The position numbers and the translations under genes are program-made. From Acidimicrobiales bacterium (GTDB lineage: Bacteria > Actinomycetota > Acidimicrobiia > Acidimicrobiales > SZUA-35): a stretch of 64,000 nt of DNA. Under the pieces are notes generated by a model, which saw nothing but the letters and a program-made list of their open reading frames with translations, did not search any database and was not told the DNA's origin. Each line of letters opens with the position of its first letter. The stretch's first letter is position 1. Below, piece by piece: positions 1-64,000 of the stretch. Location: positions 3,914,282 to 3,978,281 of the forward strand of contig OZ245048.1 in assembly GCA_965224435.1 (NCBI GenBank), read 5' to 3'.

Positions 1-381
1 ACCGTATTGACCCTCTCATGTCTAACAGTGGTCAGCTTCGTCTTGGATCCAGGCCGGACGAGAGATCGGCGCCACCATGGTTTTGCCTGCCATGCTTGCA
101 CTTGTGAGTCCACGTCCTCGACCGAAACACCATTGTGGTGGGTCGGAAAGGACACAGCGATTCGATACACACCACGATCCTAAGCCACATCCAAGCCAGG
201 ATTGACTACGCATTAAGTAGTGCCAGTTGCTACGAAAGCATGCCGCTTCTGCGCCAAGTCACCGTTCTGATCTCTGACCCTGAAGATATTGATCTTCTTC
301 TCGACGGTCTGGACCCTATGAAGGCTGGCGTCTCTGTCCTAACCGTCTGACCACAAGCCTCACCATCATCGGTCCACTACG

Positions 382-984
382 TTGTTCGTTGTGAGACCCC
401 TTGTTTGGAGCAGCTGGGTTGCGGCCACGGTGGCGGCGATTCCCTTCGTGTGGTTGCTGTCGATTGAGTTGGGTACCTCTCGCCGGGCCTCGCGCAAGCC
501 CGATCCTGAAGATCTCGAGCTAGAAACCCAAACCGGCAAACTGGTTGACCTTGGGGCCGGTGTCGCCATCGTGGGCGGGCTTGTCTCATCCCTCTGGCTT
601 ACGTCGACGGTGATCGAGTCTCGTCTCCTGGTCTTCATCATCGGGGTGGCCCTCATGACCGGGGCCCTCATCCTGAGCGCATGGGCACGCAAACACCTTG
701 GCCGGTTTCATCGAGATGATCTCACCCACCACCCCGATCATGAGTTGGTTGACACCGGGCCGTACCGCCTCATCCGCCACCCGCTCTACACCGCGACAAG
801 CTGTGCCTTCTTGGGAATCGGGTTCTGCCTCGGGACCTGGATCAGCATCAGCTTAGTCGCCCTACCAATCGGCGCTCTTGTCCACCGGATCCAGGTCGAA
901 GAGCAACTGCTGGACCGGGCGCTTGGTAGCCAATATCGAGACTATGTCAAACGAACATCTCGACTAGTCCCCCGAGTCTGGTAG
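382..984 (+). CDS. Isoprenylcysteine carboxyl methyltransferase (ICMT)/phospholipid methyltransferase family membrane protein
   Basis: 200-aa ORF with several hydrophobic helices. C-terminal GPYRLIRHPLYTA ... HRIQVEEQLL signature is typical of the ICMT family. The start is non-ATG in the track, so the exact start is uncertain. Confidence 0.7.
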   Translation: MFVVRPLVWSSWVAATVAAIPFVWLLSIELGTSRRASRKPDPEDLELETQTGKLVDLGAGVAIVGGLVSSLWLTSTVIESRLLVFIIGVALMTGALILSAWARKHLGRFHRDDLTHHPDHELVDTGPYRLIRHPLYTATSCAFLGIGFCLGTWISISLVALPIGALVHRIQVEEQLLDRALGSQYRDYVKRTSRLVPRVW

Positions 985-1015
985 CAATCGCCGCCACCCT
1001 CACTCGCAGAACCCA

Positions 1016-2791
1016 CTAAGTGTTGAGACCAACGATGTCGAAGGCAGCAAGAAACGTGGAAACAAACTGAGCATCAGAGGCGACAATGTCACCCGAATCC
1101 AAGGCTTGAGAAAGCGGTTGTTTGCCAGCCAACACCTTGGCCCAGGTCTGGTGGCTCAGCTCGATGGTTGCCGAGGTCACACCACCAATACCGTCAGAAC
1201 TCTGACGGCTTTCAACAACGACGCCATTGCGCTGGACTAGCCCAATGTTCGCCCCATCCTCAAACTTCCAGACAAGTTCAACAACGCCTGTTCCGGCACC
1301 GCGGGCAGCCTCGGGTTTGTAGACCACTCGCAAGGCTCGGACCGAGTCTTGCGGAGCAGCGGCCAGAACCGCACCCATGGGGAAGCGATGGATTCGGAAC
1401 CGACTCATATCCAGCTGGCCCTCCAACTCCAGAGCCCGTGTCAGGCACCAGTTTCGGATATTGGCCGAGGTCGTTCGCTGACCGATCGTCCGCAGCACCT
1501 CAGCCAAGCGAGCACGGTCCTCGGGGTCACCCGCATCAGCCCGACCCATATCGTCGGCTTCGCACTTCACCAACCAGGTCGCCATCTCCAACGCCCATCG
1601 CAAGTCCTCGTCGTGCAGCGCCTGATCGATCTGGGTTCGCACTTCGGCCTTGCCACCGAACCCTTCAACCATTCTCGTGGCTTTATCCACGGGTGGAAGT
1701 GGAAACAGTCGGGCCTCGTCACCATCAAACCAGCCTCGAAGTCCGCTGTAGATCTGCTTCACATGGTGCTCAACCAGGCCATAGAGCTGGGAGGTGAAGT
1801 AGTCATCTCCATATCCCTCAGGCAGGGTCACAAACTGTGAAACCTCATCCAGGGTCAGCCCCTTATTGATGCCTCGAATGGCCTGATCCAGCATGAACTG
1901 GATTGAGTCTCGATACCGAGTCACTGCATCAACAATGGCCTCTCGACCAGACAGCGGAGGACCATGGCAACCGAGCAGATACTCCGCCCCAAGGGAGCCA
2001 ATCTGATCGAGTCCGGTGAGCAAGACGGTTGGGTCACGGAAACGTTCGCCCCGGATGGGGAAGACGTTGAAGAGAGCTGGCCACAACAGATTGTTCACGC
2101 ATAGCCCAAGGCTGGGGAACCAGATGGTGATCGAATCAGAAACGTCGGACGGTGCCGGAGTCATCTCGACCGGCAGACCGGCGATGGTCGTCGAGGTCGG
2201 CTCATCAAACAACTGGTTGGGGGCAACATACCCAACGGTATGGGGGTGATTGCTTGGATCTTGGAACCACGGACCAAGACCACAATTGATCAGGGCATCC
2301 GGACCATCCGGCGGCAAGAGCAGCCCGAATTGATGAACCAGGCCACGGCCTCCAACGGCGGAGGTTTCCAGCCCAATCTCACGCCGGTTTTCGATGATGG
2401 ACCGGTGCCCCCAAATGTCGGGAGTGTGGCCAACGTCCTCGATGATGGCCTCGGTTCCGGACACATAGTGCGAATGGGTGTAGATGATGGAAACGATGGG
2501 GACATCGGTGTGTTCCCGCAAGGCGGCCAGCGCATTGCCCATCTCCTGGTTCGACTCACCGGAATCAATGGCAATGATGCCATCCGGTCCCTGGACGAAC
2601 ACCTGGTTGGACAGCCCATTACCAACATAGGTCCAGATCCCGTCGGCAACTTGATGCATGGTCTTGTCGAACAAGTCGGAGTGATCAATCGAGGCCTGGT
2701 GGCCCAGCTGGCCCTTGGGCCCGACCCCGACGCGGTCACCATGGCTCTCGAAGCTATCGGCCGGGGCATCTTGCGGTACAAAGAAGGTCAC
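1016..2791 (-). CDS. Alkyl/aryl-sulfatase family protein (MBL fold + alkyl-sulfatase dimerisation + SCP2-like C-terminal domain), divergent metal site
   Basis: The ORF is open to 2992. I place the start at GTG 2791 to avoid overlapping the divergent gene at 2916; this start is uncertain. MBL-like core IIYTHSHYVSG, then YSGLRGWFDGDEARLFPLPP (dimerisation-domain signature), then a C-terminal SCP2-like segment. Confidence 0.65.
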   Translation of the reverse strand: MTFFVPQDAPADSFESHGDRVGVGPKGQLGHQASIDHSDLFDKTMHQVADGIWTYVGNGLSNQVFVQGPDGIIAIDSGESNQEMGNALAALREHTDVPIVSIIYTHSHYVSGTEAIIEDVGHTPDIWGHRSIIENRREIGLETSAVGGRGLVHQFGLLLPPDGPDALINCGLGPWFQDPSNHPHTVGYVAPNQLFDEPTSTTIAGLPVEMTPAPSDVSDSITIWFPSLGLCVNNLLWPALFNVFPIRGERFRDPTVLLTGLDQIGSLGAEYLLGCHGPPLSGREAIVDAVTRYRDSIQFMLDQAIRGINKGLTLDEVSQFVTLPEGYGDDYFTSQLYGLVEHHVKQIYSGLRGWFDGDEARLFPLPPVDKATRMVEGFGGKAEVRTQIDQALHDEDLRWALEMATWLVKCEADDMGRADAGDPEDRARLAEVLRTIGQRTTSANIRNWCLTRALELEGQLDMSRFRIHRFPMGAVLAAAPQDSVRALRVVYKPEAARGAGTGVVELVWKFEDGANIGLVQRNGVVVESRQSSDGIGGVTSATIELSHQTWAKVLAGKQPLSQALDSGDIVASDAQFVSTFLAAFDIVGLNT

Positions 2792-2915
2792 ACCCGCATC
2801 CTGTCCTAGTTTGGGCTTGTCCGTCGAGCCCGGCGATCGTTTCGCCCGGTCGCCGCGGTTCGGGCCAAGCTGCTCAATATCGCCACTGCACCTCAAAGGA
2901 CCTGGAGATCCACCG

Positions 2916-4331
2916 ATGACAACAGAAGAAACACTCGACGCCGACAGCATTGCCTCGCTCCTCACCGCATCAGCCGAACGCCATCGGATCACTGGTGTCA
3001 GCCTGGCCGTAACCCAAGGTGATCAGCTAGTCGAGGCCGCTACTGGTTTCGTCAACAGTGCCGCCGGAATTGAGGCAACCCCAGACTCGGTCTTCCAGAT
3101 CGGTTCGATCACCAAGCTTCTCACCGCCACCTTGATCATGCAGCTCATCGATGATGGCCTGCTCGACCTGGACACTCCTCTCTGCGAGGCCCTGCCCGAA
3201 CTGGACTTGGCCGACTCCGCAGTCACCAAAGAGGTTGCCATCTCTCACCTGCTGAGCCACACCAGCGGGATCGAAGGCGACCATTTCTTGGACACCGGTC
3301 CCGGCGACGACTCTGTTGAACGTTTCGTTGTCAGCTGTTCTGCACTGCCACAGATCCACCAGCCTGGCCAGTTTTTCTCCTACTGCAACACCGGGTTCAT
3401 CCTCCTGGGTCGGATCATCGAGATACTGCGCGGAGCGCCATGGCCCAAGGTTCTGCAAGACCGAATCATCCAACCCTTGGGCCTCTCAGCCATGGGGACC
3501 GAAGCTCACGAAGCCATCCTCCACCGTGCCGCCGTTGGCCACATGGACGCCACGAATGATCCGGATGGCAGTCCGTTCGTCATCCCACAGTGGAATCTTC
3601 CTCGTTCCAATGCTCCGGCGGGGTCCACACCCTTCGGCCGGGCCCGTGACCTCATCCCCTTCGTTCAAGCCCATCTGGCGGAGGGGATTGCTGCCAACGG
3701 TCACCGGCTCCTCTCCACCGACTCAACCGTTGCCATGGTCGAACGACGAGTGACACTGCCTAAGCACGCCGCCGCCTCTGGGTGGGGCCTTGGTTGGATG
3801 CTGTTCGACCTAGACGGCGGACAGCTCATGGGCCACAACGGGGCAACGTTGGGCCAGACGTCGTGTCTTCGTGTCGAACCCAAGTCGGGTCTCATCATGT
3901 CGCTTCTCACTACCGGTGGCGGCGGCCGGGTCGCTCCATTCTTCCGAGAGGTGACCGACCAGATTTTCGGTGAGCATTGTGGCATCACTGCTCCAGCCAC
4001 TGTTGACAGCCTGACCACCGTCGACCCATCCGGAATCGACCTCAACCGATATTCCGGGACCTTTCGTCGACTGGCCGTTGAGTTCAAGGTCAGCATCCAA
4101 GAGGACCAGCTTGTTCTCCGGTCCCGAGGTCGGAAGTCGCCGTGGAGTGAAGCTCCCGACGAGCAAAGCGTTCTCCGGCCCGTCTCCGATCGAGCCTTCG
4201 CCGTGGAGTCTCCCGGCCCTCTCGCCGGTTCCCCCGTCCAGTTCGAAGACTTCGACGAGCAGGGGCAGCCACAGTTCATTGGTATCGGCGCCCGGCTTGC
4301 ACCCAGGGTTCAGCACCAGCCACGAAGCTAG
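2916..4331 (+). CDS. Serine hydrolase, class C beta-lactamase/D-aminopeptidase-like family
   Basis: ATG at 2916 is preceded by GGAG. S-x-x-K motif FQIGSITKLL, plus an extra C-terminal domain of about 100 aa. The track ORF from 2715 is an upstream extension. Confidence 0.8.
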   Translation: MTTEETLDADSIASLLTASAERHRITGVSLAVTQGDQLVEAATGFVNSAAGIEATPDSVFQIGSITKLLTATLIMQLIDDGLLDLDTPLCEALPELDLADSAVTKEVAISHLLSHTSGIEGDHFLDTGPGDDSVERFVVSCSALPQIHQPGQFFSYCNTGFILLGRIIEILRGAPWPKVLQDRIIQPLGLSAMGTEAHEAILHRAAVGHMDATNDPDGSPFVIPQWNLPRSNAPAGSTPFGRARDLIPFVQAHLAEGIAANGHRLLSTDSTVAMVERRVTLPKHAAASGWGLGWMLFDLDGGQLMGHNGATLGQTSCLRVEPKSGLIMSLLTTGGGGRVAPFFREVTDQIFGEHCGITAPATVDSLTTVDPSGIDLNRYSGTFRRLAVEFKVSIQEDQLVLRSRGRKSPWSEAPDEQSVLRPVSDRAFAVESPGPLAGSPVQFEDFDEQGQPQFIGIGARLAPRVQHQPRS

Positions 4332-4340
4332 GCTTGTCAC

Positions 4341-4832
4341 ATGTCGAAATGGGTGAACATCGCACTGAAGCTGGTCAAGCAGCTCCAGGCCGCGCAACGA
4401 GAGCACGAGCGAGGAACCGGCAAGCCGCGGAAGAAGCCGGCTCCACGGACCAGGCGTGTCGAGCACGGCGTACAGGTTGAGTACACACCCAATCTTGATG
4501 GTGACCCCGACCCTGGTGAAGTGGTTTGGACCTGGGTGCCATATCAAGAGGACCCGAACAAGGGCAAGGACCGACCCGTTGTCATCATTGGCCGGGTTGG
4601 CGATGACCTGGCAGGCGTTCCCCTTACCTCCAAGAACAAAGGCCGCGACGACCATGTCCTGGTTGGTACCGGCCCATGGGACCGCCGGAATCGCCCGAGT
4701 TGGGCCAAGGTCGATCGCCTCTTGACCATCGATCCCGATGACGTACGACGCGAAGGTGCCATCCTGGACAAGAAGCACTTCGATACCGTCATTGACAAGC
4801 TGGCCCAGTACCACGAACTCGTTCGCCGCTAG
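4341..4832 (+). CDS. PemK/MazF-like (type II toxin fold) family protein, actinobacterial stand-alone type
   Basis: GEVVWTWVPYQEDPNKGKDRPVVIIG core resembles PemK-like proteins. It has a basic N-terminal extension of about 50 aa. No adjacent small antitoxin ORF. Confidence 0.55.
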   Translation: MSKWVNIALKLVKQLQAAQREHERGTGKPRKKPAPRTRRVEHGVQVEYTPNLDGDPDPGEVVWTWVPYQEDPNKGKDRPVVIIGRVGDDLAGVPLTSKNKGRDDHVLVGTGPWDRRNRPSWAKVDRLLTIDPDDVRREGAILDKKHFDTVIDKLAQYHELVRR

Positions 4833-4873
4833 CTATAACATTCATCGAACTTGCACCACCATGAGGTAATTCA

Positions 4874-5713
4874 ATGGGATTTCGTTTTGCCAACGTTTCC
4901 GGCCGGTCGGCCCTAGTCGATGACAGCAGAGACTATTACGACCTGCACCGGATCTCCTCCGGGGCAATCTCGGCCGACCCAATGAAGGCGCTGCGGGATC
5001 CTCGAGCCCTTCGGACCGCTCAATCCAAGCTCGGTGATGCAGCGCCCGACGGAGCCATGGACGGAGCCGACATCGGTCCGCCAATCCCCACACCGCGCAA
5101 CATCTTCGCCATCGGCCTCAACTACGCCGAGCACATTGCAGAAACGGGGGCCGAGACGTCCAATGCTCCGGTTCTGTTCACCAAGTTCCCCAGCTGCATC
5201 GTTGGTCCCAATAGCGACGTTGAGTTACGAACAGATGACGCCGACTACGAGATCGAGATGGTCGTCGTCATCGGCAAGGCCGGACGCGACATCGCGGTTG
5301 AGCACGCCTGGGGTCATGTGCTTGGGCTAACCGCTGGCCAGGACATCTCCGACCGCGTCATGCAGTTTGCGGCAACCCCCGCCCACTTTGATCTCGGCAA
5401 GTCACGCGACACCTACGGCCCGATCGGCCCAACGCTGGTCTCGCCCGACATGTTCGAGAACCCCAACGAACTCCGAATCCATTGCTCCATCAATGGTGAG
5501 ATGAGGCAGGACTCCAACACCAAGCACCTCATCCACTCAGTGGCGGATCTCATCGCCTATATCTCCACCGCCCTAACCCTGGCACCTGGTGACATCATCT
5601 TTACTGGCACGCCGGACGGGGTCGGGTTCACCGACGGTAAGTTCCTGCGCCCCGGCGACGTCATCTCTTCGGGAGTTGAGGGCATCGGAACCCTCACTAA
5701 CCGCTGCGTCTGA
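4874..5713 (+). CDS. Fumarylacetoacetate hydrolase (FAH) family protein
   Basis: NIFAIGLNYAEH, DYEIEMVVVIGK and GDIIFTGTPDGVG motifs of the FAH/2-keto-4-pentenoate hydratase family. Confidence 0.85.
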   Translation: MGFRFANVSGRSALVDDSRDYYDLHRISSGAISADPMKALRDPRALRTAQSKLGDAAPDGAMDGADIGPPIPTPRNIFAIGLNYAEHIAETGAETSNAPVLFTKFPSCIVGPNSDVELRTDDADYEIEMVVVIGKAGRDIAVEHAWGHVLGLTAGQDISDRVMQFAATPAHFDLGKSRDTYGPIGPTLVSPDMFENPNELRIHCSINGEMRQDSNTKHLIHSVADLIAYISTALTLAPGDIIFTGTPDGVGFTDGKFLRPGDVISSGVEGIGTLTNRCV

Positions 5714-5781
5714 CAGCGACAAGAAAGAGCTCAAACTCACCGTTTTCGCACGAGTACGCCGCCACCAGTAAGATCGCCAGC

Positions 5782-6714
5782 GTGACTCGACCATTTCGCT
5801 TCGGAATCCAAGCCCAGAACGCTGCCACCCGTAAAGACTGGGTTGAGACGGTAAAGAAGGCCGAAGACCTCGGCTATTCATCCATGACCTTGCCCGACCA
5901 TTTCGATGGTCAGCTGGCTCCCGCCATCGCCTTGCAAGTGGCAGCCGATGTCACCACCGATTTGCGAGTCGGCGCCCTGGTCTGGTGCAACGACTACCGC
6001 CACCCCGTTGTCTTTGCCAACGAGATGGCAACTCTGGACATCATGTCCGAAGGTCGCCTCGAGCTAGGCATTGGTGCCGGCTGGATGAAGTCAGACTATG
6101 ACGCCGCAGGCATGAGCTATGACCGACCCGGTATCCGCATCGAGCGCATGATCGAATCGGTCACCATCCTCAAAGGTCTCTTCGCCGACGGACCCTTCTC
6201 GTTCCAGGGTCAGCACTACACCATCACCGATCTTGACCTCCAGCCCAAGCCTGTCCAGAAGCCCCATCCCCCCATCTTGATTGGTGGCGGCGGTAAGCGC
6301 ATGCTTCGCAACGCCGGGAAGATGGCCGACATCATCGGCATCAACCCCAACCTCAAGGCTGGTCTCATCGACTCCAACACCGCCTCAGACGCAACCGCGG
6401 CCAAGTTTGCCGAGAAGCTGGCTTGGGTCAAGGAAGGGGCCGGTGACCGCTACGACGACATTGAACTCAACGTTCGAGTATTCGTCATGGTCATGACGGA
6501 TGACCCGAAGGGCATGGCCGAAATGATGGCCCCATCCATGGGCATGTCCCCCGAAGACGCCCTCAAATCACCCTTGGCCCTGGTCGGCGACACCCAGTCC
6601 ATGGCCAACGACCTGCTGGCCCGGCGCGAGCAATTCGGATTCAGCTATATCGGCATCGGTGTGGACGAGATGGAACAGTTCGCCCCGGTCGTGGCCCAAC
6701 TGTCGGGCACCTAA
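5782..6714 (+). CDS. LLM class F420-dependent oxidoreductase
   Basis: GTG start. MTRPFRFGIQ ... SMTLPDHF ... RLELGIGAGW pattern of luciferase-like monooxygenase family F420 enzymes. Confidence 0.8.
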   Translation: MTRPFRFGIQAQNAATRKDWVETVKKAEDLGYSSMTLPDHFDGQLAPAIALQVAADVTTDLRVGALVWCNDYRHPVVFANEMATLDIMSEGRLELGIGAGWMKSDYDAAGMSYDRPGIRIERMIESVTILKGLFADGPFSFQGQHYTITDLDLQPKPVQKPHPPILIGGGGKRMLRNAGKMADIIGINPNLKAGLIDSNTASDATAAKFAEKLAWVKEGAGDRYDDIELNVRVFVMVMTDDPKGMAEMMAPSMGMSPEDALKSPLALVGDTQSMANDLLARREQFGFSYIGIGVDEMEQFAPVVAQLSGT

Positions 6715-6756
6715 TCCTCGCTAGTCTGATCAATCCACGATCTCGGAGCAACACCG

Positions 6757-7107
6757 ATGCCAACCGGCCAATTCGATCCGCTGGTCCCACCAGCAGCTCC
6801 ACAAACCCAACCGACAGCACCATCCACCCCTCATGCGCCACCCATTGGCGTGGTCCGACGCATCTTCAACATTGTTTTCGGTAGTTTTCTGATCTTCATT
6901 GGCGTCCTGATGATCTTCATTCCCGGCCCAGGAATTGCTGCCATTCTTGCCGGACTGAACCTGGTCAAGCCAGACAACAAGATCTCGCAATACATCCGAG
7001 CTCGGATGGAAAAACGGAAGCAGGATCGAGCCGGGACACGCCCGCCAGCACCCCCTTCAGGGCCGCTCCAACCACCCCCAGCCCTCCCCCCACCACCGGC
7101 CACCTAG
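6757..7107 (+). CDS. PGPGW-motif small membrane protein with Pro-rich tail
   Basis: FIPGPGIAAILAGLNLVKPDN motif between hydrophobic segments. C-terminal RPPAPPSGPLQPPPALPPPPAT. Confidence 0.55.
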   Translation: MPTGQFDPLVPPAAPQTQPTAPSTPHAPPIGVVRRIFNIVFGSFLIFIGVLMIFIPGPGIAAILAGLNLVKPDNKISQYIRARMEKRKQDRAGTRPPAPPSGPLQPPPALPPPPAT

Positions 7108-7227
7108 CCCGCAAGGGATCGGTAACCTTCGGGCCTCAGTGGGAACTTTCAAGATCCCGTTCGCGTTACCTACACTGGCTAAGCCGCATCTGGCTTCGCT
7201 ATCAACAACCCTCGGAGACCCGAACGA

Positions 7228-7641
7228 ATGAAACTGGACTATGAAGATCTTCAACCTGGCATTAGCGAGAGTGAAGACGTCCACGGGATTCGCCGATTCC
7301 AGAACATCATTGTTGGTGTCTTCGTCGTGATCATCGGCATCATCTTGATGCCCCTACCAGGCCCCGGCATCGCCATAGTCCTTGTTGGACTCAACCTGAT
7401 CAAGCCCGACAACCGGCTGGTTCGCTACATCCGGACCCGCACCCCCGGCATTCCCGAAGAGGGACCCATCCCCCGCAACAGCATCATCTTTGCCGTCGTG
7501 ATGATGATCGGTGCCTCCATCATTTCCTACTTCTACGGTGATGTCATCTTTGGTCCGATGAAGGAGTTCGCTGCCCCGGTCCTGGATCCGGTCAAGAACT
7601 TCTTCACCAATATTTGGGGCGGCTTCAAGGGCTGGTTCTAG
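7228..7641 (+). CDS. PGPGW-motif small membrane protein (paralogue of 6757..7107)
   Basis: LPGPGIAIVLVGLNLIKPDNRLVRYIRTR aligns with the neighbouring ORF. It carries an extra C-terminal TM segment. Confidence 0.55.
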   Translation: MKLDYEDLQPGISESEDVHGIRRFQNIIVGVFVVIIGIILMPLPGPGIAIVLVGLNLIKPDNRLVRYIRTRTPGIPEEGPIPRNSIIFAVVMMIGASIISYFYGDVIFGPMKEFAAPVLDPVKNFFTNIWGGFKGWF

Positions 7642-7658
7642 CGAGAATCAACAGGGGC

Positions 7659-9917
7659 CTAGAGCGGGCCGAGGATGTCATCCAACGACATCTGGGTGGG
7701 GGCGGCCTGATGCTCGGCAACACTCGCTTCGACTACAGCGACGTCATCACTGATCATGAATTCTGGCAAGGGACGTGAGTGCACAATCACCAGTCGCTTG
7801 GTTGAACGAGTCACCGCAACATAGAGCGAGCGGGCGCCCTGAGGTTCCTGGTCGATCATGTCTGCTGGTTCAACCACAATGGTGGTGTCTACCTCTAGGC
7901 CCTTCACCAGACTGACTGGCACCAGGGTGACCGGGTGATCAAAACCATCTCGTCGAGCCCGGCCATAGTCAACCTCAGCGGCTTCGAATGCGGCCGCCAT
8001 TGCTTCGTACTCACCCGTGGCACACACCACCGCAACATTGCCCTGAGCAAGCTCGGACTGTTCGGCTTGAGCCTCAGCGATCACTGATGCGAACAGTGAT
8101 CCAGTGGCTGAGGTCGTGACGAACCGCGGCCCATCACCATCGGAGCGAACAGCCTGCGGCGGGGCCAGTTCCGGAGCAGCAACCTTCAACACCCTGGCGG
8201 CCAGCTCCATGGTCGGGCCAGGAATGCGGTAGCCGACCGTTAGTTCCGCTCGGCGCGGAGGCCGTCGATCGGGCAGGTGTTCAAGGATCTCCGACCAGTT
8301 GGCGTGAGCCCACGATCCGGTGGATTGTGCGATGTCACCAACAATCGTCATGGACCCATTCAGCGAACGCCGAGTCAGCATTCGCAGCTGCATTGGGGAA
8401 AGGTCTTGAGCTTCATCGACCACGATGTGGCCATAAGTCCGAACATCATCCACTTCCTGATGTTTCGGACGCGGACCGAGACGCTCGAAGGCTTCATCCA
8501 GAACCGGGACGTCGTCAATGGTCCATATCCGCCCGGCCACGTCGTATTCGTCTTCCCATCCTTGATAGAGGGCGCCGTACTCCTCATCGCTCAGACGCTT
8601 GCCGCCAGCCGATCGCATCAGAGCCTTCGATCCGTACAAGTCATGCACGAGCTGGGCCGGCGATAAGACAGGCCACATTCGCAACAAGATGGAACGAATA
8701 TCCTCTCGTCCAGACAGCGACTCGCGCACGGCATCCGGATCGGCTGGACCATCGGGATGAGACTCAGCCAGGGTCTCAAACACCGCTCGGACCACAAAGC
8801 CCCGAGCCGCGTTGTGACCGCGGAATCGACGGCGAGCTTGGCGAATGATCTCCTCCGATTCGGCCACCGACATCCGCAAGTAACGATGGCCATAGCCAAC
8901 CCGCAGATCCTCCAGCATCGGGCGCTGCCGGTCAGCAACCGCTCGCCTGATCAGGTTGACCATGCGAAGGTCACCCTTGATTCTGCCGCCGGCATATGAG
9001 CTAAAGCCCTGCACCCGAACGCCGGGGATGAGGTCGGCCAGAACAGACATCTGCACACCGGCTTCGCCCAGTGAAGGCAGGACCTGTTCGATATAGCCCA
9101 GGAACAACCGGTTGGGACCGACGACCAACACGCCTTGTCCTTCGAGCGGAAAACGGTGGCTATACAACAGATAGGCCGCCCGGTGAAGAGCAACCACGGT
9201 CTTGCCGGTGCCCGGGCCGCCCTGCACTACAAGGACTCCGGGCAGTGGCGCCCGAATGATCTCGTCCTGTTCGGCCTGGATGGTGCCAACAATGTCGGAG
9301 AGCTGACCGGTGCGCGAAGTCTCCAGAGCGGCAATCAGCGCGCCTTCGCCACGCAGCTCACGTCCGTTGACCATGACTCGTTTCTGGCCAGCAGCAGCAC
9401 CAAAGAATTCGTCTTCCAGGCCAAGCAATTCTCGTCCGCGGGAGATGAAGTGGCGGCGACGGACAAGCCCCTGGGACTCGCGACCAGTGGCTCGATAGAA
9501 CGATTCAGCGATTGGTGCTCGCCAATCGACAATCAGAGGTTCCTTGTCGGCATCAGAAATGGCGATACGACCGATGTGGTAACTCTCTCCACCAGCTGCC
9601 TCGGTCTGGTCGATACGACCAAAACAAAGTGATCGGGTGCCGATGTCGAGATTGGCCAAGCGGGTGGCAATATTGCCAATGATGACCTCTCGCTCATAGC
9701 GAGCCTGGGTCGTTCCACCACGACCGACCTCAACCATGTTCTGGAGCCGAAGGGCCTCAGCTCGGGTCTCTTCCAAACGCTCATAGGCCAGATCCAGGTG
9801 GGCTTGCTCGGCCGCCAACTCAAGATCAATCGACTCGGCGACGCCAGCAGCAGAACCATTCAGGCCATTCGTCAAATCTGAGTTAGATCCGGACACACCA
9901 CTCCTGTTCTGATTCAT
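7659..9917 (-). CDS. helD: HelD-type UvrD-like helicase (RNA polymerase recycling ATPase)
   Basis: Start taken at ATG 9917 (MNQNRSG). N-terminal coiled-coil followed by CFGRID...YHIGR...DWRAPIA. Walker A GGPGTGKTVVALHRAAYLLY. C-terminal UvrD-like domain with YVAVTRSTKRL. Confidence 0.8.
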   Translation of the reverse strand: MNQNRSGVSGSNSDLTNGLNGSAAGVAESIDLELAAEQAHLDLAYERLEETRAEALRLQNMVEVGRGGTTQARYEREVIIGNIATRLANLDIGTRSLCFGRIDQTEAAGGESYHIGRIAISDADKEPLIVDWRAPIAESFYRATGRESQGLVRRRHFISRGRELLGLEDEFFGAAAGQKRVMVNGRELRGEGALIAALETSRTGQLSDIVGTIQAEQDEIIRAPLPGVLVVQGGPGTGKTVVALHRAAYLLYSHRFPLEGQGVLVVGPNRLFLGYIEQVLPSLGEAGVQMSVLADLIPGVRVQGFSSYAGGRIKGDLRMVNLIRRAVADRQRPMLEDLRVGYGHRYLRMSVAESEEIIRQARRRFRGHNAARGFVVRAVFETLAESHPDGPADPDAVRESLSGREDIRSILLRMWPVLSPAQLVHDLYGSKALMRSAGGKRLSDEEYGALYQGWEDEYDVAGRIWTIDDVPVLDEAFERLGPRPKHQEVDDVRTYGHIVVDEAQDLSPMQLRMLTRRSLNGSMTIVGDIAQSTGSWAHANWSEILEHLPDRRPPRRAELTVGYRIPGPTMELAARVLKVAAPELAPPQAVRSDGDGPRFVTTSATGSLFASVIAEAQAEQSELAQGNVAVVCATGEYEAMAAAFEAAEVDYGRARRDGFDHPVTLVPVSLVKGLEVDTTIVVEPADMIDQEPQGARSLYVAVTRSTKRLVIVHSRPLPEFMISDDVAVVEASVAEHQAAPTQMSLDDILGPL

Positions 9918-10115
9918 GGAAGACCCACGCCAACAAGCTCGCTGATATAGATCCCCAGATCCACGACCGCCGAGCCCTCGATTAGGGGTACGTAAGGCTA
10001 TTAGGAGAATGGAGGCGCTCCGCACGCCCGAGTCACTTCTCACAACGAGGGATGTTCCATCCAACCGCAGCGCTAACGTCTTCAGACGGCAACACGAGAT
10101 TCTTGGGAGTCAGCG

Positions 10116-11474
10116 GTGACAACAACGAAGGTGGTGATCATCGGTGGTGGCATTGCCGGCCTTTGTGCTGCCTATGACCTCCACCGTGCTGGCTGTGATG
10201 TCACCCTTCACGAGGCTGGCGATCGCTTCGGCGGCAAGATTCACTCGTCCAAGGTCGGTCACCGGATAGTCGATGCCGGTCCCGATAGCTTCCCTGCCCG
10301 TCTTCCCCAAGGACGCCAACTCTGCGAAGACTTAGGTCTCGCCTCGGAACTGACTAGTCCGGTTGCTTCAATTCCTTCGCTCATCCATCGTGACGGCAAG
10401 CTCTTCGAGCCTCCGAAGGGAACCGTGCTTGGTATTCCAACCGACTTTGAGGCGCTGGCAGAATCAGGACTGATCTCCTCTGACGGTGTGGCCCGCGCCG
10501 CCGAGGACCTCGAACTGCCGAGCACAACGATTGGTGACGATGCCTCGGTCGGCACCTACTTCCGGGCCCGCCTCGGTGACGAGGTCACAGACTGGCTTAT
10601 TGAGCCGACCATTGGGGCCTCCCACGCCTCTGACATCAATCGCCTGAGCCTGCGAGCCAGCTCAGCAGTTCTGTGGGACATTGCCACATCGAATCGTTCG
10701 ATCATCAAGGGCCTGCGTGATGCCCGCGGTGGTGTCGGCTCAACCCAGGGTTCAGCCGGGGTAAACGAACCGATCTTTTCGGGATTGCCCGGAGGCATTT
10801 CCAGAATTGTGGAACGGCTACTTGAAGAGTTGTCTGAGGCCGATCTTCGGCTGAACTCACCAATCGAAGATCTCAATTCGTTGGAATATGACCACCTCAT
10901 CATGGCGACACCGGCGTCGGCTACTTCCAAACTGCTCACCATCGTGTCTCCAGAGGCTGCTGAACTGCTGGACGGAATCGAGTACTCTTCCTTGGCTCAA
11001 GTAACCGTCGAGTTTGCTGAGGCTGCACTGAGCTCAATTCCCGAGGCATCAATGCTGTACTTCCCTGCCGTCGCTGGTGGAGTCTTATCCAATGCAACCT
11101 TGCTCAGCACGAAGTGGGCTCACTACGCCGATACCTCTGGCCATCGAAACACCGTGCTCATCCGGCTCACTTCTGGCCGTTCCGGAGACGGAAGAGCAAT
11201 CGGTCTTGACGACGAAACCATGACCAGCCGTCTAATCAGCGACTTTCGGACGGCAATCCAGGTCGATCAAGAGCCGCTGAATGCTCGAGTTATCCGCTGG
11301 CCGCAAGCGCTGCCCCACTACGCCCCCGGCCATGGCACCCGTGTCGAACAGATTCTGGCTTCGGTAGCCAAGGACGCCCCAAACATTCAACTGGTCGGCG
11401 CGGCCTATGGGGGAACCCAGCTGCCGGTCTGCATTGGCAGTGGTCGAGAAGCCGCCGCCCGTATCCTGGCTTGA
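10116..11474 (+). CDS. hemY: Protoporphyrinogen/coproporphyrinogen III oxidase (FAD, HemY/CgoX type)
   Basis: GTG start. FAD dinucleotide fold VVIIGGGIAGLCAAYDL. C-terminal GAAYGGTQLPVCIGSGREAA. Confidence 0.8.
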   Translation: MTTTKVVIIGGGIAGLCAAYDLHRAGCDVTLHEAGDRFGGKIHSSKVGHRIVDAGPDSFPARLPQGRQLCEDLGLASELTSPVASIPSLIHRDGKLFEPPKGTVLGIPTDFEALAESGLISSDGVARAAEDLELPSTTIGDDASVGTYFRARLGDEVTDWLIEPTIGASHASDINRLSLRASSAVLWDIATSNRSIIKGLRDARGGVGSTQGSAGVNEPIFSGLPGGISRIVERLLEELSEADLRLNSPIEDLNSLEYDHLIMATPASATSKLLTIVSPEAAELLDGIEYSSLAQVTVEFAEAALSSIPEASMLYFPAVAGGVLSNATLLSTKWAHYADTSGHRNTVLIRLTSGRSGDGRAIGLDDETMTSRLISDFRTAIQVDQEPLNARVIRWPQALPHYAPGHGTRVEQILASVAKDAPNIQLVGAAYGGTQLPVCIGSGREAAARILA

Positions 11475-12994
11475 TGCCATCCACCAAGGGTCGACTCGCC
11501 GACACCCTCACTGGTTCGGACTCTTTAGCAATCACACTTCGCTGCGCTGCTGCTGGCATCTGTATCGCTGCCGCTGTTCCTCCATGGGGATGGTGGCCCC
11601 TGGCTTTTGTTGGCTTCGCCATCTTCGATCGATTGTTGGCGGACACCACCTGGAAGCAGCGTTTCCGACGTGGCTGGCTCGTCACCGCCTGGTGGTTGTA
11701 CCCAGCCATGCTGTGGATGTTTGACCTCACTGCTCCCGGATATATCGCCGTGGTAGCAATCTTTGGTCTCTACTTCGGGGTCGCCACCGCCCTCACTCCC
11801 TCAGACCCAACTGTCAGGCGACTGGTATTCCCCGGTGCCTTTGCTTTGGCCGAGCTCACCCGCTGGTATGTGCCCTTTGGCGGGGTCCCCGTTGCCAATG
11901 TTGCCTTGGGCCAGGTCGACTCACCTCTGGGTCAGACTGCCCGACTGGCTGGTGCTGTTCTTGTTGTTGTGCTCGTGATCGTTGTTGGTCAGGCCATCTC
12001 GGCAGCACTCACTCAGGACTATCAGTCCGCAGGCATCGCTGCTGCTGTGGTCGCTGCCTTCTTGGTTGCAGCCGCTCTTCACCCGTCTGCAACCGTCGAG
12101 CGGACGGCCGATGTTGCCGTTATCCAGGGTGGCGGTCCGACCAGGACTCGGGCATCGCGGTCCCAGGAGCCCATTGTCCTTGCCCGGCATTTGGAAGCAA
12201 CGAAACAGCTGGAACAACCGGTCGACCTGATTCTGTGGCCCGAGAACGTAGTGAACCCTGGTGGCATCCTCGATATTGATGACGCCCGTGATCGAGTCAG
12301 CAATGTCGCAATCCAGCAGCAAGCCACCCTGCTTCCCGGCTGGTTCCACTCAGCGCCCAATGGCGTGAACACCGTCAACTACCACACCTCGGTCAACCCC
12401 GATGGAGAAGTGGTTGATCGCTACGACAAGGTTCAGATCGTTCCCTTTGGCGAATACGTGCCCTTCCGGAGCTTGGTCGAACTCCTCAATGACGAGATCC
12501 CTAACCGTGATGTGATTCGAGGCACCGAGCCGCCAGTCTTGGACACCCCCATCGGGCCCGTTGGTGTTGCAATCTCGTGGGAGGCGTACTTCGATCACCG
12601 CTCTCGACATGCTGTCCGAGAGGGCGCTCAGCTCCTGACCAACCCAACCAACGGGGCCACCTATTGGCTAACCCAAGTGCACACCCAGCAGGTGGCATCC
12701 AACCAGTTACGGGCGATCGAGAATGATCGCTGGCTTTTGATGGCCGGACCGACGGGCATGTCAGCAATCATTGCCCCTGATGGTGAGGTCATGCAGCGCA
12801 CGGGTATTGGTGAGCGTCGTAACCTGGTAGGCACGATCGAGATGCGCTCAGGTCGTACGCTGGCCAGCCGCATTGGTGCCTGGCCGGGTTTGGTCTATGG
12901 CCTGGTGGCTGTGTTGCTTGGACTGTGGACTCTGCGCTCGAGAAGCCAACCAGAGGCCCTGGTGGCAGAGACCTCGGGGCCAGACCACTCCTAG
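11474..12994 (+). CDS. lnt: Apolipoprotein N-acyltransferase homologue (Lnt; CN-hydrolase domain) with Ser at the catalytic Cys position
   Basis: The ATG overlaps the hemY stop (TGATG). N-terminal polytopic membrane region. CN-hydrolase motifs ILWPENVV (Glu), YDKVQIVPFGEYVP (Lys), and VGVAISWEAYF where ICxE is expected. Confidence 0.7.
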   Translation: MPSTKGRLADTLTGSDSLAITLRCAAAGICIAAAVPPWGWWPLAFVGFAIFDRLLADTTWKQRFRRGWLVTAWWLYPAMLWMFDLTAPGYIAVVAIFGLYFGVATALTPSDPTVRRLVFPGAFALAELTRWYVPFGGVPVANVALGQVDSPLGQTARLAGAVLVVVLVIVVGQAISAALTQDYQSAGIAAAVVAAFLVAAALHPSATVERTADVAVIQGGGPTRTRASRSQEPIVLARHLEATKQLEQPVDLILWPENVVNPGGILDIDDARDRVSNVAIQQQATLLPGWFHSAPNGVNTVNYHTSVNPDGEVVDRYDKVQIVPFGEYVPFRSLVELLNDEIPNRDVIRGTEPPVLDTPIGPVGVAISWEAYFDHRSRHAVREGAQLLTNPTNGATYWLTQVHTQQVASNQLRAIENDRWLLMAGPTGMSAIIAPDGEVMQRTGIGERRNLVGTIEMRSGRTLASRIGAWPGLVYGLVAVLLGLWTLRSRSQPEALVAETSGPDHS

Positions 12995-12998
12995 CTCG

Positions 12999-14144
12999 CT
13001 AGCTCACCTGTGGTTCGACCAGCTCGAGGGTGTCGGTTGGGTCGGTCAAGTTGCGGATCGAGAAGACGGCGAGACCCATGGTGATCATCAGGCTTCCCCC
13101 GATCCAGCCCAGCATGGTCGAGCCAGAAGTCTGAAGTACAAGGCCACCAAGTAGCGGCCCGAATACGCGGCCGATTGCCATCACGGCTTGGGCATCGCCT
13201 GCTCGTTCTTGGGGGTATTCCGAGCGTTCAGCCAGAATCTTGAACACGCCAGGGACACCCATCCAGAAAGCAAATCCCCACCAGGCGGCAGCAGCGGCAA
13301 AGATCCAGGTTGAGCTGGCGGTTGCTAGCAAGATTGCCATCACTCCCGTACTCATCAGCCACGGGCCAGGAATTCCCCGCTTCCCGGTACGTCCCGCACT
13401 GAGAGTCGAACACAGCGCGTTCAGACTGAAGACCCAGGCCACCTGTGAGGCCGACAAATCGAGACGTTGGGCGCCAATCACCACGGCATAAGTGAACACC
13501 GATGACCCTCCAAGGGTGAAGAGTCCAAGAAAGAGCAGCAGGATTCGAGCAACAAACACTGCCTGGTGTCGCTCGGAAGCGGGCCTTGGAGGATCGGCGA
13601 CACCGGTTGTCCGGTTGAAGATCAAGGGCCCAATCGCCAATAGCCCGAGGAACAAGAAGATCGAAGATGCCCCTCCCCTGGTCGCTACCAACGCGATCAA
13701 GGGTGAGGTCAAGACTCCAACGATCGGGCCAACAACGGCGATTTCGCCCATCCTGGCTTCATCACCAAAGACCTGCACCCAACCAAACCAGCTGATCATG
13801 CCCATCGAGATTCCAGATACGAATCTCAACGCAATCAAGATCGGGTAGGCAGGCAACAGGCTGGATGCGAGATTGGCGACCACCGCCAGCAGCAAGGCAA
13901 CGAAGAAGACCTTGCGAGTTGGGCTGAGATGACGCCCCGCCCCCCAGCTGCCAATCACGAAACCACCGAGCTGGAAGGTGCCGACGAAGGAGGTGAGTCC
14001 AAGCCCGATGCCGTAGTGATCCGAAATCAGCGGAAACAGGAACGGCGTCGAGACGAAGACCAGGGTGCTGAATCCTGTAGCCAACAAGATCCCGACCGAG
14101 ACCGTCGGATTGAGGAGGAGGCTGACTCGAACCGGGAGCTGCAT
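12999..14144 (-). CDS. MFS transporter
   Basis: 381 aa, about 12 hydrophobic helices, Gly-rich helix pattern typical of the major facilitator superfamily. Confidence 0.65.
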   Translation of the reverse strand: MQLPVRVSLLLNPTVSVGILLATGFSTLVFVSTPFLFPLISDHYGIGLGLTSFVGTFQLGGFVIGSWGAGRHLSPTRKVFFVALLLAVVANLASSLLPAYPILIALRFVSGISMGMISWFGWVQVFGDEARMGEIAVVGPIVGVLTSPLIALVATRGGASSIFLFLGLLAIGPLIFNRTTGVADPPRPASERHQAVFVARILLLFLGLFTLGGSSVFTYAVVIGAQRLDLSASQVAWVFSLNALCSTLSAGRTGKRGIPGPWLMSTGVMAILLATASSTWIFAAAAAWWGFAFWMGVPGVFKILAERSEYPQERAGDAQAVMAIGRVFGPLLGGLVLQTSGSTMLGWIGGSLMITMGLAVFSIRNLTDPTDTLELVEPQVS

Positions 14145-14194
14145 ACGGCACCCAGGCTAGTCAGTCCAGCCCGTACCGAGCCAGATTCGCGTCC

Positions 14195-14707
14195 CTAGTT
14201 CCAGTGATCTTCAAGACCAGGGAGCGGAGTGAATCCCTCGGCTGGGCCGACCTGAATAGTGGCGATTGCCGCCAGCGCTGGGTCGACGTACTTCAACGCT
14301 TCAGCCATCGTGGTGCATTTCTTCTGGATGGCTCGCTTGGATAGCGATCGAACCGCTCGAAGCTCAACCTCTTCGCCTGTAGCCAGCCGAAGCACTGGGA
14401 ACCACCATTTGATTCCTCGGGAGCGAACGAAACCCATGCCGAGGTCATCGATGTTCTCGATCAAGAACTCACTGCGACGGTCGATTCGAACGTACACCAG
14501 TCGCCCGGGGGTGAGTTCAACAAAGGCCAGTACCTTGACAAAGCTGAGGACCATGAACAGGTTGAGTCCGGCAAGAATGGGCCTGCCGTTCGCCATGTTG
14601 GGGTAGATGGACAGCAACCCGAAGAGGCCCATGAAGCTCATGCTCAGGGTGAAGTAGATCCCTGGCAGGATCCGCATCTTATTCATTAAGTACACCGCCC
14701 CTGACAC
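14195..14707 (-). CDS. Hypothetical membrane protein (2 TM hairpin + ~90-aa soluble domain)
   Basis: Long ORF in a locally AT-richer stretch. Two N-terminal hydrophobic helices, then a beta-rich segment ending in a helix. I recognise no motif. Confidence 0.4.
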   Translation of the reverse strand: MSGAVYLMNKMRILPGIYFTLSMSFMGLFGLLSIYPNMANGRPILAGLNLFMVLSFVKVLAFVELTPGRLVYVRIDRRSEFLIENIDDLGMGFVRSRGIKWWFPVLRLATGEEVELRAVRSLSKRAIQKKCTTMAEALKYVDPALAAIATIQVGPAEGFTPLPGLEDHWN

Positions 14708-14797
14708 TACGCATTCCTGTTCGATGCATGTCTCATAGATCGGCCGATTCCTGGGCAGCCTTTAGCAAGAGGTCAAGCCTGCCTAGGCCCCGACTTG

Positions 14798-15235
14798 CTA
14801 GAGCTCGATGTTGATGGTCACCGGCCCTTGGTTAAGTATCTCAACTTCCATGTCCGCTCCAAATACTCCAGCAGGAACAGCCAGTCCTTTGTCACGGAGA
14901 TTGAGAACGAGAGCTTCGATCAAGGGCTCGGCAACCTCAGGTCTGGCGGCTCCGATGTAGGACGGTCGGTTGCCTTTTCTGGCGTCGCCGTAAAGGGTGA
15001 ATTGGCTGATGATCAGGATGTCGCCAGCGATGTCCGCCACGGACAGATTCATCTTGTCTTCGGCATCAGAGAAGATCCGCAACTTGAACAACTTGTCAGC
15101 CATCTTGTTGACCTGGTCGAGGGTGTCGTCATGGGTCATTCCAATGAATACGCATAGGCCATGCCTAATTGATCCAACAACCTCGCCCTCAACAGACACA
15201 CTCGCTCGGCTGACTCGCTGGACTAGGGCGCGCAT
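14798..15235 (-). CDS. dtd: D-aminoacyl-tRNA deacylase
   Basis: MRALVQRVSRASV start, and the SQFTLYGD signature. Start taken at ATG 15235; the track ORF extends further upstream. Confidence 0.9.
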   Translation of the reverse strand: MRALVQRVSRASVSVEGEVVGSIRHGLCVFIGMTHDDTLDQVNKMADKLFKLRIFSDAEDKMNLSVADIAGDILIISQFTLYGDARKGNRPSYIGAARPEVAEPLIEALVLNLRDKGLAVPAGVFGADMEVEILNQGPVTINIEL

Positions 15236-17019
15236 GTTGAATAGGACCTCAGGGTTGCTTCGAGAAGGTTCAAGCTGTGGGCTAGGCCGCCGGGACGATT
15301 GCGTCCTAACCAAGCCCGCCGTTGCAGCGCGATTGCTCTTGTCAAGTCTTCGTGCATGACCGCTTCAGATTGACCATCAAGGCCGGACGCCTGGCCCGTT
15401 CGCCACAGGCCATGGCGGGCTAGTCGAATGGCGGCCAGCAATTCAAGTTTGACCTGATCCGCTTGATCACAAGTCGGTGTTGAGTTGACGATGTTGGCGG
15501 CCGAGAGATCGAGAGTCTCCAGAATCCCATCCAGCTCGTCGCTTGTTGTCTCCCCAGTGCCTGGAAACGGTGGCTCACAGAGCAAGTCGAAGAACAGGCC
15601 GCTGCCATTCAGACCCTTTCGACTCAGGCGATCGCTGATTCCGCCCAGAGCTTGCAACGCCGGGCCGATCAATTCGGTGTCGTCGCCCAAGACCTGGTTG
15701 CACACCGATGCGGCGGGAAGGTCTCGGTTGGATTCTGCACACCAGGTGATCGCACCACCAAAGATTATTGGCAACAGGCTGACGGACAAGGGCTGCATAT
15801 GGCCAGTGTCACCCCAGTCGGTGACGATGACTCCGGTAGCTCCCGCTGGGAGGGCAACATCAACGGCGTCAAGCAGGTTGGCCTTGGCGTGAGGCCAGCG
15901 ACCGATCAGCGAGTTCCATGTTCCCGTCCCTGGCGCAGCCCAGAACGGGTAGTCGGCCTCAACCAGCTGACGCGTCTGACTCTCGAATCCCAGGTACATG
16001 TCTTCGGGAAATCCGAACATCTCTGCCAACTCAGGAGTTGAAGCAAGAGAAGAAAGACCAGTCCCTGGCTCTGAGGGAGGGTCATACTGCCAGGCCAGGG
16101 CGGTAGCCATCTCCTTTGGAACTCTGGCCAACGGCTCAGGATGGATCCGAAACATGTCACCCCAGAACAAGACCTCATAGCCATCGTCGAGGAGGGGTTG
16201 CATGATCCGAAGTAGGTGATCGACGAACACATCACCCTTCGTTCGTTCTGCCACTGCCTGACGGCTCTCACCCAGACCGAGTTCCATTGGCTCATCGCAA
16301 CAGATATTCACCTTCTTGCTTCTCACCGTGCTGCTGAGTTCACGTACCAGTTCGAGGGCAAAATCAGCGTTGGCTTGGGTGGGTGCCAGAGTCAGCGGCT
16401 TGACATGGTTGCCATGAACGGGCATCTCGAAACCATCGGGGCACTCAGCCCGGTCTCGGTACTCCTCATGTCGGAGCCAGGGGCCCATGTGACCAAAGAT
16501 GTTGAGGCAAGGCACAAGCTCGATGCCATTGGCGGCACACAAGTCGTCCAACTCGCTCATCTCCGCTGCAGTCATGGGTGAAGCATCACGCCACACCACC
16601 TCATGATCACGAAAGGAAAAAGTGTGCTCGGTGTAGAGTTGGAGTTCGGTGTAGCGACACGTGGACAAGATCTGGACCAGCCACGCCAGAGTCTGCATTG
16701 TCGGAACCCGGTCTCGGCTGATGTCCAGCATGAATGCCCGGTTTCGAGTGTCGGGCCAATCAGAGATGCTCAGATCAGGCAGACCTGCCGGATACTCCGT
16801 TCGCAGCTGGTCCAGCGTGTCCTTGGCGTAGCGCAAGCCCAGGTCATCACGGTGTCGGATCTCGATTGAACCACCGGCAACCGACAACTCATAGCCCTGT
16901 GGTTGCACGGACGGGTCACGGGCAATAATTGCTTCCGCAACCGCTGACCCTTCCCTGGCGACGGTCGTTCCACGCACTTTCGTTTGGAGGACCAGACGAG
17001 GGCGGGGAAAGATCTGCAT
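15223..17019 (-). CDS. Glycoside hydrolase family 20-like protein (beta-N-acetylhexosaminidase family)
   Basis: RAFMLDISRDRVP, LQLYTEHTF and the NICCDEP acid pair resemble the GH20 catalytic domain. The stop overlaps the dtd start. Confidence 0.65.
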   Translation of the reverse strand: MQIFPRPRLVLQTKVRGTTVAREGSAVAEAIIARDPSVQPQGYELSVAGGSIEIRHRDDLGLRYAKDTLDQLRTEYPAGLPDLSISDWPDTRNRAFMLDISRDRVPTMQTLAWLVQILSTCRYTELQLYTEHTFSFRDHEVVWRDASPMTAAEMSELDDLCAANGIELVPCLNIFGHMGPWLRHEEYRDRAECPDGFEMPVHGNHVKPLTLAPTQANADFALELVRELSSTVRSKKVNICCDEPMELGLGESRQAVAERTKGDVFVDHLLRIMQPLLDDGYEVLFWGDMFRIHPEPLARVPKEMATALAWQYDPPSEPGTGLSSLASTPELAEMFGFPEDMYLGFESQTRQLVEADYPFWAAPGTGTWNSLIGRWPHAKANLLDAVDVALPAGATGVIVTDWGDTGHMQPLSVSLLPIIFGGAITWCAESNRDLPAASVCNQVLGDDTELIGPALQALGGISDRLSRKGLNGSGLFFDLLCEPPFPGTGETTSDELDGILETLDLSAANIVNSTPTCDQADQVKLELLAAIRLARHGLWRTGQASGLDGQSEAVMHEDLTRAIALQRRAWLGRNRPGGLAHSLNLLEATLRSYSTCAP

Positions 17020-17110
17020 CTCTATCGACAGTAACAGGTCGTGAACCTCGCTTCTACGTGATTAACGCGCAAGGTCTAAGTTTGCTCTGTCAGCTATGGG
17101 GGGACCATTG

Positions 17111-18211
17111 ATGAGCAACAAAACATCCAGCCAACCATCCGGGGATTTGGTTTGGGAATGGCACTTTCCGATCTCACCTGAGGATCAGCGCCGTCGTCTC
17201 CTCACGGCGGGTGGATTCTTCGGGGCTGGACTTACCTGTCTAGTCCTGGCCGCGTTCTCAATCAGTCAGGGTTCGTCTGGCACGAGCCGATTCAGCATTG
17301 TTCTTGGACTGCTTTTTCTGGGACTCCTTGCTCTAGGGGAGATGGAAACGAAACGGGCCCGGAGCACCGTCATCGGTCTGAACCGGATGGGGTTGTTGAC
17401 CTTCACCGACTCTCGGACCACGTCGAGCGTGGACCTTCGCACCAGCTCAGTACCGAGCATTCGCCGCAGAACCAGTCCGGCCAGGTGGCACTGGTCAATC
17501 GAACTGAACACACCAGATGCTGGGTGGCACCGTGAAATAGCAAATACGTCCAGCTACTTTCAGTTGTCGGAGTCTGAGGCCAAAGCACTGGAAGCCGATC
17601 TACAACACTGGAGTTCTTGGGCCCGAGGAGGGCAGACGATAGTCCAGACGCCACTAGCGGGGATCGGTGCCAGCACCCCGACTGCAGCAACGCCAAACCA
17701 GTTCCACTGGACTCCGCCCAGGCACCCTAAGGCCGATCGAAATCGACGGAGGCTCCGTATTGGTGTGGGTGTGTTTGCATTGCTGGTTGCGGTGTTGGCC
17801 GCCGTCAGTGAGTGGAAGAACGGACTCGCCGCGGTGGGGTTCTCGATGCTGACTCCCGTCATCATCTTGCTCGTTGGTGCTGGCCTTGACCTCTTGTTTC
17901 GTTCCGGCCAAGGGTTCACCATCGACATCAACGATGGACTACTCACTATCGGTCGTGGACGCGGCGAGTCGATCATCGTGCCCGTCCGCACCATCCGTTC
18001 CTTGAGCGTCGACTCCGCAACCTCAAGTGTGAATACGGGAGGGACTACACAACGCAGCACGATCTGGAAGCTCTCGATCCAGTCGGACCAAGACCCGAGC
18101 AAGCCCGAGCCCATTCTTGTTTTTATCCCAACTGGCTTTGGTAGTGGTTTCAATACCGATGAAGCAATCAAGCTCGAAGCCAGCCTTCGAGGTTCTCTGA
18201 GTCAGCTTTAG
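17111..18211 (+). CDS. Hypothetical membrane protein, internally duplicated (2 x [2TM + small domain])
   Basis: ATG 17111 is preceded by GGGGGA (alternative ATG at 17096). Two modules each begin with RRRL, followed by two TM helices and a domain of about 90 aa ending in an EAxxLEAxL helix. Confidence 0.45.
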   Translation: MSNKTSSQPSGDLVWEWHFPISPEDQRRRLLTAGGFFGAGLTCLVLAAFSISQGSSGTSRFSIVLGLLFLGLLALGEMETKRARSTVIGLNRMGLLTFTDSRTTSSVDLRTSSVPSIRRRTSPARWHWSIELNTPDAGWHREIANTSSYFQLSESEAKALEADLQHWSSWARGGQTIVQTPLAGIGASTPTAATPNQFHWTPPRHPKADRNRRRLRIGVGVFALLVAVLAAVSEWKNGLAAVGFSMLTPVIILLVGAGLDLLFRSGQGFTIDINDGLLTIGRGRGESIIVPVRTIRSLSVDSATSSVNTGGTTQRSTIWKLSIQSDQDPSKPEPILVFIPTGFGSGFNTDEAIKLEASLRGSLSQL

Positions 18212-18279
18212 CCGGCCCAGCGTGTGGTCGGCTGTCGACACCGACTTCAAAGCACCTCCCCGGTCGCAATCAATTGTTC

Positions 18280-19077
18280 CTACTTCGTAAGGACTATCAA
18301 GCCAATGGCGATGCTGATCAAGACCGCAGAAACCAGAATTACCGCTACGAACAAGCCGCCAAGGACCATGAAAGCTGCCTTCGTCGGGCTCTCCTTGATC
18401 TGAATCTCCAGCCAGGTTGGTTCCGTCGTCTTGGTTGGGGCCGCAACACTCTCCAGCGCTTCAATCAGCCGGAGTACCGCGTCAACCCAGTAAGCCACCT
18501 GCTCAGGAGAAAAGGCCCGCGTGTTGAGATGAAACTCAAAGGCCTCGGGGCCGAGACTTACCTTGGCGTTGGACTGCTCACCCTGATTGGGCAGCAGATA
18601 GACCAGCATGTTGGCTACTTCCTGGTTGAGAACCGCCTGGATTACCCAATCGGGTTCTGCGGCCCATGCGACCAGGTGATCAAGTGCCGGGGGCAAGGAT
18701 TCGATCTGTTCGACTCCCATGCGTCCGTTCAACCAACCAGCAATAGTACCGCCACGTGATTGATCACCCAGAACCATGCGAGTCTTGAGAGTGGTGGCAA
18801 GATTGATGCTCAGCCGATGACCGTCGTAGGACTGATAGCGCACCTCGCCAGTGTGCTTGGTCTTGGACCGGCGTCCACATGTGACGGTAAGTACCCTCCC
18901 CCGGTGGGTTCCCTGATAGGACTTCTGGCGGCCGGGCAAGGTCTGCTCTTGCAACCCGAGAGCCGTGCAATGAGGACCGATGTTTGCACTTAAGTCGGCC
19001 ACGACTTCCCCTCCAATCTCAATCCCAACAATCGCCTGGCGATTATCCTGACTAAACAATTCTTGGTCGACCCTCAC
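18280..19077 (-). CDS. Hypothetical tail-anchored membrane protein
   Basis: 265-aa ORF convergent with 17111..18211. Soluble N-terminal region of about 220 aa and one C-terminal TM (FMVLGGLFVAVILVSAVLISIAIGLIVL). No recognisable motif. Confidence 0.4.
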   Translation of the reverse strand: MRVDQELFSQDNRQAIVGIEIGGEVVADLSANIGPHCTALGLQEQTLPGRQKSYQGTHRGRVLTVTCGRRSKTKHTGEVRYQSYDGHRLSINLATTLKTRMVLGDQSRGGTIAGWLNGRMGVEQIESLPPALDHLVAWAAEPDWVIQAVLNQEVANMLVYLLPNQGEQSNAKVSLGPEAFEFHLNTRAFSPEQVAYWVDAVLRLIEALESVAAPTKTTEPTWLEIQIKESPTKAAFMVLGGLFVAVILVSAVLISIAIGLIVLTK

Positions 19078-19128
19078 ACCTATGCTGGGTAGCGATCCAC
19101 CTGTTCAACGCAAGAGTAAGGCACAAGC

Positions 19129-19923
19129 ATGAACGAGAGCGCAACCAGCCGATTCAACGACAAGGTCGTGGTAGTAACCGGCTCCGCTACCGGTATCGGC
19201 GAAGCCACCATGGCTCGCTTCGCCAGCGAAGGTGCCGTCGTGGTTGGCATGGACAACAACACAGCCGAGAACGAGGCGACTGCCGCTTCTGTCAATGCTG
19301 CTGGCGGCCAAGCGTTGGCCATCGACTGTGATGTTCGGTCCGAAGAGTCTCAGACTGCGGCTTTCGCCCAAGTTGTTGGGCAATACGGCCGAATCGATGT
19401 GCTGGTCACCAGTGCTGGAATCTACTGTGGTTCGGCTCTGGTCGACGTGCCGATGGAACGTTGGCACAATATCGAAGCCACCAACCTGACTGGCGTCTTG
19501 CTTTCCAACAAACTGGTTGCCCCGACCATGGTCAAGCAAGGGGCAGGGTCGATCATCAATATTGCTTCCATGGCGGCTAAGACAAGCTGGCCCTATTCGG
19601 CGGAGTACTCCGCCACCAAGAGCGGTGTGGTTGGCATCACCCGGTCGGTGGCCATGGAACTCGGCCCGAGCGGTATTACCGCCAACGCGGTATGCCCCGG
19701 CAACACAGTGACGGCGATGGTTCGTGGAGTGGCTCAGGAGATTGGGGCCACCATGGACATGACCGGCGAAGAGTGGCTGGCCATGCGGGCCAACGACACT
19801 GCCTTGAAACGCCTGGCTGAGCCGTGGGAAGTTGCCGGGCTTATCGCCTTCTTGGCGTCGGATGACTCTCGCTACATCACCGGCCAATCCATCGAAGTCG
19901 ACGGCGGCCTGATCCTCTCCTAG
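19129..19923 (+). CDS. SDR family oxidoreductase (classical, FabG-like)
   Basis: VVVTGSATGIGEA cofactor motif, and YSATK catalytic motif. Confidence 0.9.
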   Translation: MNESATSRFNDKVVVVTGSATGIGEATMARFASEGAVVVGMDNNTAENEATAASVNAAGGQALAIDCDVRSEESQTAAFAQVVGQYGRIDVLVTSAGIYCGSALVDVPMERWHNIEATNLTGVLLSNKLVAPTMVKQGAGSIINIASMAAKTSWPYSAEYSATKSGVVGITRSVAMELGPSGITANAVCPGNTVTAMVRGVAQEIGATMDMTGEEWLAMRANDTALKRLAEPWEVAGLIAFLASDDSRYITGQSIEVDGGLILS

Positions 19924-19987
19924 CAGCAGCTTCATTCCTGCCAGCCGGTCGACCACCGGAGGATCTCGACCTGTTACCGTCACCCGG

Positions 19988-21856
19988 ATGCGGCAACACT
20001 TGAGCAAGGTCCTTTTCGCTTCGCTCGTCCTAATTGTTGGCTTTGGAGCCCTACCCGCTTCGGCCGCTGAACCCTTCGCTCCCGAGACCACACCAATCGT
20101 GGGAATGGATGCTGGCTGGGCATGCAGTGTCTCCGATGACGGCCGGTGGGTGGGTGGCGCTGACGAGGACGAGCAAGAAGCAGGTAACTACGCGGCCAAA
20201 CTCGTTGACATGCAAACTGGCGACGTCGTGTCCGTGCCCAGCGATCTCTGGGTGACGGCGCTGGAACTATCCGACGATGGTCGCTTCATGACCTTTGCTG
20301 GTGCTCGCGTTCCGACTGGTAGTTTCGTCAACGCACACATTTACCAGTACGACCGCATCGCCGAAACCACAGTTCAGGTCACAGCCGAAGCCCACGCCAT
20401 CGACAACCTTCGTACCAGCCCAAGCGGTGATCTGGTCTTCTGGACCGAACGAACTATCAGCGGTGGAGGAGGTGTCGGCCTTGAGCGCAGCATGATCTGG
20501 CAACGATCCAGCGGTCAACGTGCCGACGTGACGGCTGACGACACGGGGGACCATCCTCCCTCGCCCTTCGGCGGCACATTCCGACCTTGGGTTACGCTCA
20601 ACGATTCCGATTCCGAGTACTACCTCTGGCAGCCACTCACCGGATCCGAACTGCTCATCACTCCGCCGCCAAACATGGCGACAAGCGACATCGTTGGTGT
20701 GAGCCTCGACGGATCTCGGCTGGCTTACTCACGTGGAACGGGTGAACTTAACGCACACATAGTCACCGTGGCCAACCGATCCGGGGCCATTTCAGCCGAG
20801 GGTGTTGCAGAATTCGGGGCCACCAACCTTGGAACCACCTATACCTTCGCTGATGCCGGAGATCGGCTGCTGATTCAGAGCGCAGAGAATGACGATGAGG
20901 CTGGCACCAGTTCTCATCCACGCACCTTGATGTGGGACATCAACACGAATCGCATCACAACCCTCGACATCCCAAACATTTCAGGAGTGAGTCTGCTCGC
21001 CGTCTTTGCACCCGGGATCTGCGCAGCATCTTCTGACCTTCGGTGGCTTGTTGGCAGCACGCATGCAACCGAGACTCTTGACCGGGAAACGGTTCGCATC
21101 GATACCCAGACCGTGGCTCCGACGCCGGTTGATCCATCCATGCTTGAAGGGGACCAGCTTGGTGACCAGATCCAGCGGCTGTATCAGGCCTACTTCCTGC
21201 GGTCACCCGACTCCAGCGGGTTGGCCTACTGGCGATCACAGCGCGTTGGCGGGACCGCCCTAAGCGCGGTCTCTACCGAGTTCTCAGCGTCACCCGAATT
21301 TCAGCAACAGTACGGATCGCTGGACAATGCGGCCTTCGTCGACCTCATCTATCAAAACGTATTGGATCGAGTACCCGATGCTGAGGGCCGGGCTCATTGG
21401 ATCGGTGTCCTGGACGGGGGAACGAGCCGGGGCGAGGTGATGCTTGGTTTCAGCGAATCCACCGAATTCATCAACACCACCAGTACTTCCACACCCATCT
21501 TCGATGCCAGGATTGCCCAGATTGACCGTCTCTATCGTGCCCACTTTGGCCGAGCTGGCGACGCAGGTGGACTGACCTACTGGTTCCAACGACTGAAGAC
21601 GGGGTCATCCATCGCCGATGTGGCGACAGCCTTCTCCACGTCACCCGAGTTCCTTGCCACCTACGGTCAGCTAGATGACGCGGCCTTTGTTGACCTGATT
21701 TACCAGAACGTGCTGAGCCGCCCGGCTGACGCTGAAGGTCGGACTCACTGGATCGGCATTCTGGCAAGCGGCGCCAGTCGAGGAGTGGTGATGACCAACT
21801 TCTCCGACTCCGCTGAGTACATCCTCACCACTGACTCCCTACCGCCCGGCAGCTAG
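19988..21856 (+). CDS. Secreted protein: signal peptide + PD40/TolB-like repeats + repeated DUF4214-type C-terminal domains
   Basis: Signal peptide LVLIVGFGALPASAAEP. Repeated SDDGR(W/F) and SLDGSRLAY beta-propeller-like motifs. The C-terminus carries repeated FVDLIYQNVL.R..D.EGR.HW units. Confidence 0.65.
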   Translation: MRQHLSKVLFASLVLIVGFGALPASAAEPFAPETTPIVGMDAGWACSVSDDGRWVGGADEDEQEAGNYAAKLVDMQTGDVVSVPSDLWVTALELSDDGRFMTFAGARVPTGSFVNAHIYQYDRIAETTVQVTAEAHAIDNLRTSPSGDLVFWTERTISGGGGVGLERSMIWQRSSGQRADVTADDTGDHPPSPFGGTFRPWVTLNDSDSEYYLWQPLTGSELLITPPPNMATSDIVGVSLDGSRLAYSRGTGELNAHIVTVANRSGAISAEGVAEFGATNLGTTYTFADAGDRLLIQSAENDDEAGTSSHPRTLMWDINTNRITTLDIPNISGVSLLAVFAPGICAASSDLRWLVGSTHATETLDRETVRIDTQTVAPTPVDPSMLEGDQLGDQIQRLYQAYFLRSPDSSGLAYWRSQRVGGTALSAVSTEFSASPEFQQQYGSLDNAAFVDLIYQNVLDRVPDAEGRAHWIGVLDGGTSRGEVMLGFSESTEFINTTSTSTPIFDARIAQIDRLYRAHFGRAGDAGGLTYWFQRLKTGSSIADVATAFSTSPEFLATYGQLDDAAFVDLIYQNVLSRPADAEGRTHWIGILASGASRGVVMTNFSDSAEYILTTDSLPPGS

Positions 21857-22762
21857 TTCACCTGACTGGTGATCGCCGGCCTTGCTCTCTATCTGATGCG
21901 CAAGTGTCGCTCCATAGATGACGGCAGTGATGGTGACGACAAAGCCAAGAAGTTGCAGGGGCGATAGCTCCTCTCCCAGTACAAGCCACCCGAGACTCGC
22001 CCCAGTTATTGGAGCGGCAAGCCCAAGTAGCGGTGGTGCCTGAACTGACAGTCTCTGCACCCCACGAAACCAGAGGGCAAAAGCCAATCCAGTGGCAACA
22101 AGGCTGAGGTAGACGAAGCCGGCCACGTGAGTTCCCGACAACGAAGGCGGGGGCCCTTCAAGAAGGAAAGCCAGAGGGACAATGATCATCGAGCTCAGGG
22201 TCAGCTGCCACCCGGTCGCCGCAAGCCGATTCTCCGGTGTCGGCAAGCTCTTGGTCAGAACGACTCCAGTGGAGAAGGAGATGTTCGCTCCAAGAGCGAG
22301 AAGAACCCCAAGCAGGTCAAGGCTCGCTCCCGGCCGAACAACCACCAGGCCCACACCGATGGCAGCCATCAAGCCGATGACAAGGTCAACTCTGCGGCTC
22401 TGAGTACCAATCAACCTCCACGAGATCAGCGCCACCAGAAGGGGTTGCACTCCTCCGACCGAGGCGGCAACACCTCCTGGGAGTCGATAGATCGCTCCGA
22501 TGAGGAGAGGAAAGAAGATGGCGAAGTTGAAGGTAGCCAGCACGGTGAGGTCTCGCCATTGACGTCCTTTGGGCACCCAGCGGGACTGCATGTAGCCGAT
22601 TGCAATGAGAACAAGACCTGCTGGCAATACTCGAATGGCGGCAACGAATATCGGTCGATCGGGAGGCAGCAATTCGGTGACGGTGACGTAGGTGGTACCC
22701 CACATGATTGGAGCGACCAGGGTGACCAGAGCCGTTCGGATCATTGATGAGTCTGTCTGCAT
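21839..22762 (-). CDS. EamA/DMT family transporter
   Basis: About 10 TM helices in two EamA-like halves. Start taken at ATG 22762 or 22768. The track ORF extension to 23221 runs antisense through marR and is rejected. Confidence 0.8.
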   Translation of the reverse strand: MQTDSSMIRTALVTLVAPIMWGTTYVTVTELLPPDRPIFVAAIRVLPAGLVLIAIGYMQSRWVPKGRQWRDLTVLATFNFAIFFPLLIGAIYRLPGGVAASVGGVQPLLVALISWRLIGTQSRRVDLVIGLMAAIGVGLVVVRPGASLDLLGVLLALGANISFSTGVVLTKSLPTPENRLAATGWQLTLSSMIIVPLAFLLEGPPPSLSGTHVAGFVYLSLVATGLAFALWFRGVQRLSVQAPPLLGLAAPITGASLGWLVLGEELSPLQLLGFVVTITAVIYGATLAHQIESKAGDHQSGELAAGR

Positions 22763-22793
22763 GTTCATTCTCTTAATCTTAAGATAATGAACA
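22762..22793. promoter_or_regulatory. Nested palindrome in the AT-rich eamA-marR divergent intergenic region (candidate MarR operator)
   Basis: TGTTCATT-N16-AATGAACA with an inner perfect palindrome ATCTTAAGAT. It lies 27 nt upstream of the marR ATG and abuts the eamA start. Confidence 0.5.
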
Positions 22794-22819
22794 TGCGCAT
22801 ATAGGTCTACCCTGGCCAT

Positions 22820-23338
22820 ATGAAGCGACACCCAGATGCCGTTGACCAGATCGTTAGCCAGTGGACCGAGGTCCGGCCTGATCTTGACGTCTCTCCGATC
22901 GAGATCATCGGACGAGTGTCCAGACTGTCCAGAATCATCGACAAGAGGCTGGCAGCCAACTTTGCCGAGCATGGCCTCGATCAGAACTGGATGTATGACG
23001 TCCTGGCCACCCTCCGACGCACCGGGGAACCCTACGAATTGACAGCTGGTGATCTGGTCGGCCAAACCATGGTGACTACTGGCGCAATCACCAACCGAAT
23101 CGACCGACTCACTGAGCGGGGATTGGTCGAGCGAGTTCAACATGCCAACGATCGACGAGTGGTTGTGGTTCGACTCACTCCAGCTGGAGTACAGCTGGTC
23201 GATGAAGTGTCCGAGACCCATTATCCCTTCGAGGACGAGTTATTGAGTTCGCTCTCTTCCACCCAACAGACTGCTCTGGCCAAGGCCCTACGGACCGTCC
23301 TAGTCGACCTCGGAGACACCGCCGAGGATCTGGTCTAG
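22820..23338 (+). CDS. MarR family transcriptional regulator
   Basis: Winged-HTH region LTAGDLVGQTMVTTGAITNRIDRLTERGLVERV..DRR. Divergent from the transporter gene. Confidence 0.85.
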   Translation: MKRHPDAVDQIVSQWTEVRPDLDVSPIEIIGRVSRLSRIIDKRLAANFAEHGLDQNWMYDVLATLRRTGEPYELTAGDLVGQTMVTTGAITNRIDRLTERGLVERVQHANDRRVVVVRLTPAGVQLVDEVSETHYPFEDELLSSLSSTQQTALAKALRTVLVDLGDTAEDLV

Positions 23339-24205
23339 TGCGTGCGAAGCTTGGCGGATCATGCCAGGGTTAGTGTCCCAGTAATAGGGCAACGCAGACA
23401 GGGCTTGATAGAGAGCCCAGCCACGACCCCTCAACCACGACGCATCATCAACATCGAGTTCTGAGCGGAACCGTTCTCGACTCGTCCCATCGAAGCTGTT
23501 CCACGCCGGCTGCAGATCACAGGCTGGGTCGCCGACATTGAGTCCACCAAAGTCGATCACCGCCGAAAGGCGGCCATTGACCACCAGCAGGTTCCCAGGC
23601 AACAGGTCGCCATGAATCCACACCTCGTTGCCATCCCATGGAGTGGCTGCCAGCGACTCTTCCCACAATCGGGTGGCCGCGACACCATCGATTCGGTAAC
23701 CAAGTTGGGTAATCGATCGTCGCACCTGCGCGTCACTCTCAGCCAACGGGCCACCTCGAGCACCGACCGGTCGGACATGGGCGCCCGACACGTCCACACG
23801 TCGCAAGGATTTGATGAACGCCGCCAAGTCAACGGCAGCCTGATCCAGGTCGTTGATTGTGCCGTTGGAATTGTCTCCCGGCAGCCACTCGTAGATCGAC
23901 CAATCGAATGGGTATCCCTCACCAGGTTTGCCCATCGCTACCTGCACCGGTACAGCCAAGGGAACGTGAGGCGCGATCTTGGGTAGCCAGTCGCGTTCCT
24001 TTGCCGCCTGCTTGATTGCCCACGCGATACGAGGCATTCGGATGGAGAGCTGGTCGCCAAGCCGATAGATGTCGTGATCGGTCCCGTATGAATCAACGAA
24101 CTCGATCGGAAGCTCAGACCACACGGGGAACTGGGACTTCAGGAGGCGGTGCACCAGTGCAGCGTCTGTTTGCACCTCTTCGGTATGCATCTTCACCCTT
24201 GCCAT
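23300..24205 (-). CDS. Aminoglycoside/antibiotic phosphotransferase (APH) family kinase
   Basis: IHGDLLPGNLLV catalytic loop and VIDFGGLNVGDP. The 3' end overlaps the marR 3' end by 39 nt. Confidence 0.8.
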   Translation of the reverse strand: MARVKMHTEEVQTDAALVHRLLKSQFPVWSELPIEFVDSYGTDHDIYRLGDQLSIRMPRIAWAIKQAAKERDWLPKIAPHVPLAVPVQVAMGKPGEGYPFDWSIYEWLPGDNSNGTINDLDQAAVDLAAFIKSLRRVDVSGAHVRPVGARGGPLAESDAQVRRSITQLGYRIDGVAATRLWEESLAATPWDGNEVWIHGDLLPGNLLVVNGRLSAVIDFGGLNVGDPACDLQPAWNSFDGTSRERFRSELDVDDASWLRGRGWALYQALSALPYYWDTNPGMIRQASHALDQILGGVSEVD

Positions 24206-24398
24206 TCCGTCATGCTCTCTGACTCGGGCGCAGTCGTCAACCGAATTCCCTAGACCGCAGGGCCACTAGCTGACAGTCTGGTCTCCATGCCCGAGATCAG
24301 TGCAAATGAGGCCGCACGCCGGTGAGACTAGGCGGCTCGTCTCGCTCATGAGCTAAGAGCCAAGCTCCCAAAGCAGGCGGTAGTCACCAGCACATCCT

Positions 24399-24421
24399 GG
24401 CATCAGCAGCCGTGTGATGCC
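24399..24421 (-). terminator. Stem-loop immediately after the methyltransferase stop codon
   Basis: GGCATCA-N9-TGATGCC, a perfect 7-bp stem. There is no U-tract, so any terminator function is weakly supported. Confidence 0.2.
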
Positions 24422-25303
24422 TCAAGCCGGCTTCGTTGCCAACACCAGCAAATGGTTGGAGACCCCGAGCATGCTCGGCTCAGATTCGGTCTCGCGTAGC
24501 TGACTGAGGAGGGCATCGCGTTGCGATTCATTCTCAAGGATCTGCTCCAGGTCGCCAAGCAAGGAAGCAAATCCCTCAACGCCGATTGCCCTCAGGTCAG
24601 CGAACCCACAATCTGCGATCTCACCCATCAGCTCATCCGGCAGGTGGAGATAGCCATGAAACGAACCAGGCTCAGGGTCCTTGGTGCTCCGCCCTGTCTG
24701 CAGGCTGTAGGTAATGCTCGATTGGGTCTGCTCGTCTCCGGCCAGGCCGTGGCGGTACGCATCCAGCAACCAGGAGAACCGTGAGATTCCCGCGGCGATC
24801 AACAAGCCTCCGGGCTTCAACAACCGCTGAGCCTCCATCAGGCATTCGGCACGTTCTGATTGCTCAAAGAGGTGGTAGAGCGGTCCGAGCAATAGGACCA
24901 CATCAGCCGAACCGTCTGCTCGCGGAATTGACCTTCCGTCTGCTTGCTCAACCGAGAAGCGGAGACTTGTATCCAGCTTTTCGGCTACTACCGCAGCCTG
25001 GGTGATGTGGATGGGAAATGGGTCGAACAGCTGGACCTCATAGCCATGCTCAGATAGCCAGCGGGCATGCACCCCAGCGCCACCGCCAACATCATGAATC
25101 ACACCCGACGGAGGGAGGAACCGCTCAAAGACATCCCACGTCCGGAGTCGCTCAAGCACGCCCACAGGACGCCGCATCAAGCGGTCCCGCTCGTGTTCTT
25201 GCTCGTAGTAGTTCAGAACGAGTTCTGCGTCCCCCACCGAACGAGGCTGGTCCGGAGATCTGCCATCAGTCATCATCAGAGTCTGACTCATACAAGCGTT
25301 CAA
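24422..25303 (-). CDS. Class I SAM-dependent methyltransferase
   Basis: Motif I VIHDVGGGAGVHARWL, and the post-I acidic residue in YEVQLFD. Confidence 0.8.
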   Translation of the reverse strand: MNACMSQTLMMTDGRSPDQPRSVGDAELVLNYYEQEHERDRLMRRPVGVLERLRTWDVFERFLPPSGVIHDVGGGAGVHARWLSEHGYEVQLFDPFPIHITQAAVVAEKLDTSLRFSVEQADGRSIPRADGSADVVLLLGPLYHLFEQSERAECLMEAQRLLKPGGLLIAAGISRFSWLLDAYRHGLAGDEQTQSSITYSLQTGRSTKDPEPGSFHGYLHLPDELMGEIADCGFADLRAIGVEGFASLLGDLEQILENESQRDALLSQLRETESEPSMLGVSNHLLVLATKPA

Positions 25304-25351
25304 CGCACGGGGTTAAGCGAAACCACCCCACGAGAACCAGAGCAGAGACAA

Positions 25352-26386
25352 CTAGGAAATTCTGGCGTACATGTCTGGGGTGATCTGGTAGACCGCATCC
25401 TCACCAGCGAAGAAGCGACGCAGCTCCTCCACCGCAAGCTCACCCATCTGGTTGCAGTTCTCGATGCAACCAGCAGTGTGCGGAGTCAGCACCACATTGT
25501 CCAGGGTCCGCAGCGGACTATTGGGGTCAGACGGCTCGGGATCGCTCACATCAAGGAAGGCGAAGAACCGCCCCTTCGACAACTCCGCAATCAAAGCCTC
25601 TTCGTCAACCAGCTCGCCCCGTGCGGTATTGACCAGCAGGGCATCGTCCTTCATCAGGGCGAAGGCTTCAGCATTGAGGATGTGGTGAGTGGCCTCATTG
25701 GCTGGGCAATGCAATGACACCGTGTCTGAGCGGCGCAACAACTCATCCAGCTCGACCTTGCTGACTCCCAGATCGGCTGCTCCCGCTTCATCCAGGAACG
25801 GATCCGATACCAAGATCTCTACATCAAAAGGAGCCAGCATCGCTACCACGTGGCGACCAACATTGGAAGCGCCGATCAGGCCGACGGTCGAACGGCTCAG
25901 CTCCCGGGAGTCCCATTTGTCCCAGGTAGGAGAATCCCTCCAACCACCGCGTCGCAGGTTCTGACTGAGCGGAAAGATCCGCTTCCGGCCAACGATCATC
26001 ATGCCCAGAGTGGTTTCGGCCACATCCCGGGCCAGCGTGATGCCGGCACTCGTCATGTGAATCTCTCGATTCCAGAACTCCTCGGAGACAAAGCGCTTCA
26101 CACTGCTCCCCATATGAGCCATGGCTTTCATCTTCGGTGCCCCAGCCAACACATCGGCATCCAGCTGATGCACTCCCCACGAGGTAATGCAGGCGTCGGC
26201 ATCAGCCAGAAGTGCGCTCAGCTCATCCTTACCCGCTGGATCTTCTCCGGCATGAACTACGTCGGCGAACTCAGCCAGGTCAGCCAGCGCCTTGTCCGAG
26301 AACATGCGGGCGTAGCTACTGCGCCCAATAGTGATGGCCACCGTTGGACGAGAAATGATTGATGGGTCAGCTGATTCTGCCGTCAT
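25352..26386 (-). CDS. D-isomer-specific 2-hydroxyacid dehydrogenase family (NAD-binding)
   Basis: GLIGASNVGRHVV Rossmann motif. LVNTARGELVDEEAL and TPHTAG catalytic region. ATGA overlap with the upstream kinase gene. Confidence 0.85.
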   Translation of the reverse strand: MTAESADPSIISRPTVAITIGRSSYARMFSDKALADLAEFADVVHAGEDPAGKDELSALLADADACITSWGVHQLDADVLAGAPKMKAMAHMGSSVKRFVSEEFWNREIHMTSAGITLARDVAETTLGMMIVGRKRIFPLSQNLRRGGWRDSPTWDKWDSRELSRSTVGLIGASNVGRHVVAMLAPFDVEILVSDPFLDEAGAADLGVSKVELDELLRRSDTVSLHCPANEATHHILNAEAFALMKDDALLVNTARGELVDEEALIAELSKGRFFAFLDVSDPEPSDPNSPLRTLDNVVLTPHTAGCIENCNQMGELAVEELRRFFAGEDAVYQITPDMYARIS

Positions 26387-27900
26387 GATTGGGACTCCTG
26401 TTGAAGATGTTGTTGGTATCGATGCGCAAACAACTCGGTCATCCGAGCGTTTGGCGAGAATTGGATTTGGTCAATGCTGAGGGTTGCCGCCCCGGTCTGC
26501 ACGTCGGGAAAGAGCCCGCTGGCCGCACCAGCCAAGATGGCTGCACCAAGCGCTGGCAAGTCCTGGGTGGTGGCCTCAATAACCGGAAGGTCACAGACAT
26601 CGGCGATCATCTGGCTCCAACCTGGCAACCGAGTGGCGCCACCGACAATGCTCATCGCTGTTGGTCGGTGGGCGAGAGGCAAGGCCAGCAAGGTGGTACG
26701 AACCTGGAAGGCGGCGTATTCCATGATGGACCGGGCCCGATCGACATCGGCTGCTTCCAGAGAACCCTCAATGAAGACTCCGGCACCCGGTGACGTATCC
26801 GTGGTTCCACCTGCCGATTCGACCAGATGGAAGAAGGGACTGTCGACGGTTGTTTCCAATCCGACAAGATCACGGATCAGGGTGGCGAATCGACCATCGC
26901 TGGATGCCTCAGGGTCACAGGTTTCGAGCCACCACTCGATGCATACACCCATGCCACCCAAGTACTTCGAGGCCGTGAGTGAGCCGGGCACCACATGGGT
27001 GCTGATATTCATCTCCACCGGAATGTCGGCGGCTGCTTCGGGAGTGATCACGCTGGTGAGCACCCAGGCCGTTCCTCCGGCCAGCAAGGCCTGGGCAGGT
27101 TCGGTCACCCCCAGCGCCAGTGCGGTGCAGGCTTGGTCGTGACCACCACTGATTACAGCTAGGCCAGTCTCCAGATCCGTAGCTTCGGCCATGATTGGAC
27201 TGAGCTCACCGATCACGGTTCCGCTGGGGCGAAGCTCAGAAAGCTGGTCGCTCTGCAATCCAGCAAGATCGCAGAGGTTTGAGTCCCATTTGCCGGTTGC
27301 CATATCCATCATGGCCATGCCTGCGGCATTGGACGGGTTCGTCACCCACTCCCCCGTCAGCCAATTGGCGACCAGGTCATCGGCTGAGGCCGCCTGACCC
27401 TCCAGCGATTCTGGTGAGTTCGCCCGCAACCAAGCCAGCTGAGGCAACCCCTGTCCAGGGTGCACACTCCAGCCACAAATCGACCGGATGGTGTCGGACG
27501 TGCCGTCATTCTGCCAACCCTGCACGAGAGATGAGCAGCGGGTGTCCATCCAGGTTGTGAGATCGGCCGCGACCTCTCCAGCCTGATCAATGAGGACCAG
27601 CGATCCACTCTGCACAGCGGACGCAAGCGCCGCCAGTTCAACTTGGTCGTGTTCTGCTTCGTCTTGTTCTGTTTCGGCCAAGGAACTGACTAACGACCCG
27701 CTCAGCGAACCAGCCACCGCCCGAAGGCATTGCACAACCGCGTCATGCAATGCTGCGGTCGGTTGCACCGCCCAGCCAGGACGAGGCGCCCGCATCGGTA
27801 AAGAATCCGAAGTGCCCTGGGCCAAGACTTGTCCGTCCTGGCTCAGAACAACGGCCTTAACCGACGTGGTGCCTACATCCAGGCCGAGTACTGCTCTCAC
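26383..27900 (-). CDS. FGGY-family carbohydrate kinase
   Basis: [16 protein letters not shown]-terminal ATPase motif, and C-terminal [20 protein letters not shown] overlap with the upstream aldolase gene. Confidence 0.85.
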
Positions 27901-28685
27901 TCTCCAGTGGAGATGGCGTATGCCTCATCAACCGAAGCGCCGCCGTGCACGATGGCAACAATGGCTTTCGTCATGGCCGTCGGGTCTTCGCATTGGAAGA
28001 CGTTGCGGCCGATGGCAACACCAATACCGCCTGCGGCCACCGCATCGGCAATGTTGGACAGCATCTCTCGCTCATCACCCTTGGAACCACCGAGGATCAC
28101 CACGGGGGCAAACGTCTTGGTCGTAACCTCGCCATAGTTCTCGGCATAGGGGGCCTTGATGAAGTCGGCACCAAGTTCCGCACCCAGACGGGCAGCAAAA
28201 GCTACGGCTTCGGTTCCCCGAGTTTCTGGCGGTCCATCGAATCCACCGGGAACCATTTCGCCCAGAACCGGAATGCCCCACTTGTGGGCTTCACGCACCA
28301 TGTGGGCCAGATTGGTCAGGGTTGATTCTTCCTTCTCACAGCCGGGCATGGCGGTGACGACAATGGCGTCGGCTCCGAGACGGAGAGCTTCTTCGACCTC
28401 GAAGAAGGGGGTAGTGGCCGAACCGTCACTGGGGGTTCCCAGATTGGTGGCGGCGCCGTCACCTCGAAGGATCAGACCAACACGGCTTAGCTCAGCCGCA
28501 TACTTGTTGGCTATGCCGTAGGACGTGAGGATGGCGTCGGCCCCACCGGCAATGACCTTGTTGATGGTGTCGCCTGGATCGGTGAATCCTTCGATTGGCC
28601 CGTCCAGCAGGCCGTGATCAAGAGCGACAATAACGGCACGGCCGTCGGCCGCGATGATGTTGTTCAAACGACGGATGGTTGACAT
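27897..28685 (-). CDS. Class I aldolase of the DhnA/FbaB/LsrF family
   Basis: [12 protein letters not shown] ... [10 protein letters not shown] ... ADFIKAPY (candidate Schiff-base Lys) ... ILGGSK pattern. Confidence 0.75.
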
Positions 28686-28724
28686 GAGATATCTCCATGG
28701 GTTCCAGTCGGCGTGCCAGCAGGC

Positions 28725-29684
28725 TTACCGCCGGCCATCCGTGATTATGTTGTATGTCGTGTGAAGCAGCTCGAGGTTTACATCGAGGTCCTGCGACAAC
28801 ACGTCGGCCATCACTATATCGAGATCCTGCTCCGAAGCCAGAGTCGCCAGCTGATCCGAGCACTCATCTGGAGTGCCATTGATCTGGTATTGGTCCAGCA
28901 ATTCGTCACTCATCAGGTCGTCAAGTTCGGAAGCATCTGAGCTCTGAATCCGCTCAATTTGGGAGCCGCTGAACCCGAGAGACAGCAAGACTCGCTCGGG
29001 TGAATCTTTGAGGATGTAGGGCATAGTCGCCCGCTGCTCGCTGAACATTTCCGGGGTGTAACAGATACGTCCGAGATAGATCCGCTCCAGGTCAGCCCCT
29101 CGATCCGACGCGGAGTTCACGATCTCGAAGGCTGCATCCAGGTCAGGCTTGACCGTGAGCAAGACTCCATCAGCCTCACGTCCGGTGAGTCGCAAAAGCA
29201 GGGGTCCACGACTGCTTATCCAGATGGGGATCTCATGTGGTCCCGAACTCAGCTTGGCATCGTGAAGCTGGTGGGTATCGCCTTGCCAGGTCACTGACTC
29301 TCCTGACCACAGCGCTTTCATCACCTGGACGGTGTCTCGCAGCACTCGATAGGGCTTGGCCCGTTCGATCCCCATGGGATTGAGCACCATGGAGCCGCCG
29401 GCTACCAGGGTTACGAAGGCTCGACCATCAGACAGGTCGTTGAGGGTGGCCACCGCGGCGGCGGTGACTGCAGGGTGGCGGGTGTAGCCATTGGTGACAG
29501 GACCAATCTGGATCCGCTCCGTCTCGCGAGCGATAGCCCCAAGGCAGGCATAGATATCGGGGTGGAAACCCTCATCCGCTACCAGCACATAGTCATAGCC
29601 AATACGTTCGGCCTCAACGGCAATAGCAATGACGTCACTGGCCGACATGAGCGGGACGATGTGGATACCGGCACGCACCATCAA
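28725..29684 (-). CDS. LLM class flavin/F420-dependent oxidoreductase (Mer-like)
   Basis: TIM-barrel LLM pattern: GYDYVLVADE, IGPVTNGYTRHP, GRAFVTLVAGG. Confidence 0.7.
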   Translation of the reverse strand: MMVRAGIHIVPLMSASDVIAIAVEAERIGYDYVLVADEGFHPDIYACLGAIARETERIQIGPVTNGYTRHPAVTAAAVATLNDLSDGRAFVTLVAGGSMVLNPMGIERAKPYRVLRDTVQVMKALWSGESVTWQGDTHQLHDAKLSSGPHEIPIWISSRGPLLLRLTGREADGVLLTVKPDLDAAFEIVNSASDRGADLERIYLGRICYTPEMFSEQRATMPYILKDSPERVLLSLGFSGSQIERIQSSDASELDDLMSDELLDQYQINGTPDECSDQLATLASEQDLDIVMADVLSQDLDVNLELLHTTYNIITDGRR

Positions 29685-29690
29685 AATTAC

Positions 29691-30443
29691 CTATCCAGCT
29701 TCGGCTTGGCGGTGGCCATAGCGTTGTCCACCATCGATGACCAGGGTTTCGCCGTTGACATAGTCGGCTTCGATCAGGTACTTCACCCCGTGGGACATTT
29801 CTTCTGGTGTTCCCCAACGATGCACCAGGGTGTTGGCTGCGGTCCGTTCGTACTTTCCGTCGTCATAGTCATGGGGGCGAAGGGCCGGGCCAAACACCAC
29901 CGCGTTTGCTCGGACGGTTGGCGCGAGTTCCAGGGCGAACTGGCGGGTCATGGCGATGATGGCTGATTTGCCGACTGAGTGAGCGATGTAGCCGGGCCAG
30001 GCCTCAATCGACGAAAGGTCGCTCACACTGACAATGGCGCCGCCCCCACGCTTGAGCATGGAAGGTGCGGTCAGGTTGGTGCAGTAGAAGGGGCCGTTGA
30101 CCAGGGTGCTGATGGTCTTGTCCCAGACGCTCAGATCAGTGGTTGGGAACGGATCGTTGTGGAAGGAGGACGCATTGTTGACCAGGATGTCGACCCCACC
30201 AAACTTGTCGCTTGCCGCCTGCACCATGGCTTCGACCTGGGCATAGTTTCCAACGTCGGCTTGGACCGCGAGAGCTCCGACACCAAAGGCCTCGGCTTCT
30301 GTCGCGGTGGCATTGGCGTCGTCCTCGGAGTGGTTGTAGTTGATGATCACATTGGCGCCAGCTTCGGCCAAGGTCAGAGCAATGACCCGTCCGACACGCT
30401 TCGCGCTCCCGGTGACGATGGCAGTCTTGCCAGCAATATCCAT
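29691..30443 (-). CDS. SDR, pteridine reductase (PTR1/FolM)-like
   Basis: AIVTGSAKRVGRVIA and ILVNNASSFH resemble, from memory, the PTR1-type motifs VTGAAKRLGRSIA and LVNNASSFY. The active-site stretch GYIAHSVGKSA has His where the PTR1 catalytic Tyr sits. Confidence 0.55.
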   Translation of the reverse strand: MDIAGKTAIVTGSAKRVGRVIALTLAEAGANVIINYNHSEDDANATATEAEAFGVGALAVQADVGNYAQVEAMVQAASDKFGGVDILVNNASSFHNDPFPTTDLSVWDKTISTLVNGPFYCTNLTAPSMLKRGGGAIVSVSDLSSIEAWPGYIAHSVGKSAIIAMTRQFALELAPTVRANAVVFGPALRPHDYDDGKYERTAANTLVHRWGTPEEMSHGVKYLIEADYVNGETLVIDGGQRYGHRQAEAG

Positions 30444-30513
30444 GGTGAAAATCCTCTACGTTTCTGTCCGCCGGTCGGTAGGTGGGTCAGCGAGTGCGCC
30501 TGTTTGGTGTGGC

Positions 30514-31359
30514 TTACTCCCGCACCCTATTGCTTAACACCGTATTGCCAAGAACTGTGTCATGTCCATTGCCATGTCCGGTGTTAATCAGAACCACGCG
30601 CACGTCTGCTTCTTGCCTTGTGAGTTCACGGGCTAGCTCCTCGGCCAGCGGGCGAGAGGAATCATCAACCTTGGTGACAATCACGATGTATTCAGCTCCA
30701 TCCGGGCAAGCTCGCCGAGGCCCATTGGGGTGTAGCAACACACTGACAGCATGGCTGGGGTCAAGCCGTTGATACGGGTGGCATTGGGCTAGGGCGGCGA
30801 CCCGCAGCGGCCGGTGACACTGGTCAGAAATGACGCGTCCCAAGGCATCAGAACCAATGACCGAGATGAGCTTGCTGACCGAGGTGGGCACGACCGGTTC
30901 AAACGGGGCCGGTGCCTTGAACGGCATCCGCCGAGAGCCATCGGCCTCAACCACCACATTGTCCACCAGCTGGGCAAAGCGATCACACGCCTCGGGTGAT
31001 ACACCTGCAACCTTGGGACCGGGCGCCCTGCCGCCTGCTATGCCGCTCGCTATGTCGTCCGCCTCGCCACCAGACTCAACGCCGGTCTGATTCCAGACCA
31101 GAACCGGTTCGTGCTTCGCCTGACCAACGGGATCCTCGTCCGGACTCATCACCTTGAAGCCGCCATGTTGATGAGCGCCCATCCGGGTCGTGGTCGTGAG
31201 GATGACCGACCCTTTGAGTTGTCGCCCAAGGGCGTGAAGCAGCGTTGTCTTGCCCCCGCCTCCCACCAGGGCAATGTGCTCCTTCGGTCCGAGGTTCAGC
31301 CCGCGAGGCAGCTCGGCGAAGTCAAGGTAGACGGGCTTCAAGTGATCCTGTTCTGCCAC
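30514..31359 (-). CDS. yqeC: YqeC-family selenium-dependent hydroxylase accessory protein
   Basis: P-loop-like IALVGGGGKTTLLHAL near the N-terminus, about 280 aa, located directly downstream of yqeB. GTG start at 31359; an alternative TTG at 31341 overlaps the yqeB stop. Confidence 0.6.
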   Translation of the reverse strand: MAEQDHLKPVYLDFAELPRGLNLGPKEHIALVGGGGKTTLLHALGRQLKGSVILTTTTRMGAHQHGGFKVMSPDEDPVGQAKHEPVLVWNQTGVESGGEADDIASGIAGGRAPGPKVAGVSPEACDRFAQLVDNVVVEADGSRRMPFKAPAPFEPVVPTSVSKLISVIGSDALGRVISDQCHRPLRVAALAQCHPYQRLDPSHAVSVLLHPNGPRRACPDGAEYIVIVTKVDDSSRPLAEELARELTRQEADVRVVLINTGHGNGHDTVLGNTVLSNRVRE

Positions 31360-32153
31360 GTGAGCACAGCTTCCAGCACTCCACCGCCGATGGCCAAGGC
31401 CTTGTCGGAGATCTCGTCATAGGTGACATCCTGGCGCGGATCAACATCACCGATCTTGTATTGGGCCACAACCTCTTGTCCGTTTCGGATCAGGCCTCGT
31501 ACAAGGCCGTCAAAGGGAGCGACGACGTCTCTATCGCCGACTAGTCCGAGAAGCTGGTTCTCTTTCACCCTGTCACCAATGGCGCAGTCCCACTGCACAT
31601 GGCCCTCGGTGGGTGCTCGAAGCACGCGTTCGGATCCTCGACCATCAACAATGCCAGGTACACCGGTGTTTGGAGCGGCCGAACCCGACCACAACGCTCG
31701 ACCGAGCCGTGAGCCACGCTTGGTCTCGACAACGACGTCACAATCCCGGCCCGCTTCGAACCCTGGCCCGAGGGCAATCACCAGCTCGGCGTCGTCAGCA
31801 GAAGTATCGATATTGCGCTTGGCCAAACGAGCATCAATCACAACCCGAACTACTTCATCCGGAGTTTCCGCTACCGGGATATTGGGGGAGACGAGGACCG
31901 CAACCGCACCGTCCCTGGCAACCCGAGCGGCTTCTTCATAGGACGACGTGAGCCGTGCAATCATTCCTTCGACGTCAACGACCCCATCATCAACGGCACT
32001 GGACAAGCAGACGGTCCGACGTACTGCCAGCGGCTGGGCCAGCTCGGTCACAACCACCGGGAATCCGCTTCGCCACAACCGCCATGCCACCCCCGTCGCC
32101 AGGTCTCCCCCACCCCGAATGAGGCAGAGAGGCTTGGCCAAAAGGTCAGTCAT
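31338..32153 (-). CDS. yqeB: YqeB/EF2563-family selenium-dependent molybdenum hydroxylase system protein
   Basis: IRGGGDLATGVAWRLWRSGFPVVVTEL..P..VRRTV and about 270 aa match my recollection of this family (TIGR03309 type). Confidence 0.65.
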   Translation of the reverse strand: MTDLLAKPLCLIRGGGDLATGVAWRLWRSGFPVVVTELAQPLAVRRTVCLSSAVDDGVVDVEGMIARLTSSYEEAARVARDGAVAVLVSPNIPVAETPDEVVRVVIDARLAKRNIDTSADDAELVIALGPGFEAGRDCDVVVETKRGSRLGRALWSGSAAPNTGVPGIVDGRGSERVLRAPTEGHVQWDCAIGDRVKENQLLGLVGDRDVVAPFDGLVRGLIRNGQEVVAQYKIGDVDPRQDVTYDEISDKALAIGGGVLEAVLTWQNRIT

Positions 32154-32210
32154 ACAGCCACGTCACTCATACAGCCACATCACTCATACAGCCACATCAC
32201 TCATACAGCG
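32150..32210. repeat. 17-bp tandem repeat (3.5 copies) at the xdhC-yqeB junction
   Basis: Plus strand TCATACAGCCAC(G/A)TCAC x3 plus a partial copy. TCAT occurs at 32150, 32167, 32184 and 32201. Confidence 0.95.
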
Positions 32211-33016
32211 GAACGTTGGCTGGCAATGACCTCGGCCAGGATCGACACCGCAATCTCGGTGGGTGTTTCGGCTTCGATGTTCAATCCGATTGGCGACTTC
32301 ACCCGGTCAAGATTGGCTTGGGTCTCACCAGCATCTGCCAGCTTCTGACGAGTGATTTCCCAACGCCGTGTGCTGCCCATGATCCCGATGAAGGAAGCCG
32401 AACTGGCCAATAGTGGGGGCAGGATCTCCACATCGAGACCAACATTGCGGGTCGTCATCACTACCAGGGTCTGCTCGTCAATGGGCGCGATAGCCAAGGC
32501 GTCAGTGATTGGACCTGTTAGCACCTCGACACCCGAGATCGAAGAATCAATTGAGGAGGCCAGGTCTTCGCGGTCATCCCAGGCAACTACTCGGTAGCCA
32601 AGCCAGCGGGCCAATTCGACCACCGCTTGGCCGACATGGCCGATACCAATGACATAGACGGTTGCTTGTGGCATATGAGGCTCCAAGAAAATTTCGACGA
32701 TTCCACCGCAAACGCCGGGGTCACCAGCGGCAGCATCAACCAGCGAATAGGTCAGTCGGCGAGGTTTACCGTCGGACAGGGCTTCGGCTGCCTCGGCAAC
32801 GACCCGGGCTTCCATCTCGCCGCCGCCGACCGTACCTGATGACGTTCCGTCGCCGTAGATCAGCATCTTGGAACCGGGGCCGCGTGGAACCGACCGATCC
32901 GTGTCGACAATGGTGGCCAAGGCAACCGGCCGACGCGCAGCAATAGCTTCTCGCAACTCATCCAACAAGGCCACACCAGCAGCGCCGCTTGGTACAGGAA
33001 TCAGCGGTTCGACCAT
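32201..33016 (-). CDS. xdhC: XdhC/CoxI family molybdenum-cofactor insertion accessory protein
   Basis: N-terminal XdhC_CoxI-like region (VALATIVDTDRSVPRGPGSKMLI) and a Rossmann-like C-terminal domain (VYVIGIGHVGQAVVELA). The start overlaps the ssnA stop (TGATG). Confidence 0.75.
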   Translation of the reverse strand: MVEPLIPVPSGAAGVALLDELREAIAARRPVALATIVDTDRSVPRGPGSKMLIYGDGTSSGTVGGGEMEARVVAEAAEALSDGKPRRLTYSLVDAAAGDPGVCGGIVEIFLEPHMPQATVYVIGIGHVGQAVVELARWLGYRVVAWDDREDLASSIDSSISGVEVLTGPITDALAIAPIDEQTLVVMTTRNVGLDVEILPPLLASSASFIGIMGSTRRWEITRQKLADAGETQANLDRVKSPIGLNIEAETPTEIAVSILAEVIASQRSAV

Positions 33017-34323
33017 CAGTTACCCCACAAGCGCAAGGCTTGCTCTTGGGTCTTGGCTCGCATCTGGTCCAGGTCGGCATCCAGCAGCTCACCCTTGCGG
33101 ACTCGCCATTGGCCAGCAACCATCACCGAATCGACATCACGGTGGTTGCGCCACAACACCAGTTGCTCAAACAGGTTGTGGGCAGTCACCGGCGTTGGGA
33201 ACTGGGCATCGACCAGTTGCAAGTCGGCACTCCAACCAGCATCCAGCCGGCCGATCTTGTCCAGGCCAAGGGCCTTGGCTCCACCTTCGGTTGCCATACT
33301 AAGCACGGTGTTTGCTGGCATCACGCCAGGGTCAAGGCGACGAGCTTTGGCCAGCAAGAATGAACCCCGCATGACTTCATAGAAATCGTTGATGTAGCCA
33401 TCGCTGCCCAACCCAACAGTTACCCCAGCGTCCAAAAGTTCGGGCATAGGAGCTATGCCGCCACCAACCTCACAGTTGGACAAGGGCATGTGACTAACCT
33501 TCACTCCGCGATCCACAATGATGGCCCGATCCGCGTCCGTGAGTTGCACACACTGGCTCGCTAAGAATCCTGGACCGGCGACACCGAGTTCGTCGTAGTA
33601 CTCAAAGGTCGACTTGCCGTACTCGGTTTGGCACCGATTGCCTTCGAAGTGACTTTCGTTGGCATGGGCGTGGGTGAGCACACCAAGCTCAGAACCGAGC
33701 TCGAAGGCTCGACGGATGAAGTCGGCGGAGCAGGTGAAGGTGGTGTGGTAGCACATGAGGCCAGAGACCAGACCACCCGGTTCACAGGCCTTGATCAGAT
33801 CGACGTTCTCTTGCAGGCTGATTTCGGCCGTTTCTGGTCCGGCTCGTTCGGTTGCTTCGAAACTCAGCAAGCCTCGAAGGCCACGCCGTTCGACCACTTC
33901 CTTCTCGACCAACAAGGCTCCGGGCAGGGAGTTTGGAGCTTCAAGGATGTCGTAGAACGTTGTTGTTCCCGATCTCAGCATTTCGGCGCAGGCCCAGTCG
34001 GCTGCCGCTTCGATCATTGGCTGATCGAGGGCATCTTCGACCTGGGGCCACCAGTAGTCCTCTAAGAAGCTGCCGAATCCATCGGGCGGCGAATGCACAT
34101 CAATGCCGTGGGCCAACACGCCGTACATGTGCACATGGGCATTGACGAAGCCGGGTAGGCAGATTTGATCGGGCGCGTCGATGCGTTCGTCGTCCGGGTG
34201 GGCGGCGAGCAGATCCGCAGCCGGTGCGACCTCGGCGACTTGGTCCCCCACTATGCGCAGACCCCACCCTTGGCGGGGTGGTGAATCTGCACTGACAATG
34301 AGCCAGCCCGGCAAAATCAACAT
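33016..34323 (-). CDS. ssnA: SsnA-like amidohydrolase (COG0402 deaminase/chlorohydrolase superfamily)
   Basis: LPGFVNAHVHMYGVLAHGI metal motif, YWWPQVEDALD, and an HAHANES mid-domain motif. It sits between xdhD and xdhC, as in the E. coli ygf cluster. Confidence 0.65.
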   Translation of the reverse strand: MLILPGWLIVSADSPPRQGWGLRIVGDQVAEVAPAADLLAAHPDDERIDAPDQICLPGFVNAHVHMYGVLAHGIDVHSPPDGFGSFLEDYWWPQVEDALDQPMIEAAADWACAEMLRSGTTTFYDILEAPNSLPGALLVEKEVVERRGLRGLLSFEATERAGPETAEISLQENVDLIKACEPGGLVSGLMCYHTTFTCSADFIRRAFELGSELGVLTHAHANESHFEGNRCQTEYGKSTFEYYDELGVAGPGFLASQCVQLTDADRAIIVDRGVKVSHMPLSNCEVGGGIAPMPELLDAGVTVGLGSDGYINDFYEVMRGSFLLAKARRLDPGVMPANTVLSMATEGGAKALGLDKIGRLDAGWSADLQLVDAQFPTPVTAHNLFEQLVLWRNHRDVDSVMVAGQWRVRKGELLDADLDQMRAKTQEQALRLWGN

Positions 34324-34336
34324 GGCAAAATCAACA
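34310..34336. repeat. 14-bp tandem duplication spanning the ssnA start codon
   Basis: GGCAAAATCAACA at 34310-34322 and again at 34324-34336. The ssnA ATG is the complement of 34321-34323. Confidence 0.9.
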
Positions 34337-34367
34337 GGGGCTTCAGCATGACTGGATCAACACGGGA

Positions 34368-37295
34368 TCAGGATTCCTTGACCGCGTCGAGCGCCTGCCA
34401 GACCCGTTCCGGAGTGAAAGGCAAGTCATTGAGACCCACACCGGTGGCGTTGAGGATGGCATTGCGCAATGCCGGGGCCACTCCATCCTTGGGGATCTCC
34501 GCTACTGCCTTGGCTCCGAAGGGTCCGCTGTCTTCCATGGTTTGCACCAGGAAGACTTCGGTGGATGGCATCTCGTCGGCTCGGTAGATCTTGTACGGAC
34601 CAAAGGCAGCATTGACCATGCGGCCATCATCGTCGAAGGCGTATTCTTCGCAGTGGGCATATCCAAGAGCCTGCATCATGCCACCCTCGACCTGGCCAGA
34701 AGCGGTGATGGGGTTGATGGCGACCCCGCAATCGACGGCCATCACGAGCTTGACAATGGTGACCTGACCGGTCTCGATGTCAACCTCGATCTCGGCGAAC
34801 TGGGCGGCAAACGGCGGTGGACAATCTGGTGAGACGTAGGACGCGGTGTCCATGATCTGTTCCTGGTCCTGCCAGTGCAGGGAGTCCAGGGCAATCTCTT
34901 CCAGGGTGACCGAGCGACCGTCAGGGCTGAAGGCCTTGCGATCTCGCAGTTCGATGGTGCAAGGGATCTCGATGTCCAGCAGCATGGCTGCCCGTTCCTT
35001 GATGCGCTTACGTACCTTTTCCGCCGTCAGCTTGGCTGCGGTTCCAGAAATATAGGTGGTAGATGAGGCGTAGGCACCAGTGTCGAACGGGGTGATGTCG
35101 GTGTCGGAGGAATAGACCTTGATGTCATCCAGCGGCACACCAAGAACCTCGGCGGCAATCTGGCCGATGACGGTGTCGGCTCCGGTCCCCAGGTCGGTGG
35201 CCCCGATCAACATATTGAACGAGCCGTCGTCGTTCATCTTGATACTGCAACCGCCCATGTCCAAGAAGGGGATGGAGGTTCCGTGCATGCAGAAAGCGAA
35301 GCCAAGACCACGGCGGATGTTGGGGCGATCCGCTGGGTTGGTCCACTCGGGATCGTTGCGCCGATGCCAGCCAATGGCTCGTTCGGCTTGGGCAACGCAC
35401 TCATCGGTACCACTGGTGACGACCTTGGGGTACTCATCCATCTCGCCTTCTGCTACCGCTCGCTCACCAAGGTGGGGGGCAATATCCAACTCGTCTCCAA
35501 CCTTGACCCAGTTCTGGCGCTTGAACTCCAACGGGTCACGGTCGAGATCGTGGGCAATATCTTCCATGTGGGCTTCAAGCGCAAACTCAGCTTGGGGTGC
35601 GCCGTAGCCACGGTAAGCACCGGGGACCGGAATGTTGGTGTAAACAACGTCGCAGTCAAAACGCTTGCTCTTGGCGTTGTAGGACGTGAGACCACGAAGA
35701 CCAGCGACGGTTTGCACGGTGCTGGCGTGGGTACCAAAGGGCCCGGTGTTGCCAATCATGTGCATGTCTTGAGCCAGCAGGCTGCCGTCATCATCGACCC
35801 CGGTGCGATAGGTGATGGTCTGGGGGTGGCGGGTTCGCGAAGACATGAACTCTTCTTCTCGGGTCAGTTCCAACTTGACCGGTCGGCGAGTCTTGATGGC
35901 GAGGTGGGCCACGATGTCTTCGATCAACATCTCCTGCTTGGCCCCGAATCCACCGCCGATGCGAGGTTTGATGATCCGGATGTTCTTGATCTCCATGCCA
36001 ACAACAGGGGCCAGCATGCGGCGAACGTGGAAAGGCACTTGAGTGGCGGTGCGAACAACAAGACGTTCGTCCTCATCGAGCCAGGCCACCGAGATGTGAT
36101 TCTCGATTGGGCAAGGCTGGACTTGGTGGACTCGGAACGTCTGCTCATAAGTTTTTGGAGCGTCGGCCAGCTCTTGATCAACGTCACCTCGCATGGCTCC
36201 GATGTGAACCACGATGTTGTGGTCTCGGTCGTGGATGCCTTCGGTGTCGGCCTCGTCATGAATGTTGGGTGCACCGTCAAGGATGGCTTCGAGCTCGTCC
36301 AGAACCGCGGGCAAGACCTCATACTCAACCTTGATGAGTTGGAGTGCCTCTTCAGCAATTTCCAGCGTCTCGGCAGCGACAGCAGCTACCCGGTCACCAA
36401 CGTGGCGAACCTTGTCATCGAAGGAAACCTGGTCATAGGGGTGAGGGTTGGGCCAGCTCTGGCCACCGGATGCGTACTTCACCCGGGGAACGTTTTGGTA
36501 GTGAATCACAGCGTGCACCCCGTCGAGGGCTACGGCTGCTGAGTCGTCAATGTCGAGGATGCGGGCGTGGGCGTGGGGGCTGCGAAGCACCTTGGCGATG
36601 AGCTGGCCGCGAGCTTCGAAGTCGTCGGTGAAAGCAGCGTTGCCCTTGACCAGGCGAATGGCATCAACCTTGATCTCGGACTTACCAACCACGGACATTT
36701 CAGGAACGTCATCAGAAGGTATGAGGCGAGGGACTGCGTCAGAGGCCACCGGTGGAGAATCGTTGGGGTCAACCACGGCCGGGCTCTTGCCGTCAGTCAT
36801 TGGCTGCACCACCAGAGGTTCCAGTGGTTCAATCGTTTCACCCCGCATCAGAGCGGCGGCTCGAAGCACGGCATTAACCGGCTTTACGTAGGCGGTCTCA
36901 CGATCGAGGATGCCGGACAACATGTCGCGAACATCGTCCTCGGTCGGGTTCGGGTTCTCGGCAATCAAGGCGTAGCTGCCAAGGATCATGGCTGGGGCGG
37001 AGTAGCCGGACTGCAGTGCGCCCGAGTTGACGAAGGCTTCCTGGATGGGATGCAGGTCGACCTTGTTGAGAGCTTCGAGGGTCATGACCTCATGTCCATC
37101 AGCTTGGGCGGCAAGAAGACAGTCGGTGTTGATGAGTTTGCCGTCAATCAGGACTGCGCTGGCACCGGTTTCGCCGGTATCTGATCCATAGCGGACACTG
37201 ACCATTCCTTCACGGCGCAAGGCAGCGAGCAGGGTGTCGAAGGGTTCAACATCAAGAGTGGTTGGGGTTCCATTGAGAGTGAGTGAGATTTCCAT
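34368..37295 (-). CDS. xdhD: XdhD-like fused molybdenum hydroxylase (N-terminal Cys-less [2Fe-2S]-like domain + molybdopterin-binding large subunit)
   Basis: Start at ATG 37295 (MEISLTLNG), 4 nt after the FAD-subunit stop. LRSPHAHARI, VRHVGDRVAAVAAE, GGGFGAK, and the C-terminal GPFGAKAVAE active-site region. About 975 aa, like E. coli XdhD. Confidence 0.85.
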   Translation of the reverse strand: MEISLTLNGTPTTLDVEPFDTLLAALRREGMVSVRYGSDTGETGASAVLIDGKLINTDCLLAAQADGHEVMTLEALNKVDLHPIQEAFVNSGALQSGYSAPAMILGSYALIAENPNPTEDDVRDMLSGILDRETAYVKPVNAVLRAAALMRGETIEPLEPLVVQPMTDGKSPAVVDPNDSPPVASDAVPRLIPSDDVPEMSVVGKSEIKVDAIRLVKGNAAFTDDFEARGQLIAKVLRSPHAHARILDIDDSAAVALDGVHAVIHYQNVPRVKYASGGQSWPNPHPYDQVSFDDKVRHVGDRVAAVAAETLEIAEEALQLIKVEYEVLPAVLDELEAILDGAPNIHDEADTEGIHDRDHNIVVHIGAMRGDVDQELADAPKTYEQTFRVHQVQPCPIENHISVAWLDEDERLVVRTATQVPFHVRRMLAPVVGMEIKNIRIIKPRIGGGFGAKQEMLIEDIVAHLAIKTRRPVKLELTREEEFMSSRTRHPQTITYRTGVDDDGSLLAQDMHMIGNTGPFGTHASTVQTVAGLRGLTSYNAKSKRFDCDVVYTNIPVPGAYRGYGAPQAEFALEAHMEDIAHDLDRDPLEFKRQNWVKVGDELDIAPHLGERAVAEGEMDEYPKVVTSGTDECVAQAERAIGWHRRNDPEWTNPADRPNIRRGLGFAFCMHGTSIPFLDMGGCSIKMNDDGSFNMLIGATDLGTGADTVIGQIAAEVLGVPLDDIKVYSSDTDITPFDTGAYASSTTYISGTAAKLTAEKVRKRIKERAAMLLDIEIPCTIELRDRKAFSPDGRSVTLEEIALDSLHWQDQEQIMDTASYVSPDCPPPFAAQFAEIEVDIETGQVTIVKLVMAVDCGVAINPITASGQVEGGMMQALGYAHCEEYAFDDDGRMVNAAFGPYKIYRADEMPSTEVFLVQTMEDSGPFGAKAVAEIPKDGVAPALRNAILNATGVGLNDLPFTPERVWQALDAVKES

Positions 37296-37299
37296 GGGT

Positions 37300-38031
37300 C
37301 TATTTCCCCGCTTTCGCATCTTGGATAGCTCTGGCCGAAAGGACTTCGGCCAGGTGGGCTCGGTAGGAGCTGGTGCCTCGGAAGTCGCCGGGCGGATCGA
37401 GATTTGGTGGCGACGCCGAGTCAACTTCGACCGGGGTAGAAGCCACACCGGTAAGGGCAAGGCGGGTTCCCGAGTCGGTGGCACAAGCTACGGCGGCAAC
37501 AATGGGGACATCGGCCGGGGTTCGGCCGGTGGCGGCGATGGAACCCCGTCCACCTGGGTCAAGGGAGATGCTGACGATCAGTCCAGTGCGGTCTCCGGCC
37601 AGATAGTCACCAAGACTGAGATCGTCGGCTCCTTGGTGGATGGCCAGCCTGGCGTCATGTACAAGCAAGGCGGCCACCAGAAGGCTGTCGGGGTCGGCTG
37701 CGGCCACGGTGCCGCCAATGGTTGCCTGGTTTCGGAGGGCAGAGGGAAGCTCCCGTTTGGCTGCTTCACGGATGGTTGACGACAGGCGTTCATCGGTACT
37801 CATGTCTCCCAGGCGCACCATGGCTCCGAGTCGTACTCGAGATCCGTCGGCTTCGGTCGTGTCTAGGCCGAGTGCCTGCAGGTCGACTACTTCGACCCCT
37901 TCTGGATTGGTCTTGCGGGCTTGAGGAACCACGATGGTGCCTCCGGCTAGTGCTGTCCGGTTGGGCTGGGAAAGCAGTTCCGCTGCCTCATCAAGGTTGT
38001 TGGGCCGGTGATAGGCCAGGACGCTGGGCAC
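37300..38031 (-). CDS. ygfM: FAD-binding molybdopterin dehydrogenase subunit (YgfM/CoxM-like, short form)
   Basis: GTG start. ALAGGT, LRNQATIGGT and C-terminal FRGTSSYRAHL motifs of CO-dehydrogenase flavoprotein-like subunits. 243 aa. Confidence 0.7.
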   Translation of the reverse strand: MPSVLAYHRPNNLDEAAELLSQPNRTALAGGTIVVPQARKTNPEGVEVVDLQALGLDTTEADGSRVRLGAMVRLGDMSTDERLSSTIREAAKRELPSALRNQATIGGTVAAADPDSLLVAALLVHDARLAIHQGADDLSLGDYLAGDRTGLIVSISLDPGGRGSIAATGRTPADVPIVAAVACATDSGTRLALTGVASTPVEVDSASPPNLDPPGDFRGTSSYRAHLAEVLSARAIQDAKAGK

Positions 38032-38111
38032 GGTGAATCTCCGTCTGAAAATCTTGATCGATTGTTTGGTGAAAGTTACCAGAGTTTAGTTCTACTAGGC
38101 AGCCGGAATCA

Positions 38112-38693
38112 ATGTCAGAAGCCCTATTGACCTATGCTCTGGCCGTGACAGACATCCAGGTGGGCAGCGAACTGAGGCGACGACGCAATGAGCTGGGGCT
38201 GACGCTTCGACAAGTGGCCGATCAAACCGACCTGACCAGCGGATTCTTGTCCCAGGTTGAGAACGACCGAGTTTCGCCCTCACTCAAATCGCTGGGACGC
38301 ATCGCCGAAGTGTTGCATACTCCCCTCTTCCATCTACTCAGCGTCAGTGATGGAGACCCAGTCGTCCGAGCCGACGAACGTCCGACAGTCGCCTTCTCCA
38401 AAATGGGCGTGGACGTTCAGTTGCTCACCCCGTTTCGGGATTGGCAGATGCTGCCGTTCCAGCGCACGTTCGAGCCCGGTGAGGAATTCACCGCCGTTCG
38501 CTTGGAACGAGCGAGGGAAGAATGGATCATGATCCAGTCCGGCACCTTGGAAATCACCCTCGATCCCAACGAGGTTCATGTCTTGAAAGTAGGCGACACC
38601 ATCCACTTCGAAAGCAGTCGCTTGCTCAATATCAAGAACAGCGGCAAAAAGACCACCACCTACATCTGCATGATGACACCACCGGCTATCTAG
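38112..38693 (+). CDS. XRE family transcriptional regulator with C-terminal cupin domain
   Basis: HTH_3 region LRRRRNELGLTLRQVADQTDLTSGFLSQVEN. Cupin strands LEITLD...VGDTIHFES. Divergent from the hydroxylase operon across an 80-nt AT-rich spacer. Confidence 0.85.
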   Translation: MSEALLTYALAVTDIQVGSELRRRRNELGLTLRQVADQTDLTSGFLSQVENDRVSPSLKSLGRIAEVLHTPLFHLLSVSDGDPVVRADERPTVAFSKMGVDVQLLTPFRDWQMLPFQRTFEPGEEFTAVRLERAREEWIMIQSGTLEITLDPNEVHVLKVGDTIHFESSRLLNIKNSGKKTTTYICMMTPPAI

Positions 38694-38749
38694 AAGCCCT
38701 GCGACGTGCCCATCACTGATGGAGCAAAGACTCCCCAAAGCTCGACGAG

Positions 38750-39466
38750 CTACTCGGTTGGTGAGGCCGGTCCATAGATTGGGGGCTGGCCGGTGATGCC
38801 GGACCAGCGGCGGGTGCCGTGTTCGAAGTGCCACCACTCGCCAACGAAGACGACGAACCCGGCCCGCCGCATGGTCCAGTACAACAGTCGGCGGATCTCA
38901 CGATCGGGGCCAGGCTCATCCTCGATCGACAACGCAAAGGCCCGGGTGGTGATGTTGTCAAAGTCTGTACCGGGTGCAACAGCTACACCATCAAGGGTGA
39001 GGGTCAAGTCAACGGCACCACCACTCTCATGCGGTGCGGGTCGGGCTTCATCTTGTGAAGGTTCGGACATGAAGTCTGGCGGGAGGGCTGGGTCGGCAAT
39101 GGCGGTGTAATACAGCTCGGCCTGAAGTTCTCGTGGTCGCCAGCCGTCATAGACGGCAAATCCATAAGGCTCCGGCAAGGACTCAACTGCCTGATACAAC
39201 CGGGCAGCCACACTCTCCCGAAGCCAACACTGCGAGATGGCATGCTGCCAGCCGCCGAGCTCATAAAACGGGACAACATTGATCCGGGGGTGATCAACCA
39301 GAACCAGCATCTCATCAACGGGAGTATCAACCGTCAGCATGACTGGCTCCACCAGTTCAGGCAAGGCTGGTTGCTCCTCTAAAGTAATACCAGCATCGGC
39401 CAAGGCTTGAGCTGCTGGCGTACCAAGGCGGGGATAGCCAAGTTGTCGAAGATTGCTCTGATTCAT
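38750..39466 (-). CDS. D-alanyl-D-alanine dipeptidase family (VanX/DdpX, peptidase M15D)
   Basis: YDGWRPRELQ, HESGGAVDLTL and GEWWHFEH zinc/catalytic motifs. ATGA overlap with the upstream amidohydrolase gene. Confidence 0.8.
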   Translation of the reverse strand: MNQSNLRQLGYPRLGTPAAQALADAGITLEEQPALPELVEPVMLTVDTPVDEMLVLVDHPRINVVPFYELGGWQHAISQCWLRESVAARLYQAVESLPEPYGFAVYDGWRPRELQAELYYTAIADPALPPDFMSEPSQDEARPAPHESGGAVDLTLTLDGVAVAPGTDFDNITTRAFALSIEDEPGPDREIRRLLYWTMRRAGFVVFVGEWWHFEHGTRRWSGITGQPPIYGPASPTE

Positions 39467-41001
39467 CGGGTGAGACGAGACTCGACACCGGCTTTGCGGA
39501 ACAAGTGGCGAGCAGATTCGGTGGCCTCTTGTAGCAGTGCCTCTTCGTCGATCATGGTTAGATGTCGATCCTCAATGGTCAGCTTGCCGTCGACCATGAC
39601 ATGGGTGACATCGGCTGGGCTATTGCAGAACACCAGCGAGCTGACGGGGCGATGAACGGGAGAGGCAAATACCGTCTGCTGATCGACGATCACCAGATCA
39701 GCTTTTGCTCCAACTTCGAGCCGGCCAAGCTCGTCAGCAGTGCCAACCTCTTCGGGGGTCCCAAAGGCACGAGCCCCGCCGCGACACGCCATCTTGATCA
39801 CGTCTTCGGGCTGCAGGGCAACAGCATCCAGATGATGCACCTTTTGCAACAGCACCGTTGACTTCAACACCTCGAACATGTCTTGGCGGTTATTGCTACC
39901 AGGACCATCCGACGCCAAGGCAACGGTGATCCCTCGTTTCTTCATGTCCAGGATCCGAGCGACGCCTGAAGCCAGATACATGTTCGACACTGGACAGTGC
40001 ACCACGATGGAGCCGCTGTCGGCGATCATGTCCAGCTCGTCATCATCGAGCCAGACACTGTGGGCCAGCTGAAGGTCAGGACCAAGAGCACCCAGTGAGT
40101 CAAGCCAATGGATATGGCGAACCCCCCGTTCTTCCAAGCTCATGTCTACTTCGGTCTGGGTTTCGGCACAGTGAATGTGGGTTCCGACTCCCCATTCCCG
40201 AGCCTTGTCGATAGTGAGGCGCATGGCTTCATCTGAGCAGCCCCAAGGTATGAGGGGAGCTAGTTCGATGCGGACTCGGGGGTGGTCCTTCCATCGGTCA
40301 CGAAGTTGGGTGGCGCGCTCGATAACGACTTCGCCGGACTCACTCAGTTCGGGGTGATAGTTGCGGTCGGCCCAACCGCGGGCCAGCCGTAGACGGACGC
40401 CAAGCTCGTCGGCCGCTTCGCACACGGCTTGGTCGATCTGATCATCGATGTGAACGTACTGGTGGTCAACAACCGAGGTCGCACCGGTCCGCAGGTTCTC
40501 GGCCAAGCCAACCAGGGCAGCAAGCCGGGCACTGTCTCGATCGAGGTGAACGGCGCCGGGCCAAATGCACTGCTTGAGCCATTCCAACAGCGGCTTGTCG
40601 TCAGCCAAACCACGAAAGAAGGTCTGAAACAGATGCGTGTGGGCGTTGGTCATTCCTGGCATGACCAAGGATCCGGCAGCATCAATGGTTCGGTGGGCAG
40701 AACTGCGAACCAGATCGGGCGCCTGACCAGCGCCCAGGCCAACAATGCGATCACCAACAATGTGGATCCAGCCTGGATCATGAATCGTGAAATCGTCATC
40801 GACGGTGACAACAACGCCGTCCTCGATCAAGGTGCCGCCAGCAGTGACAGTGCCGCCAGCAGTGACAGTGCCGCCAGCAGTGACAGTGCCGCCAGCAGTG
40901 ACAGTGCCGCCAGCAGTGACAGTGCCGCCAGCAGTGACAGTGCCGCCAGCAGTGACAGCGCCGCCAGCAGTGACAGCGCCGCCAGCAGCAGCGTCGGTCA
41001 C
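39463..41001 (-). CDS. Amidohydrolase (COG0402; MTA/SAH-, guanine- or pterin-deaminase-like) with N-terminal (TAGGTV)n repeat
   Basis: [13 protein letters not shown] metal motif, HIHCAET and [12 protein letters not shown] 41001 overlaps the upstream LLM stop (GTGA). An alternative TTG start lies just after the repeat ([12 protein letters not shown]). Confidence 0.8.
40831..40987. repeat. 18-bp tandem repeat, about 8.7 copies (6 identical, 2 with one T>C change, 1 partial)
   Basis: Plus strand GTGACAGTGCCGCCAGCA repeated from 40844. It encodes (TAGGTV)n on the minus strand. Confidence 0.95.
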
Positions 41002-42026
41002 GATGGATCCCAGTCAGCGAAGGCGTCGACCACTGGCTTCACATCGGGCATCATCGGGAACAAGATCGGGCAAGTCACACCCGCATCGATGAACTCCTCA
41101 ACCTTCTCTCGGCATTGAGCCGAAGTACCGACAGCCATGAGCTTGCGGACCAATTCTTCGGGAATGAGGTGGGCAGCCTTGCGGTAGTCGTCCTCGGTTG
41201 CAGGCCAGCCAACGACCTTCTTGACCCGCTCCACTAATTCTGGATCGGCACCAGATGCTTCCATGATGTGAGGCTCCGTGCCCAAGTAGTAGGCGGCCAA
41301 TGACTTGCCCGCCATCACTGCTTCATCCGGATCAGTGTCGGACAAGGAGCAGACCAGAAGCTCGGGCCGGTCGATGTCTTCAATCGTCTTGCCAACCTTG
41401 GCTGCACCAGCGGCAACCTTGTCGACGGCGCCGCGGATGTAGTCGGGAGAGACAACGTAATTCAGCACGACGCCGTCGGCGATTTCGCCGGTCAGCTCCA
41501 ACATCTTGGGGCCGGTGGCTCCGATGTACATCGGGATATCGCGAGGGCCAACCTCGCCGTAAGCGACATCGAGTCGGATGCGATCCAGCTGAACAAACTC
41601 ACCTTCGTAGGTGACCTCTTCCATGGTGAACAACTGCTGGATGGCCTCGATATTCTCGCGCATGGCCTTGAGGGGTTTGCGGCGATCGGCGCCAACCCGG
41701 CTAGCAATGGGTTCCCACCAAGCACCGAGGCCACACATGACCCGGCTCTCACCTTCAGGCGTCAGGCCACCCAGTTCCCACATCGTGCTCCAGGTTGCGG
41801 CAATCACCGCAGGGTTACGGGTGTAGATGGGAAGCACACCAGAACCGATTTTCATCTTGCTGGTTTTGGTCAGGAGTGCGCTCATCATGACAATGCAGTC
41901 GCGAGCCAGGCGAGTATCGGCCTGCCAGATTTCGGAGAAGCCTTTCTCCTCGGCGTACTGAGCAATCTCCAGCTCATACGCCATATTGTGCTTGTCTTGA
42001 AGATAGAGAGCCATGCGGTGTGCCAT
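40998..42026 (-). CDS. LLM class F420-dependent oxidoreductase (Mer-like)
   Basis: Luciferase-like TIM-barrel pattern: [36 protein letters not shown]. Confidence 0.75.
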
Positions 42027-42106
42027 GGCGCCACCCTAACGAACCCTGTTAGGTAATAGCGAATATTGCATGGCTCCACTGAACAAGACTAAAGTCTGGT
42101 TGGCTG

Positions 42107-42850
42107 ATGGCTACTGGACTACTCAACGATCGCCCCATCCTGGTCACTGGCGCGGCCCAAGGTATTGGGTGCTCCATTGCCAAACGACTTTGCCAAGAAG
42201 GCGCCAACATCATCATGTTGGACCAGGACCCAGAAGTGGCCAATTCGGCGGCCTCAATCAGCGAGGATTGCCAAAGCGTCGTTGTCGACCTCTGCGATGA
42301 GGAATCCACCAAGTCCGCTATTCGTGCCGCCGCAGACAAGATGGGCGGCTTGTGGGGGGTGGTCAACAATGCAGGCATCTTCGCCAAGACACCCTTGTTG
42401 GAGATGCCCATAGCCGAGTGGGACCGAATGATGGAGGTCAATGTTCGCAGCATGGTGCTCGTCATCCAAGCGGCCGCGCCATTCATGATCAAAGCCGGTG
42501 GTGGCCGGATCATCAATCAATCCTCAATGGCAGCCAAGCTTGGCACCCCAGGGGAAGGTCACTACGCCGCATCAAAAGCTGCCGTCGGTGCACTTACCCG
42601 CATCGCCGCCCAAGAACTTGGGCCACACAGCATCACCGCCAATTCCATCTGCCCCGGATACGTCCTAACCGACATGGGAGCTGAGACTCGCGACCAAGTA
42701 CAAGTGGCGGAGTGGACGGCGAAATCACCATTGGGTCGACTGGCCACACCTGATGATATTGCCAATGCCGTGGTCTTCTTGATGTCCGACCAGGCCTCCT
42801 ACATCACCGGTGAAGCGCTCAACGTCAGCGGCGGGATGTGCACCTCGTAG
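42107..42850 (+). CDS. SDR family oxidoreductase (FabG-like)
   Basis: LVTGAAQGIG, NNAG and YAASKAAV motifs. Confidence 0.9.
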   Translation: MATGLLNDRPILVTGAAQGIGCSIAKRLCQEGANIIMLDQDPEVANSAASISEDCQSVVVDLCDEESTKSAIRAAADKMGGLWGVVNNAGIFAKTPLLEMPIAEWDRMMEVNVRSMVLVIQAAAPFMIKAGGGRIINQSSMAAKLGTPGEGHYAASKAAVGALTRIAAQELGPHSITANSICPGYVLTDMGAETRDQVQVAEWTAKSPLGRLATPDDIANAVVFLMSDQASYITGEALNVSGGMCTS

Positions 42851-42942
42851 ACACCGGCCCTAGTCGCGTTAACAACCAGTCGCTGCTTGTATCCCGGAAC
42901 ACAACGCCACCTCTTTCAACTATGGACAGGCCAGCCCCCGGA

Positions 42943-44349
42943 CTACAACAGGACGTCGCTAAGTGAACGGGCAAGGAACCGGCCGTGTCCGGCACGCCCC
43001 TGATATGTCCGGTTCTCCAAAATCACCGAGCCGCGAGATAGCACGGTCCGAACCTGGCCGGTCACTTCCATGCCCTCCCACACCGAATGGTCCAAATTCA
43101 TATGATGGGTGGCGACTCCCAAGGTGTGCTGCACGGTCGGGTCATAAATAACGACGTCGGCGTCTGAACCGGGGGCAAGCACACCCTTGCGGGGATACAT
43201 CCCGAACAGTCGAGCGGGTGTGGTTGAACACGTATCGACCCAACGCGCCAGACTCAACTCGCCAGCAACGACCCCTTGGTAGATCAGATCCATGCGATGC
43301 TCCAGTGAGCCAAGGCCGTTTGGCGTCGGTCGGAAATCATCGACACCCAACCGCTTCTCCGCATCGCAGAATGGGCAATGGTCGGTGGACACCACGGCAA
43401 GATCGTTGACCCTCAAACCCTTCCACAAATGGTCATGGGTCGAAGCTGGTCGTAGAGGGGGCGAGCAAATATGTCGCAGTCCGGCCTGCCCGGTCTGGTC
43501 CAGATGTTCCTCGAACGACAGGTACAGGTACTGCGGACACGTCTCAGCAAAGACGTTCTGGCCAGCATCTCGGGCCCACGCCACCTGCTCCAGCGCCTCA
43601 ACCGAGGTCAGGTGCACAATGTACAGCGGAGCCTCTGCTACTTCAGCCAACGCACCGGCGCGATGAACGGCCTCGGCCTCCAGCCGAGCTGGCCTGGTCC
43701 GGCCGTGCCAGACCGGATCGATATCGCCACGTTTCACTGCTTGCTCTCGCAAGACATCAATGGCAATGCCGTTCTCGGCGTGCATCATTGACAAAGCACC
43801 CAGACCACCGGCTCGTTGCATGGCTTGCAACAGCTGCCCGTCGTCGGAGTAATAGGCGCCGGGGTAGGCCATGAAGAACTTGAAACTCGTGATGCCTTCT
43901 TCGACGACCGTCTTCATTTCACCTAGTGAAGTCTCGTTGATGTCACCCATCGAAAGATGGAAGCCATAGTCGATGGCGCACTGACCTTGAGCTTCGGCCA
44001 TGCGCTCCTCGATCACATCCCGAACTAGTGAACCTTGCATCTGCCCGGCGAAGTCAAGAACGGTCGTCGTTCCACCCCACGCCGCAGCCGCTGTTCCCGA
44101 TTCAAAGGAATCGCTGGAGGTCGCTTCCGGGCTCATCGGCAGCTGGAGATGGGTATGCACGTCGACTCCACCGGGCACGACGTAACAACCGCTTGCATCA
44201 ATGACCTTGGCTGATGACTCAGCTGCTGAGCGGGCCAAGTCCGAGGCAGGGTTTAGGACCGCGGCAATGGTTTCACCGTCGATGATCAGGTCAGCTGGGG
44301 TGGCCCCGGAAGAAGAAACGACTTGGCCGCCCCGGATCAGGATGCTCAT
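42943..44349 (-). CDS. Dihydropyrimidinase / D-hydantoinase
   Basis: Start at ATG 44349 (MSILIRGG) with GGAG upstream. GGVDVHTHLQLP. SFKFFMAYPG (carbamylated-Lys motif). VSTDHCPF. Confidence 0.85.
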   Translation of the reverse strand: MSILIRGGQVVSSSGATPADLIIDGETIAAVLNPASDLARSAAESSAKVIDASGCYVVPGGVDVHTHLQLPMSPEATSSDSFESGTAAAAWGGTTTVLDFAGQMQGSLVRDVIEERMAEAQGQCAIDYGFHLSMGDINETSLGEMKTVVEEGITSFKFFMAYPGAYYSDDGQLLQAMQRAGGLGALSMMHAENGIAIDVLREQAVKRGDIDPVWHGRTRPARLEAEAVHRAGALAEVAEAPLYIVHLTSVEALEQVAWARDAGQNVFAETCPQYLYLSFEEHLDQTGQAGLRHICSPPLRPASTHDHLWKGLRVNDLAVVSTDHCPFCDAEKRLGVDDFRPTPNGLGSLEHRMDLIYQGVVAGELSLARWVDTCSTTPARLFGMYPRKGVLAPGSDADVVIYDPTVQHTLGVATHHMNLDHSVWEGMEVTGQVRTVLSRGSVILENRTYQGRAGHGRFLARSLSDVLL

Positions 44350-44371
44350 TGTTGCTCCGTTTGCTCGGGCT

Positions 44372-44794
44372 CTAGATCGGGGGCTGGGACTGGGCACTGG
44401 CAAGACGATTGGCCACGGTCTGAAGCAGCTTCCAGCCCAAGCCCGGAACCGTGTCCAGAGCTTTCTGTAGGGAGTCCTGGTCCAGAACCAGCAACTCAAG
44501 TGACGTCTTAGCTGTCACCGTTGCACTACGAGGCTCCCCTAAAATGACACCAAGTTCACCGAGCGCCTCACCCCGCTCGATCACCCCAACTTTCAGTCCA
44601 CCGCGAGTCACCTCAGCTGATCCAGCCAACACTACATAAAGGTTCGGCGATGGTGAACCTTCAGTGATCACGACATGACCAGCATCGATCTGTTCCACCC
44701 TGGATGCCTTTGCCAAACTGGTCACATCCCGCTTGCTGCAGCCATCGAAGAGGGACACGTTCAAGAGCTGTTCAGCTCGCATGTGATAGGTCAT
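44372..44794 (-). CDS. Stand-alone cyclic-nucleotide-binding (cNMP) domain protein
   Basis: LFDGCSKRDV...GEALGELGVILGEPRSATVTA matches the CAP-family phosphate-binding cassette. 140 aa, no HTH. Confidence 0.7.
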   Translation of the reverse strand: MTYHMRAEQLLNVSLFDGCSKRDVTSLAKASRVEQIDAGHVVITEGSPSPNLYVVLAGSAEVTRGGLKVGVIERGEALGELGVILGEPRSATVTAKTSLELLVLDQDSLQKALDTVPGLGWKLLQTVANRLASAQSQPPI

Positions 44795-44803
44795 CCTGCG
44801 ATA

Positions 44804-46042
44804 TTACTCACCGGTGAGCATCCACAACTCAGTTGGCCCGCGGAACTCAAAACCAGAGACCACCATCGGCCGTTCCGGGTCGAGCGTCAGCGAAGGGAAT
44901 CGGGCCAGAAGTTGCTCGACTCCTTGGCGAACCACCTGGCGGCCGAGCCATTCGCCCAGGCAGCGATGGGCACCTAGGGCAAAAGCGGCGTGAGGGCCTT
45001 GCCGTCGGTCCAGATCGATTTCCATCGGGTTGTCCCAGTGCGACTCATCATGGTTAATGGACCGAAGCACGCCGGACACCAGCGCGCCCTTGGGAATGGC
45101 CACCCCAGCCAGTTCGACGTCCTGGGTCGCCTGGCGGGTCACCGTTCCGACCGGACAATGAAGCCGAAGCACCTCTTCAACCAGACGCCCCATCTTCTGG
45201 GGCTCGGCCTTAATTCGTTCTCGCAGATCGGGACGATCCAGCAAGGTGAAGGCAACCAGGCCGATTCCCTCGCAAGGTTCGTTGATGCCACCCGAGATCA
45301 TGAGGCGAATATTGTTGATGATCTCATCGGACGTTGCTCCACCAAGGATGAAGGCGTCGATGGCACTCTGGCCAGGTTCACCCGGACCGCCCTCGCCATT
45401 GGCAGCAGCTGCGCTGGCCCGACTCTGAGCCAGGAACGGTTCCAAGGCTTCGCTTATCTCGGCCTTGGTCTTGTCGCCAACGGCCTTCAGTTCGGGGTCA
45501 TCTTCAAAGTTTGAGATATCGGCAACGAGGCCACAGCACCAGTCCCACATCTGATCAAAGCTGTGGTGGTCAAGCCCAAGCACCTTGGCCAGCGAACCAG
45601 CGGCCAAGGATTGGGCATAGCGGTCGATGAGGTCAAAACTGGTATCACCGGACTCGGAGATCGTGTCCAGAATCCCATCAGCCATCTTTCGTAGCTCACC
45701 CTTGGCGAACTCTCCACTTCTTCCACCGGCCTTGAACGAGGGCAACATGATCGAGCGGATCCGGTCCAACTTGGGAGGGTCGAGAGTGAGCATGCTCTCC
45801 CCCAACGTGCGAGCCAAGAAAGACGGTTCCGTAGCCGCGGTGAATAGCTCGGGATGATCCTCGACATAGGCGACGTCATCCCACTTGGTGACGAAGTACA
45901 TCTGCACTGAAGGCACCCAGCACACCGGTTCTTCAGCTCGCATCTTCGCCAGATATGGATCGGGATGGTCATTCAATTGGGCGAGGGTGAGATTGTCTCC
46001 GAGCATGGAGGGATAGTAGCGACCTGGCTCACTCTGGGCCAT
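44804..46042 (-). CDS. Cytochrome P450
   Basis: ExxR (EEVLRL) and heme-thiolate loop FALGAHRCLG. Confidence 0.9.
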   Translation of the reverse strand: MAQSEPGRYYPSMLGDNLTLAQLNDHPDPYLAKMRAEEPVCWVPSVQMYFVTKWDDVAYVEDHPELFTAATEPSFLARTLGESMLTLDPPKLDRIRSIMLPSFKAGGRSGEFAKGELRKMADGILDTISESGDTSFDLIDRYAQSLAAGSLAKVLGLDHHSFDQMWDWCCGLVADISNFEDDPELKAVGDKTKAEISEALEPFLAQSRASAAAANGEGGPGEPGQSAIDAFILGGATSDEIINNIRLMISGGINEPCEGIGLVAFTLLDRPDLRERIKAEPQKMGRLVEEVLRLHCPVGTVTRQATQDVELAGVAIPKGALVSGVLRSINHDESHWDNPMEIDLDRRQGPHAAFALGAHRCLGEWLGRQVVRQGVEQLLARFPSLTLDPERPMVVSGFEFRGPTELWMLTGE

Positions 46043-46199
46043 TTGAGTTGGGTTACTTCGGCCGCGTTGTTACCGCGGAGTAGCGGAGCGACGATCGGCC
46101 ACTAGCCTTACAACGTCAACCTGTCAGATGCGAAGGCCTCCGACACCGTTCCTCCCGGAACACTGTTTCATTAAAGACTGTTTGTTTGAAGGTTATGAA

Positions 46200-47552
46200 A
46201 TGTCGTCCAACCCAGCCACCTCAAGTCCCGCCTCCTCAACGACCCCAGCGACACCCTCCCAAGACCGGCCTCTACGCCTGGCCTACCTTTCTTATCGGTC
46301 CAAGCCAACCGTCGGCGGCCAGGGCATCTATACCCGCCACCTGACCAAAGCATTGGTCGACCTGGGGCACTCCATCGAGGTGTTCTCCGGTCAGCCCTAC
46401 CCGGTTCTCGATGACCGTATCGGTCTGACGAAACTACCGAGTCTCGACATCTTCAACGACCAGTACCCCGGCCGATTCCCCGCCTACTGGGAGATCAAGT
46501 CCAAGGCCGACATCCTGGAACTGGCCACCTTCTCCACTGGCCAGTTCCCCGAGCCGCTGGCCTTCAGCTACCGGGCACTCCAGACTCTGAAAACGCGAGC
46601 GCCAGACTTTGACCTGGTGCATGACAACCAATGCCTTGGCTACGGAATCTTGGGAATCGACAAGCTGATCCCAACCCTGGTCACCCTCCATCACCCAATC
46701 ACCGTTGACCGCCGACTCGAGATGGAAGCCGCACCAAACTGGCGCAAGCGCATGAGCATTGGCCGCTGGTACGGCTTCGTGAAAATGCAAGGCCGAGTGG
46801 CCCAGCGCATGCCTCGCATCCTGGTGGTATCGGATAACTCCATCCAGGACATCCACAACGACATGGGAGTCGATCTTGATCGTATGCGTCTGGTCCACGT
46901 TGGTGTTGACCCCGACCTGTTCAAGCCAATGCCCGAGGTCACCCGGACTCCTGGCCGCCTGATCACCACTGCCAGTGCCGATGTGGAACTGAAGGGACTC
47001 AAGTTCTTGCTGGAGGCCATGGCCAAGTTGCGCACCGAGCGAGACATCACCTTGACTGTCATTGGGCGATCCAAGCCTGGTGGTACCACGGCGACCCTGA
47101 TCGACAAGCTCGGCCTGGCACCGCACATCACGTTCGTAACAGGTGTTCCCGACGAACGAATTGTCGAGCTTTACGCTGAATCAGAGATCGCTGTTGTTCC
47201 CTCCCTCTATGAGGGCTTCTCGCTGCCTGCGGTTGAGGCCATGGGCTCGGCCACTCCACTCGTTGCTTCCGATGGCGGCGCGCTACCCGAGGTGACTGGA
47301 GTCGATGGAGAAACTGTTCTGCGCTGCAAGGCTGGCGACTCAGAAGACCTGGCCAGAGCCTTGACTATTGCCTTGGATGATCCTGAGTTGCGGGCTCGGA
47401 TGGGTGCGGCTGGTCGTGAACGGGTGAGCACCCTGTACACCTGGCGCCAAACGGCGATCAATACGGTTACCCAGTACCGTGAAGTCATTGCCTTGCACGA
47501 AGAGAAGCGGGCGGCAGAGGCCCATGACGCCAGTATCGGAAGTGACCGCTAA
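46200..47552 (+). CDS. Glycosyltransferase family 4
   Basis: Start at ATG 46200. GGQGIYTRHLTKAL N-terminal motif, and EGFSLPAVEAMGSATPLVASDGGALPEV C-terminal GT-B motif. Confidence 0.85.
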   Translation: MSSNPATSSPASSTTPATPSQDRPLRLAYLSYRSKPTVGGQGIYTRHLTKALVDLGHSIEVFSGQPYPVLDDRIGLTKLPSLDIFNDQYPGRFPAYWEIKSKADILELATFSTGQFPEPLAFSYRALQTLKTRAPDFDLVHDNQCLGYGILGIDKLIPTLVTLHHPITVDRRLEMEAAPNWRKRMSIGRWYGFVKMQGRVAQRMPRILVVSDNSIQDIHNDMGVDLDRMRLVHVGVDPDLFKPMPEVTRTPGRLITTASADVELKGLKFLLEAMAKLRTERDITLTVIGRSKPGGTTATLIDKLGLAPHITFVTGVPDERIVELYAESEIAVVPSLYEGFSLPAVEAMGSATPLVASDGGALPEVTGVDGETVLRCKAGDSEDLARALTIALDDPELRARMGAAGRERVSTLYTWRQTAINTVTQYREVIALHEEKRAAEAHDASIGSDR

Positions 47553-48376
47553 TGCTGACCGTTGACTACACCAAGCTCGAACTCGAACCCGGAATGCTTG
47601 TGCTTGACCTGGGTGCGGGTTTTGGCCGCCACGCTTTTGAGACTGCTCGACGCGGCGCCTCGGTTGTGGCCGCCGATCTGGCTTATGACGAGATGAAGAG
47701 CACGAAGGACACCTTCGCCGCTATGTACCTGGAAGGTGAGCTACCCAAGAGCATCATCACCGTGTCGGTACAGGCCAACGGGCTGACCCTGCCGTTCGCT
47801 GATCACACCTTTGATCGAATCATTGCTTCGGAAATCCTGGAACATGTTCCCGATGATCAGGGAGTCATGGCCGAACTGTTCCGAGTGCTCAAGCCTGGTG
47901 GACGACTGGCAGCCACGGTTCCCGCTGCTCTTCCCGAACAAATCTGTTGGTGGCTGAGCGATGACTATCACGCACCAGTTGCGGTGGGCGGACATGTCCG
48001 CATCTATGGCCTACCGGAGCTTCGAACCAAGCTGGCTTCGGTGGGATTTGAGCCCGGACAGAGCCACCGAGCCCACGCACTTCATAGTCCTTATTGGTGG
48101 CTGAAGTGTGCTGTTGGCATTGACAACGAAGACAACCCTCTGGTCAAGTCCTATCTGAAGATGCTGACCTGGGACATTGTCAAGGCGCCGACCTTGACCC
48201 GAACAGCTGAGCGTGTTCTCAACCCGGTGCTTGGCAAGTCTCGGGTGGTCTACGCCGATCGCCCGGTTGTCTCCCAGCAGCCGGTCGATAGGGAATCAGG
48301 ACCGACCTTTATCGCCGACAATATGATCGGCGCAGAACGGGCTGCCACATCAACAAGTGCCGGGGCCGACGCGTGA
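47552..48376 (+). CDS. Class I SAM-dependent methyltransferase
   Basis: VLDLGAGFGRH motif I. TAATG overlap with the glycosyltransferase gene. Confidence 0.85.
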   Translation: MLTVDYTKLELEPGMLVLDLGAGFGRHAFETARRGASVVAADLAYDEMKSTKDTFAAMYLEGELPKSIITVSVQANGLTLPFADHTFDRIIASEILEHVPDDQGVMAELFRVLKPGGRLAATVPAALPEQICWWLSDDYHAPVAVGGHVRIYGLPELRTKLASVGFEPGQSHRAHALHSPYWWLKCAVGIDNEDNPLVKSYLKMLTWDIVKAPTLTRTAERVLNPVLGKSRVVYADRPVVSQQPVDRESGPTFIADNMIGAERAATSTSAGADA

Positions 48377-49383
48377 AGATCCCGTCCGTTGACGGGGTCC
48401 TCAGCTCAGACGACCTCCGACTCTCCGCAGAGACCATTGCTGAATGGCAGCTGCCGTCAGGGATGATTCCTTGGTTTCCGGGTGGCCACGCCGACCCTTG
48501 GAACCATATTGAAGCCGCCATGGCCCTGGCCACCTGCGGCTTCATTGATCAAGCCGAGCACGCCTATCAGTGGTTGCGCGACCTGCAACGACCTGATGGC
48601 AGCTGGCACAACTACTACTTGGCCAACGGGATCGAAGACGCCAAGCTCGACGTGAACTGCATTGCCTACATTGCCGCCGGAATCTGGCATCAATACCTGG
48701 CCACCGACGACCGAGGATTCCTGGAGTCATACTGGCCCGTGGTCAACTCGGCCATGGAGTTTGTGCTGGACATGCAGACCAAACGGGGTGAGGTGATCTG
48801 GGCCCGGCATTCCGACGGACGACCCTGGAGCTACGCCCTTCTCACCGGGTCCTCTTCCATCTGCCACAGCCTGCAATGCGCCATCGACATTGCTAGCAAG
48901 CTTGGTCACGACCGGGCTCATTGGGTTGAGAGCCGTGACCGACTGGTCAACGTCATTGCCAATCACCCCGAAGCATTTGAGCCCAAGGAACGCTGGGCCA
49001 TGGACTGGTACTACCCAGTCATGACCGGAGCCATTGTTGGTGACGACGCCCGCAAACACATGGCCAATGGTTGGGAAACCTTTGCCATGCCAGGCAAGGG
49101 AATTCGCTGTGTATCGGATCGTCCCTGGGTTACTGCGGCTGAAACCTGTGAGTGCGTGATTGCCCACCTGGCGGCAGGTGAAAGCTCAACCGCGTTGACC
49201 TTGTTCACCTGGGCTCAAGCGTTGCGTGACCGGGACGGTCGCTACTTCACCGGCTTGGTCTTTCCCGAGCTGGTGTACTTCCCCGACAATGAACGCAGTA
49301 CCTATACCTCAGCTGCTGTCATCTTGGCTGCCGACGCGCTGGACGGTTCAAACCCAACGTCGGATCTTTTCACCAACCACTAG
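48373..49383 (+). CDS. Prenyltransferase/squalene-oxidase-repeat-like (alpha/alpha toroid) protein
   Basis: Repeated aromatic-rich QxxDGSW-type motifs (LQRPDGSWHNYY). GTGA overlap with the methyltransferase gene. Confidence 0.55.
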   Translation: MKIPSVDGVLSSDDLRLSAETIAEWQLPSGMIPWFPGGHADPWNHIEAAMALATCGFIDQAEHAYQWLRDLQRPDGSWHNYYLANGIEDAKLDVNCIAYIAAGIWHQYLATDDRGFLESYWPVVNSAMEFVLDMQTKRGEVIWARHSDGRPWSYALLTGSSSICHSLQCAIDIASKLGHDRAHWVESRDRLVNVIANHPEAFEPKERWAMDWYYPVMTGAIVGDDARKHMANGWETFAMPGKGIRCVSDRPWVTAAETCECVIAHLAAGESSTALTLFTWAQALRDRDGRYFTGLVFPELVYFPDNERSTYTSAAVILAADALDGSNPTSDLFTNH

Positions 49384-50978
49384 TCACTCTTCTCGCCTTC
49401 CTGCCATGAGGCAAGCAGTGCCTTCTTGTCGACCTTGCCGATAGGCAGCATTGGCAAGGCATCCAGAACCACGATGTGCTTGGGCACCTTGTAGTTAGCC
49501 AGCTGGTCAGAAGCGGCGGATCGCACCTCACCTGAATCAAGACCGTCCGCCCCCATCACATAGGCGATACCAATCTCCTGGAAGACCGGGTCCGGCACGC
49601 TGATGACGGCGGCCAGGCTGACATCGGGATGCTCTTCAAGAGCCAGCTCTACCTCGCGGGGATACACGTTGTAGCCACCACTCTTGAACATCTCGCTCAT
49701 GCGGCCAACGATCTGGACATATCCATCATCACGACGAATAGCCAGATCGCCGGTATGGAACCAACCGTCATCAGTGAAGGCATTGGCCGATGCTTCCGGC
49801 AACCGCCAATAGCCAGCCATGGTGAAATCACCGTGAACCTGAATCTCCCCTGGCTCTTCACCAACGGCTTCACGATCATCGGCGTGCCAAATACGCAGCG
49901 GCTGCCGGTCATCGGGAGTACCAACGGTGGAAGCCAGCAAGTCGACCGAGTCAAATAGGCCGCTATAGGTCACACCACCGGTTGTTTCGGTCATGCCATA
50001 ACCCATGGTGCAACGGGTGCACTCAGTCTTGTCCATCAGGGTTTGCAGCAGTTCGGCTGGCATGGCGGCTCCGCCCCAGGCCAGCAGATCAACCGATGTG
50101 AGATCGAAGTCGTCAAACTTAGGGTGACTGACGCACATCTGGAGCATGGTTGGCACACCGCCAAAGGTGTTGAGCTTTTCCTTCTCGGTCAGTTCCATCA
50201 CTGCTGAGGGCGAGAACTTCTCCTGGAAGAAGATGGTGCCTCCCCCAGTCATGGTTCTCCCGCACACATCTCCAATGGCGGCGACATGATTGATCGGGAA
50301 GTTGCAAATCATGGTTCGGTTCGAAAGGGCTTTGCGTTCCACGGCGATCACATTGCAGAAATTCGAGCCACGGTGGGTCAGCAGAGCACCCTTTGGGCGA
50401 CCTGACGTGCCCGACGTGTAGACCAGGAAGGCCGGGTCAAGGGCGTCGACCGAAGCCCGTCGTTCCAGGAGTTGCTCTTGGGTGACTTGAGATGCCCCTC
50501 GCAAGAAGTCCTGCCAGGTCACCGCCCCCGCATGATCGGTGCGGTCCAGAAGAACCAGTTGCTCTATCGACTGGTGGGTGGCCATCAGGCCGTCCAACTT
50601 CTCTAGCTGATCTTCACCCGTCACATCGGCGAAGCCGAACAGCAGGCAAGGTTCAGCGTCGCCAACAACATGATCCAACTCGCCCGAGGTGTACTTGGGA
50701 TTGAGCCCCAACCAGACAGCACCAATGCTGGTGGTGGCTAAGAAATGGATGAAAAACTCGGGCCTTGGGCCACTCAGCAAACCAACTCGGTCACCAACCT
50801 CGACTCCAGCGGCAACAAGGGCTCGCGCAACCTCATCAACGCGGGTCTTCGTTTGGGCATAACTCAGGCGTTCATCGTCCAGGACGAGGAAGTCCTGATC
50901 GGGACGATCACTGGCCTGACGATCCAGATGGTCACTGATCAGTTTCAGGACAGGGAGGTCGGTGGTTGTTTCACTCAC
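49380..50978 (-). CDS. AMP-dependent acyl-CoA synthetase/ligase
   Basis: LVYTSGTSGRPKGA AMP-binding motif, plus YGMTET and GDLAIRRDDGY. GTG 50978 overlaps the MaoC stop (GTGA). Confidence 0.85.
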   Translation of the reverse strand: MSETTTDLPVLKLISDHLDRQASDRPDQDFLVLDDERLSYAQTKTRVDEVARALVAAGVEVGDRVGLLSGPRPEFFIHFLATTSIGAVWLGLNPKYTSGELDHVVGDAEPCLLFGFADVTGEDQLEKLDGLMATHQSIEQLVLLDRTDHAGAVTWQDFLRGASQVTQEQLLERRASVDALDPAFLVYTSGTSGRPKGALLTHRGSNFCNVIAVERKALSNRTMICNFPINHVAAIGDVCGRTMTGGGTIFFQEKFSPSAVMELTEKEKLNTFGGVPTMLQMCVSHPKFDDFDLTSVDLLAWGGAAMPAELLQTLMDKTECTRCTMGYGMTETTGGVTYSGLFDSVDLLASTVGTPDDRQPLRIWHADDREAVGEEPGEIQVHGDFTMAGYWRLPEASANAFTDDGWFHTGDLAIRRDDGYVQIVGRMSEMFKSGGYNVYPREVELALEEHPDVSLAAVISVPDPVFQEIGIAYVMGADGLDSGEVRSAASDQLANYKVPKHIVVLDALPMLPIGKVDKKALLASWQEGEKSD

Positions 50979-51463
50979 GATGCTTCCTCCTGTCCGAGCT
51001 GAAGATAGGCCAGCCAATCAGCAACCAGGGCTGGCGTTTCTGACCCTTCAATTTCGATGATGGCTTCAAAGGTCATCAACGCGGCATTCTCTCCACGGGC
51101 AACCAGGTCCTTCATCTTGAACCGGCCACGTATCCGACTGTTGACGGGAACGGGCGCAATCAGACGAACCCGATCAAAGCCATAGTTCAAGCGGAAGATC
51201 ACACCGTCTTGGGGTAGGTCAAGGTTCTTGGCAAATCCGGTGAGGCAAGCCAAGAGCATGAACCCCTGCACGATGGTCCCGCCAAAAGGGGCAATACGAG
51301 CGGCTTCTTCCGGGTCGTTATGGATTGGTCCGCCATCACCGACCAGGGCGCTGAACTGATCAATCTCGTTCTGATCGATCTGTTTCCATTCACTGACGCC
51401 AACCTCTTGGTCGCGCAATGCGGCGAGTGTTGGTAGGGCGGAATCAACGTCAAGCTCGGTCAT
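50975..51463 (-). CDS. MaoC-family (R)-hydratase / hot-dog fold protein
   Basis: FSALVGDGGPIHNDPEEAA..PFGGTIVQGFML motif. Confidence 0.8.
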   Translation of the reverse strand: MTELDVDSALPTLAALRDQEVGVSEWKQIDQNEIDQFSALVGDGGPIHNDPEEAARIAPFGGTIVQGFMLLACLTGFAKNLDLPQDGVIFRLNYGFDRVRLIAPVPVNSRIRGRFKMKDLVARGENAALMTFEAIIEIEGSETPALVADWLAYLQLGQEEAS

Positions 51464-51564
51464 GGTTGCTCTCTCAGGTTCGGTGACTTCGTGTCCGGAG
51501 GAACGGGGTAGAACCTCTGATCACCAAGCAGAACATAGACGTGCATCTGGCCTAGAGTCGAACC

Positions 51565-52764
51565 ATGAGTCATGGGGACGCCACATCCGATTCCTGGATG
51601 ACCGGTCACCCACCGGCACCAGACAAGATCATCCGGTTTGCTGACGGCTCCTTCTACCAATGGCCGCAGCTGCGCTGGAGCTTCAATCATTTGGAACAGC
51701 TTGTGCCGACGAAGGCGGCATGGCGCGGGCCCGGTGCCAGCCAGCAGCTGGAATCGGGTGAGAGCCCCTTCGGTGAAACCGGTATCACCCTGTCTGATGG
51801 AGCCAGGTTGTCCTGGGAGGAGATGCTGTCCACGAGCCACACTGATGCGTTAGCCGTTCTCCATCATGGGAAACTGGTTTACGAGCATTACCGGAACGAG
51901 GCCGGACCACACACTCCGCACACCTTGATGTCGTGCAATAAGTCTCTGGTTGGCACCATTGCTGAATTGCTGATTGACCAGGGGCTTCTGGATGACAATG
52001 CTCTGGTCACGTCAGTTCTCGGCGAGCTCCAGGGTTCAGCCTGGGGTGATGCCACCGTTCGACAGGTGATGGACATGGTCGTTGGCATGTCTTTCGACGA
52101 GAACTATCTTGATCCAACTTCCGATGTCTGGACCTTCATCCGGTCAACAGGGATGATCCCGGTAGACCCAGACAATGTGATCACCCTGGCCGAGTTCTTG
52201 CCTTCAATCGCCAAGGAAGGGCAACACGGCGAGACCTTCGCCTACCGGGAACCCAACATATTTGTGCTCGGCTGGATCGTGCGCCGGGTCACTGGTCGGG
52301 GCCTCAACGACCTGGCTTCAGATCTGATTTGGCAGCACATTGGAGCAGAGCATGACTACCTCTTCATGGTTGATTCAGTCGGCGGCGAGACAACGGCTTC
52401 GGCAACACTGCGGGACTTCCTTCGTTTCGGCCTTCTCTTCACCAACCAAGGACGAGTAGACACAAAGCAAGTACTTCCATTGCAAGTGGTCGACACGATT
52501 CTGGCTGGTGGCGACCAGCAAGTCTTTGCCCGAGGTGACTACGGCAACCTGCCTGAGTGGTCATACCGATCCCAGTGGTGGTATCGGCACGTCGAGGGGC
52601 GTTGCTGTCCGGTTGCCCGCGGTGCTCACGGCCAGATGCTGTACCTCGACCCGGACCGAGATCTGATCATCGCCCGATTCGGATCTTCACCGGAAGCTCC
52701 GTCAGCCTTGCTGGATCCCATCATCTGGCCCCTAGTTGACGCCATCACCGAGCAACTGTCCTAA
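51565..52764 (+). CDS. Serine hydrolase (beta-lactamase family, 6-aminohexanoate-dimer hydrolase-like)
   Basis: S-x-x-K as LMSCNKSLVG, in a family-typical context. Confidence 0.7.
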   Translation: MSHGDATSDSWMTGHPPAPDKIIRFADGSFYQWPQLRWSFNHLEQLVPTKAAWRGPGASQQLESGESPFGETGITLSDGARLSWEEMLSTSHTDALAVLHHGKLVYEHYRNEAGPHTPHTLMSCNKSLVGTIAELLIDQGLLDDNALVTSVLGELQGSAWGDATVRQVMDMVVGMSFDENYLDPTSDVWTFIRSTGMIPVDPDNVITLAEFLPSIAKEGQHGETFAYREPNIFVLGWIVRRVTGRGLNDLASDLIWQHIGAEHDYLFMVDSVGGETTASATLRDFLRFGLLFTNQGRVDTKQVLPLQVVDTILAGGDQQVFARGDYGNLPEWSYRSQWWYRHVEGRCCPVARGAHGQMLYLDPDRDLIIARFGSSPEAPSALLDPIIWPLVDAITEQLS

Positions 52765-52874
52765 GGCTCACAACTGTCTCAGATCCGAGCCGTTTCAAGA
52801 CCTAGCGGGATGAGACTCGGCTATTGAGCGCGGTTGGGTTAGCCCGATCGTCAAGGGTTAGCTAGTGTCCAAGA

Positions 52875-53792
52875 ATGCAGATCGGTATCAACGGCTCCAA
52901 CAATCTCGCTACACCTGACCTCGACGTCCTGATGGATGACATGGTCGCAGCTGAAGCGGCTGGTTTTGCGACCTATTGGGTGGCTCAGATTGGCCACGTC
53001 GACGCAATCACCGCACTGGCATTGGCTGGTTCTCACACATCAACGATCGAGCTGGGTACCGCGGTTGTTCCAACCTGGACTCGCCACCCCCAGGTCATGG
53101 CCTCTCAAGCCCTCACCGCTCAGGCGGCAACCAATGGCCGAGTCATTCTCGGCATCGGACTGGCCCATCGCCCTTCGGTGGAAGATCGTTGGATGATGAG
53201 GTGGGAGAAGCCCATCCGCCACATGCTGGACTATGTGAACATCGTGCAAAGCCTTCTCACAACCGGCCAGGCCGACTACAAGGGCGAAGCCTGGAGCCTC
53301 GAAGTTACTAACCCGCTCCTGGACGGTCCACCACCAAAGCTGATGTTGGCCGCACTCGGCGACCAGATGCTGAAGATTGCCGGTAGTCGAACCGACGGCA
53401 CCATCTTGTGGTGCGTTGGGCCAAAGACTCTGGAGCAACAGATTGTGCCCAAGATCAGCGAAGCTGCGGCAGCAGCGGATCGGTCTTCTCCAGCAGTGGT
53501 GTGCAGTCTTCCGGTCTGGGTTACTGACCATGAAGACATCGCTCGCAACATGGTCGCCAGTTTCCTCACTGGCTATGGCGACCTGCCGTCGTATCGCTCG
53601 ATGCTGGACGTCGAAGGGGTTGAAGGTCCCGCAGATATCTCACTGATTGGGACCGAAGACAAGGTCCGTGAAGGCCTGGAAGCCTTGCGGGCTGCCGGAG
53701 CCACCGAGTTCAGCGGCGTGGTTTCAGCCCTTGATCCGGACGAGCGCCAACGGACTATCGCCGTGCTAGCTGAGGCCAATAGCGGCAGCTAG
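52875..53792 (+). CDS. LLM class F420-dependent oxidoreductase
   Basis: MQIGINGS start, and the GFATYWVAQ, ELGTAVVPTWTRHP and ILGIGLAH pattern. Confidence 0.8.
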   Translation: MQIGINGSNNLATPDLDVLMDDMVAAEAAGFATYWVAQIGHVDAITALALAGSHTSTIELGTAVVPTWTRHPQVMASQALTAQAATNGRVILGIGLAHRPSVEDRWMMRWEKPIRHMLDYVNIVQSLLTTGQADYKGEAWSLEVTNPLLDGPPPKLMLAALGDQMLKIAGSRTDGTILWCVGPKTLEQQIVPKISEAAAAADRSSPAVVCSLPVWVTDHEDIARNMVASFLTGYGDLPSYRSMLDVEGVEGPADISLIGTEDKVREGLEALRAAGATEFSGVVSALDPDERQRTIAVLAEANSGS

Positions 53793-53807
53793 CCGGACGC
53801 CTCATGG

Positions 53808-54977
53808 CTAGTTGCCTGAGGGTGCCACCTCAACTGTCGGCAACACCGCATAGAGCCGTTCAACCGCCAAGTTCTCGCTCACTTCGGCGGCAAGCTCGGC
53901 CAGGAAGGTTTCGCGATATCCCTGGTCGGTCAAGGCCGAAACGGCAACGTTCAGACCAGACAGCGCACCAACCAAACCAGCAACCCGCAAGTGCTCGCGG
54001 GTGATCAACAGGTCAAGATTTCCGACCCGGTACGACGCCAGTTCAGTGATCTCGGTGGCTCCGGTCCAGAGCTCCAACACTTCTCGATTCATGAAGATCG
54101 CACCCAAGATGAGGTAGAAGGCAATGACCAGCAGGCCGACCAGGACAACCTGAGTGGTCAAGCTCACCAGTACCAGGATGCGCAGATTCAATCTTCCGCC
54201 ACGAGTCAACTTCGAACTGGTGAGTTCACTATCGGGTCGGGACACCGCGGCCAGGGGCGAGTCGTGAACCATGGAGAGCACGTCATCCCAACTCTCAAAT
54301 TCGTCAATCTCATCAATGACTTCATCGGATGAGAGCCACAAGAAGCCAAGACCGATCAAAACAACCAGCACAGCAACGATGGAGAAGGCTGGGGGCCCAA
54401 CCAGATGAGCAACTTGCCAGATCTCGGCATTGATGAACATGAACACGGTTAGTACCAGCAAGACCGGCAGGGTTCGAGCGAACAGGCGGAAGACGGCTTG
54501 CAGGTGCTGGACCATGTTGCCGATGGACCAGCGGATCATCGGTAGCAGTCCGAAACCAACGACGACATAGACCAGAAGGAGGAGCGCCAGGTTGCCTGCC
54601 ACATAGCGAAGGGCTGGTGCGACCCGGTTGGTATCGAGAACGAACACGATGGCTGCCGGAGCAAGAACGAAGAAGGCCAGCTCGGGAAGCTCAACCTCGT
54701 CCAAGGCATCAAACATTCGTCGGCCCCGAAGTCGATTGAAAACGACAACGGCCGCCAGCATGATTCCAACTGAAGCCAGGAATACCAAGCCCTGCGAAGC
54801 CCCGGTATAGCGATCACTAAACGGCAGCATGGCTTCCAAAACCAAGACCCCAATGAGGAACGGCTTGGCCCTGGTCCACACCCGGGTTGAGGGCTCGTAG
54901 TTGGCAATCAAGTGAGGAACACCACGCTTGACAAACCAGCGTTCGGTGGCTGGACGGAGGTCGCTGGAAGGACTCAT
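53808..54977 (-). CDS. Hypothetical polytopic integral membrane protein
   Basis: 389 aa with at least 7 hydrophobic helices and an acidic loop (EVIDEIDEFESWDD). No motif recognised. Confidence 0.5.
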   Translation of the reverse strand: MSPSSDLRPATERWFVKRGVPHLIANYEPSTRVWTRAKPFLIGVLVLEAMLPFSDRYTGASQGLVFLASVGIMLAAVVVFNRLRGRRMFDALDEVELPELAFFVLAPAAIVFVLDTNRVAPALRYVAGNLALLLLVYVVVGFGLLPMIRWSIGNMVQHLQAVFRLFARTLPVLLVLTVFMFINAEIWQVAHLVGPPAFSIVAVLVVLIGLGFLWLSSDEVIDEIDEFESWDDVLSMVHDSPLAAVSRPDSELTSSKLTRGGRLNLRILVLVSLTTQVVLVGLLVIAFYLILGAIFMNREVLELWTGATEITELASYRVGNLDLLITREHLRVAGLVGALSGLNVAVSALTDQGYRETFLAELAAEVSENLAVERLYAVLPTVEVAPSGN

Positions 54978-55114
54978 CAGTGGGAGACCCTAGCCGGAAG
55001 CGCCCTCTGGTCTAGTCGGTCCACGACGATGCCACAGATCAGAGAACAGCCTGGCTCTTTCTAATCCAGCAGAACTGAGCCATAGTGTTGCACTGCCTTC
55101 CATGAGAGAACCCC

Positions 55115-56893
55115 ATGAAACAGCTCACCGGACTCGACCTCAGCTTCCTTCTGATGGACACCGATCACACTTACGGCCATGTCAATGGCCTGAGCATCTA
55201 TGACCGTCCGTCAGCAGACTTTGACCCTTTCACCGCAGTTCGTGAGCGGATGGAAATCATGGTCAGTCACCTGGAACCACTGCGTCGCAAGGTGGTCGAG
55301 GTTCCGCTTGCTCTTGATCGCCCCTATTGGATCGAAGATGCTGACTTTGACCTTGACTACCACGTGCGCCACATTGGTGTAGCCCCACCTGGAGCCGCTG
55401 ATCAGCTAGCTGAACAAGTAGCCCGAATTGTTGGCCGCAAGATGGATCGGGCCCGTCCCTTGTGGGAGGCATACGTTATTGAGGGTCTGGCTGACGGCCG
55501 TTGGGCTCTGTTGCAAAAGACTCATCACGCCACCATTGATGGGGCGTCTGGTGTGATCATGCTCAAGCTTTTTACTGACGAGGCGCGCGATAGCAAGAGT
55601 AGTTTCGATGCTCTGGATTGGACGGGCGAAGAACCACCCACTGATTCGTACATGCTTCAGCGGGCAGCCAAGAACATTGCCGTCAATCCCGTGCGAGGGG
55701 CTCGTCTTGGTCTCAAAATCATGCGCGACTTGGCCGAGTCCGCAGGCTTGAGCGACCTCAGTTCTGTGGCCAGCCAGACTCGCGATGCATTGGGCTCGCT
55801 CACCCATCGTCCCGACTCCCAATCCGAAGCCCGATCCAGAGTGAGCCTGCCGATCACACCTGCGCCTCCGACTCCTTGGAACAAGTCGGTCAGTCCACAT
55901 CGACGCTTTGCCATGCGCTCGACGTCCCTTTCCAACTTGAAGCAGCTAAAGAACGCAACCGGTGGCACCCTCAACGATGTTGTCATGGCCGTCTGCGCCG
56001 GTGCGCTTCGTCAATACTTGATCGAGCATGACGCCCTTCCCGATGCCCCGTTGCGGGCCATGGTTCCTGTTTCGATTCGTACTGGCAAGGAGAAGGACCC
56101 GTGGACGAATCGGGTCTCGGCCCTGGTGGCCGAACTGCCGACCGATTGTGATGATCCGATCGAGCGAGTCACCCTGTGCCGCGAAGCCATGGTCGCTGGC
56201 AAGAACCAATTCGATCTGATCCCGGCCGAGGCTCTCGGCCAGTCGGTCGACTACGCATCTCCGGTGGTGGCTACCGCCGCCATCAGGCTGGTATCGCAAC
56301 TGAAGCTGGCTGATCGGGTGAACTCCCCCATCAATGTGGTGATCTCCAATGTTCCCGGGCCACGAGAGCCTCTCTATTTTGCTGGGGCCAAGCTGGACGC
56401 GTACATACCCGTGTCGACCATCTCCGACGGAGTTGGACTGAACATCACGGTTCACAGCTACGGCGACCGGATGGACTTCGGTTTGATCTCCGACCGAGAC
56501 CTCGTCCCTGATTTGTGGCACCTCGCTGACCTGCACATCGCCGAAGTTGAACGCCTCTTCGAGGCCACGGGTGCGGAATGGGCCGTGCCACAGCCCCCAC
56601 CCCCCATGCGCAAGGGCGGCGATGGGGTCGAACCCGTTGCTCCCAGTAGCGACGAGGTCAAGGATCGAATCAAGGCAAGGCACTCGATTGCCGAGGCGCC
56701 CTCGGTCCGGGCCACGAAGGCGACAAAGAAGAAGACAAGTCGGACCAAGGCAGATCCCAAGAAAGCGACTCTGAAGAAGGCGGCATCAAAGAAGAAGCCT
56801 GGGCCAAAGAAGTCGACACCAAAGACGAAGGCCAAGAAGGCTGCCGCCGTCGCCAAGCCGCGACCGTCAAGGAAAAGAACGAGGAAAGCATGA
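55115..56893 (+). CDS. Wax ester synthase/diacylglycerol acyltransferase (WS/DGAT) with Lys/Ala/Pro-rich basic C-terminal tail
   Basis: HHATIDGASG (HHxxxDG) active site, and NVPGP in the C-terminal domain. The last 60 aa or so are KKxxxK repeats. Confidence 0.85.
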   Translation: MKQLTGLDLSFLLMDTDHTYGHVNGLSIYDRPSADFDPFTAVRERMEIMVSHLEPLRRKVVEVPLALDRPYWIEDADFDLDYHVRHIGVAPPGAADQLAEQVARIVGRKMDRARPLWEAYVIEGLADGRWALLQKTHHATIDGASGVIMLKLFTDEARDSKSSFDALDWTGEEPPTDSYMLQRAAKNIAVNPVRGARLGLKIMRDLAESAGLSDLSSVASQTRDALGSLTHRPDSQSEARSRVSLPITPAPPTPWNKSVSPHRRFAMRSTSLSNLKQLKNATGGTLNDVVMAVCAGALRQYLIEHDALPDAPLRAMVPVSIRTGKEKDPWTNRVSALVAELPTDCDDPIERVTLCREAMVAGKNQFDLIPAEALGQSVDYASPVVATAAIRLVSQLKLADRVNSPINVVISNVPGPREPLYFAGAKLDAYIPVSTISDGVGLNITVHSYGDRMDFGLISDRDLVPDLWHLADLHIAEVERLFEATGAEWAVPQPPPPMRKGGDGVEPVAPSSDEVKDRIKARHSIAEAPSVRATKATKKKTSRTKADPKKATLKKAASKKKPGPKKSTPKTKAKKAAAVAKPRPSRKRTRKA

Positions 56894-57696
56894 GCAACAC
56901 CATCGAAGCGCCGCCTCTTTGGATGATGGCTTTGGAATCACGAGCACCGTTGGAGCGCGCCGCAATGGCATTAGCTTCCCCGTTTCGCCGCTTGTTGCCC
57001 AAGGGTGATGGCCATCACGTCATCGTCCTCCCCGGATTTACCGCCGATGACCGATCGACCCGGCCACTGCGCGAATTGTTGAACAGCATCGGCTACCAAA
57101 GCCACGGTTGGAACCTTGGTGCCAACTTGGGCCCTACCGAAACGGTCTTAGCCGGGATAGTTGACCTTCTGGAAAGTGTGCACGCTCAATCACAGGAAGA
57201 TGGACTGGGGACCGTCTCGATTATCGGCTGGAGTCTCGGCGGGCTCTACGCCCGTGAGTTGGCTCGGGTCGTGCCGGAGCAGATACGCCAAGTCATCACT
57301 CTCGGCACACCGATCCAGATGGTCGAAGAAGATTCATCCTCCGCCCAGGGCCTCTGGGATGCGCTCAAACACCTTCACGACCCCAGTTTCAAACGCGACA
57401 CAAGGGCCGCTCATCGGCCCTTGCTCGAAGTCCCGGCGAGCTCCATCTACTCTCGCACCGATGGTGTCGTGCATTGGCATATGTCCCTCATTCGAGAGAC
57501 TGACCACAGTGAGAACATCCGGGTATACGGCAGCCATTGCGGGCTCGGCTTCAACAATTCGGCCATCTTCGCCATGGCCGACCGCCTAGCTCAATCCGCA
57601 GATGAGTGGGAGCCCTTTCGAGTCCCGCTCCTCCTGCGAGGGTATTACCCGCGGTCCCATGGATTCGACCTCGATCGACTTCCACTCATCGCCTGA
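56890..57696 (+). CDS. Alpha/beta hydrolase (lipase/esterase-like)
   Basis: Nucleophile elbow GWSLGG. ATGA overlap with the WS/DGAT gene. Confidence 0.7.
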   Translation: MSNTIEAPPLWMMALESRAPLERAAMALASPFRRLLPKGDGHHVIVLPGFTADDRSTRPLRELLNSIGYQSHGWNLGANLGPTETVLAGIVDLLESVHAQSQEDGLGTVSIIGWSLGGLYARELARVVPEQIRQVITLGTPIQMVEEDSSSAQGLWDALKHLHDPSFKRDTRAAHRPLLEVPASSIYSRTDGVVHWHMSLIRETDHSENIRVYGSHCGLGFNNSAIFAMADRLAQSADEWEPFRVPLLLRGYYPRSHGFDLDRLPLIA

Positions 57697-57719
57697 TACC
57701 TTCTGGGAATGCTCGGCCG

Positions 57720-58175
57720 CTAGCGACCGAGGGACCGTAGCTGGGTGATCCGGTCCGGACCCCCGGGCAGTTTCGATGCCAGTGAACTGGATGGCTCGAC
57801 CACCTTCCAGAAGGGAATGACCTCACCGCCAGCGTCCGTGGCCAACGCGGGGTCATGCCCGGCGTCAATGGCTTCCAGACCCAAGTCGGCGACAATCCGC
57901 AGATTCATGCCCGTCATCACTGGGCATGCCCCATCTGCGCCATGTTGTTGAGCCAGACGTTGGCGAAGCTCAGTCAGTGTCAAGGACTCAGCCGCGGCTA
58001 GGTCATCGATCACTTCCTCGATGTCTTTGGGACTGGGAATGAGAACAGAAGTGCCGGCTTCCAAGTCAGCAAATCGTTTCTCGTTCACCTTGGTGTAGCT
58101 GGGCCGAGCCGAGTCGTACCGTTCCTGAGGACTGCGAGTTTTCCGCGGCTTGCGCTTTGCGCTGGACGGGCTCAT
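57720..58175 (-). CDS. Small basic protein, possibly MGMT/alkyltransferase-like DNA-binding fold
   Basis: ATG 58175 overlaps the merR-like stop (ATGA). Basic N-terminus KRKPRKTR. IPFWKVV loosely resembles the PCHRV/PWHRV segment. The assignment is weak. Confidence 0.3.
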   Translation of the reverse strand: MSPSSAKRKPRKTRSPQERYDSARPSYTKVNEKRFADLEAGTSVLIPSPKDIEEVIDDLAAAESLTLTELRQRLAQQHGADGACPVMTGMNLRIVADLGLEAIDAGHDPALATDAGGEVIPFWKVVEPSSSLASKLPGGPDRITQLRSLGR

Positions 58176-59020
58176 GATGCTTCGCCGACAGCATCGATTG
58201 GCCACTGGATCTCAGTCAGGAGATCCTCCTCGGCTACATCATCGGGATTGTTCATATAGATCTCCCGGCCCGGCCCCGTCGGTGTATGGCCATGCTCATG
58301 AATCCAGGCAGCAACAGAAGCGTAGGTATCTCCCATCGATGCATAGGAGCCACGGTGGATAATGGAAGCGACCGCTCCCCCCTCCACGGTCAGGACTTCA
58401 ATCTGATCGGCCGCTGCCTGATCGGCAAGATCATCAAGCGAACCGATCACCGGCACGACCATGGCAACATCACCATCAGCGTCGGCTTCGGGAGCTTGGT
58501 GAAAGATGACAAACGGTGCGCCTGCTGGGTCAACGTCGTTGGCGCCAAGGAAGCCAAGGACCCGGCCAAATCCGGCAGGGATATTGGTGAATACATCGGT
58601 ATAGCTGGTGACGGTTCGATAACTGGCAACCTGTTGGGCCTCAACGAACTTCACGGTCACGGTCACGGTATTGGACATGGTGATCTCCTTCCGAGATCGA
58701 AGGTCTCGCAATTCGCGGACCTTCTTGTCGTAGTCGTCTCGCTGGCGAACAAGCTCAGCGAGGTGTGACTCCAACAAGCCATCGGAATCTCCGCCATCAA
58801 CAATGTCGGCGATCTGGATGAGTGGCATGTCCAGAATCCGAAGTGAGCGAATCACTTGGGCTCTGGCCAGCTGCTCAACCCGGTAGTACCGGTAGCCGGA
58901 CTGGGGATCGATGAATGCGGCTGACAACAGACCGGATTGGTCATAGTTGCGCAGCGACTTCACCGAAAGCCGTGAGGCAGTGGCGAATCGTCCGATTGGC
59001 ATGAGGGTCACGGAGACCAT
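58172..59020 (-). CDS. MerR family transcriptional regulator with GyrI-like effector-binding domain
   Basis: MPIGRFATASRLSVKSLRNYDQSGLL HTH, a coiled-coil linker, and a C-terminal GyrI-like domain. Start at 59020 or 59002. Confidence 0.8.
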   Translation of the reverse strand: MVSVTLMPIGRFATASRLSVKSLRNYDQSGLLSAAFIDPQSGYRYYRVEQLARAQVIRSLRILDMPLIQIADIVDGGDSDGLLESHLAELVRQRDDYDKKVRELRDLRSRKEITMSNTVTVTVKFVEAQQVASYRTVTSYTDVFTNIPAGFGRVLGFLGANDVDPAGAPFVIFHQAPEADADGDVAMVVPVIGSLDDLADQAAADQIEVLTVEGGAVASIIHRGSYASMGDTYASVAAWIHEHGHTPTGPGREIYMNNPDDVAEEDLLTEIQWPIDAVGEAS

Positions 59021-59145
59021 GTTCGAACCTCCTCCTAGGGGAGAGTCAACAGCCTGCCAGAAATAGTTCGCCAAGGAGTCCAAACTCGTCCCTTTGGCAA
59101 GTTCCAGCTTGCACCCGGAGACTCAAGGCCACCACACTTGTCTCC

Positions 59146-59511
59146 ATGACCATCACCCATGAAGAGGCCACAAGCTGGCTTGCCCGCCACGACGCCGCGT
59201 TTAGAGCTGCTGACATGGATGACATCATCAATGACTATGCCGAGGACGCAATTCTCGAGGTGCACACCGAAGGAGTCATTCTGAGGTTCTCTGGACATGA
59301 GGAGATTCTCGCCGCGCTGATGTCCAGCAATGCACTGGGGATCGAGACGAAGGCGGAGAGGGTCATGATTGACGGAAACAAGATCTTCATGCAGGTTGTC
59401 GACCCCAACGGCTACACCCTCGTGGCCTCAGTCTGGGAGGTCGAGGGTGGCAAGATCACACATGACCTTGCCGTGATACCCGTTGCTCCGGCCAAAACAA
59501 CGGAGTCGTAG
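59146..59511 (+). CDS. SnoaL-like / NTF2-fold protein
   Basis: 121 aa. The WLARHDAAFRAADMDDIINDYAEDAILEV pattern is typical of the SnoaL_2 family. Confidence 0.65.
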   Translation: MTITHEEATSWLARHDAAFRAADMDDIINDYAEDAILEVHTEGVILRFSGHEEILAALMSSNALGIETKAERVMIDGNKIFMQVVDPNGYTLVASVWEVEGGKITHDLAVIPVAPAKTTES

Positions 59512-59526
59512 GGGCCGCCTGACGGG

Positions 59527-60318
59527 CTAGGCGACCGATTGGAAAAAGTCTCGCAAGGCATCGTTGACGATTCCAGGATCACTCATATTCGGCGCGTGGG
59601 CTGCACCAGGCACGATGACAACTCCTCGGGAGTCCTGCACGGCATCGGCAACCGCTTGAGATCGTGCAGGCACAATCGCCTGATCAGCGCTGCCATGAAT
59701 GACCAGCAACGGACAACGAATCTCGCTCATTCGGTCACTGACATCATCACGGCCAAGCAGGGCCGCAGCGGTAATGTCCAGTTCGGATGAGCCACGACGG
59801 GCCCGCCATTTCGGAACCCAGTCAGCAATCAGTTCAGGTGTGCCGAGAATCAGTCCGGCCACGCCTTCGGCGGTTGCTTCCCAGACCGCATCGTCATCGC
59901 CGGTCAGAGCAGCGATCATGCCCTCGTAGCCAGCCAGGGTCTCTGCGTCGTCAGCATCAGCGGCGGAGTCGATCAACACGATGCCAGCAACCCGCTCCGG
60001 ATGTGCAAGAGCCGCACGCAGAGACAAGAACCCACCCTGGCTCATGCCAACAAGAACGGCCTTGTCAACTCCACAGTGGTCAAGAAGAGCAATGGCGTCA
60101 TTGGCTGAGTCCCAATAGGTAAAGGAGCCACCAGCCTTGGTGTCGCCGAATCCTCGTTCATCCCAGGCAATACAGCGATAGTCCTCAGACAGGGCAGCAA
60201 CCTGCTGGTCGAACATGGTGTGATCCATCATGAAACCGTGGCTGAACAAGACAACGGGCTTGTCGCCACCACTGTCGTTGTAGTTGATGGAGATGCCGTT
60301 GATGTCTGCTGTAGCCAT
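59527..60318 (-). CDS. Alpha/beta hydrolase
   Basis: VVLFSHGF oxyanion region, GMSQGG nucleophile elbow, and C-terminal GAAHAPN His motif. Confidence 0.85.
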   Translation of the reverse strand: MATADINGISINYNDSGGDKPVVLFSHGFMMDHTMFDQQVAALSEDYRCIAWDERGFGDTKAGGSFTYWDSANDAIALLDHCGVDKAVLVGMSQGGFLSLRAALAHPERVAGIVLIDSAADADDAETLAGYEGMIAALTGDDDAVWEATAEGVAGLILGTPELIADWVPKWRARRGSSELDITAAALLGRDDVSDRMSEIRCPLLVIHGSADQAIVPARSQAVADAVQDSRGVVIVPGAAHAPNMSDPGIVNDALRDFFQSVA

Positions 60319-60327
60319 TGGCCGATA

Positions 60328-60945
60328 CTAGACCCGACGCAACACGCGGAGCGAGCCAGTGCCTGAAACCTCTTCGAATCGGCCACCGGCGAGGGCAGGC
60401 AGATAGATCTGTTCATACGGCGGTCGGCCACCATCGTCAGGGTTGGGGAACACGTCGTGAATGACAAGCAGTCCACCAACCTGGACGTGGGGTGTCCAAA
60501 GAGAGAAGTCCAGGGCTGCTGGTTCTTCGCCGTGCCCGCCGTCAATAAACAGCAAAGTCAGCGGTGTTGTCCAAGCCTTGGCCACGAAGGCCGATTGGCC
60601 GACGACGGCTACCACGACGTCTTCCAGCCCGGCGTCATGCACGGTTTTGCGGAAAATCGGAAGCGTGTCCATCTTGCCGACTGCTGGGTCGACCAGATCG
60701 GGTTCGTGCCATTCCCAGCCAACCTGGTTCTCCTCCGAACCACGATGGTGATCAACGCAAAAGAATGGCGTGCCTTGTTCAAGAGCCACTATTCCGAGAT
60801 AGCAAGCGGATTTGCCGCAATAGCTTCCGACTTCGAGCATCGGCCCAGTCGGCGAATCCACGGCAGCTTGATAGAGGGCGATTCCCTCATCAGGAGGCAT
60901 GAACCCGCGAGCGGCTTCGGCGTAGGCCTGTTGCTCTGGCGTCAC
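60328..60945 (-). CDS. Class I SAM-dependent methyltransferase (Methyltransf_24-like)
   Basis: MLEVGSYCGKSACYLG and LLFIDGGHGEE motifs. Confidence 0.7.
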   Translation of the reverse strand: MTPEQQAYAEAARGFMPPDEGIALYQAAVDSPTGPMLEVGSYCGKSACYLGIVALEQGTPFFCVDHHRGSEENQVGWEWHEPDLVDPAVGKMDTLPIFRKTVHDAGLEDVVVAVVGQSAFVAKAWTTPLTLLFIDGGHGEEPAALDFSLWTPHVQVGGLLVIHDVFPNPDDGGRPPYEQIYLPALAGGRFEEVSGTGSLRVLRRV

Positions 60946-61448
60946 CGTTTCGTCTCCCGCGATGATTCGCCGGCAAGAGTGGCCCGTTCCCGGGTCAGTG
61001 TGTCCGCACCGCGCCGAAGATCGTCGTCAAGGAAGAGCCGGTCCAGGATGAAAAACTTGGCTATCCAGACCAGGAAATAGCCGAACAAGCTAGCCAGATT
61101 TACAGCGATACCCGCACCGACCACACGATCGGCGATCTCAGCGAACACGGTCGAGACTCCCATCCCAATAAACGCAATGACCCAGAACGGCATCACTTCG
61201 GTGCGCCAATTGTGTTTGCCCGACACTTCCCACACCCAAGCGCGACTCAGAAGATAGGCGGGTATTGCCGCCAAACCCGCGGCGAACACGTTGGCCCAGC
61301 CGCCAGTCCAGTCCCAAATACTGTTGGCCAGAGTCAGCAAACCCTGATGGTTCATGGTGTTGATCAACGACACCGCGATGTATCGCGTCGCGACCTTGCC
61401 ACGGCCATTCCACATATCTGAGAGGCGATTCACCATTTGCAGAGCCAC
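60942..61448 (-). CDS. GtrA family membrane protein
   Basis: 4 TM helices, about 165 aa, and a C-terminal KFFILDRLFL motif typical of GtrA-like proteins. Confidence 0.65.
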   Translation of the reverse strand: MALQMVNRLSDMWNGRGKVATRYIAVSLINTMNHQGLLTLANSIWDWTGGWANVFAAGLAAIPAYLLSRAWVWEVSGKHNWRTEVMPFWVIAFIGMGVSTVFAEIADRVVGAGIAVNLASLFGYFLVWIAKFFILDRLFLDDDLRRGADTLTRERATLAGESSRETKR

Positions 61449-61508
61449 GGCGAGATGCTATCTGTCACGTGACACCACCAGAGGTTGCTGAGCCGCCACA
61501 CTGTGGGC

Positions 61509-62369
61509 ATGACCCAGGCGGTAGTGGACGACCTGATCCAACTTCTTGACCTCGAGCAAATCGAGGAGAACATCTTTCGCGGCCAGACGGCCGACGAGAC
61601 CTTGCAACGCGTCTTCGGTGGCCAGGTCGCTGGCCAGGCCCTCGTTGCTGCTTATCGAACCATTGACGGATGGGGTGTTCATTCGCTCCACTCGTACTTC
61701 TTGCGCCCCGGTGATGCGTCAATCCCCATCATCTACCAGGTGGAGCGCATCCGCGATGGTCGATCCTTCGCCACCCGACGAGTGGTGGCCATTCAGCATG
61801 GTCGGCCAATCTTCCACCTCACGGCCTCATTTCACGTGCAAGAGGATGGTTTCGAGCATCACCTCCCAATGCCGACTGACGTTCCTGACCCGGAATCTCT
61901 TCCCGACTTCCGCACTCGCTACGCCAAGGTTTTGCCCAAGGCTTACCTCGATCGGCCGCGTCCAATCGATATCCGAGTGGTTCCCCAAGCAGGAATCGCC
62001 GCCGAGTCGAATCCAGACACAGACCCGGCCACGATGAACCAGTTCGTCTGGGTCAAGGCTTCGGGCGATGTGCCCGAGGACCCAGTACTGGATGCTTGCA
62101 TCCTGACCTATGCCTCGGACATGACCTTGTTGGACAGCGTTAACCGACCCCACGGCGTTTCGGTTTTCGAGCCAGATCTCATGATGGCCAGCCTGGATCA
62201 CGCCATGTGGTTCCACCGCCCATTTCGCACCGACCAGTGGCTGCTCTACGCACAGGACACCCCCTCGGCCAGTGGTGCTCGAGGACTCGCACGAGGCCTG
62301 ATCTTCCAAGATGACAAGCTCGTTGTCTCGGTGGTACAAGAAGGCCTGATCCGGAGAAAAACCAAATGA
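61509..62369 (+). CDS. tesB: Acyl-CoA thioesterase II
   Basis: LLDLEQIEENIFRG, FGGQVAGQAL, and VHSLHSYFLRPGD...RDGRSF double hot-dog signature. Confidence 0.9.
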   Translation: MTQAVVDDLIQLLDLEQIEENIFRGQTADETLQRVFGGQVAGQALVAAYRTIDGWGVHSLHSYFLRPGDASIPIIYQVERIRDGRSFATRRVVAIQHGRPIFHLTASFHVQEDGFEHHLPMPTDVPDPESLPDFRTRYAKVLPKAYLDRPRPIDIRVVPQAGIAAESNPDTDPATMNQFVWVKASGDVPEDPVLDACILTYASDMTLLDSVNRPHGVSVFEPDLMMASLDHAMWFHRPFRTDQWLLYAQDTPSASGARGLARGLIFQDDKLVVSVVQEGLIRRKTK

Positions 62370-63688
62370 CCCCTCGCCTCCTACTCTCCCTCATGGTGGC
62401 CACCAGCCTCTTCGCGGCCAGTTGCTCAGGCTCCAGCACTGACGCTGGCCCGGCCACGTCATCAGAACCCACATCGGTTCCCGGCGATGACAGCGATGAA
62501 GAGGGTGAAGGCGTGAGCGAGCCGGAAGACTCGCCACCGCCAACCAACCCTGAGGTACCCGAGATCGAAAAGCCGGACTGGATGGACCTTCACCTCGTCT
62601 TGACACCAATCGCCGAACTGGTGGAGCCAATCGCCTTCACCCCGCGTCCGGGAACAATCAATCTCTATGTCGGTGAGCGAGCAGGCATCGTCCGCCTGAT
62701 CGAGCGCGTCTTCAAGAAAAGCGGTGCGGAGAAGATCTCGCTTTCCTCGCGACCAGTTCTCGACATTACTGAGACGGTTTCGGTTGCGGGTGAAGGTGGC
62801 TTGCTCGGCCTGGCCTTCTCGACTGATGGCCGCTTCATGTTCGTCTCCTACACCGATCTTGGCGGTGACCTCGTTGTTGATGAGTACCTGGTCGGCCGAG
62901 GCACACGGGCGGAACCGGAGACCAGGCGAGAGCTCCTGCGAGTTCCTCAACCATTCGACAACCACAATGGCGGGCAACTGGCCCTCGGCGCCGATGGGTT
63001 CCTCTACATCGGCATTGGTGATGGCGGTGGCTCCTATGATCCAGAAAGCAACGGTCAAGATCCACAGACCCTGCTAGGAACCGTCGTCCGGATCGACACC
63101 TTCACTGCTGGGGACGAGACCTACGCCATTCCCGCTGGCAATCCCTTCTTTGACCAGGATGGCGGGGCACCAGAGGTCTTCTTGTGGGGTGTACGCAATC
63201 CGTGGCGCTTCTCCTTTGATCAGGAGACCGGCGACCTCTGGCTGCCAGACATTGGCCAGGACACTACTGAGGAAATCAACTTCTTACCAGCCGCCACTGG
63301 CGGGGGCAGGGGCGTGAACCTGGGCTGGGGCACGGTCGAAGGCCACCTTCCCCTTGATGGAGCAGCCGCGCCGTCAGATCACCATTCGCCGATTCACACC
63401 TACCCCCACGAAGATGGTCGCTGCTCAATCACTGGCGGGTTCGTCTACCGTGGGGAGCTCATGCCTGGTCTCGATGGGGCCTACATCTTCGGCGACTACT
63501 GCTCCGGAGAAATTTTCGGTCTCCACCAGGTTGATGGGGTCGCCAACGCCTGGCCGCTGTCCGTCTCTTCGCCAGGCAATCAGTTGGTTTCCTTTGGTCA
63601 GACTCTCGACGGTGAAATCTATGTGTTGCAGCTGGACGGCCAGCTACTGCGCATCGAGCAAGCGCCCGAAGAACGAGAAGACTCCTAA
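62366..63688 (+). CDS. PQQ-dependent (soluble glucose/sorbosone dehydrogenase-like) sugar dehydrogenase, probable lipoprotein
   Basis: Lipobox-like LFAASC. HNGGQLALGADGFLYIGIGDGGG and WGVRNPWRFSFD beta-propeller motifs. ATGA overlap with tesB. Confidence 0.8.
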   Translation: MTPRLLLSLMVATSLFAASCSGSSTDAGPATSSEPTSVPGDDSDEEGEGVSEPEDSPPPTNPEVPEIEKPDWMDLHLVLTPIAELVEPIAFTPRPGTINLYVGERAGIVRLIERVFKKSGAEKISLSSRPVLDITETVSVAGEGGLLGLAFSTDGRFMFVSYTDLGGDLVVDEYLVGRGTRAEPETRRELLRVPQPFDNHNGGQLALGADGFLYIGIGDGGGSYDPESNGQDPQTLLGTVVRIDTFTAGDETYAIPAGNPFFDQDGGAPEVFLWGVRNPWRFSFDQETGDLWLPDIGQDTTEEINFLPAATGGGRGVNLGWGTVEGHLPLDGAAAPSDHHSPIHTYPHEDGRCSITGGFVYRGELMPGLDGAYIFGDYCSGEIFGLHQVDGVANAWPLSVSSPGNQLVSFGQTLDGEIYVLQLDGQLLRIEQAPEEREDS

Positions 63689-63748
63689 CCGTTCTGAATC
63701 AAGCGGCCCGGGCCTCACAAGACCTTGCCTTCAAACAAGGCGTGGTTC

Positions 63749-63764
63749 TCGAACATATGTTCGA
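63749..63764. promoter_or_regulatory. LexA (SOS) box, actinobacterial/Cheo type
   Basis: Perfect 16-bp palindrome TCGAACATATGTTCGA, matching TCGAAC-N4-GTTCGA. It lies 12 nt upstream of the ATG at 63777 and is followed by a TACCGT (TANNNT) -10-like hexamer. Confidence 0.7.
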
Positions 63765-63776
63765 TACCGTGTTTAG

Positions 63777-63965
63777 ATGGAACACACCGAAACTGCCAAC
63801 CCGACGCCGGCCAGCCCACCCATTCAGTCGACCGAGCATTGGGAACAAATCCGTCGTTCGGTAGCGATGCTGCCGACTGGCTCCTGGGCTCTCAAACGTG
63901 AGCAGGCCCTGGAAGCCCTCAGCACGCTGATCGCATCACTGCGCGCGGGATCATCTGCTTCCTAG
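63777..63965 (+). CDS. Small hypothetical protein (62 aa), candidate SOS-regulated, possibly leaderless
   Basis: Only ORF downstream of the LexA box in the right orientation. No SD sequence. I recognise no motif. Confidence 0.4.
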   Translation: MEHTETANPTPASPPIQSTEHWEQIRRSVAMLPTGSWALKREQALEALSTLIASLRAGSSAS

Positions 63966-64000
63966 AACAGCAAGATTCCTAAGCGGACGCTGTAGCCAGT

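Follow-up and report, generated by a model that had tools for sequence, protein, structure and literature searches.

A probable reductive purine-degradation gene island in an Acidimicrobiales bacterium

We analysed a 64,000-nucleotide stretch (the window) of contig OZ245048.1 from the Acidimicrobiales bacterium assembly GCA_965224435.1. An initial annotation had described positions 25352-46042 as a supercluster for the catabolism of a pteridine- or purine-type N-heterocycle. Pfam and NCBIfam searches recovered every gene that it had named, each in its expected place (strand in brackets):

25352-26386 (-), 2-hydroxyacid dehydrogenase (D-2-hydroxyacid; glyoxylate/hydroxypyruvate reductase-like or PGDH-like); 2-Hacid_dh_C, 6e-53
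26383-27900 (-), FGGY-family sugar kinase, XylB/LsrK-like; Pfam FGGY_N and FGGY_C
27897-28685 (-), DhnA/DeoC-type class-I aldolase, MJ0400/LsrF-like; Pfam DeoC, 5e-36
28725-29684 (-), LLM1, Mer-like luciferase-like oxidoreductase; Bac_luciferase, 8e-53
29691-30443 (-), SDR1, short-chain reductase; Pfam adh_short
30514-31359 (-), YqeC; Pfam YqeC, TIGR03172
31338-32153 (-), YqeB; TIGR03309
32201-33016 (-), XdhC-family Mo-cofactor insertion chaperone; XdhC_CoxI and XdhC_C
33016-34323 (-), SsnA-like COG0402 amidohydrolase; Amidohydro_1, 1e-44
34368-37295 (-), XdhD-like Mo subunit; Fer2_2, Ald_Xan_dh_C, MoCoBD_1, MoCoBD_2
37300-38031 (-), YgfM-like FAD-binding subunit; FAD_binding_5, 2e-22
38112-38693 (+), XRE-HTH and cupin regulator, PuuR-like; HTH_3 and Cupin_2
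38750-39466 (-), M15/VanX-like zinc hydrolase; Peptidase_M15, 1e-16
39463-41001 (-), Amh2, second COG0402 amidohydrolase, deaminase type; Amidohydro_1, 1e-66
40998-42026 (-), LLM2, second Mer-like LLM; Pfam Bac_luciferase, 5e-62
42107-42850 (+), SDR2, FabG/glucose-dehydrogenase-like; adh_short_C2, 9e-67
42943-44349 (-), dihydropyrimidinase/hydantoinase, HyuA-like; TIGR02033
44372-44794 (-), cNMP-binding protein
44804-46042 (-), P450

The start of the Mo subunit gene was corrected from 37484 to 37295, and that of the dihydropyrimidinase gene was fixed at 44349. A minus-strand open reading frame at 42049-42516 is spurious, the true gene there being SDR2 on the plus strand. The regulator gene is divergent from the Mo operon, and its PuuR match (47 bits) is below the cut-off. 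The LLM2 stop and the start of the following gene overlap, and the Amh2 reading frame carries an N-terminal (TVTAGG)n repeat. An APH/MtnK-superfamily kinase gene lies at 23300-24205.

Gene neighbourhoods were compared across about 100 related loci (L numbers below), whose Mo subunits are 67-98% identical. Counts were made on 44 dereplicated groups, using the 18 groups with at least 6 kb of downstream sequence for downstream genes and the 27 with at least 3 kb upstream for upstream genes. Most of the gene content listed above travels together, and the clustering exceeds chance. The FAD subunit gene is upstream of the Mo subunit gene in 43 of 44 groups; the FAD subunit is present in 18/18 groups in the downstream set, XdhC and YqeB in 17/18 each, and the SsnA-like gene in 14/18. 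LLM2 adjoins the Mo operon in 14 of the 27 groups with upstream sequence, and Amh2 occurs in 13. The conserved core, 30514-42026, comprises LLM2, Amh2, the M15 hydrolase, the FAD and Mo subunits, the SsnA-like protein, XdhC, YqeB and YqeC. Linked to it, and recurring in rearranged orders, are the HyuA-like dihydropyrimidinase and a five-gene module (SDR1, LLM1, class-I aldolase, FGGY kinase and 2-hydroxyacid dehydrogenase, in this order), which is found no more than 10 kb from Mo-cluster genes in L054, L081, L099, L107, L108 and L109, with different gene orders. The linkage of the kinase/aldolase/dehydrogenase set is thus genuine, as it recurs in several arrangements. The XRE-cupin regulator is kept only in the closest relatives (L019, L021, L024 and L025); SDR2 has orthologues only in L019 (93%) and L021 (69%), and its membership of the unit is uncertain. 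The P450 and cNMP-binding genes, previously counted as pathway components, never co-occur with the core in these loci. This places the limits of the co-conserved unit at about 25352 and 44349, and the proposed supercluster loses its end to 46042.

The Mo subunit is 35.5% identical to E. coli XdhD over its full length. Its Fer2 domains are vestigial, with all eight [2Fe-2S] cysteines replaced, a loss that it has in common with XdhD. Glu611, equivalent to XdhD Glu606, is invariant in 124/124 relatives, as is the catalytic Glu933; the Glu606 position is Glu in both XdhD and the window protein but Lys in XdhA. The FAD subunit is 31% identical to E. coli YgfM, compared with 25% to XdhB. XdhC matches the N-terminal half of the E. 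coli YqeB protein (33% identity to residues 16-254), and the window YqeB is 44% identical to the C-terminal half. YqeB scores 310 bits with TIGR03309 (cut-off 220), a marker of the selenium-dependent molybdenum hydroxylase trait, and YqeC, 31% identical to its E. coli namesake, scores 147 bits with TIGR03172 (cut-off 73), a second selenium-cofactor-trait marker. We propose that the Mo subunit is a urate/2,8-dioxopurine-type (de)hydroxylase.

The window encodes two relatives of SsnA/GuaD. The best NCBIfam match of the SsnA-like protein is SsnA (233 bits, cut-off 444). It carries the SsnA-only motifs WW, FExTxR and HxxFT, and its family forms the sister group of E. coli SsnA together with the marine SsnA-type family (92% bootstrap). 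We propose it as the ring-opening hydrolase. Amh2 scores best with 5'-deoxyadenosine deaminase (371 bits, cut-off 522), then with 8-oxoguanine deaminase (309 bits); its best PDB matches are methylthioadenosine and 8-oxoguanine deaminases. In a neighbour-joining tree of limited sampling Amh2 is sister to the 8-oxoguanine deaminase family with 100% bootstrap, and this sister family passes the 8-oxoguanine deaminase cut-off. Amh2 orthologues (56-72% identity) adjoin LLM2, and the proposed role is that of an aminopurine/oxopurine deaminase feeding the pathway. The dihydropyrimidinase exceeds the TIGR02033 cut-off (511 bits against 393) and is 42% identical to E. coli HyuA; its orthologues (64-70%) often lie beside a creatininase-family gene. 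The M15 hydrolase scores under the DdpX and VanX cut-offs and has the HxxGxAxD and ExxH motifs. Its orthologues (43-88%) recur after YqeC or an LLM, and it may serve as an amide/ureido hydrolase in the lower pathway.

All of the best NCBIfam and PDB matches of LLM2 are F420 enzymes (e.g. Mer and Fgd), each below its curated cut-off; identity among relatives is 72-84%. LLM1 matches Mer best (175 bits, below cut-off), with orthologues at 57-70%. SDR1 has a TGxxxRxG-type motif (VTGSAKRVG) and scores 193 bits with PRK09134 and 178 bits with pteridine reductase; its orthologues (62-81%) stand first in the module in L054 and L107-L109. In L108 the module is headed by an LLM2 orthologue (83%) and adjoins a strong Mch (methenyl-H4MPT cyclohydrolase) gene. 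The aldolase reaches 223 bits with NF005556 (cut-off 241) and is closest in the PDB to MJ0400 (6e-43); its orthologues (70-82%) adjoin Mo-cluster genes in L054, L081 and L107-L109. The FGGY kinase, closest to LsrK and xylulokinase in the PDB, recurs together with the aldolase, and 2-hydroxyacid dehydrogenase orthologues (61-79%) immediately follow the kinase. SDR2 passes NF005559 (222 bits, cut-off 215).

Once uncharacterised, the related E. coli ygf/yqe locus is now known to encode a reductive urate (2,8-dioxopurine) pathway (PMC12507026; bioRxiv 10.1101/2025.04.24.650524), a route solved in gut anaerobes in 2025. XdhD-YgfM, YgfK, SsnA and HyuA convert urate to 2,8-dioxopurine, which is dearomatised and ring-opened to diureidopropionate (PMC12507026); the Mo enzyme is selenium-dependent via SelD (bioRxiv 10.1101/2025.04.24.650524). 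Homologues of XdhD, YgfM, YqeB, YqeC, HyuA and SsnA/GuaD are present in the window, whereas YgfK is absent. In a passing mention limited to Chloroflexota, Li et al. 2025 suggested that an F420 LLM acts as the yanthine reductase.

Two bridge loci connect these systems. In L103, an SsnA-type gene and a bona fide YgfK (TIGR03315, 894 bits, cut-off 835) are divergent from FAD-Mo(67%)-XdhC-YqeB-YqeC. [quoted passage not shown] In addition, a PnrA/Bmp nucleoside-type ABC transporter within the L004 cluster and a 5'-nucleotidase and nucleotide pyrophosphatase in L099 hint at purines or nucleosides. Together with the 8-oxoguanine deaminase in other relatives, these genes favour the purine half of the earlier substrate proposal, purines or purine nucleosides, over the pteridine half.

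We therefore read the island, with a probability of roughly 0.55, as an Acidimicrobiia form of reductive purine-ring breakdown, akin to the 2,8-dioxopurine (yanthine) pathway that E. coli and clostridia use. The most likely substrate class is urate-like purines, although both the exact substrate and the direction of the molybdenum step are ones that we infer. Amh2 would convert an amino-oxopurine to an oxopurine, and the YgfM-like and XdhD-like subunits would introduce or take away a ring hydroxyl, as between urate and 2,8-dioxopurine; maturation of the Mo subunit would involve XdhC, YqeB and YqeC, possibly with a labile selenium ligand. LLM2, probably F420H2-dependent and the proposed ring reductase, would dearomatise the dioxopurine in place of YgfK or UacX; luciferase-like reductases would thus probably occupy the place that YgfK has in gut bacteria. 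The SsnA-like amidohydrolase would open the ring, and the HyuA-like dihydropyrimidinase and M15 hydrolase would cleave the hydantoin/ureido products. The five-gene module may take the nucleoside sugar or small carbon products, and the XRE-cupin regulator probably controls the Mo operon.

Several observations weigh against this reading. The Mo, FAD and SsnA-like proteins fall below the curated NCBIfam cut-offs for XdhD, YgfM and SsnA, and the SsnA-like protein is only 26% identical to E. coli SsnA. YgeW, YgeX, YgeY, YqeA, YgfK and SelD have no counterpart in the window, no nucleoside phosphorylase or hydrolase was seen, and the scanned window ORFs include no F420 biosynthesis genes. The passage of electrons between FAD and Mo is also hard to explain for a Mo subunit without Fe-S clusters.

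An island for pteridine, lumazine or flavin catabolism, as originally suggested, would have the COG0402 enzymes deaminate pterin or isoxanthopterin, the Mo enzyme hydroxylate the ring, a PTR1-like SDR and the LLMs reduce it, and the kinase/aldolase/dehydrogenase set process a polyol side chain. A pterin substrate would also fit the Mer-like LLMs, whose nearest characterised relatives use a pterin, the FolM/PTR1-type motif of SDR1, with pteridine reductase among its top NCBIfam matches, the L108 Mch gene and the linked sugar-type module. We nevertheless consider it unlikely. The PTR1 assignment comes down to the motif: SDR1 scores below both family cut-offs, its closest solved structures are FabL and FabG, not PTR1, and it lies outside the most conserved core. 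Isoxanthopterin deaminase (2PAJ) matches both amidohydrolases worse than purine-type deaminases do, and the bridge loci have purine-pathway hallmarks (YgfK, SsnA-type, YgeX, 8-oxoguanine deaminase), with nucleoside-type transport and nucleotidase genes in relatives. That the region is merely flexible, with independent operons for reductive pyrimidine/hydantoin use, a sugar pathway and a Mo enzyme, is rather unlikely too. There are at least four transcription directions or units, many loci carry only Mo-XdhC-YqeB-YqeC, the dihydropyrimidinase passes a standard model, and the edges differ even from L019 (Mo subunit 98%), which has an ABC transporter and GNAT gene where the window has P450 and cNMP-binding genes; yet the same families recur in many orders over Mo-subunit identities of 67-98%, a pattern that usually signals functional coupling.

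Ordinary oxidative purine salvage or catabolism, with a guanine-type deaminase, a urate-making xanthine dehydrogenase and unrelated LLM, SDR and sugar genes, is improbable. The Mo subunit scores about equally with the XdhA (671 bits) and XdhD (660 bits) NCBIfam families, an FAD subunit is present and guanine deaminases belong to COG0402, but a Mo subunit lacking Fe-S ligands cannot hand electrons to FAD like canonical xanthine dehydrogenase. It also has Gln at what the alignment suggests is the bovine Glu802 position; LLM2, Amh2, M15 and the five-gene module accompany it in several arrangements, and the annotated loci showed neither uricase nor allantoin genes. Very improbable is disposal or salvage of 5'-deoxyadenosine/methylthioadenosine, in which Amh2 would deaminate, the Mo enzyme oxidise the base, and 5-deoxyribose be phosphorylated and split by the MJ0400-like aldolase. 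MJ0400 acts on a 5'-deoxyadenosine-derived sugar in methanogens, and the best Amh2 matches and the nearby APH/MtnK-superfamily kinase would suit such a route. However, all matches are below cut-offs, Amh2 groups with 8-oxoguanine deaminases, neither a nucleoside phosphorylase nor an isomerase was seen, the APH gene shows no co-conservation at a 40% identity threshold, and the SsnA-like protein, hydantoinase and M15 hydrolase are left unexplained.

The comparison upholds the view of the region as a co-conserved N-heterocycle catabolic island and an actinobacterial variant of the ygf/yqe locus. The island is common among marine and soil relatives. Some marine relatives have a second, paralogous Mo/SsnA-type/LLM/8-oxoguanine deaminase module, so the window module may act on a different, related heterocycle. 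The reductive urate pathway itself is already known; on our best reading, what is new here is an F420/LLM variant of it in an Acidimicrobiia-type actinobacterium.

The island was mapped from the ORF listing of the window and from Pfam and NCBIfam scans. Its genes are listed below in window coordinates.

Genes of the island (position, strand, product)
25352-26386, minus: D-2-hydroxyacid dehydrogenase
26383-27900, minus: FGGY kinase
27897-28685, minus: DhnA/DeoC-type class-I aldolase
28725-29684, minus: LLM1, a Mer-like luciferase-like oxidoreductase
29691-30443, minus: SDR1, a short-chain reductase
30514-31359, minus: YqeC (TIGR03172, 147 bits, cut-off 73), overlapping the end of yqeB
31338-32153, minus: YqeB (TIGR03309, 310 bits, cut-off 220)
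32201-33016, minus: XdhC
33016-34323, minus: SsnA-like COG0402 amidohydrolase
34368-37295, minus: XdhD-like Mo subunit
37300-38031, minus: YgfM-like FAD subunit
38112-38693, plus: XRE-cupin regulator
38750-39466, minus: M15/VanX-like hydrolase
39463-41001, minus: Amh2, the second COG0402 amidohydrolase
40998-42026, minus: LLM2, a Mer-like luciferase-like oxidoreductase
42107-42850, plus: SDR2, a short-chain reductase
42943-44349, minus: dihydropyrimidinase (TIGR02033, 511 bits, cut-off 393)
44372-44794, minus: cNMP-binding protein
44804-46042, minus: P450

The start of the Mo subunit was corrected to the ATG at 37295, beyond the stop of the FAD gene, and that of the dihydropyrimidinase to 44349, 22 nt past the stop of the cNMP gene. 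A minus-strand ORF at 42049-42516 was rejected as spurious, the true gene at that site being SDR2 on the plus strand. GC content is even across the window, at about 0.59. Promoter and terminator scans of the window found no more sites than in shuffled sequence, and the four intergenic regions checked contain no inverted repeats, so that the operon structure is taken from gene spacing alone. A search for RNA runs turned up only sequencing runs of uncertain type, probably DNA. The spacing suggests one unit running from the FAD subunit through the 2-hydroxyacid dehydrogenase, divergent from the regulator, another of LLM2, Amh2 and M15, in which stops and starts overlap, and a further one of P450, cNMP-binding protein and dihydropyrimidinase. 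A 17-bp tandem repeat, TCACTCATACAGCCACA (3.8 copies, 95% matches, 32146-32209), takes up the short interval that separates the YqeB start from the XdhC stop.

The nearest YqeB genes in species-representative genomes belong to Acidimicrobiia MAGs (Acidimicrobiaceae, Ilumatobacter; 56-66% identity), and hundreds of homologues of the Mo subunit, 67-98% identical, occur both in Acidimicrobiia MAGs and in metagenomes from soil, sediment and the sea (TARA among them). We compared the window proteins by tblastn with about 100 fetched loci (designated L001 to L109), dereplicated at 90% Mo-subunit identity into 44 groups. A gene was scored as present if a homologue of at least 40% identity was found, the denominators being the 18 groups with at least 6 kb of downstream sequence and the 27 with at least 3 kb upstream. 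On the downstream side the FAD subunit recurs with the Mo subunit in 18/18 groups, XdhC and YqeB each in 17/18, the SsnA-like gene in 14/18, YqeC in 12/18 (being present at <40% identity in the others) and M15 in 6/18; upstream, LLM2 is found in 14/27 groups and Amh2 in 13/27. Orthologues of the HyuA-like dihydropyrimidinase (64-70% identity) also recur in relatives, often adjoining a creatininase-family gene, and the XRE-cupin regulator is conserved in the closest relatives only. The recurrence of the same families in many different orders is good evidence, at the level of gene neighbourhoods, that the island genes are functionally coupled. The initial annotation had proposed a supercluster of about 21 kb, and this is borne out except at one end: the P450 and the cNMP-binding protein have homologues in 0/44 groups and were dropped as pathway members, though they lie tightly upstream of the hydantoinase in this genome.

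The island is under remodelling between very close strains. In L019, a locus whose Mo subunit is 98% identical to that of the window, the hydantoinase and SDR2 are separated by an NMT1/NitT-TauT-type ABC transporter (365-4677), and M15 and the regulator by a GNAT gene (8201-8584); both insertions are absent from the corresponding window intervals (42850-42943 and 38693-38750). Within the 5' end of the Amh2 ORF (40832-40988) lies a near-perfect 18-bp tandem repeat of 8.7 copies encoding a putative (TVTAGG)n, and its copy number seems variable between close strains because the L019 homologue of Amh2 is 42 residues shorter. The low-end flank of the island (21839-25303) encodes an EamA transporter, an APH-family kinase and a SAM methyltransferase. 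Family-level counterparts of these genes (EamA, choline/APH kinase, methyltransferases) occur inside the islands of three relatives (L022 5704-6567, L106 6737-9906, L109 980-4362), none of them orthologous at 40% identity or more, and homologues of GT4, EamA, APH and methyltransferase were found in 0/44 groups. The flank may be part of an extended, variable island. Further out lies a plus-strand SDR ORF (19129-19923), overlapped on the minus strand by a longer ORF (19105-20091) lacking any family match. Many marine relatives encode an SDR 39% identical to the plus-strand ORF, in the interval from the Mo subunit to the SsnA-like gene.

The Mo subunit is 35.5% identical to E. coli XdhD over its full length and 34% identical to XdhA, and scores 660 bits against the XdhD family model TIGR03313 (cut-off 1102). 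The FAD subunit is 31% identical to E. coli YgfM, compared with 25% to XdhB, and retains the FAD motifs AGGT and TIGG. The N-terminal Fer2 domains of the window Mo subunit retain none of their eight canonical [2Fe-2S] cysteines, which are likewise replaced in 124/124 relatives and in E. coli XdhD (25317-28187 of the E. coli locus, L104); the Pfam Fer2_2 region falls at 36850-37295 of the window, the N-terminal 150 residues of the Mo subunit. The loss of these cysteines is not mentioned by Li et al. (PMC12507026) or by Liu et al. (10.1101/2025.04.24.650524). Glu606 of XdhD, which is Lys in XdhA and was singled out by Li et al. 2025 (PMC12507026), corresponds to E611 in the window and is Glu in all 124 relatives. 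The catalytic Glu is retained as E933. Residues of bovine xanthine oxidase were mapped only through the motifs GGGFGxK(E/Q) and GEPP. The best solved-structure match of the Mo domain is the alpha subunit of 4-hydroxybenzoyl-CoA reductase (PDB 1RM6, 355 bits), a reductive dehydroxylase of the xanthine oxidase family. That enzyme differs in having its own Fe-S and FAD subunits and an aromatic CoA thioester as substrate, whereas the window core contains no CoA-related genes.

The E. coli ygf/yqe locus, which the initial annotation regarded as uncharacterised, was solved in two 2025 papers (PMC12507026; 10.1101/2025.04.24.650524). XdhD-YgfM converts urate to 2,8-dioxopurine (yanthine) in a reductive urate pathway (Li et al. 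2025, PMC12507026). 2,8-Dioxopurine is dearomatised by YgfK, or by the PydA-like UacX in C. difficile, after which SsnA opens the ring, HyuA yields 2,3-diureidopropionate, YgeW/UacY and YgeY produce 2,3-diaminopropionate, and YgeX produces pyruvate (PMC12507026; 10.1101/2025.04.24.650524). The clostridial Mo enzyme requires SelD (Liu et al. 2025, bioRxiv 10.1101/2025.04.24.650524).

The window shares with the E. coli ygeW-xdhD and clostridial pathway a YgfM-like FAD subunit, an SsnA-related amidohydrolase beside the Mo genes, a HyuA-like hydantoinase and an XdhD-like Mo subunit that keeps the Glu606 equivalent and whose Fer2 domains lack the cysteines. The maturation genes YqeB, YqeC and XdhC and a nearby COG0402 deaminase (guaD in E. 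coli) are likewise common to the window and E. coli. In contrast, the window contains no homologue of YgfK (TIGR03315) or of the PydA-like UacX, and Mer-like LLMs are found in that place. Homologues of YgeW/UacY, YgeX, YgeY and YqeA are also absent from the window, YgeX being found in one related locus only, L002. The window adds an M15 hydrolase, an XRE-cupin regulator and a linked SDR-LLM-aldolase-kinase-dehydrogenase module, and its hosts are Acidimicrobiia of marine, sediment and soil origin, not gut anaerobes. By curated criteria the island falls outside the E. coli-type pathway, as YgfK, YgeW, YgeX, YgeY and YqeA are absent and its SsnA-, XdhD- and YgfM-like proteins fall under their family cut-offs. 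It is tied to that pathway by the lost Fe-S ligands, by tree placement and by two bridge loci, L103 and L002.

The tree placement concerns the amidohydrolases. The SsnA-like protein lies outside the curated SsnA family (TIGR03314, 226 bits, cut-off 455.5; PRK07203, 233 bits, cut-off 444) and is 26% identical to E. coli SsnA, but carries motifs found only in SsnA. A neighbour-joining tree of limited sampling places its family as the sister clade of E. coli SsnA together with a marine SsnA-type family (92% bootstrap). Amh2 is 27% identical to each of E. coli GuaD and SsnA, and in the same tree its family is sister (100% bootstrap) to one that passes the 8-oxoguanine deaminase model (550 bits, cut-off 532). 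The dihydropyrimidinase is 42% identical to E. coli HyuA and by its TIGR02033 score is a HyuA-type hydantoinase. In the M15 protein the VanX-type zinc and catalytic motifs HxxGxAxD and ExxH are intact, with scores of 61 bits for DdpX (cut-off 176) and 26 bits for VanX (cut-off 320).

In the bridge locus L103, a YgfK that is bona fide by score (TIGR03315, 894 bits, cut-off 835) lies, with an SsnA-type gene, divergent from a FAD-Mo-XdhC-YqeB-YqeC series whose Mo subunit is 67% identical to that of the window; by gene content L103 reproduces the E. coli quartet with a Mo subunit of the window's clade. In the other, L002, from an Acidimicrobiaceae MAG, the Mo enzyme does have a genuine Fe-S subunit; after it come an SsnA-type gene, an LLM sharing 50% identity with LLM2, a diaminopropionate ammonia-lyase (NF006058, 328 bits against a cut-off of 276) and the YqeB-YqeC pair. 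YgfK is absent from L002, and the gene order places an LLM of the LLM2 kind exactly where YgfK would be, beside two hallmark genes of the pathway. The solved relatives of LLM2 are all F420 enzymes (Mer, Fgd). For both LLMs, the top hits in NCBIfam and the PDB are likewise F420 enzymes throughout, yet every score is under its cut-off. A precedent exists in Chloroflexota, where SsnA neighbourhoods lacking YgfK and UacX contain a PF00296 'F420' luciferase-family protein that was proposed as yanthine reductase (Li et al. 2025, PMC12507026). That proposal rests on IPR017700 SsnA neighbourhoods (Fig. 3c and Discussion) and involved no experiment (PMC12507026); the window resembles it in having a PF00296 protein in the place of YgfK/UacX. 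The window's SsnA-like protein, at 226 bits against a cut-off of 455.5, is probably outside the network of the Chloroflexota study. All hits of our LLM2 search were Acidimicrobiia proteins of at least 79% identity, so that the search did not reach the Chloroflexota LLMs; an identical LLM2 is also present on one 1-kb contig, and an exact-match search with the window YqeB hit no contig. Among the papers searched, none besides Li et al. links F420 and yanthine. Elsewhere in the window (5782-6714, 52875-53792, 55115-56893 and 19988-21856) are two more luciferase-like oxidoreductases, a wax-ester synthase/DGAT and a large DUF4214-repeat protein, which fit an F420-rich, lipid-storing actinobacterium.

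We consider the odds slightly better than even, at a probability of about 0.55, that the island is an LLM/F420-type version of a 2,8-dioxopurine-style pathway, this figure applying to the general mechanism. The initial annotation was right in kind, having described an N-heterocycle catabolic island that is an actinobacterial variant of the ygf/yqe system. Such an LLM/F420 version had previously received only passing mention, for Chloroflexota; here it would occur in a widespread environmental group and with extra linked modules.

The kinase, aldolase and dehydrogenase, which the initial annotation had included in the island, looked rare in our first comparison (L054, L081, L099). A search seeded with the aldolase gave a different picture: 3/3 long contigs examined carry the string SDR1-LLM1-aldolase-FGGY kinase-2-hydroxyacid dehydrogenase within 10 kb of Mo-cluster genes. 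This five-gene module follows Mo-SsnA-XdhC-YqeB-YqeC in L107, is headed directly by an LLM2 orthologue (83%) with M15 behind in L108, and in L109 has a second Mo enzyme with LLM2 (76%) on one side and the FAD-Mo genes on the other. The view that the set is not co-conserved was dropped, as every aldolase-seeded locus examined showed the linkage. Beside the module, the Acidimicrobiia contig L108 (2301-7106 and 16984-18327) also encodes a 2-oxoacid dehydrogenase complex, a UbiD-family decarboxylase and a strong match, at 329 bits, to methenyl-tetrahydromethanopterin cyclohydrolase (Mch). Mch is unusual outside methanogens and methylotrophs; in L108 it may act on an amidine ring.

The substrate had been left between pteridine and purine types, and a pteridine is the weaker of the two. 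It would suit the TGxxxRxG cofactor motif of SDR1 (VTGSAKRVG), which the initial annotation had called PTR1/FolM-like, the fact that the substrate of Mer is a pterin, and the Mch gene of L108. SDR1, however, reaches only 178 bits against the PRK09135 pteridine reductase model (cut-off 288), and its closest solved structures are FabL and FabG, with no PTR1 at E ≤ 1e-30. A purine is favoured by the bridge loci and by nucleoside-type genes in the relatives. L004 contains an ABC transporter of the PnrA/Bmp type (purine-nucleoside-receptor family) between the Mo genes and YqeB-YqeC; L082 and L101 contain the ATPase of such a transporter, with the matching permease in L082; and in L099 a 5'-nucleotidase, a nucleotide pyrophosphatase and a xylose-isomerase-like protein are interleaved with the aldolase, Mo subunit, kinase and dehydrogenase. 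These genes hint at purine bases or nucleosides. Several marine relatives have a second, paralogous module beside the first, both sharing one YqeB/YqeC set. The second module comprises an 8-oxoguanine deaminase, an LLM (49% identical to LLM2), an SsnA-type gene and a Mo enzyme without Fer2. A second Mo enzyme with neither Fer2 nor FAD subunit, beside another LLM, is found in many relatives: in L051, L058, L060, L063, L069, L087 and L088 (downstream of M15), in L106 (1028-4373) and in L109 (4367-7756). The window has one Mo module only. Since this is a paralogue of a module in which the purine markers are clearer, its substrate may be another, related oxopurine or heterocycle.

The analysis itself establishes the gene identities, their co-conservation, the derived traits held in common with XdhD and the bridge loci; the steps below are inferred. 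In the F420-type 2,8-dioxopurine pathway that we prefer, Amh2 would deaminate an amino-oxopurine, the FAD/Mo enzyme would add or remove a ring hydroxyl, LLM2 would reduce the ring with F420H2, and the SsnA-like enzyme would open it. The hydantoinase and M15 would cleave cyclic and linear ureides; by our own reasoning, an N-carbamoyl-D-amino acid resembles a truncated D-Ala-D-Ala and could suit M15. The five-gene module might handle nucleoside sugars, assimilate C2/C3 products or regenerate F420H2.

YqeB and YqeC mark the selenium-dependent molybdenum hydroxylase trait (Haft and Self 2008, PMC2276186; Peng et al. 2016, PMC5029168). The window YqeB is 44% identical to the C-terminal half of E. 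coli YqeB and XdhC is 33% identical to its N-terminal half, while YqeC is 31% identical to E. coli YqeC. Both YqeB and YqeC score above their curated cut-offs and are encoded beside a xanthine-dehydrogenase-family enzyme. No SelD homologue was found in the 64-kb window or in any related Acidimicrobiia-type locus. YqeB/YqeC are common in marine, sediment and soil Acidimicrobiia (L001-L007, L019-L103, L106-L109), with no SelD nearby. Earlier reports placed the trait mostly in host-associated organisms and put the anaerobic share at about 80% (PMC2276186; PMC5029168), in contrast to its markers here in widespread environmental Acidimicrobiia. A bolder idea, to which we give little credence, is that XdhD-type enzymes without Fe-S clusters exchange two electrons, for example by redox-neutral transhydroxylation (2,6- to 2,8-dioxopurine via urate) or by hydride-carrier coupling via an F420-type LLM or the FAD subunit, instead of classical electron-chain hydroxylation. 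On this view, an 'anaerobic-style' purine degradation linked to selenium and deazaflavin would be a main nitrogen route of the Acidimicrobiia that are widespread in marine, sediment and soil samples.

The first descriptions of the reductive 2,8-dioxopurine pathway date from 2025 and concern gut anaerobes. The cluster suggests that a related pathway, with a different and probably F420-dependent reductase, is common in Acidimicrobiia of sea water, sediment and soil. If true, coenzyme F420 would gain a role in nucleobase catabolism, and the selenium-cofactor trait would extend from mainly host-associated anaerobes to environmental bacteria. There would also be an added route for recycling purine nitrogen in the ocean, and a clean natural test case for how XdhD-type enzymes function without iron-sulfur clusters.
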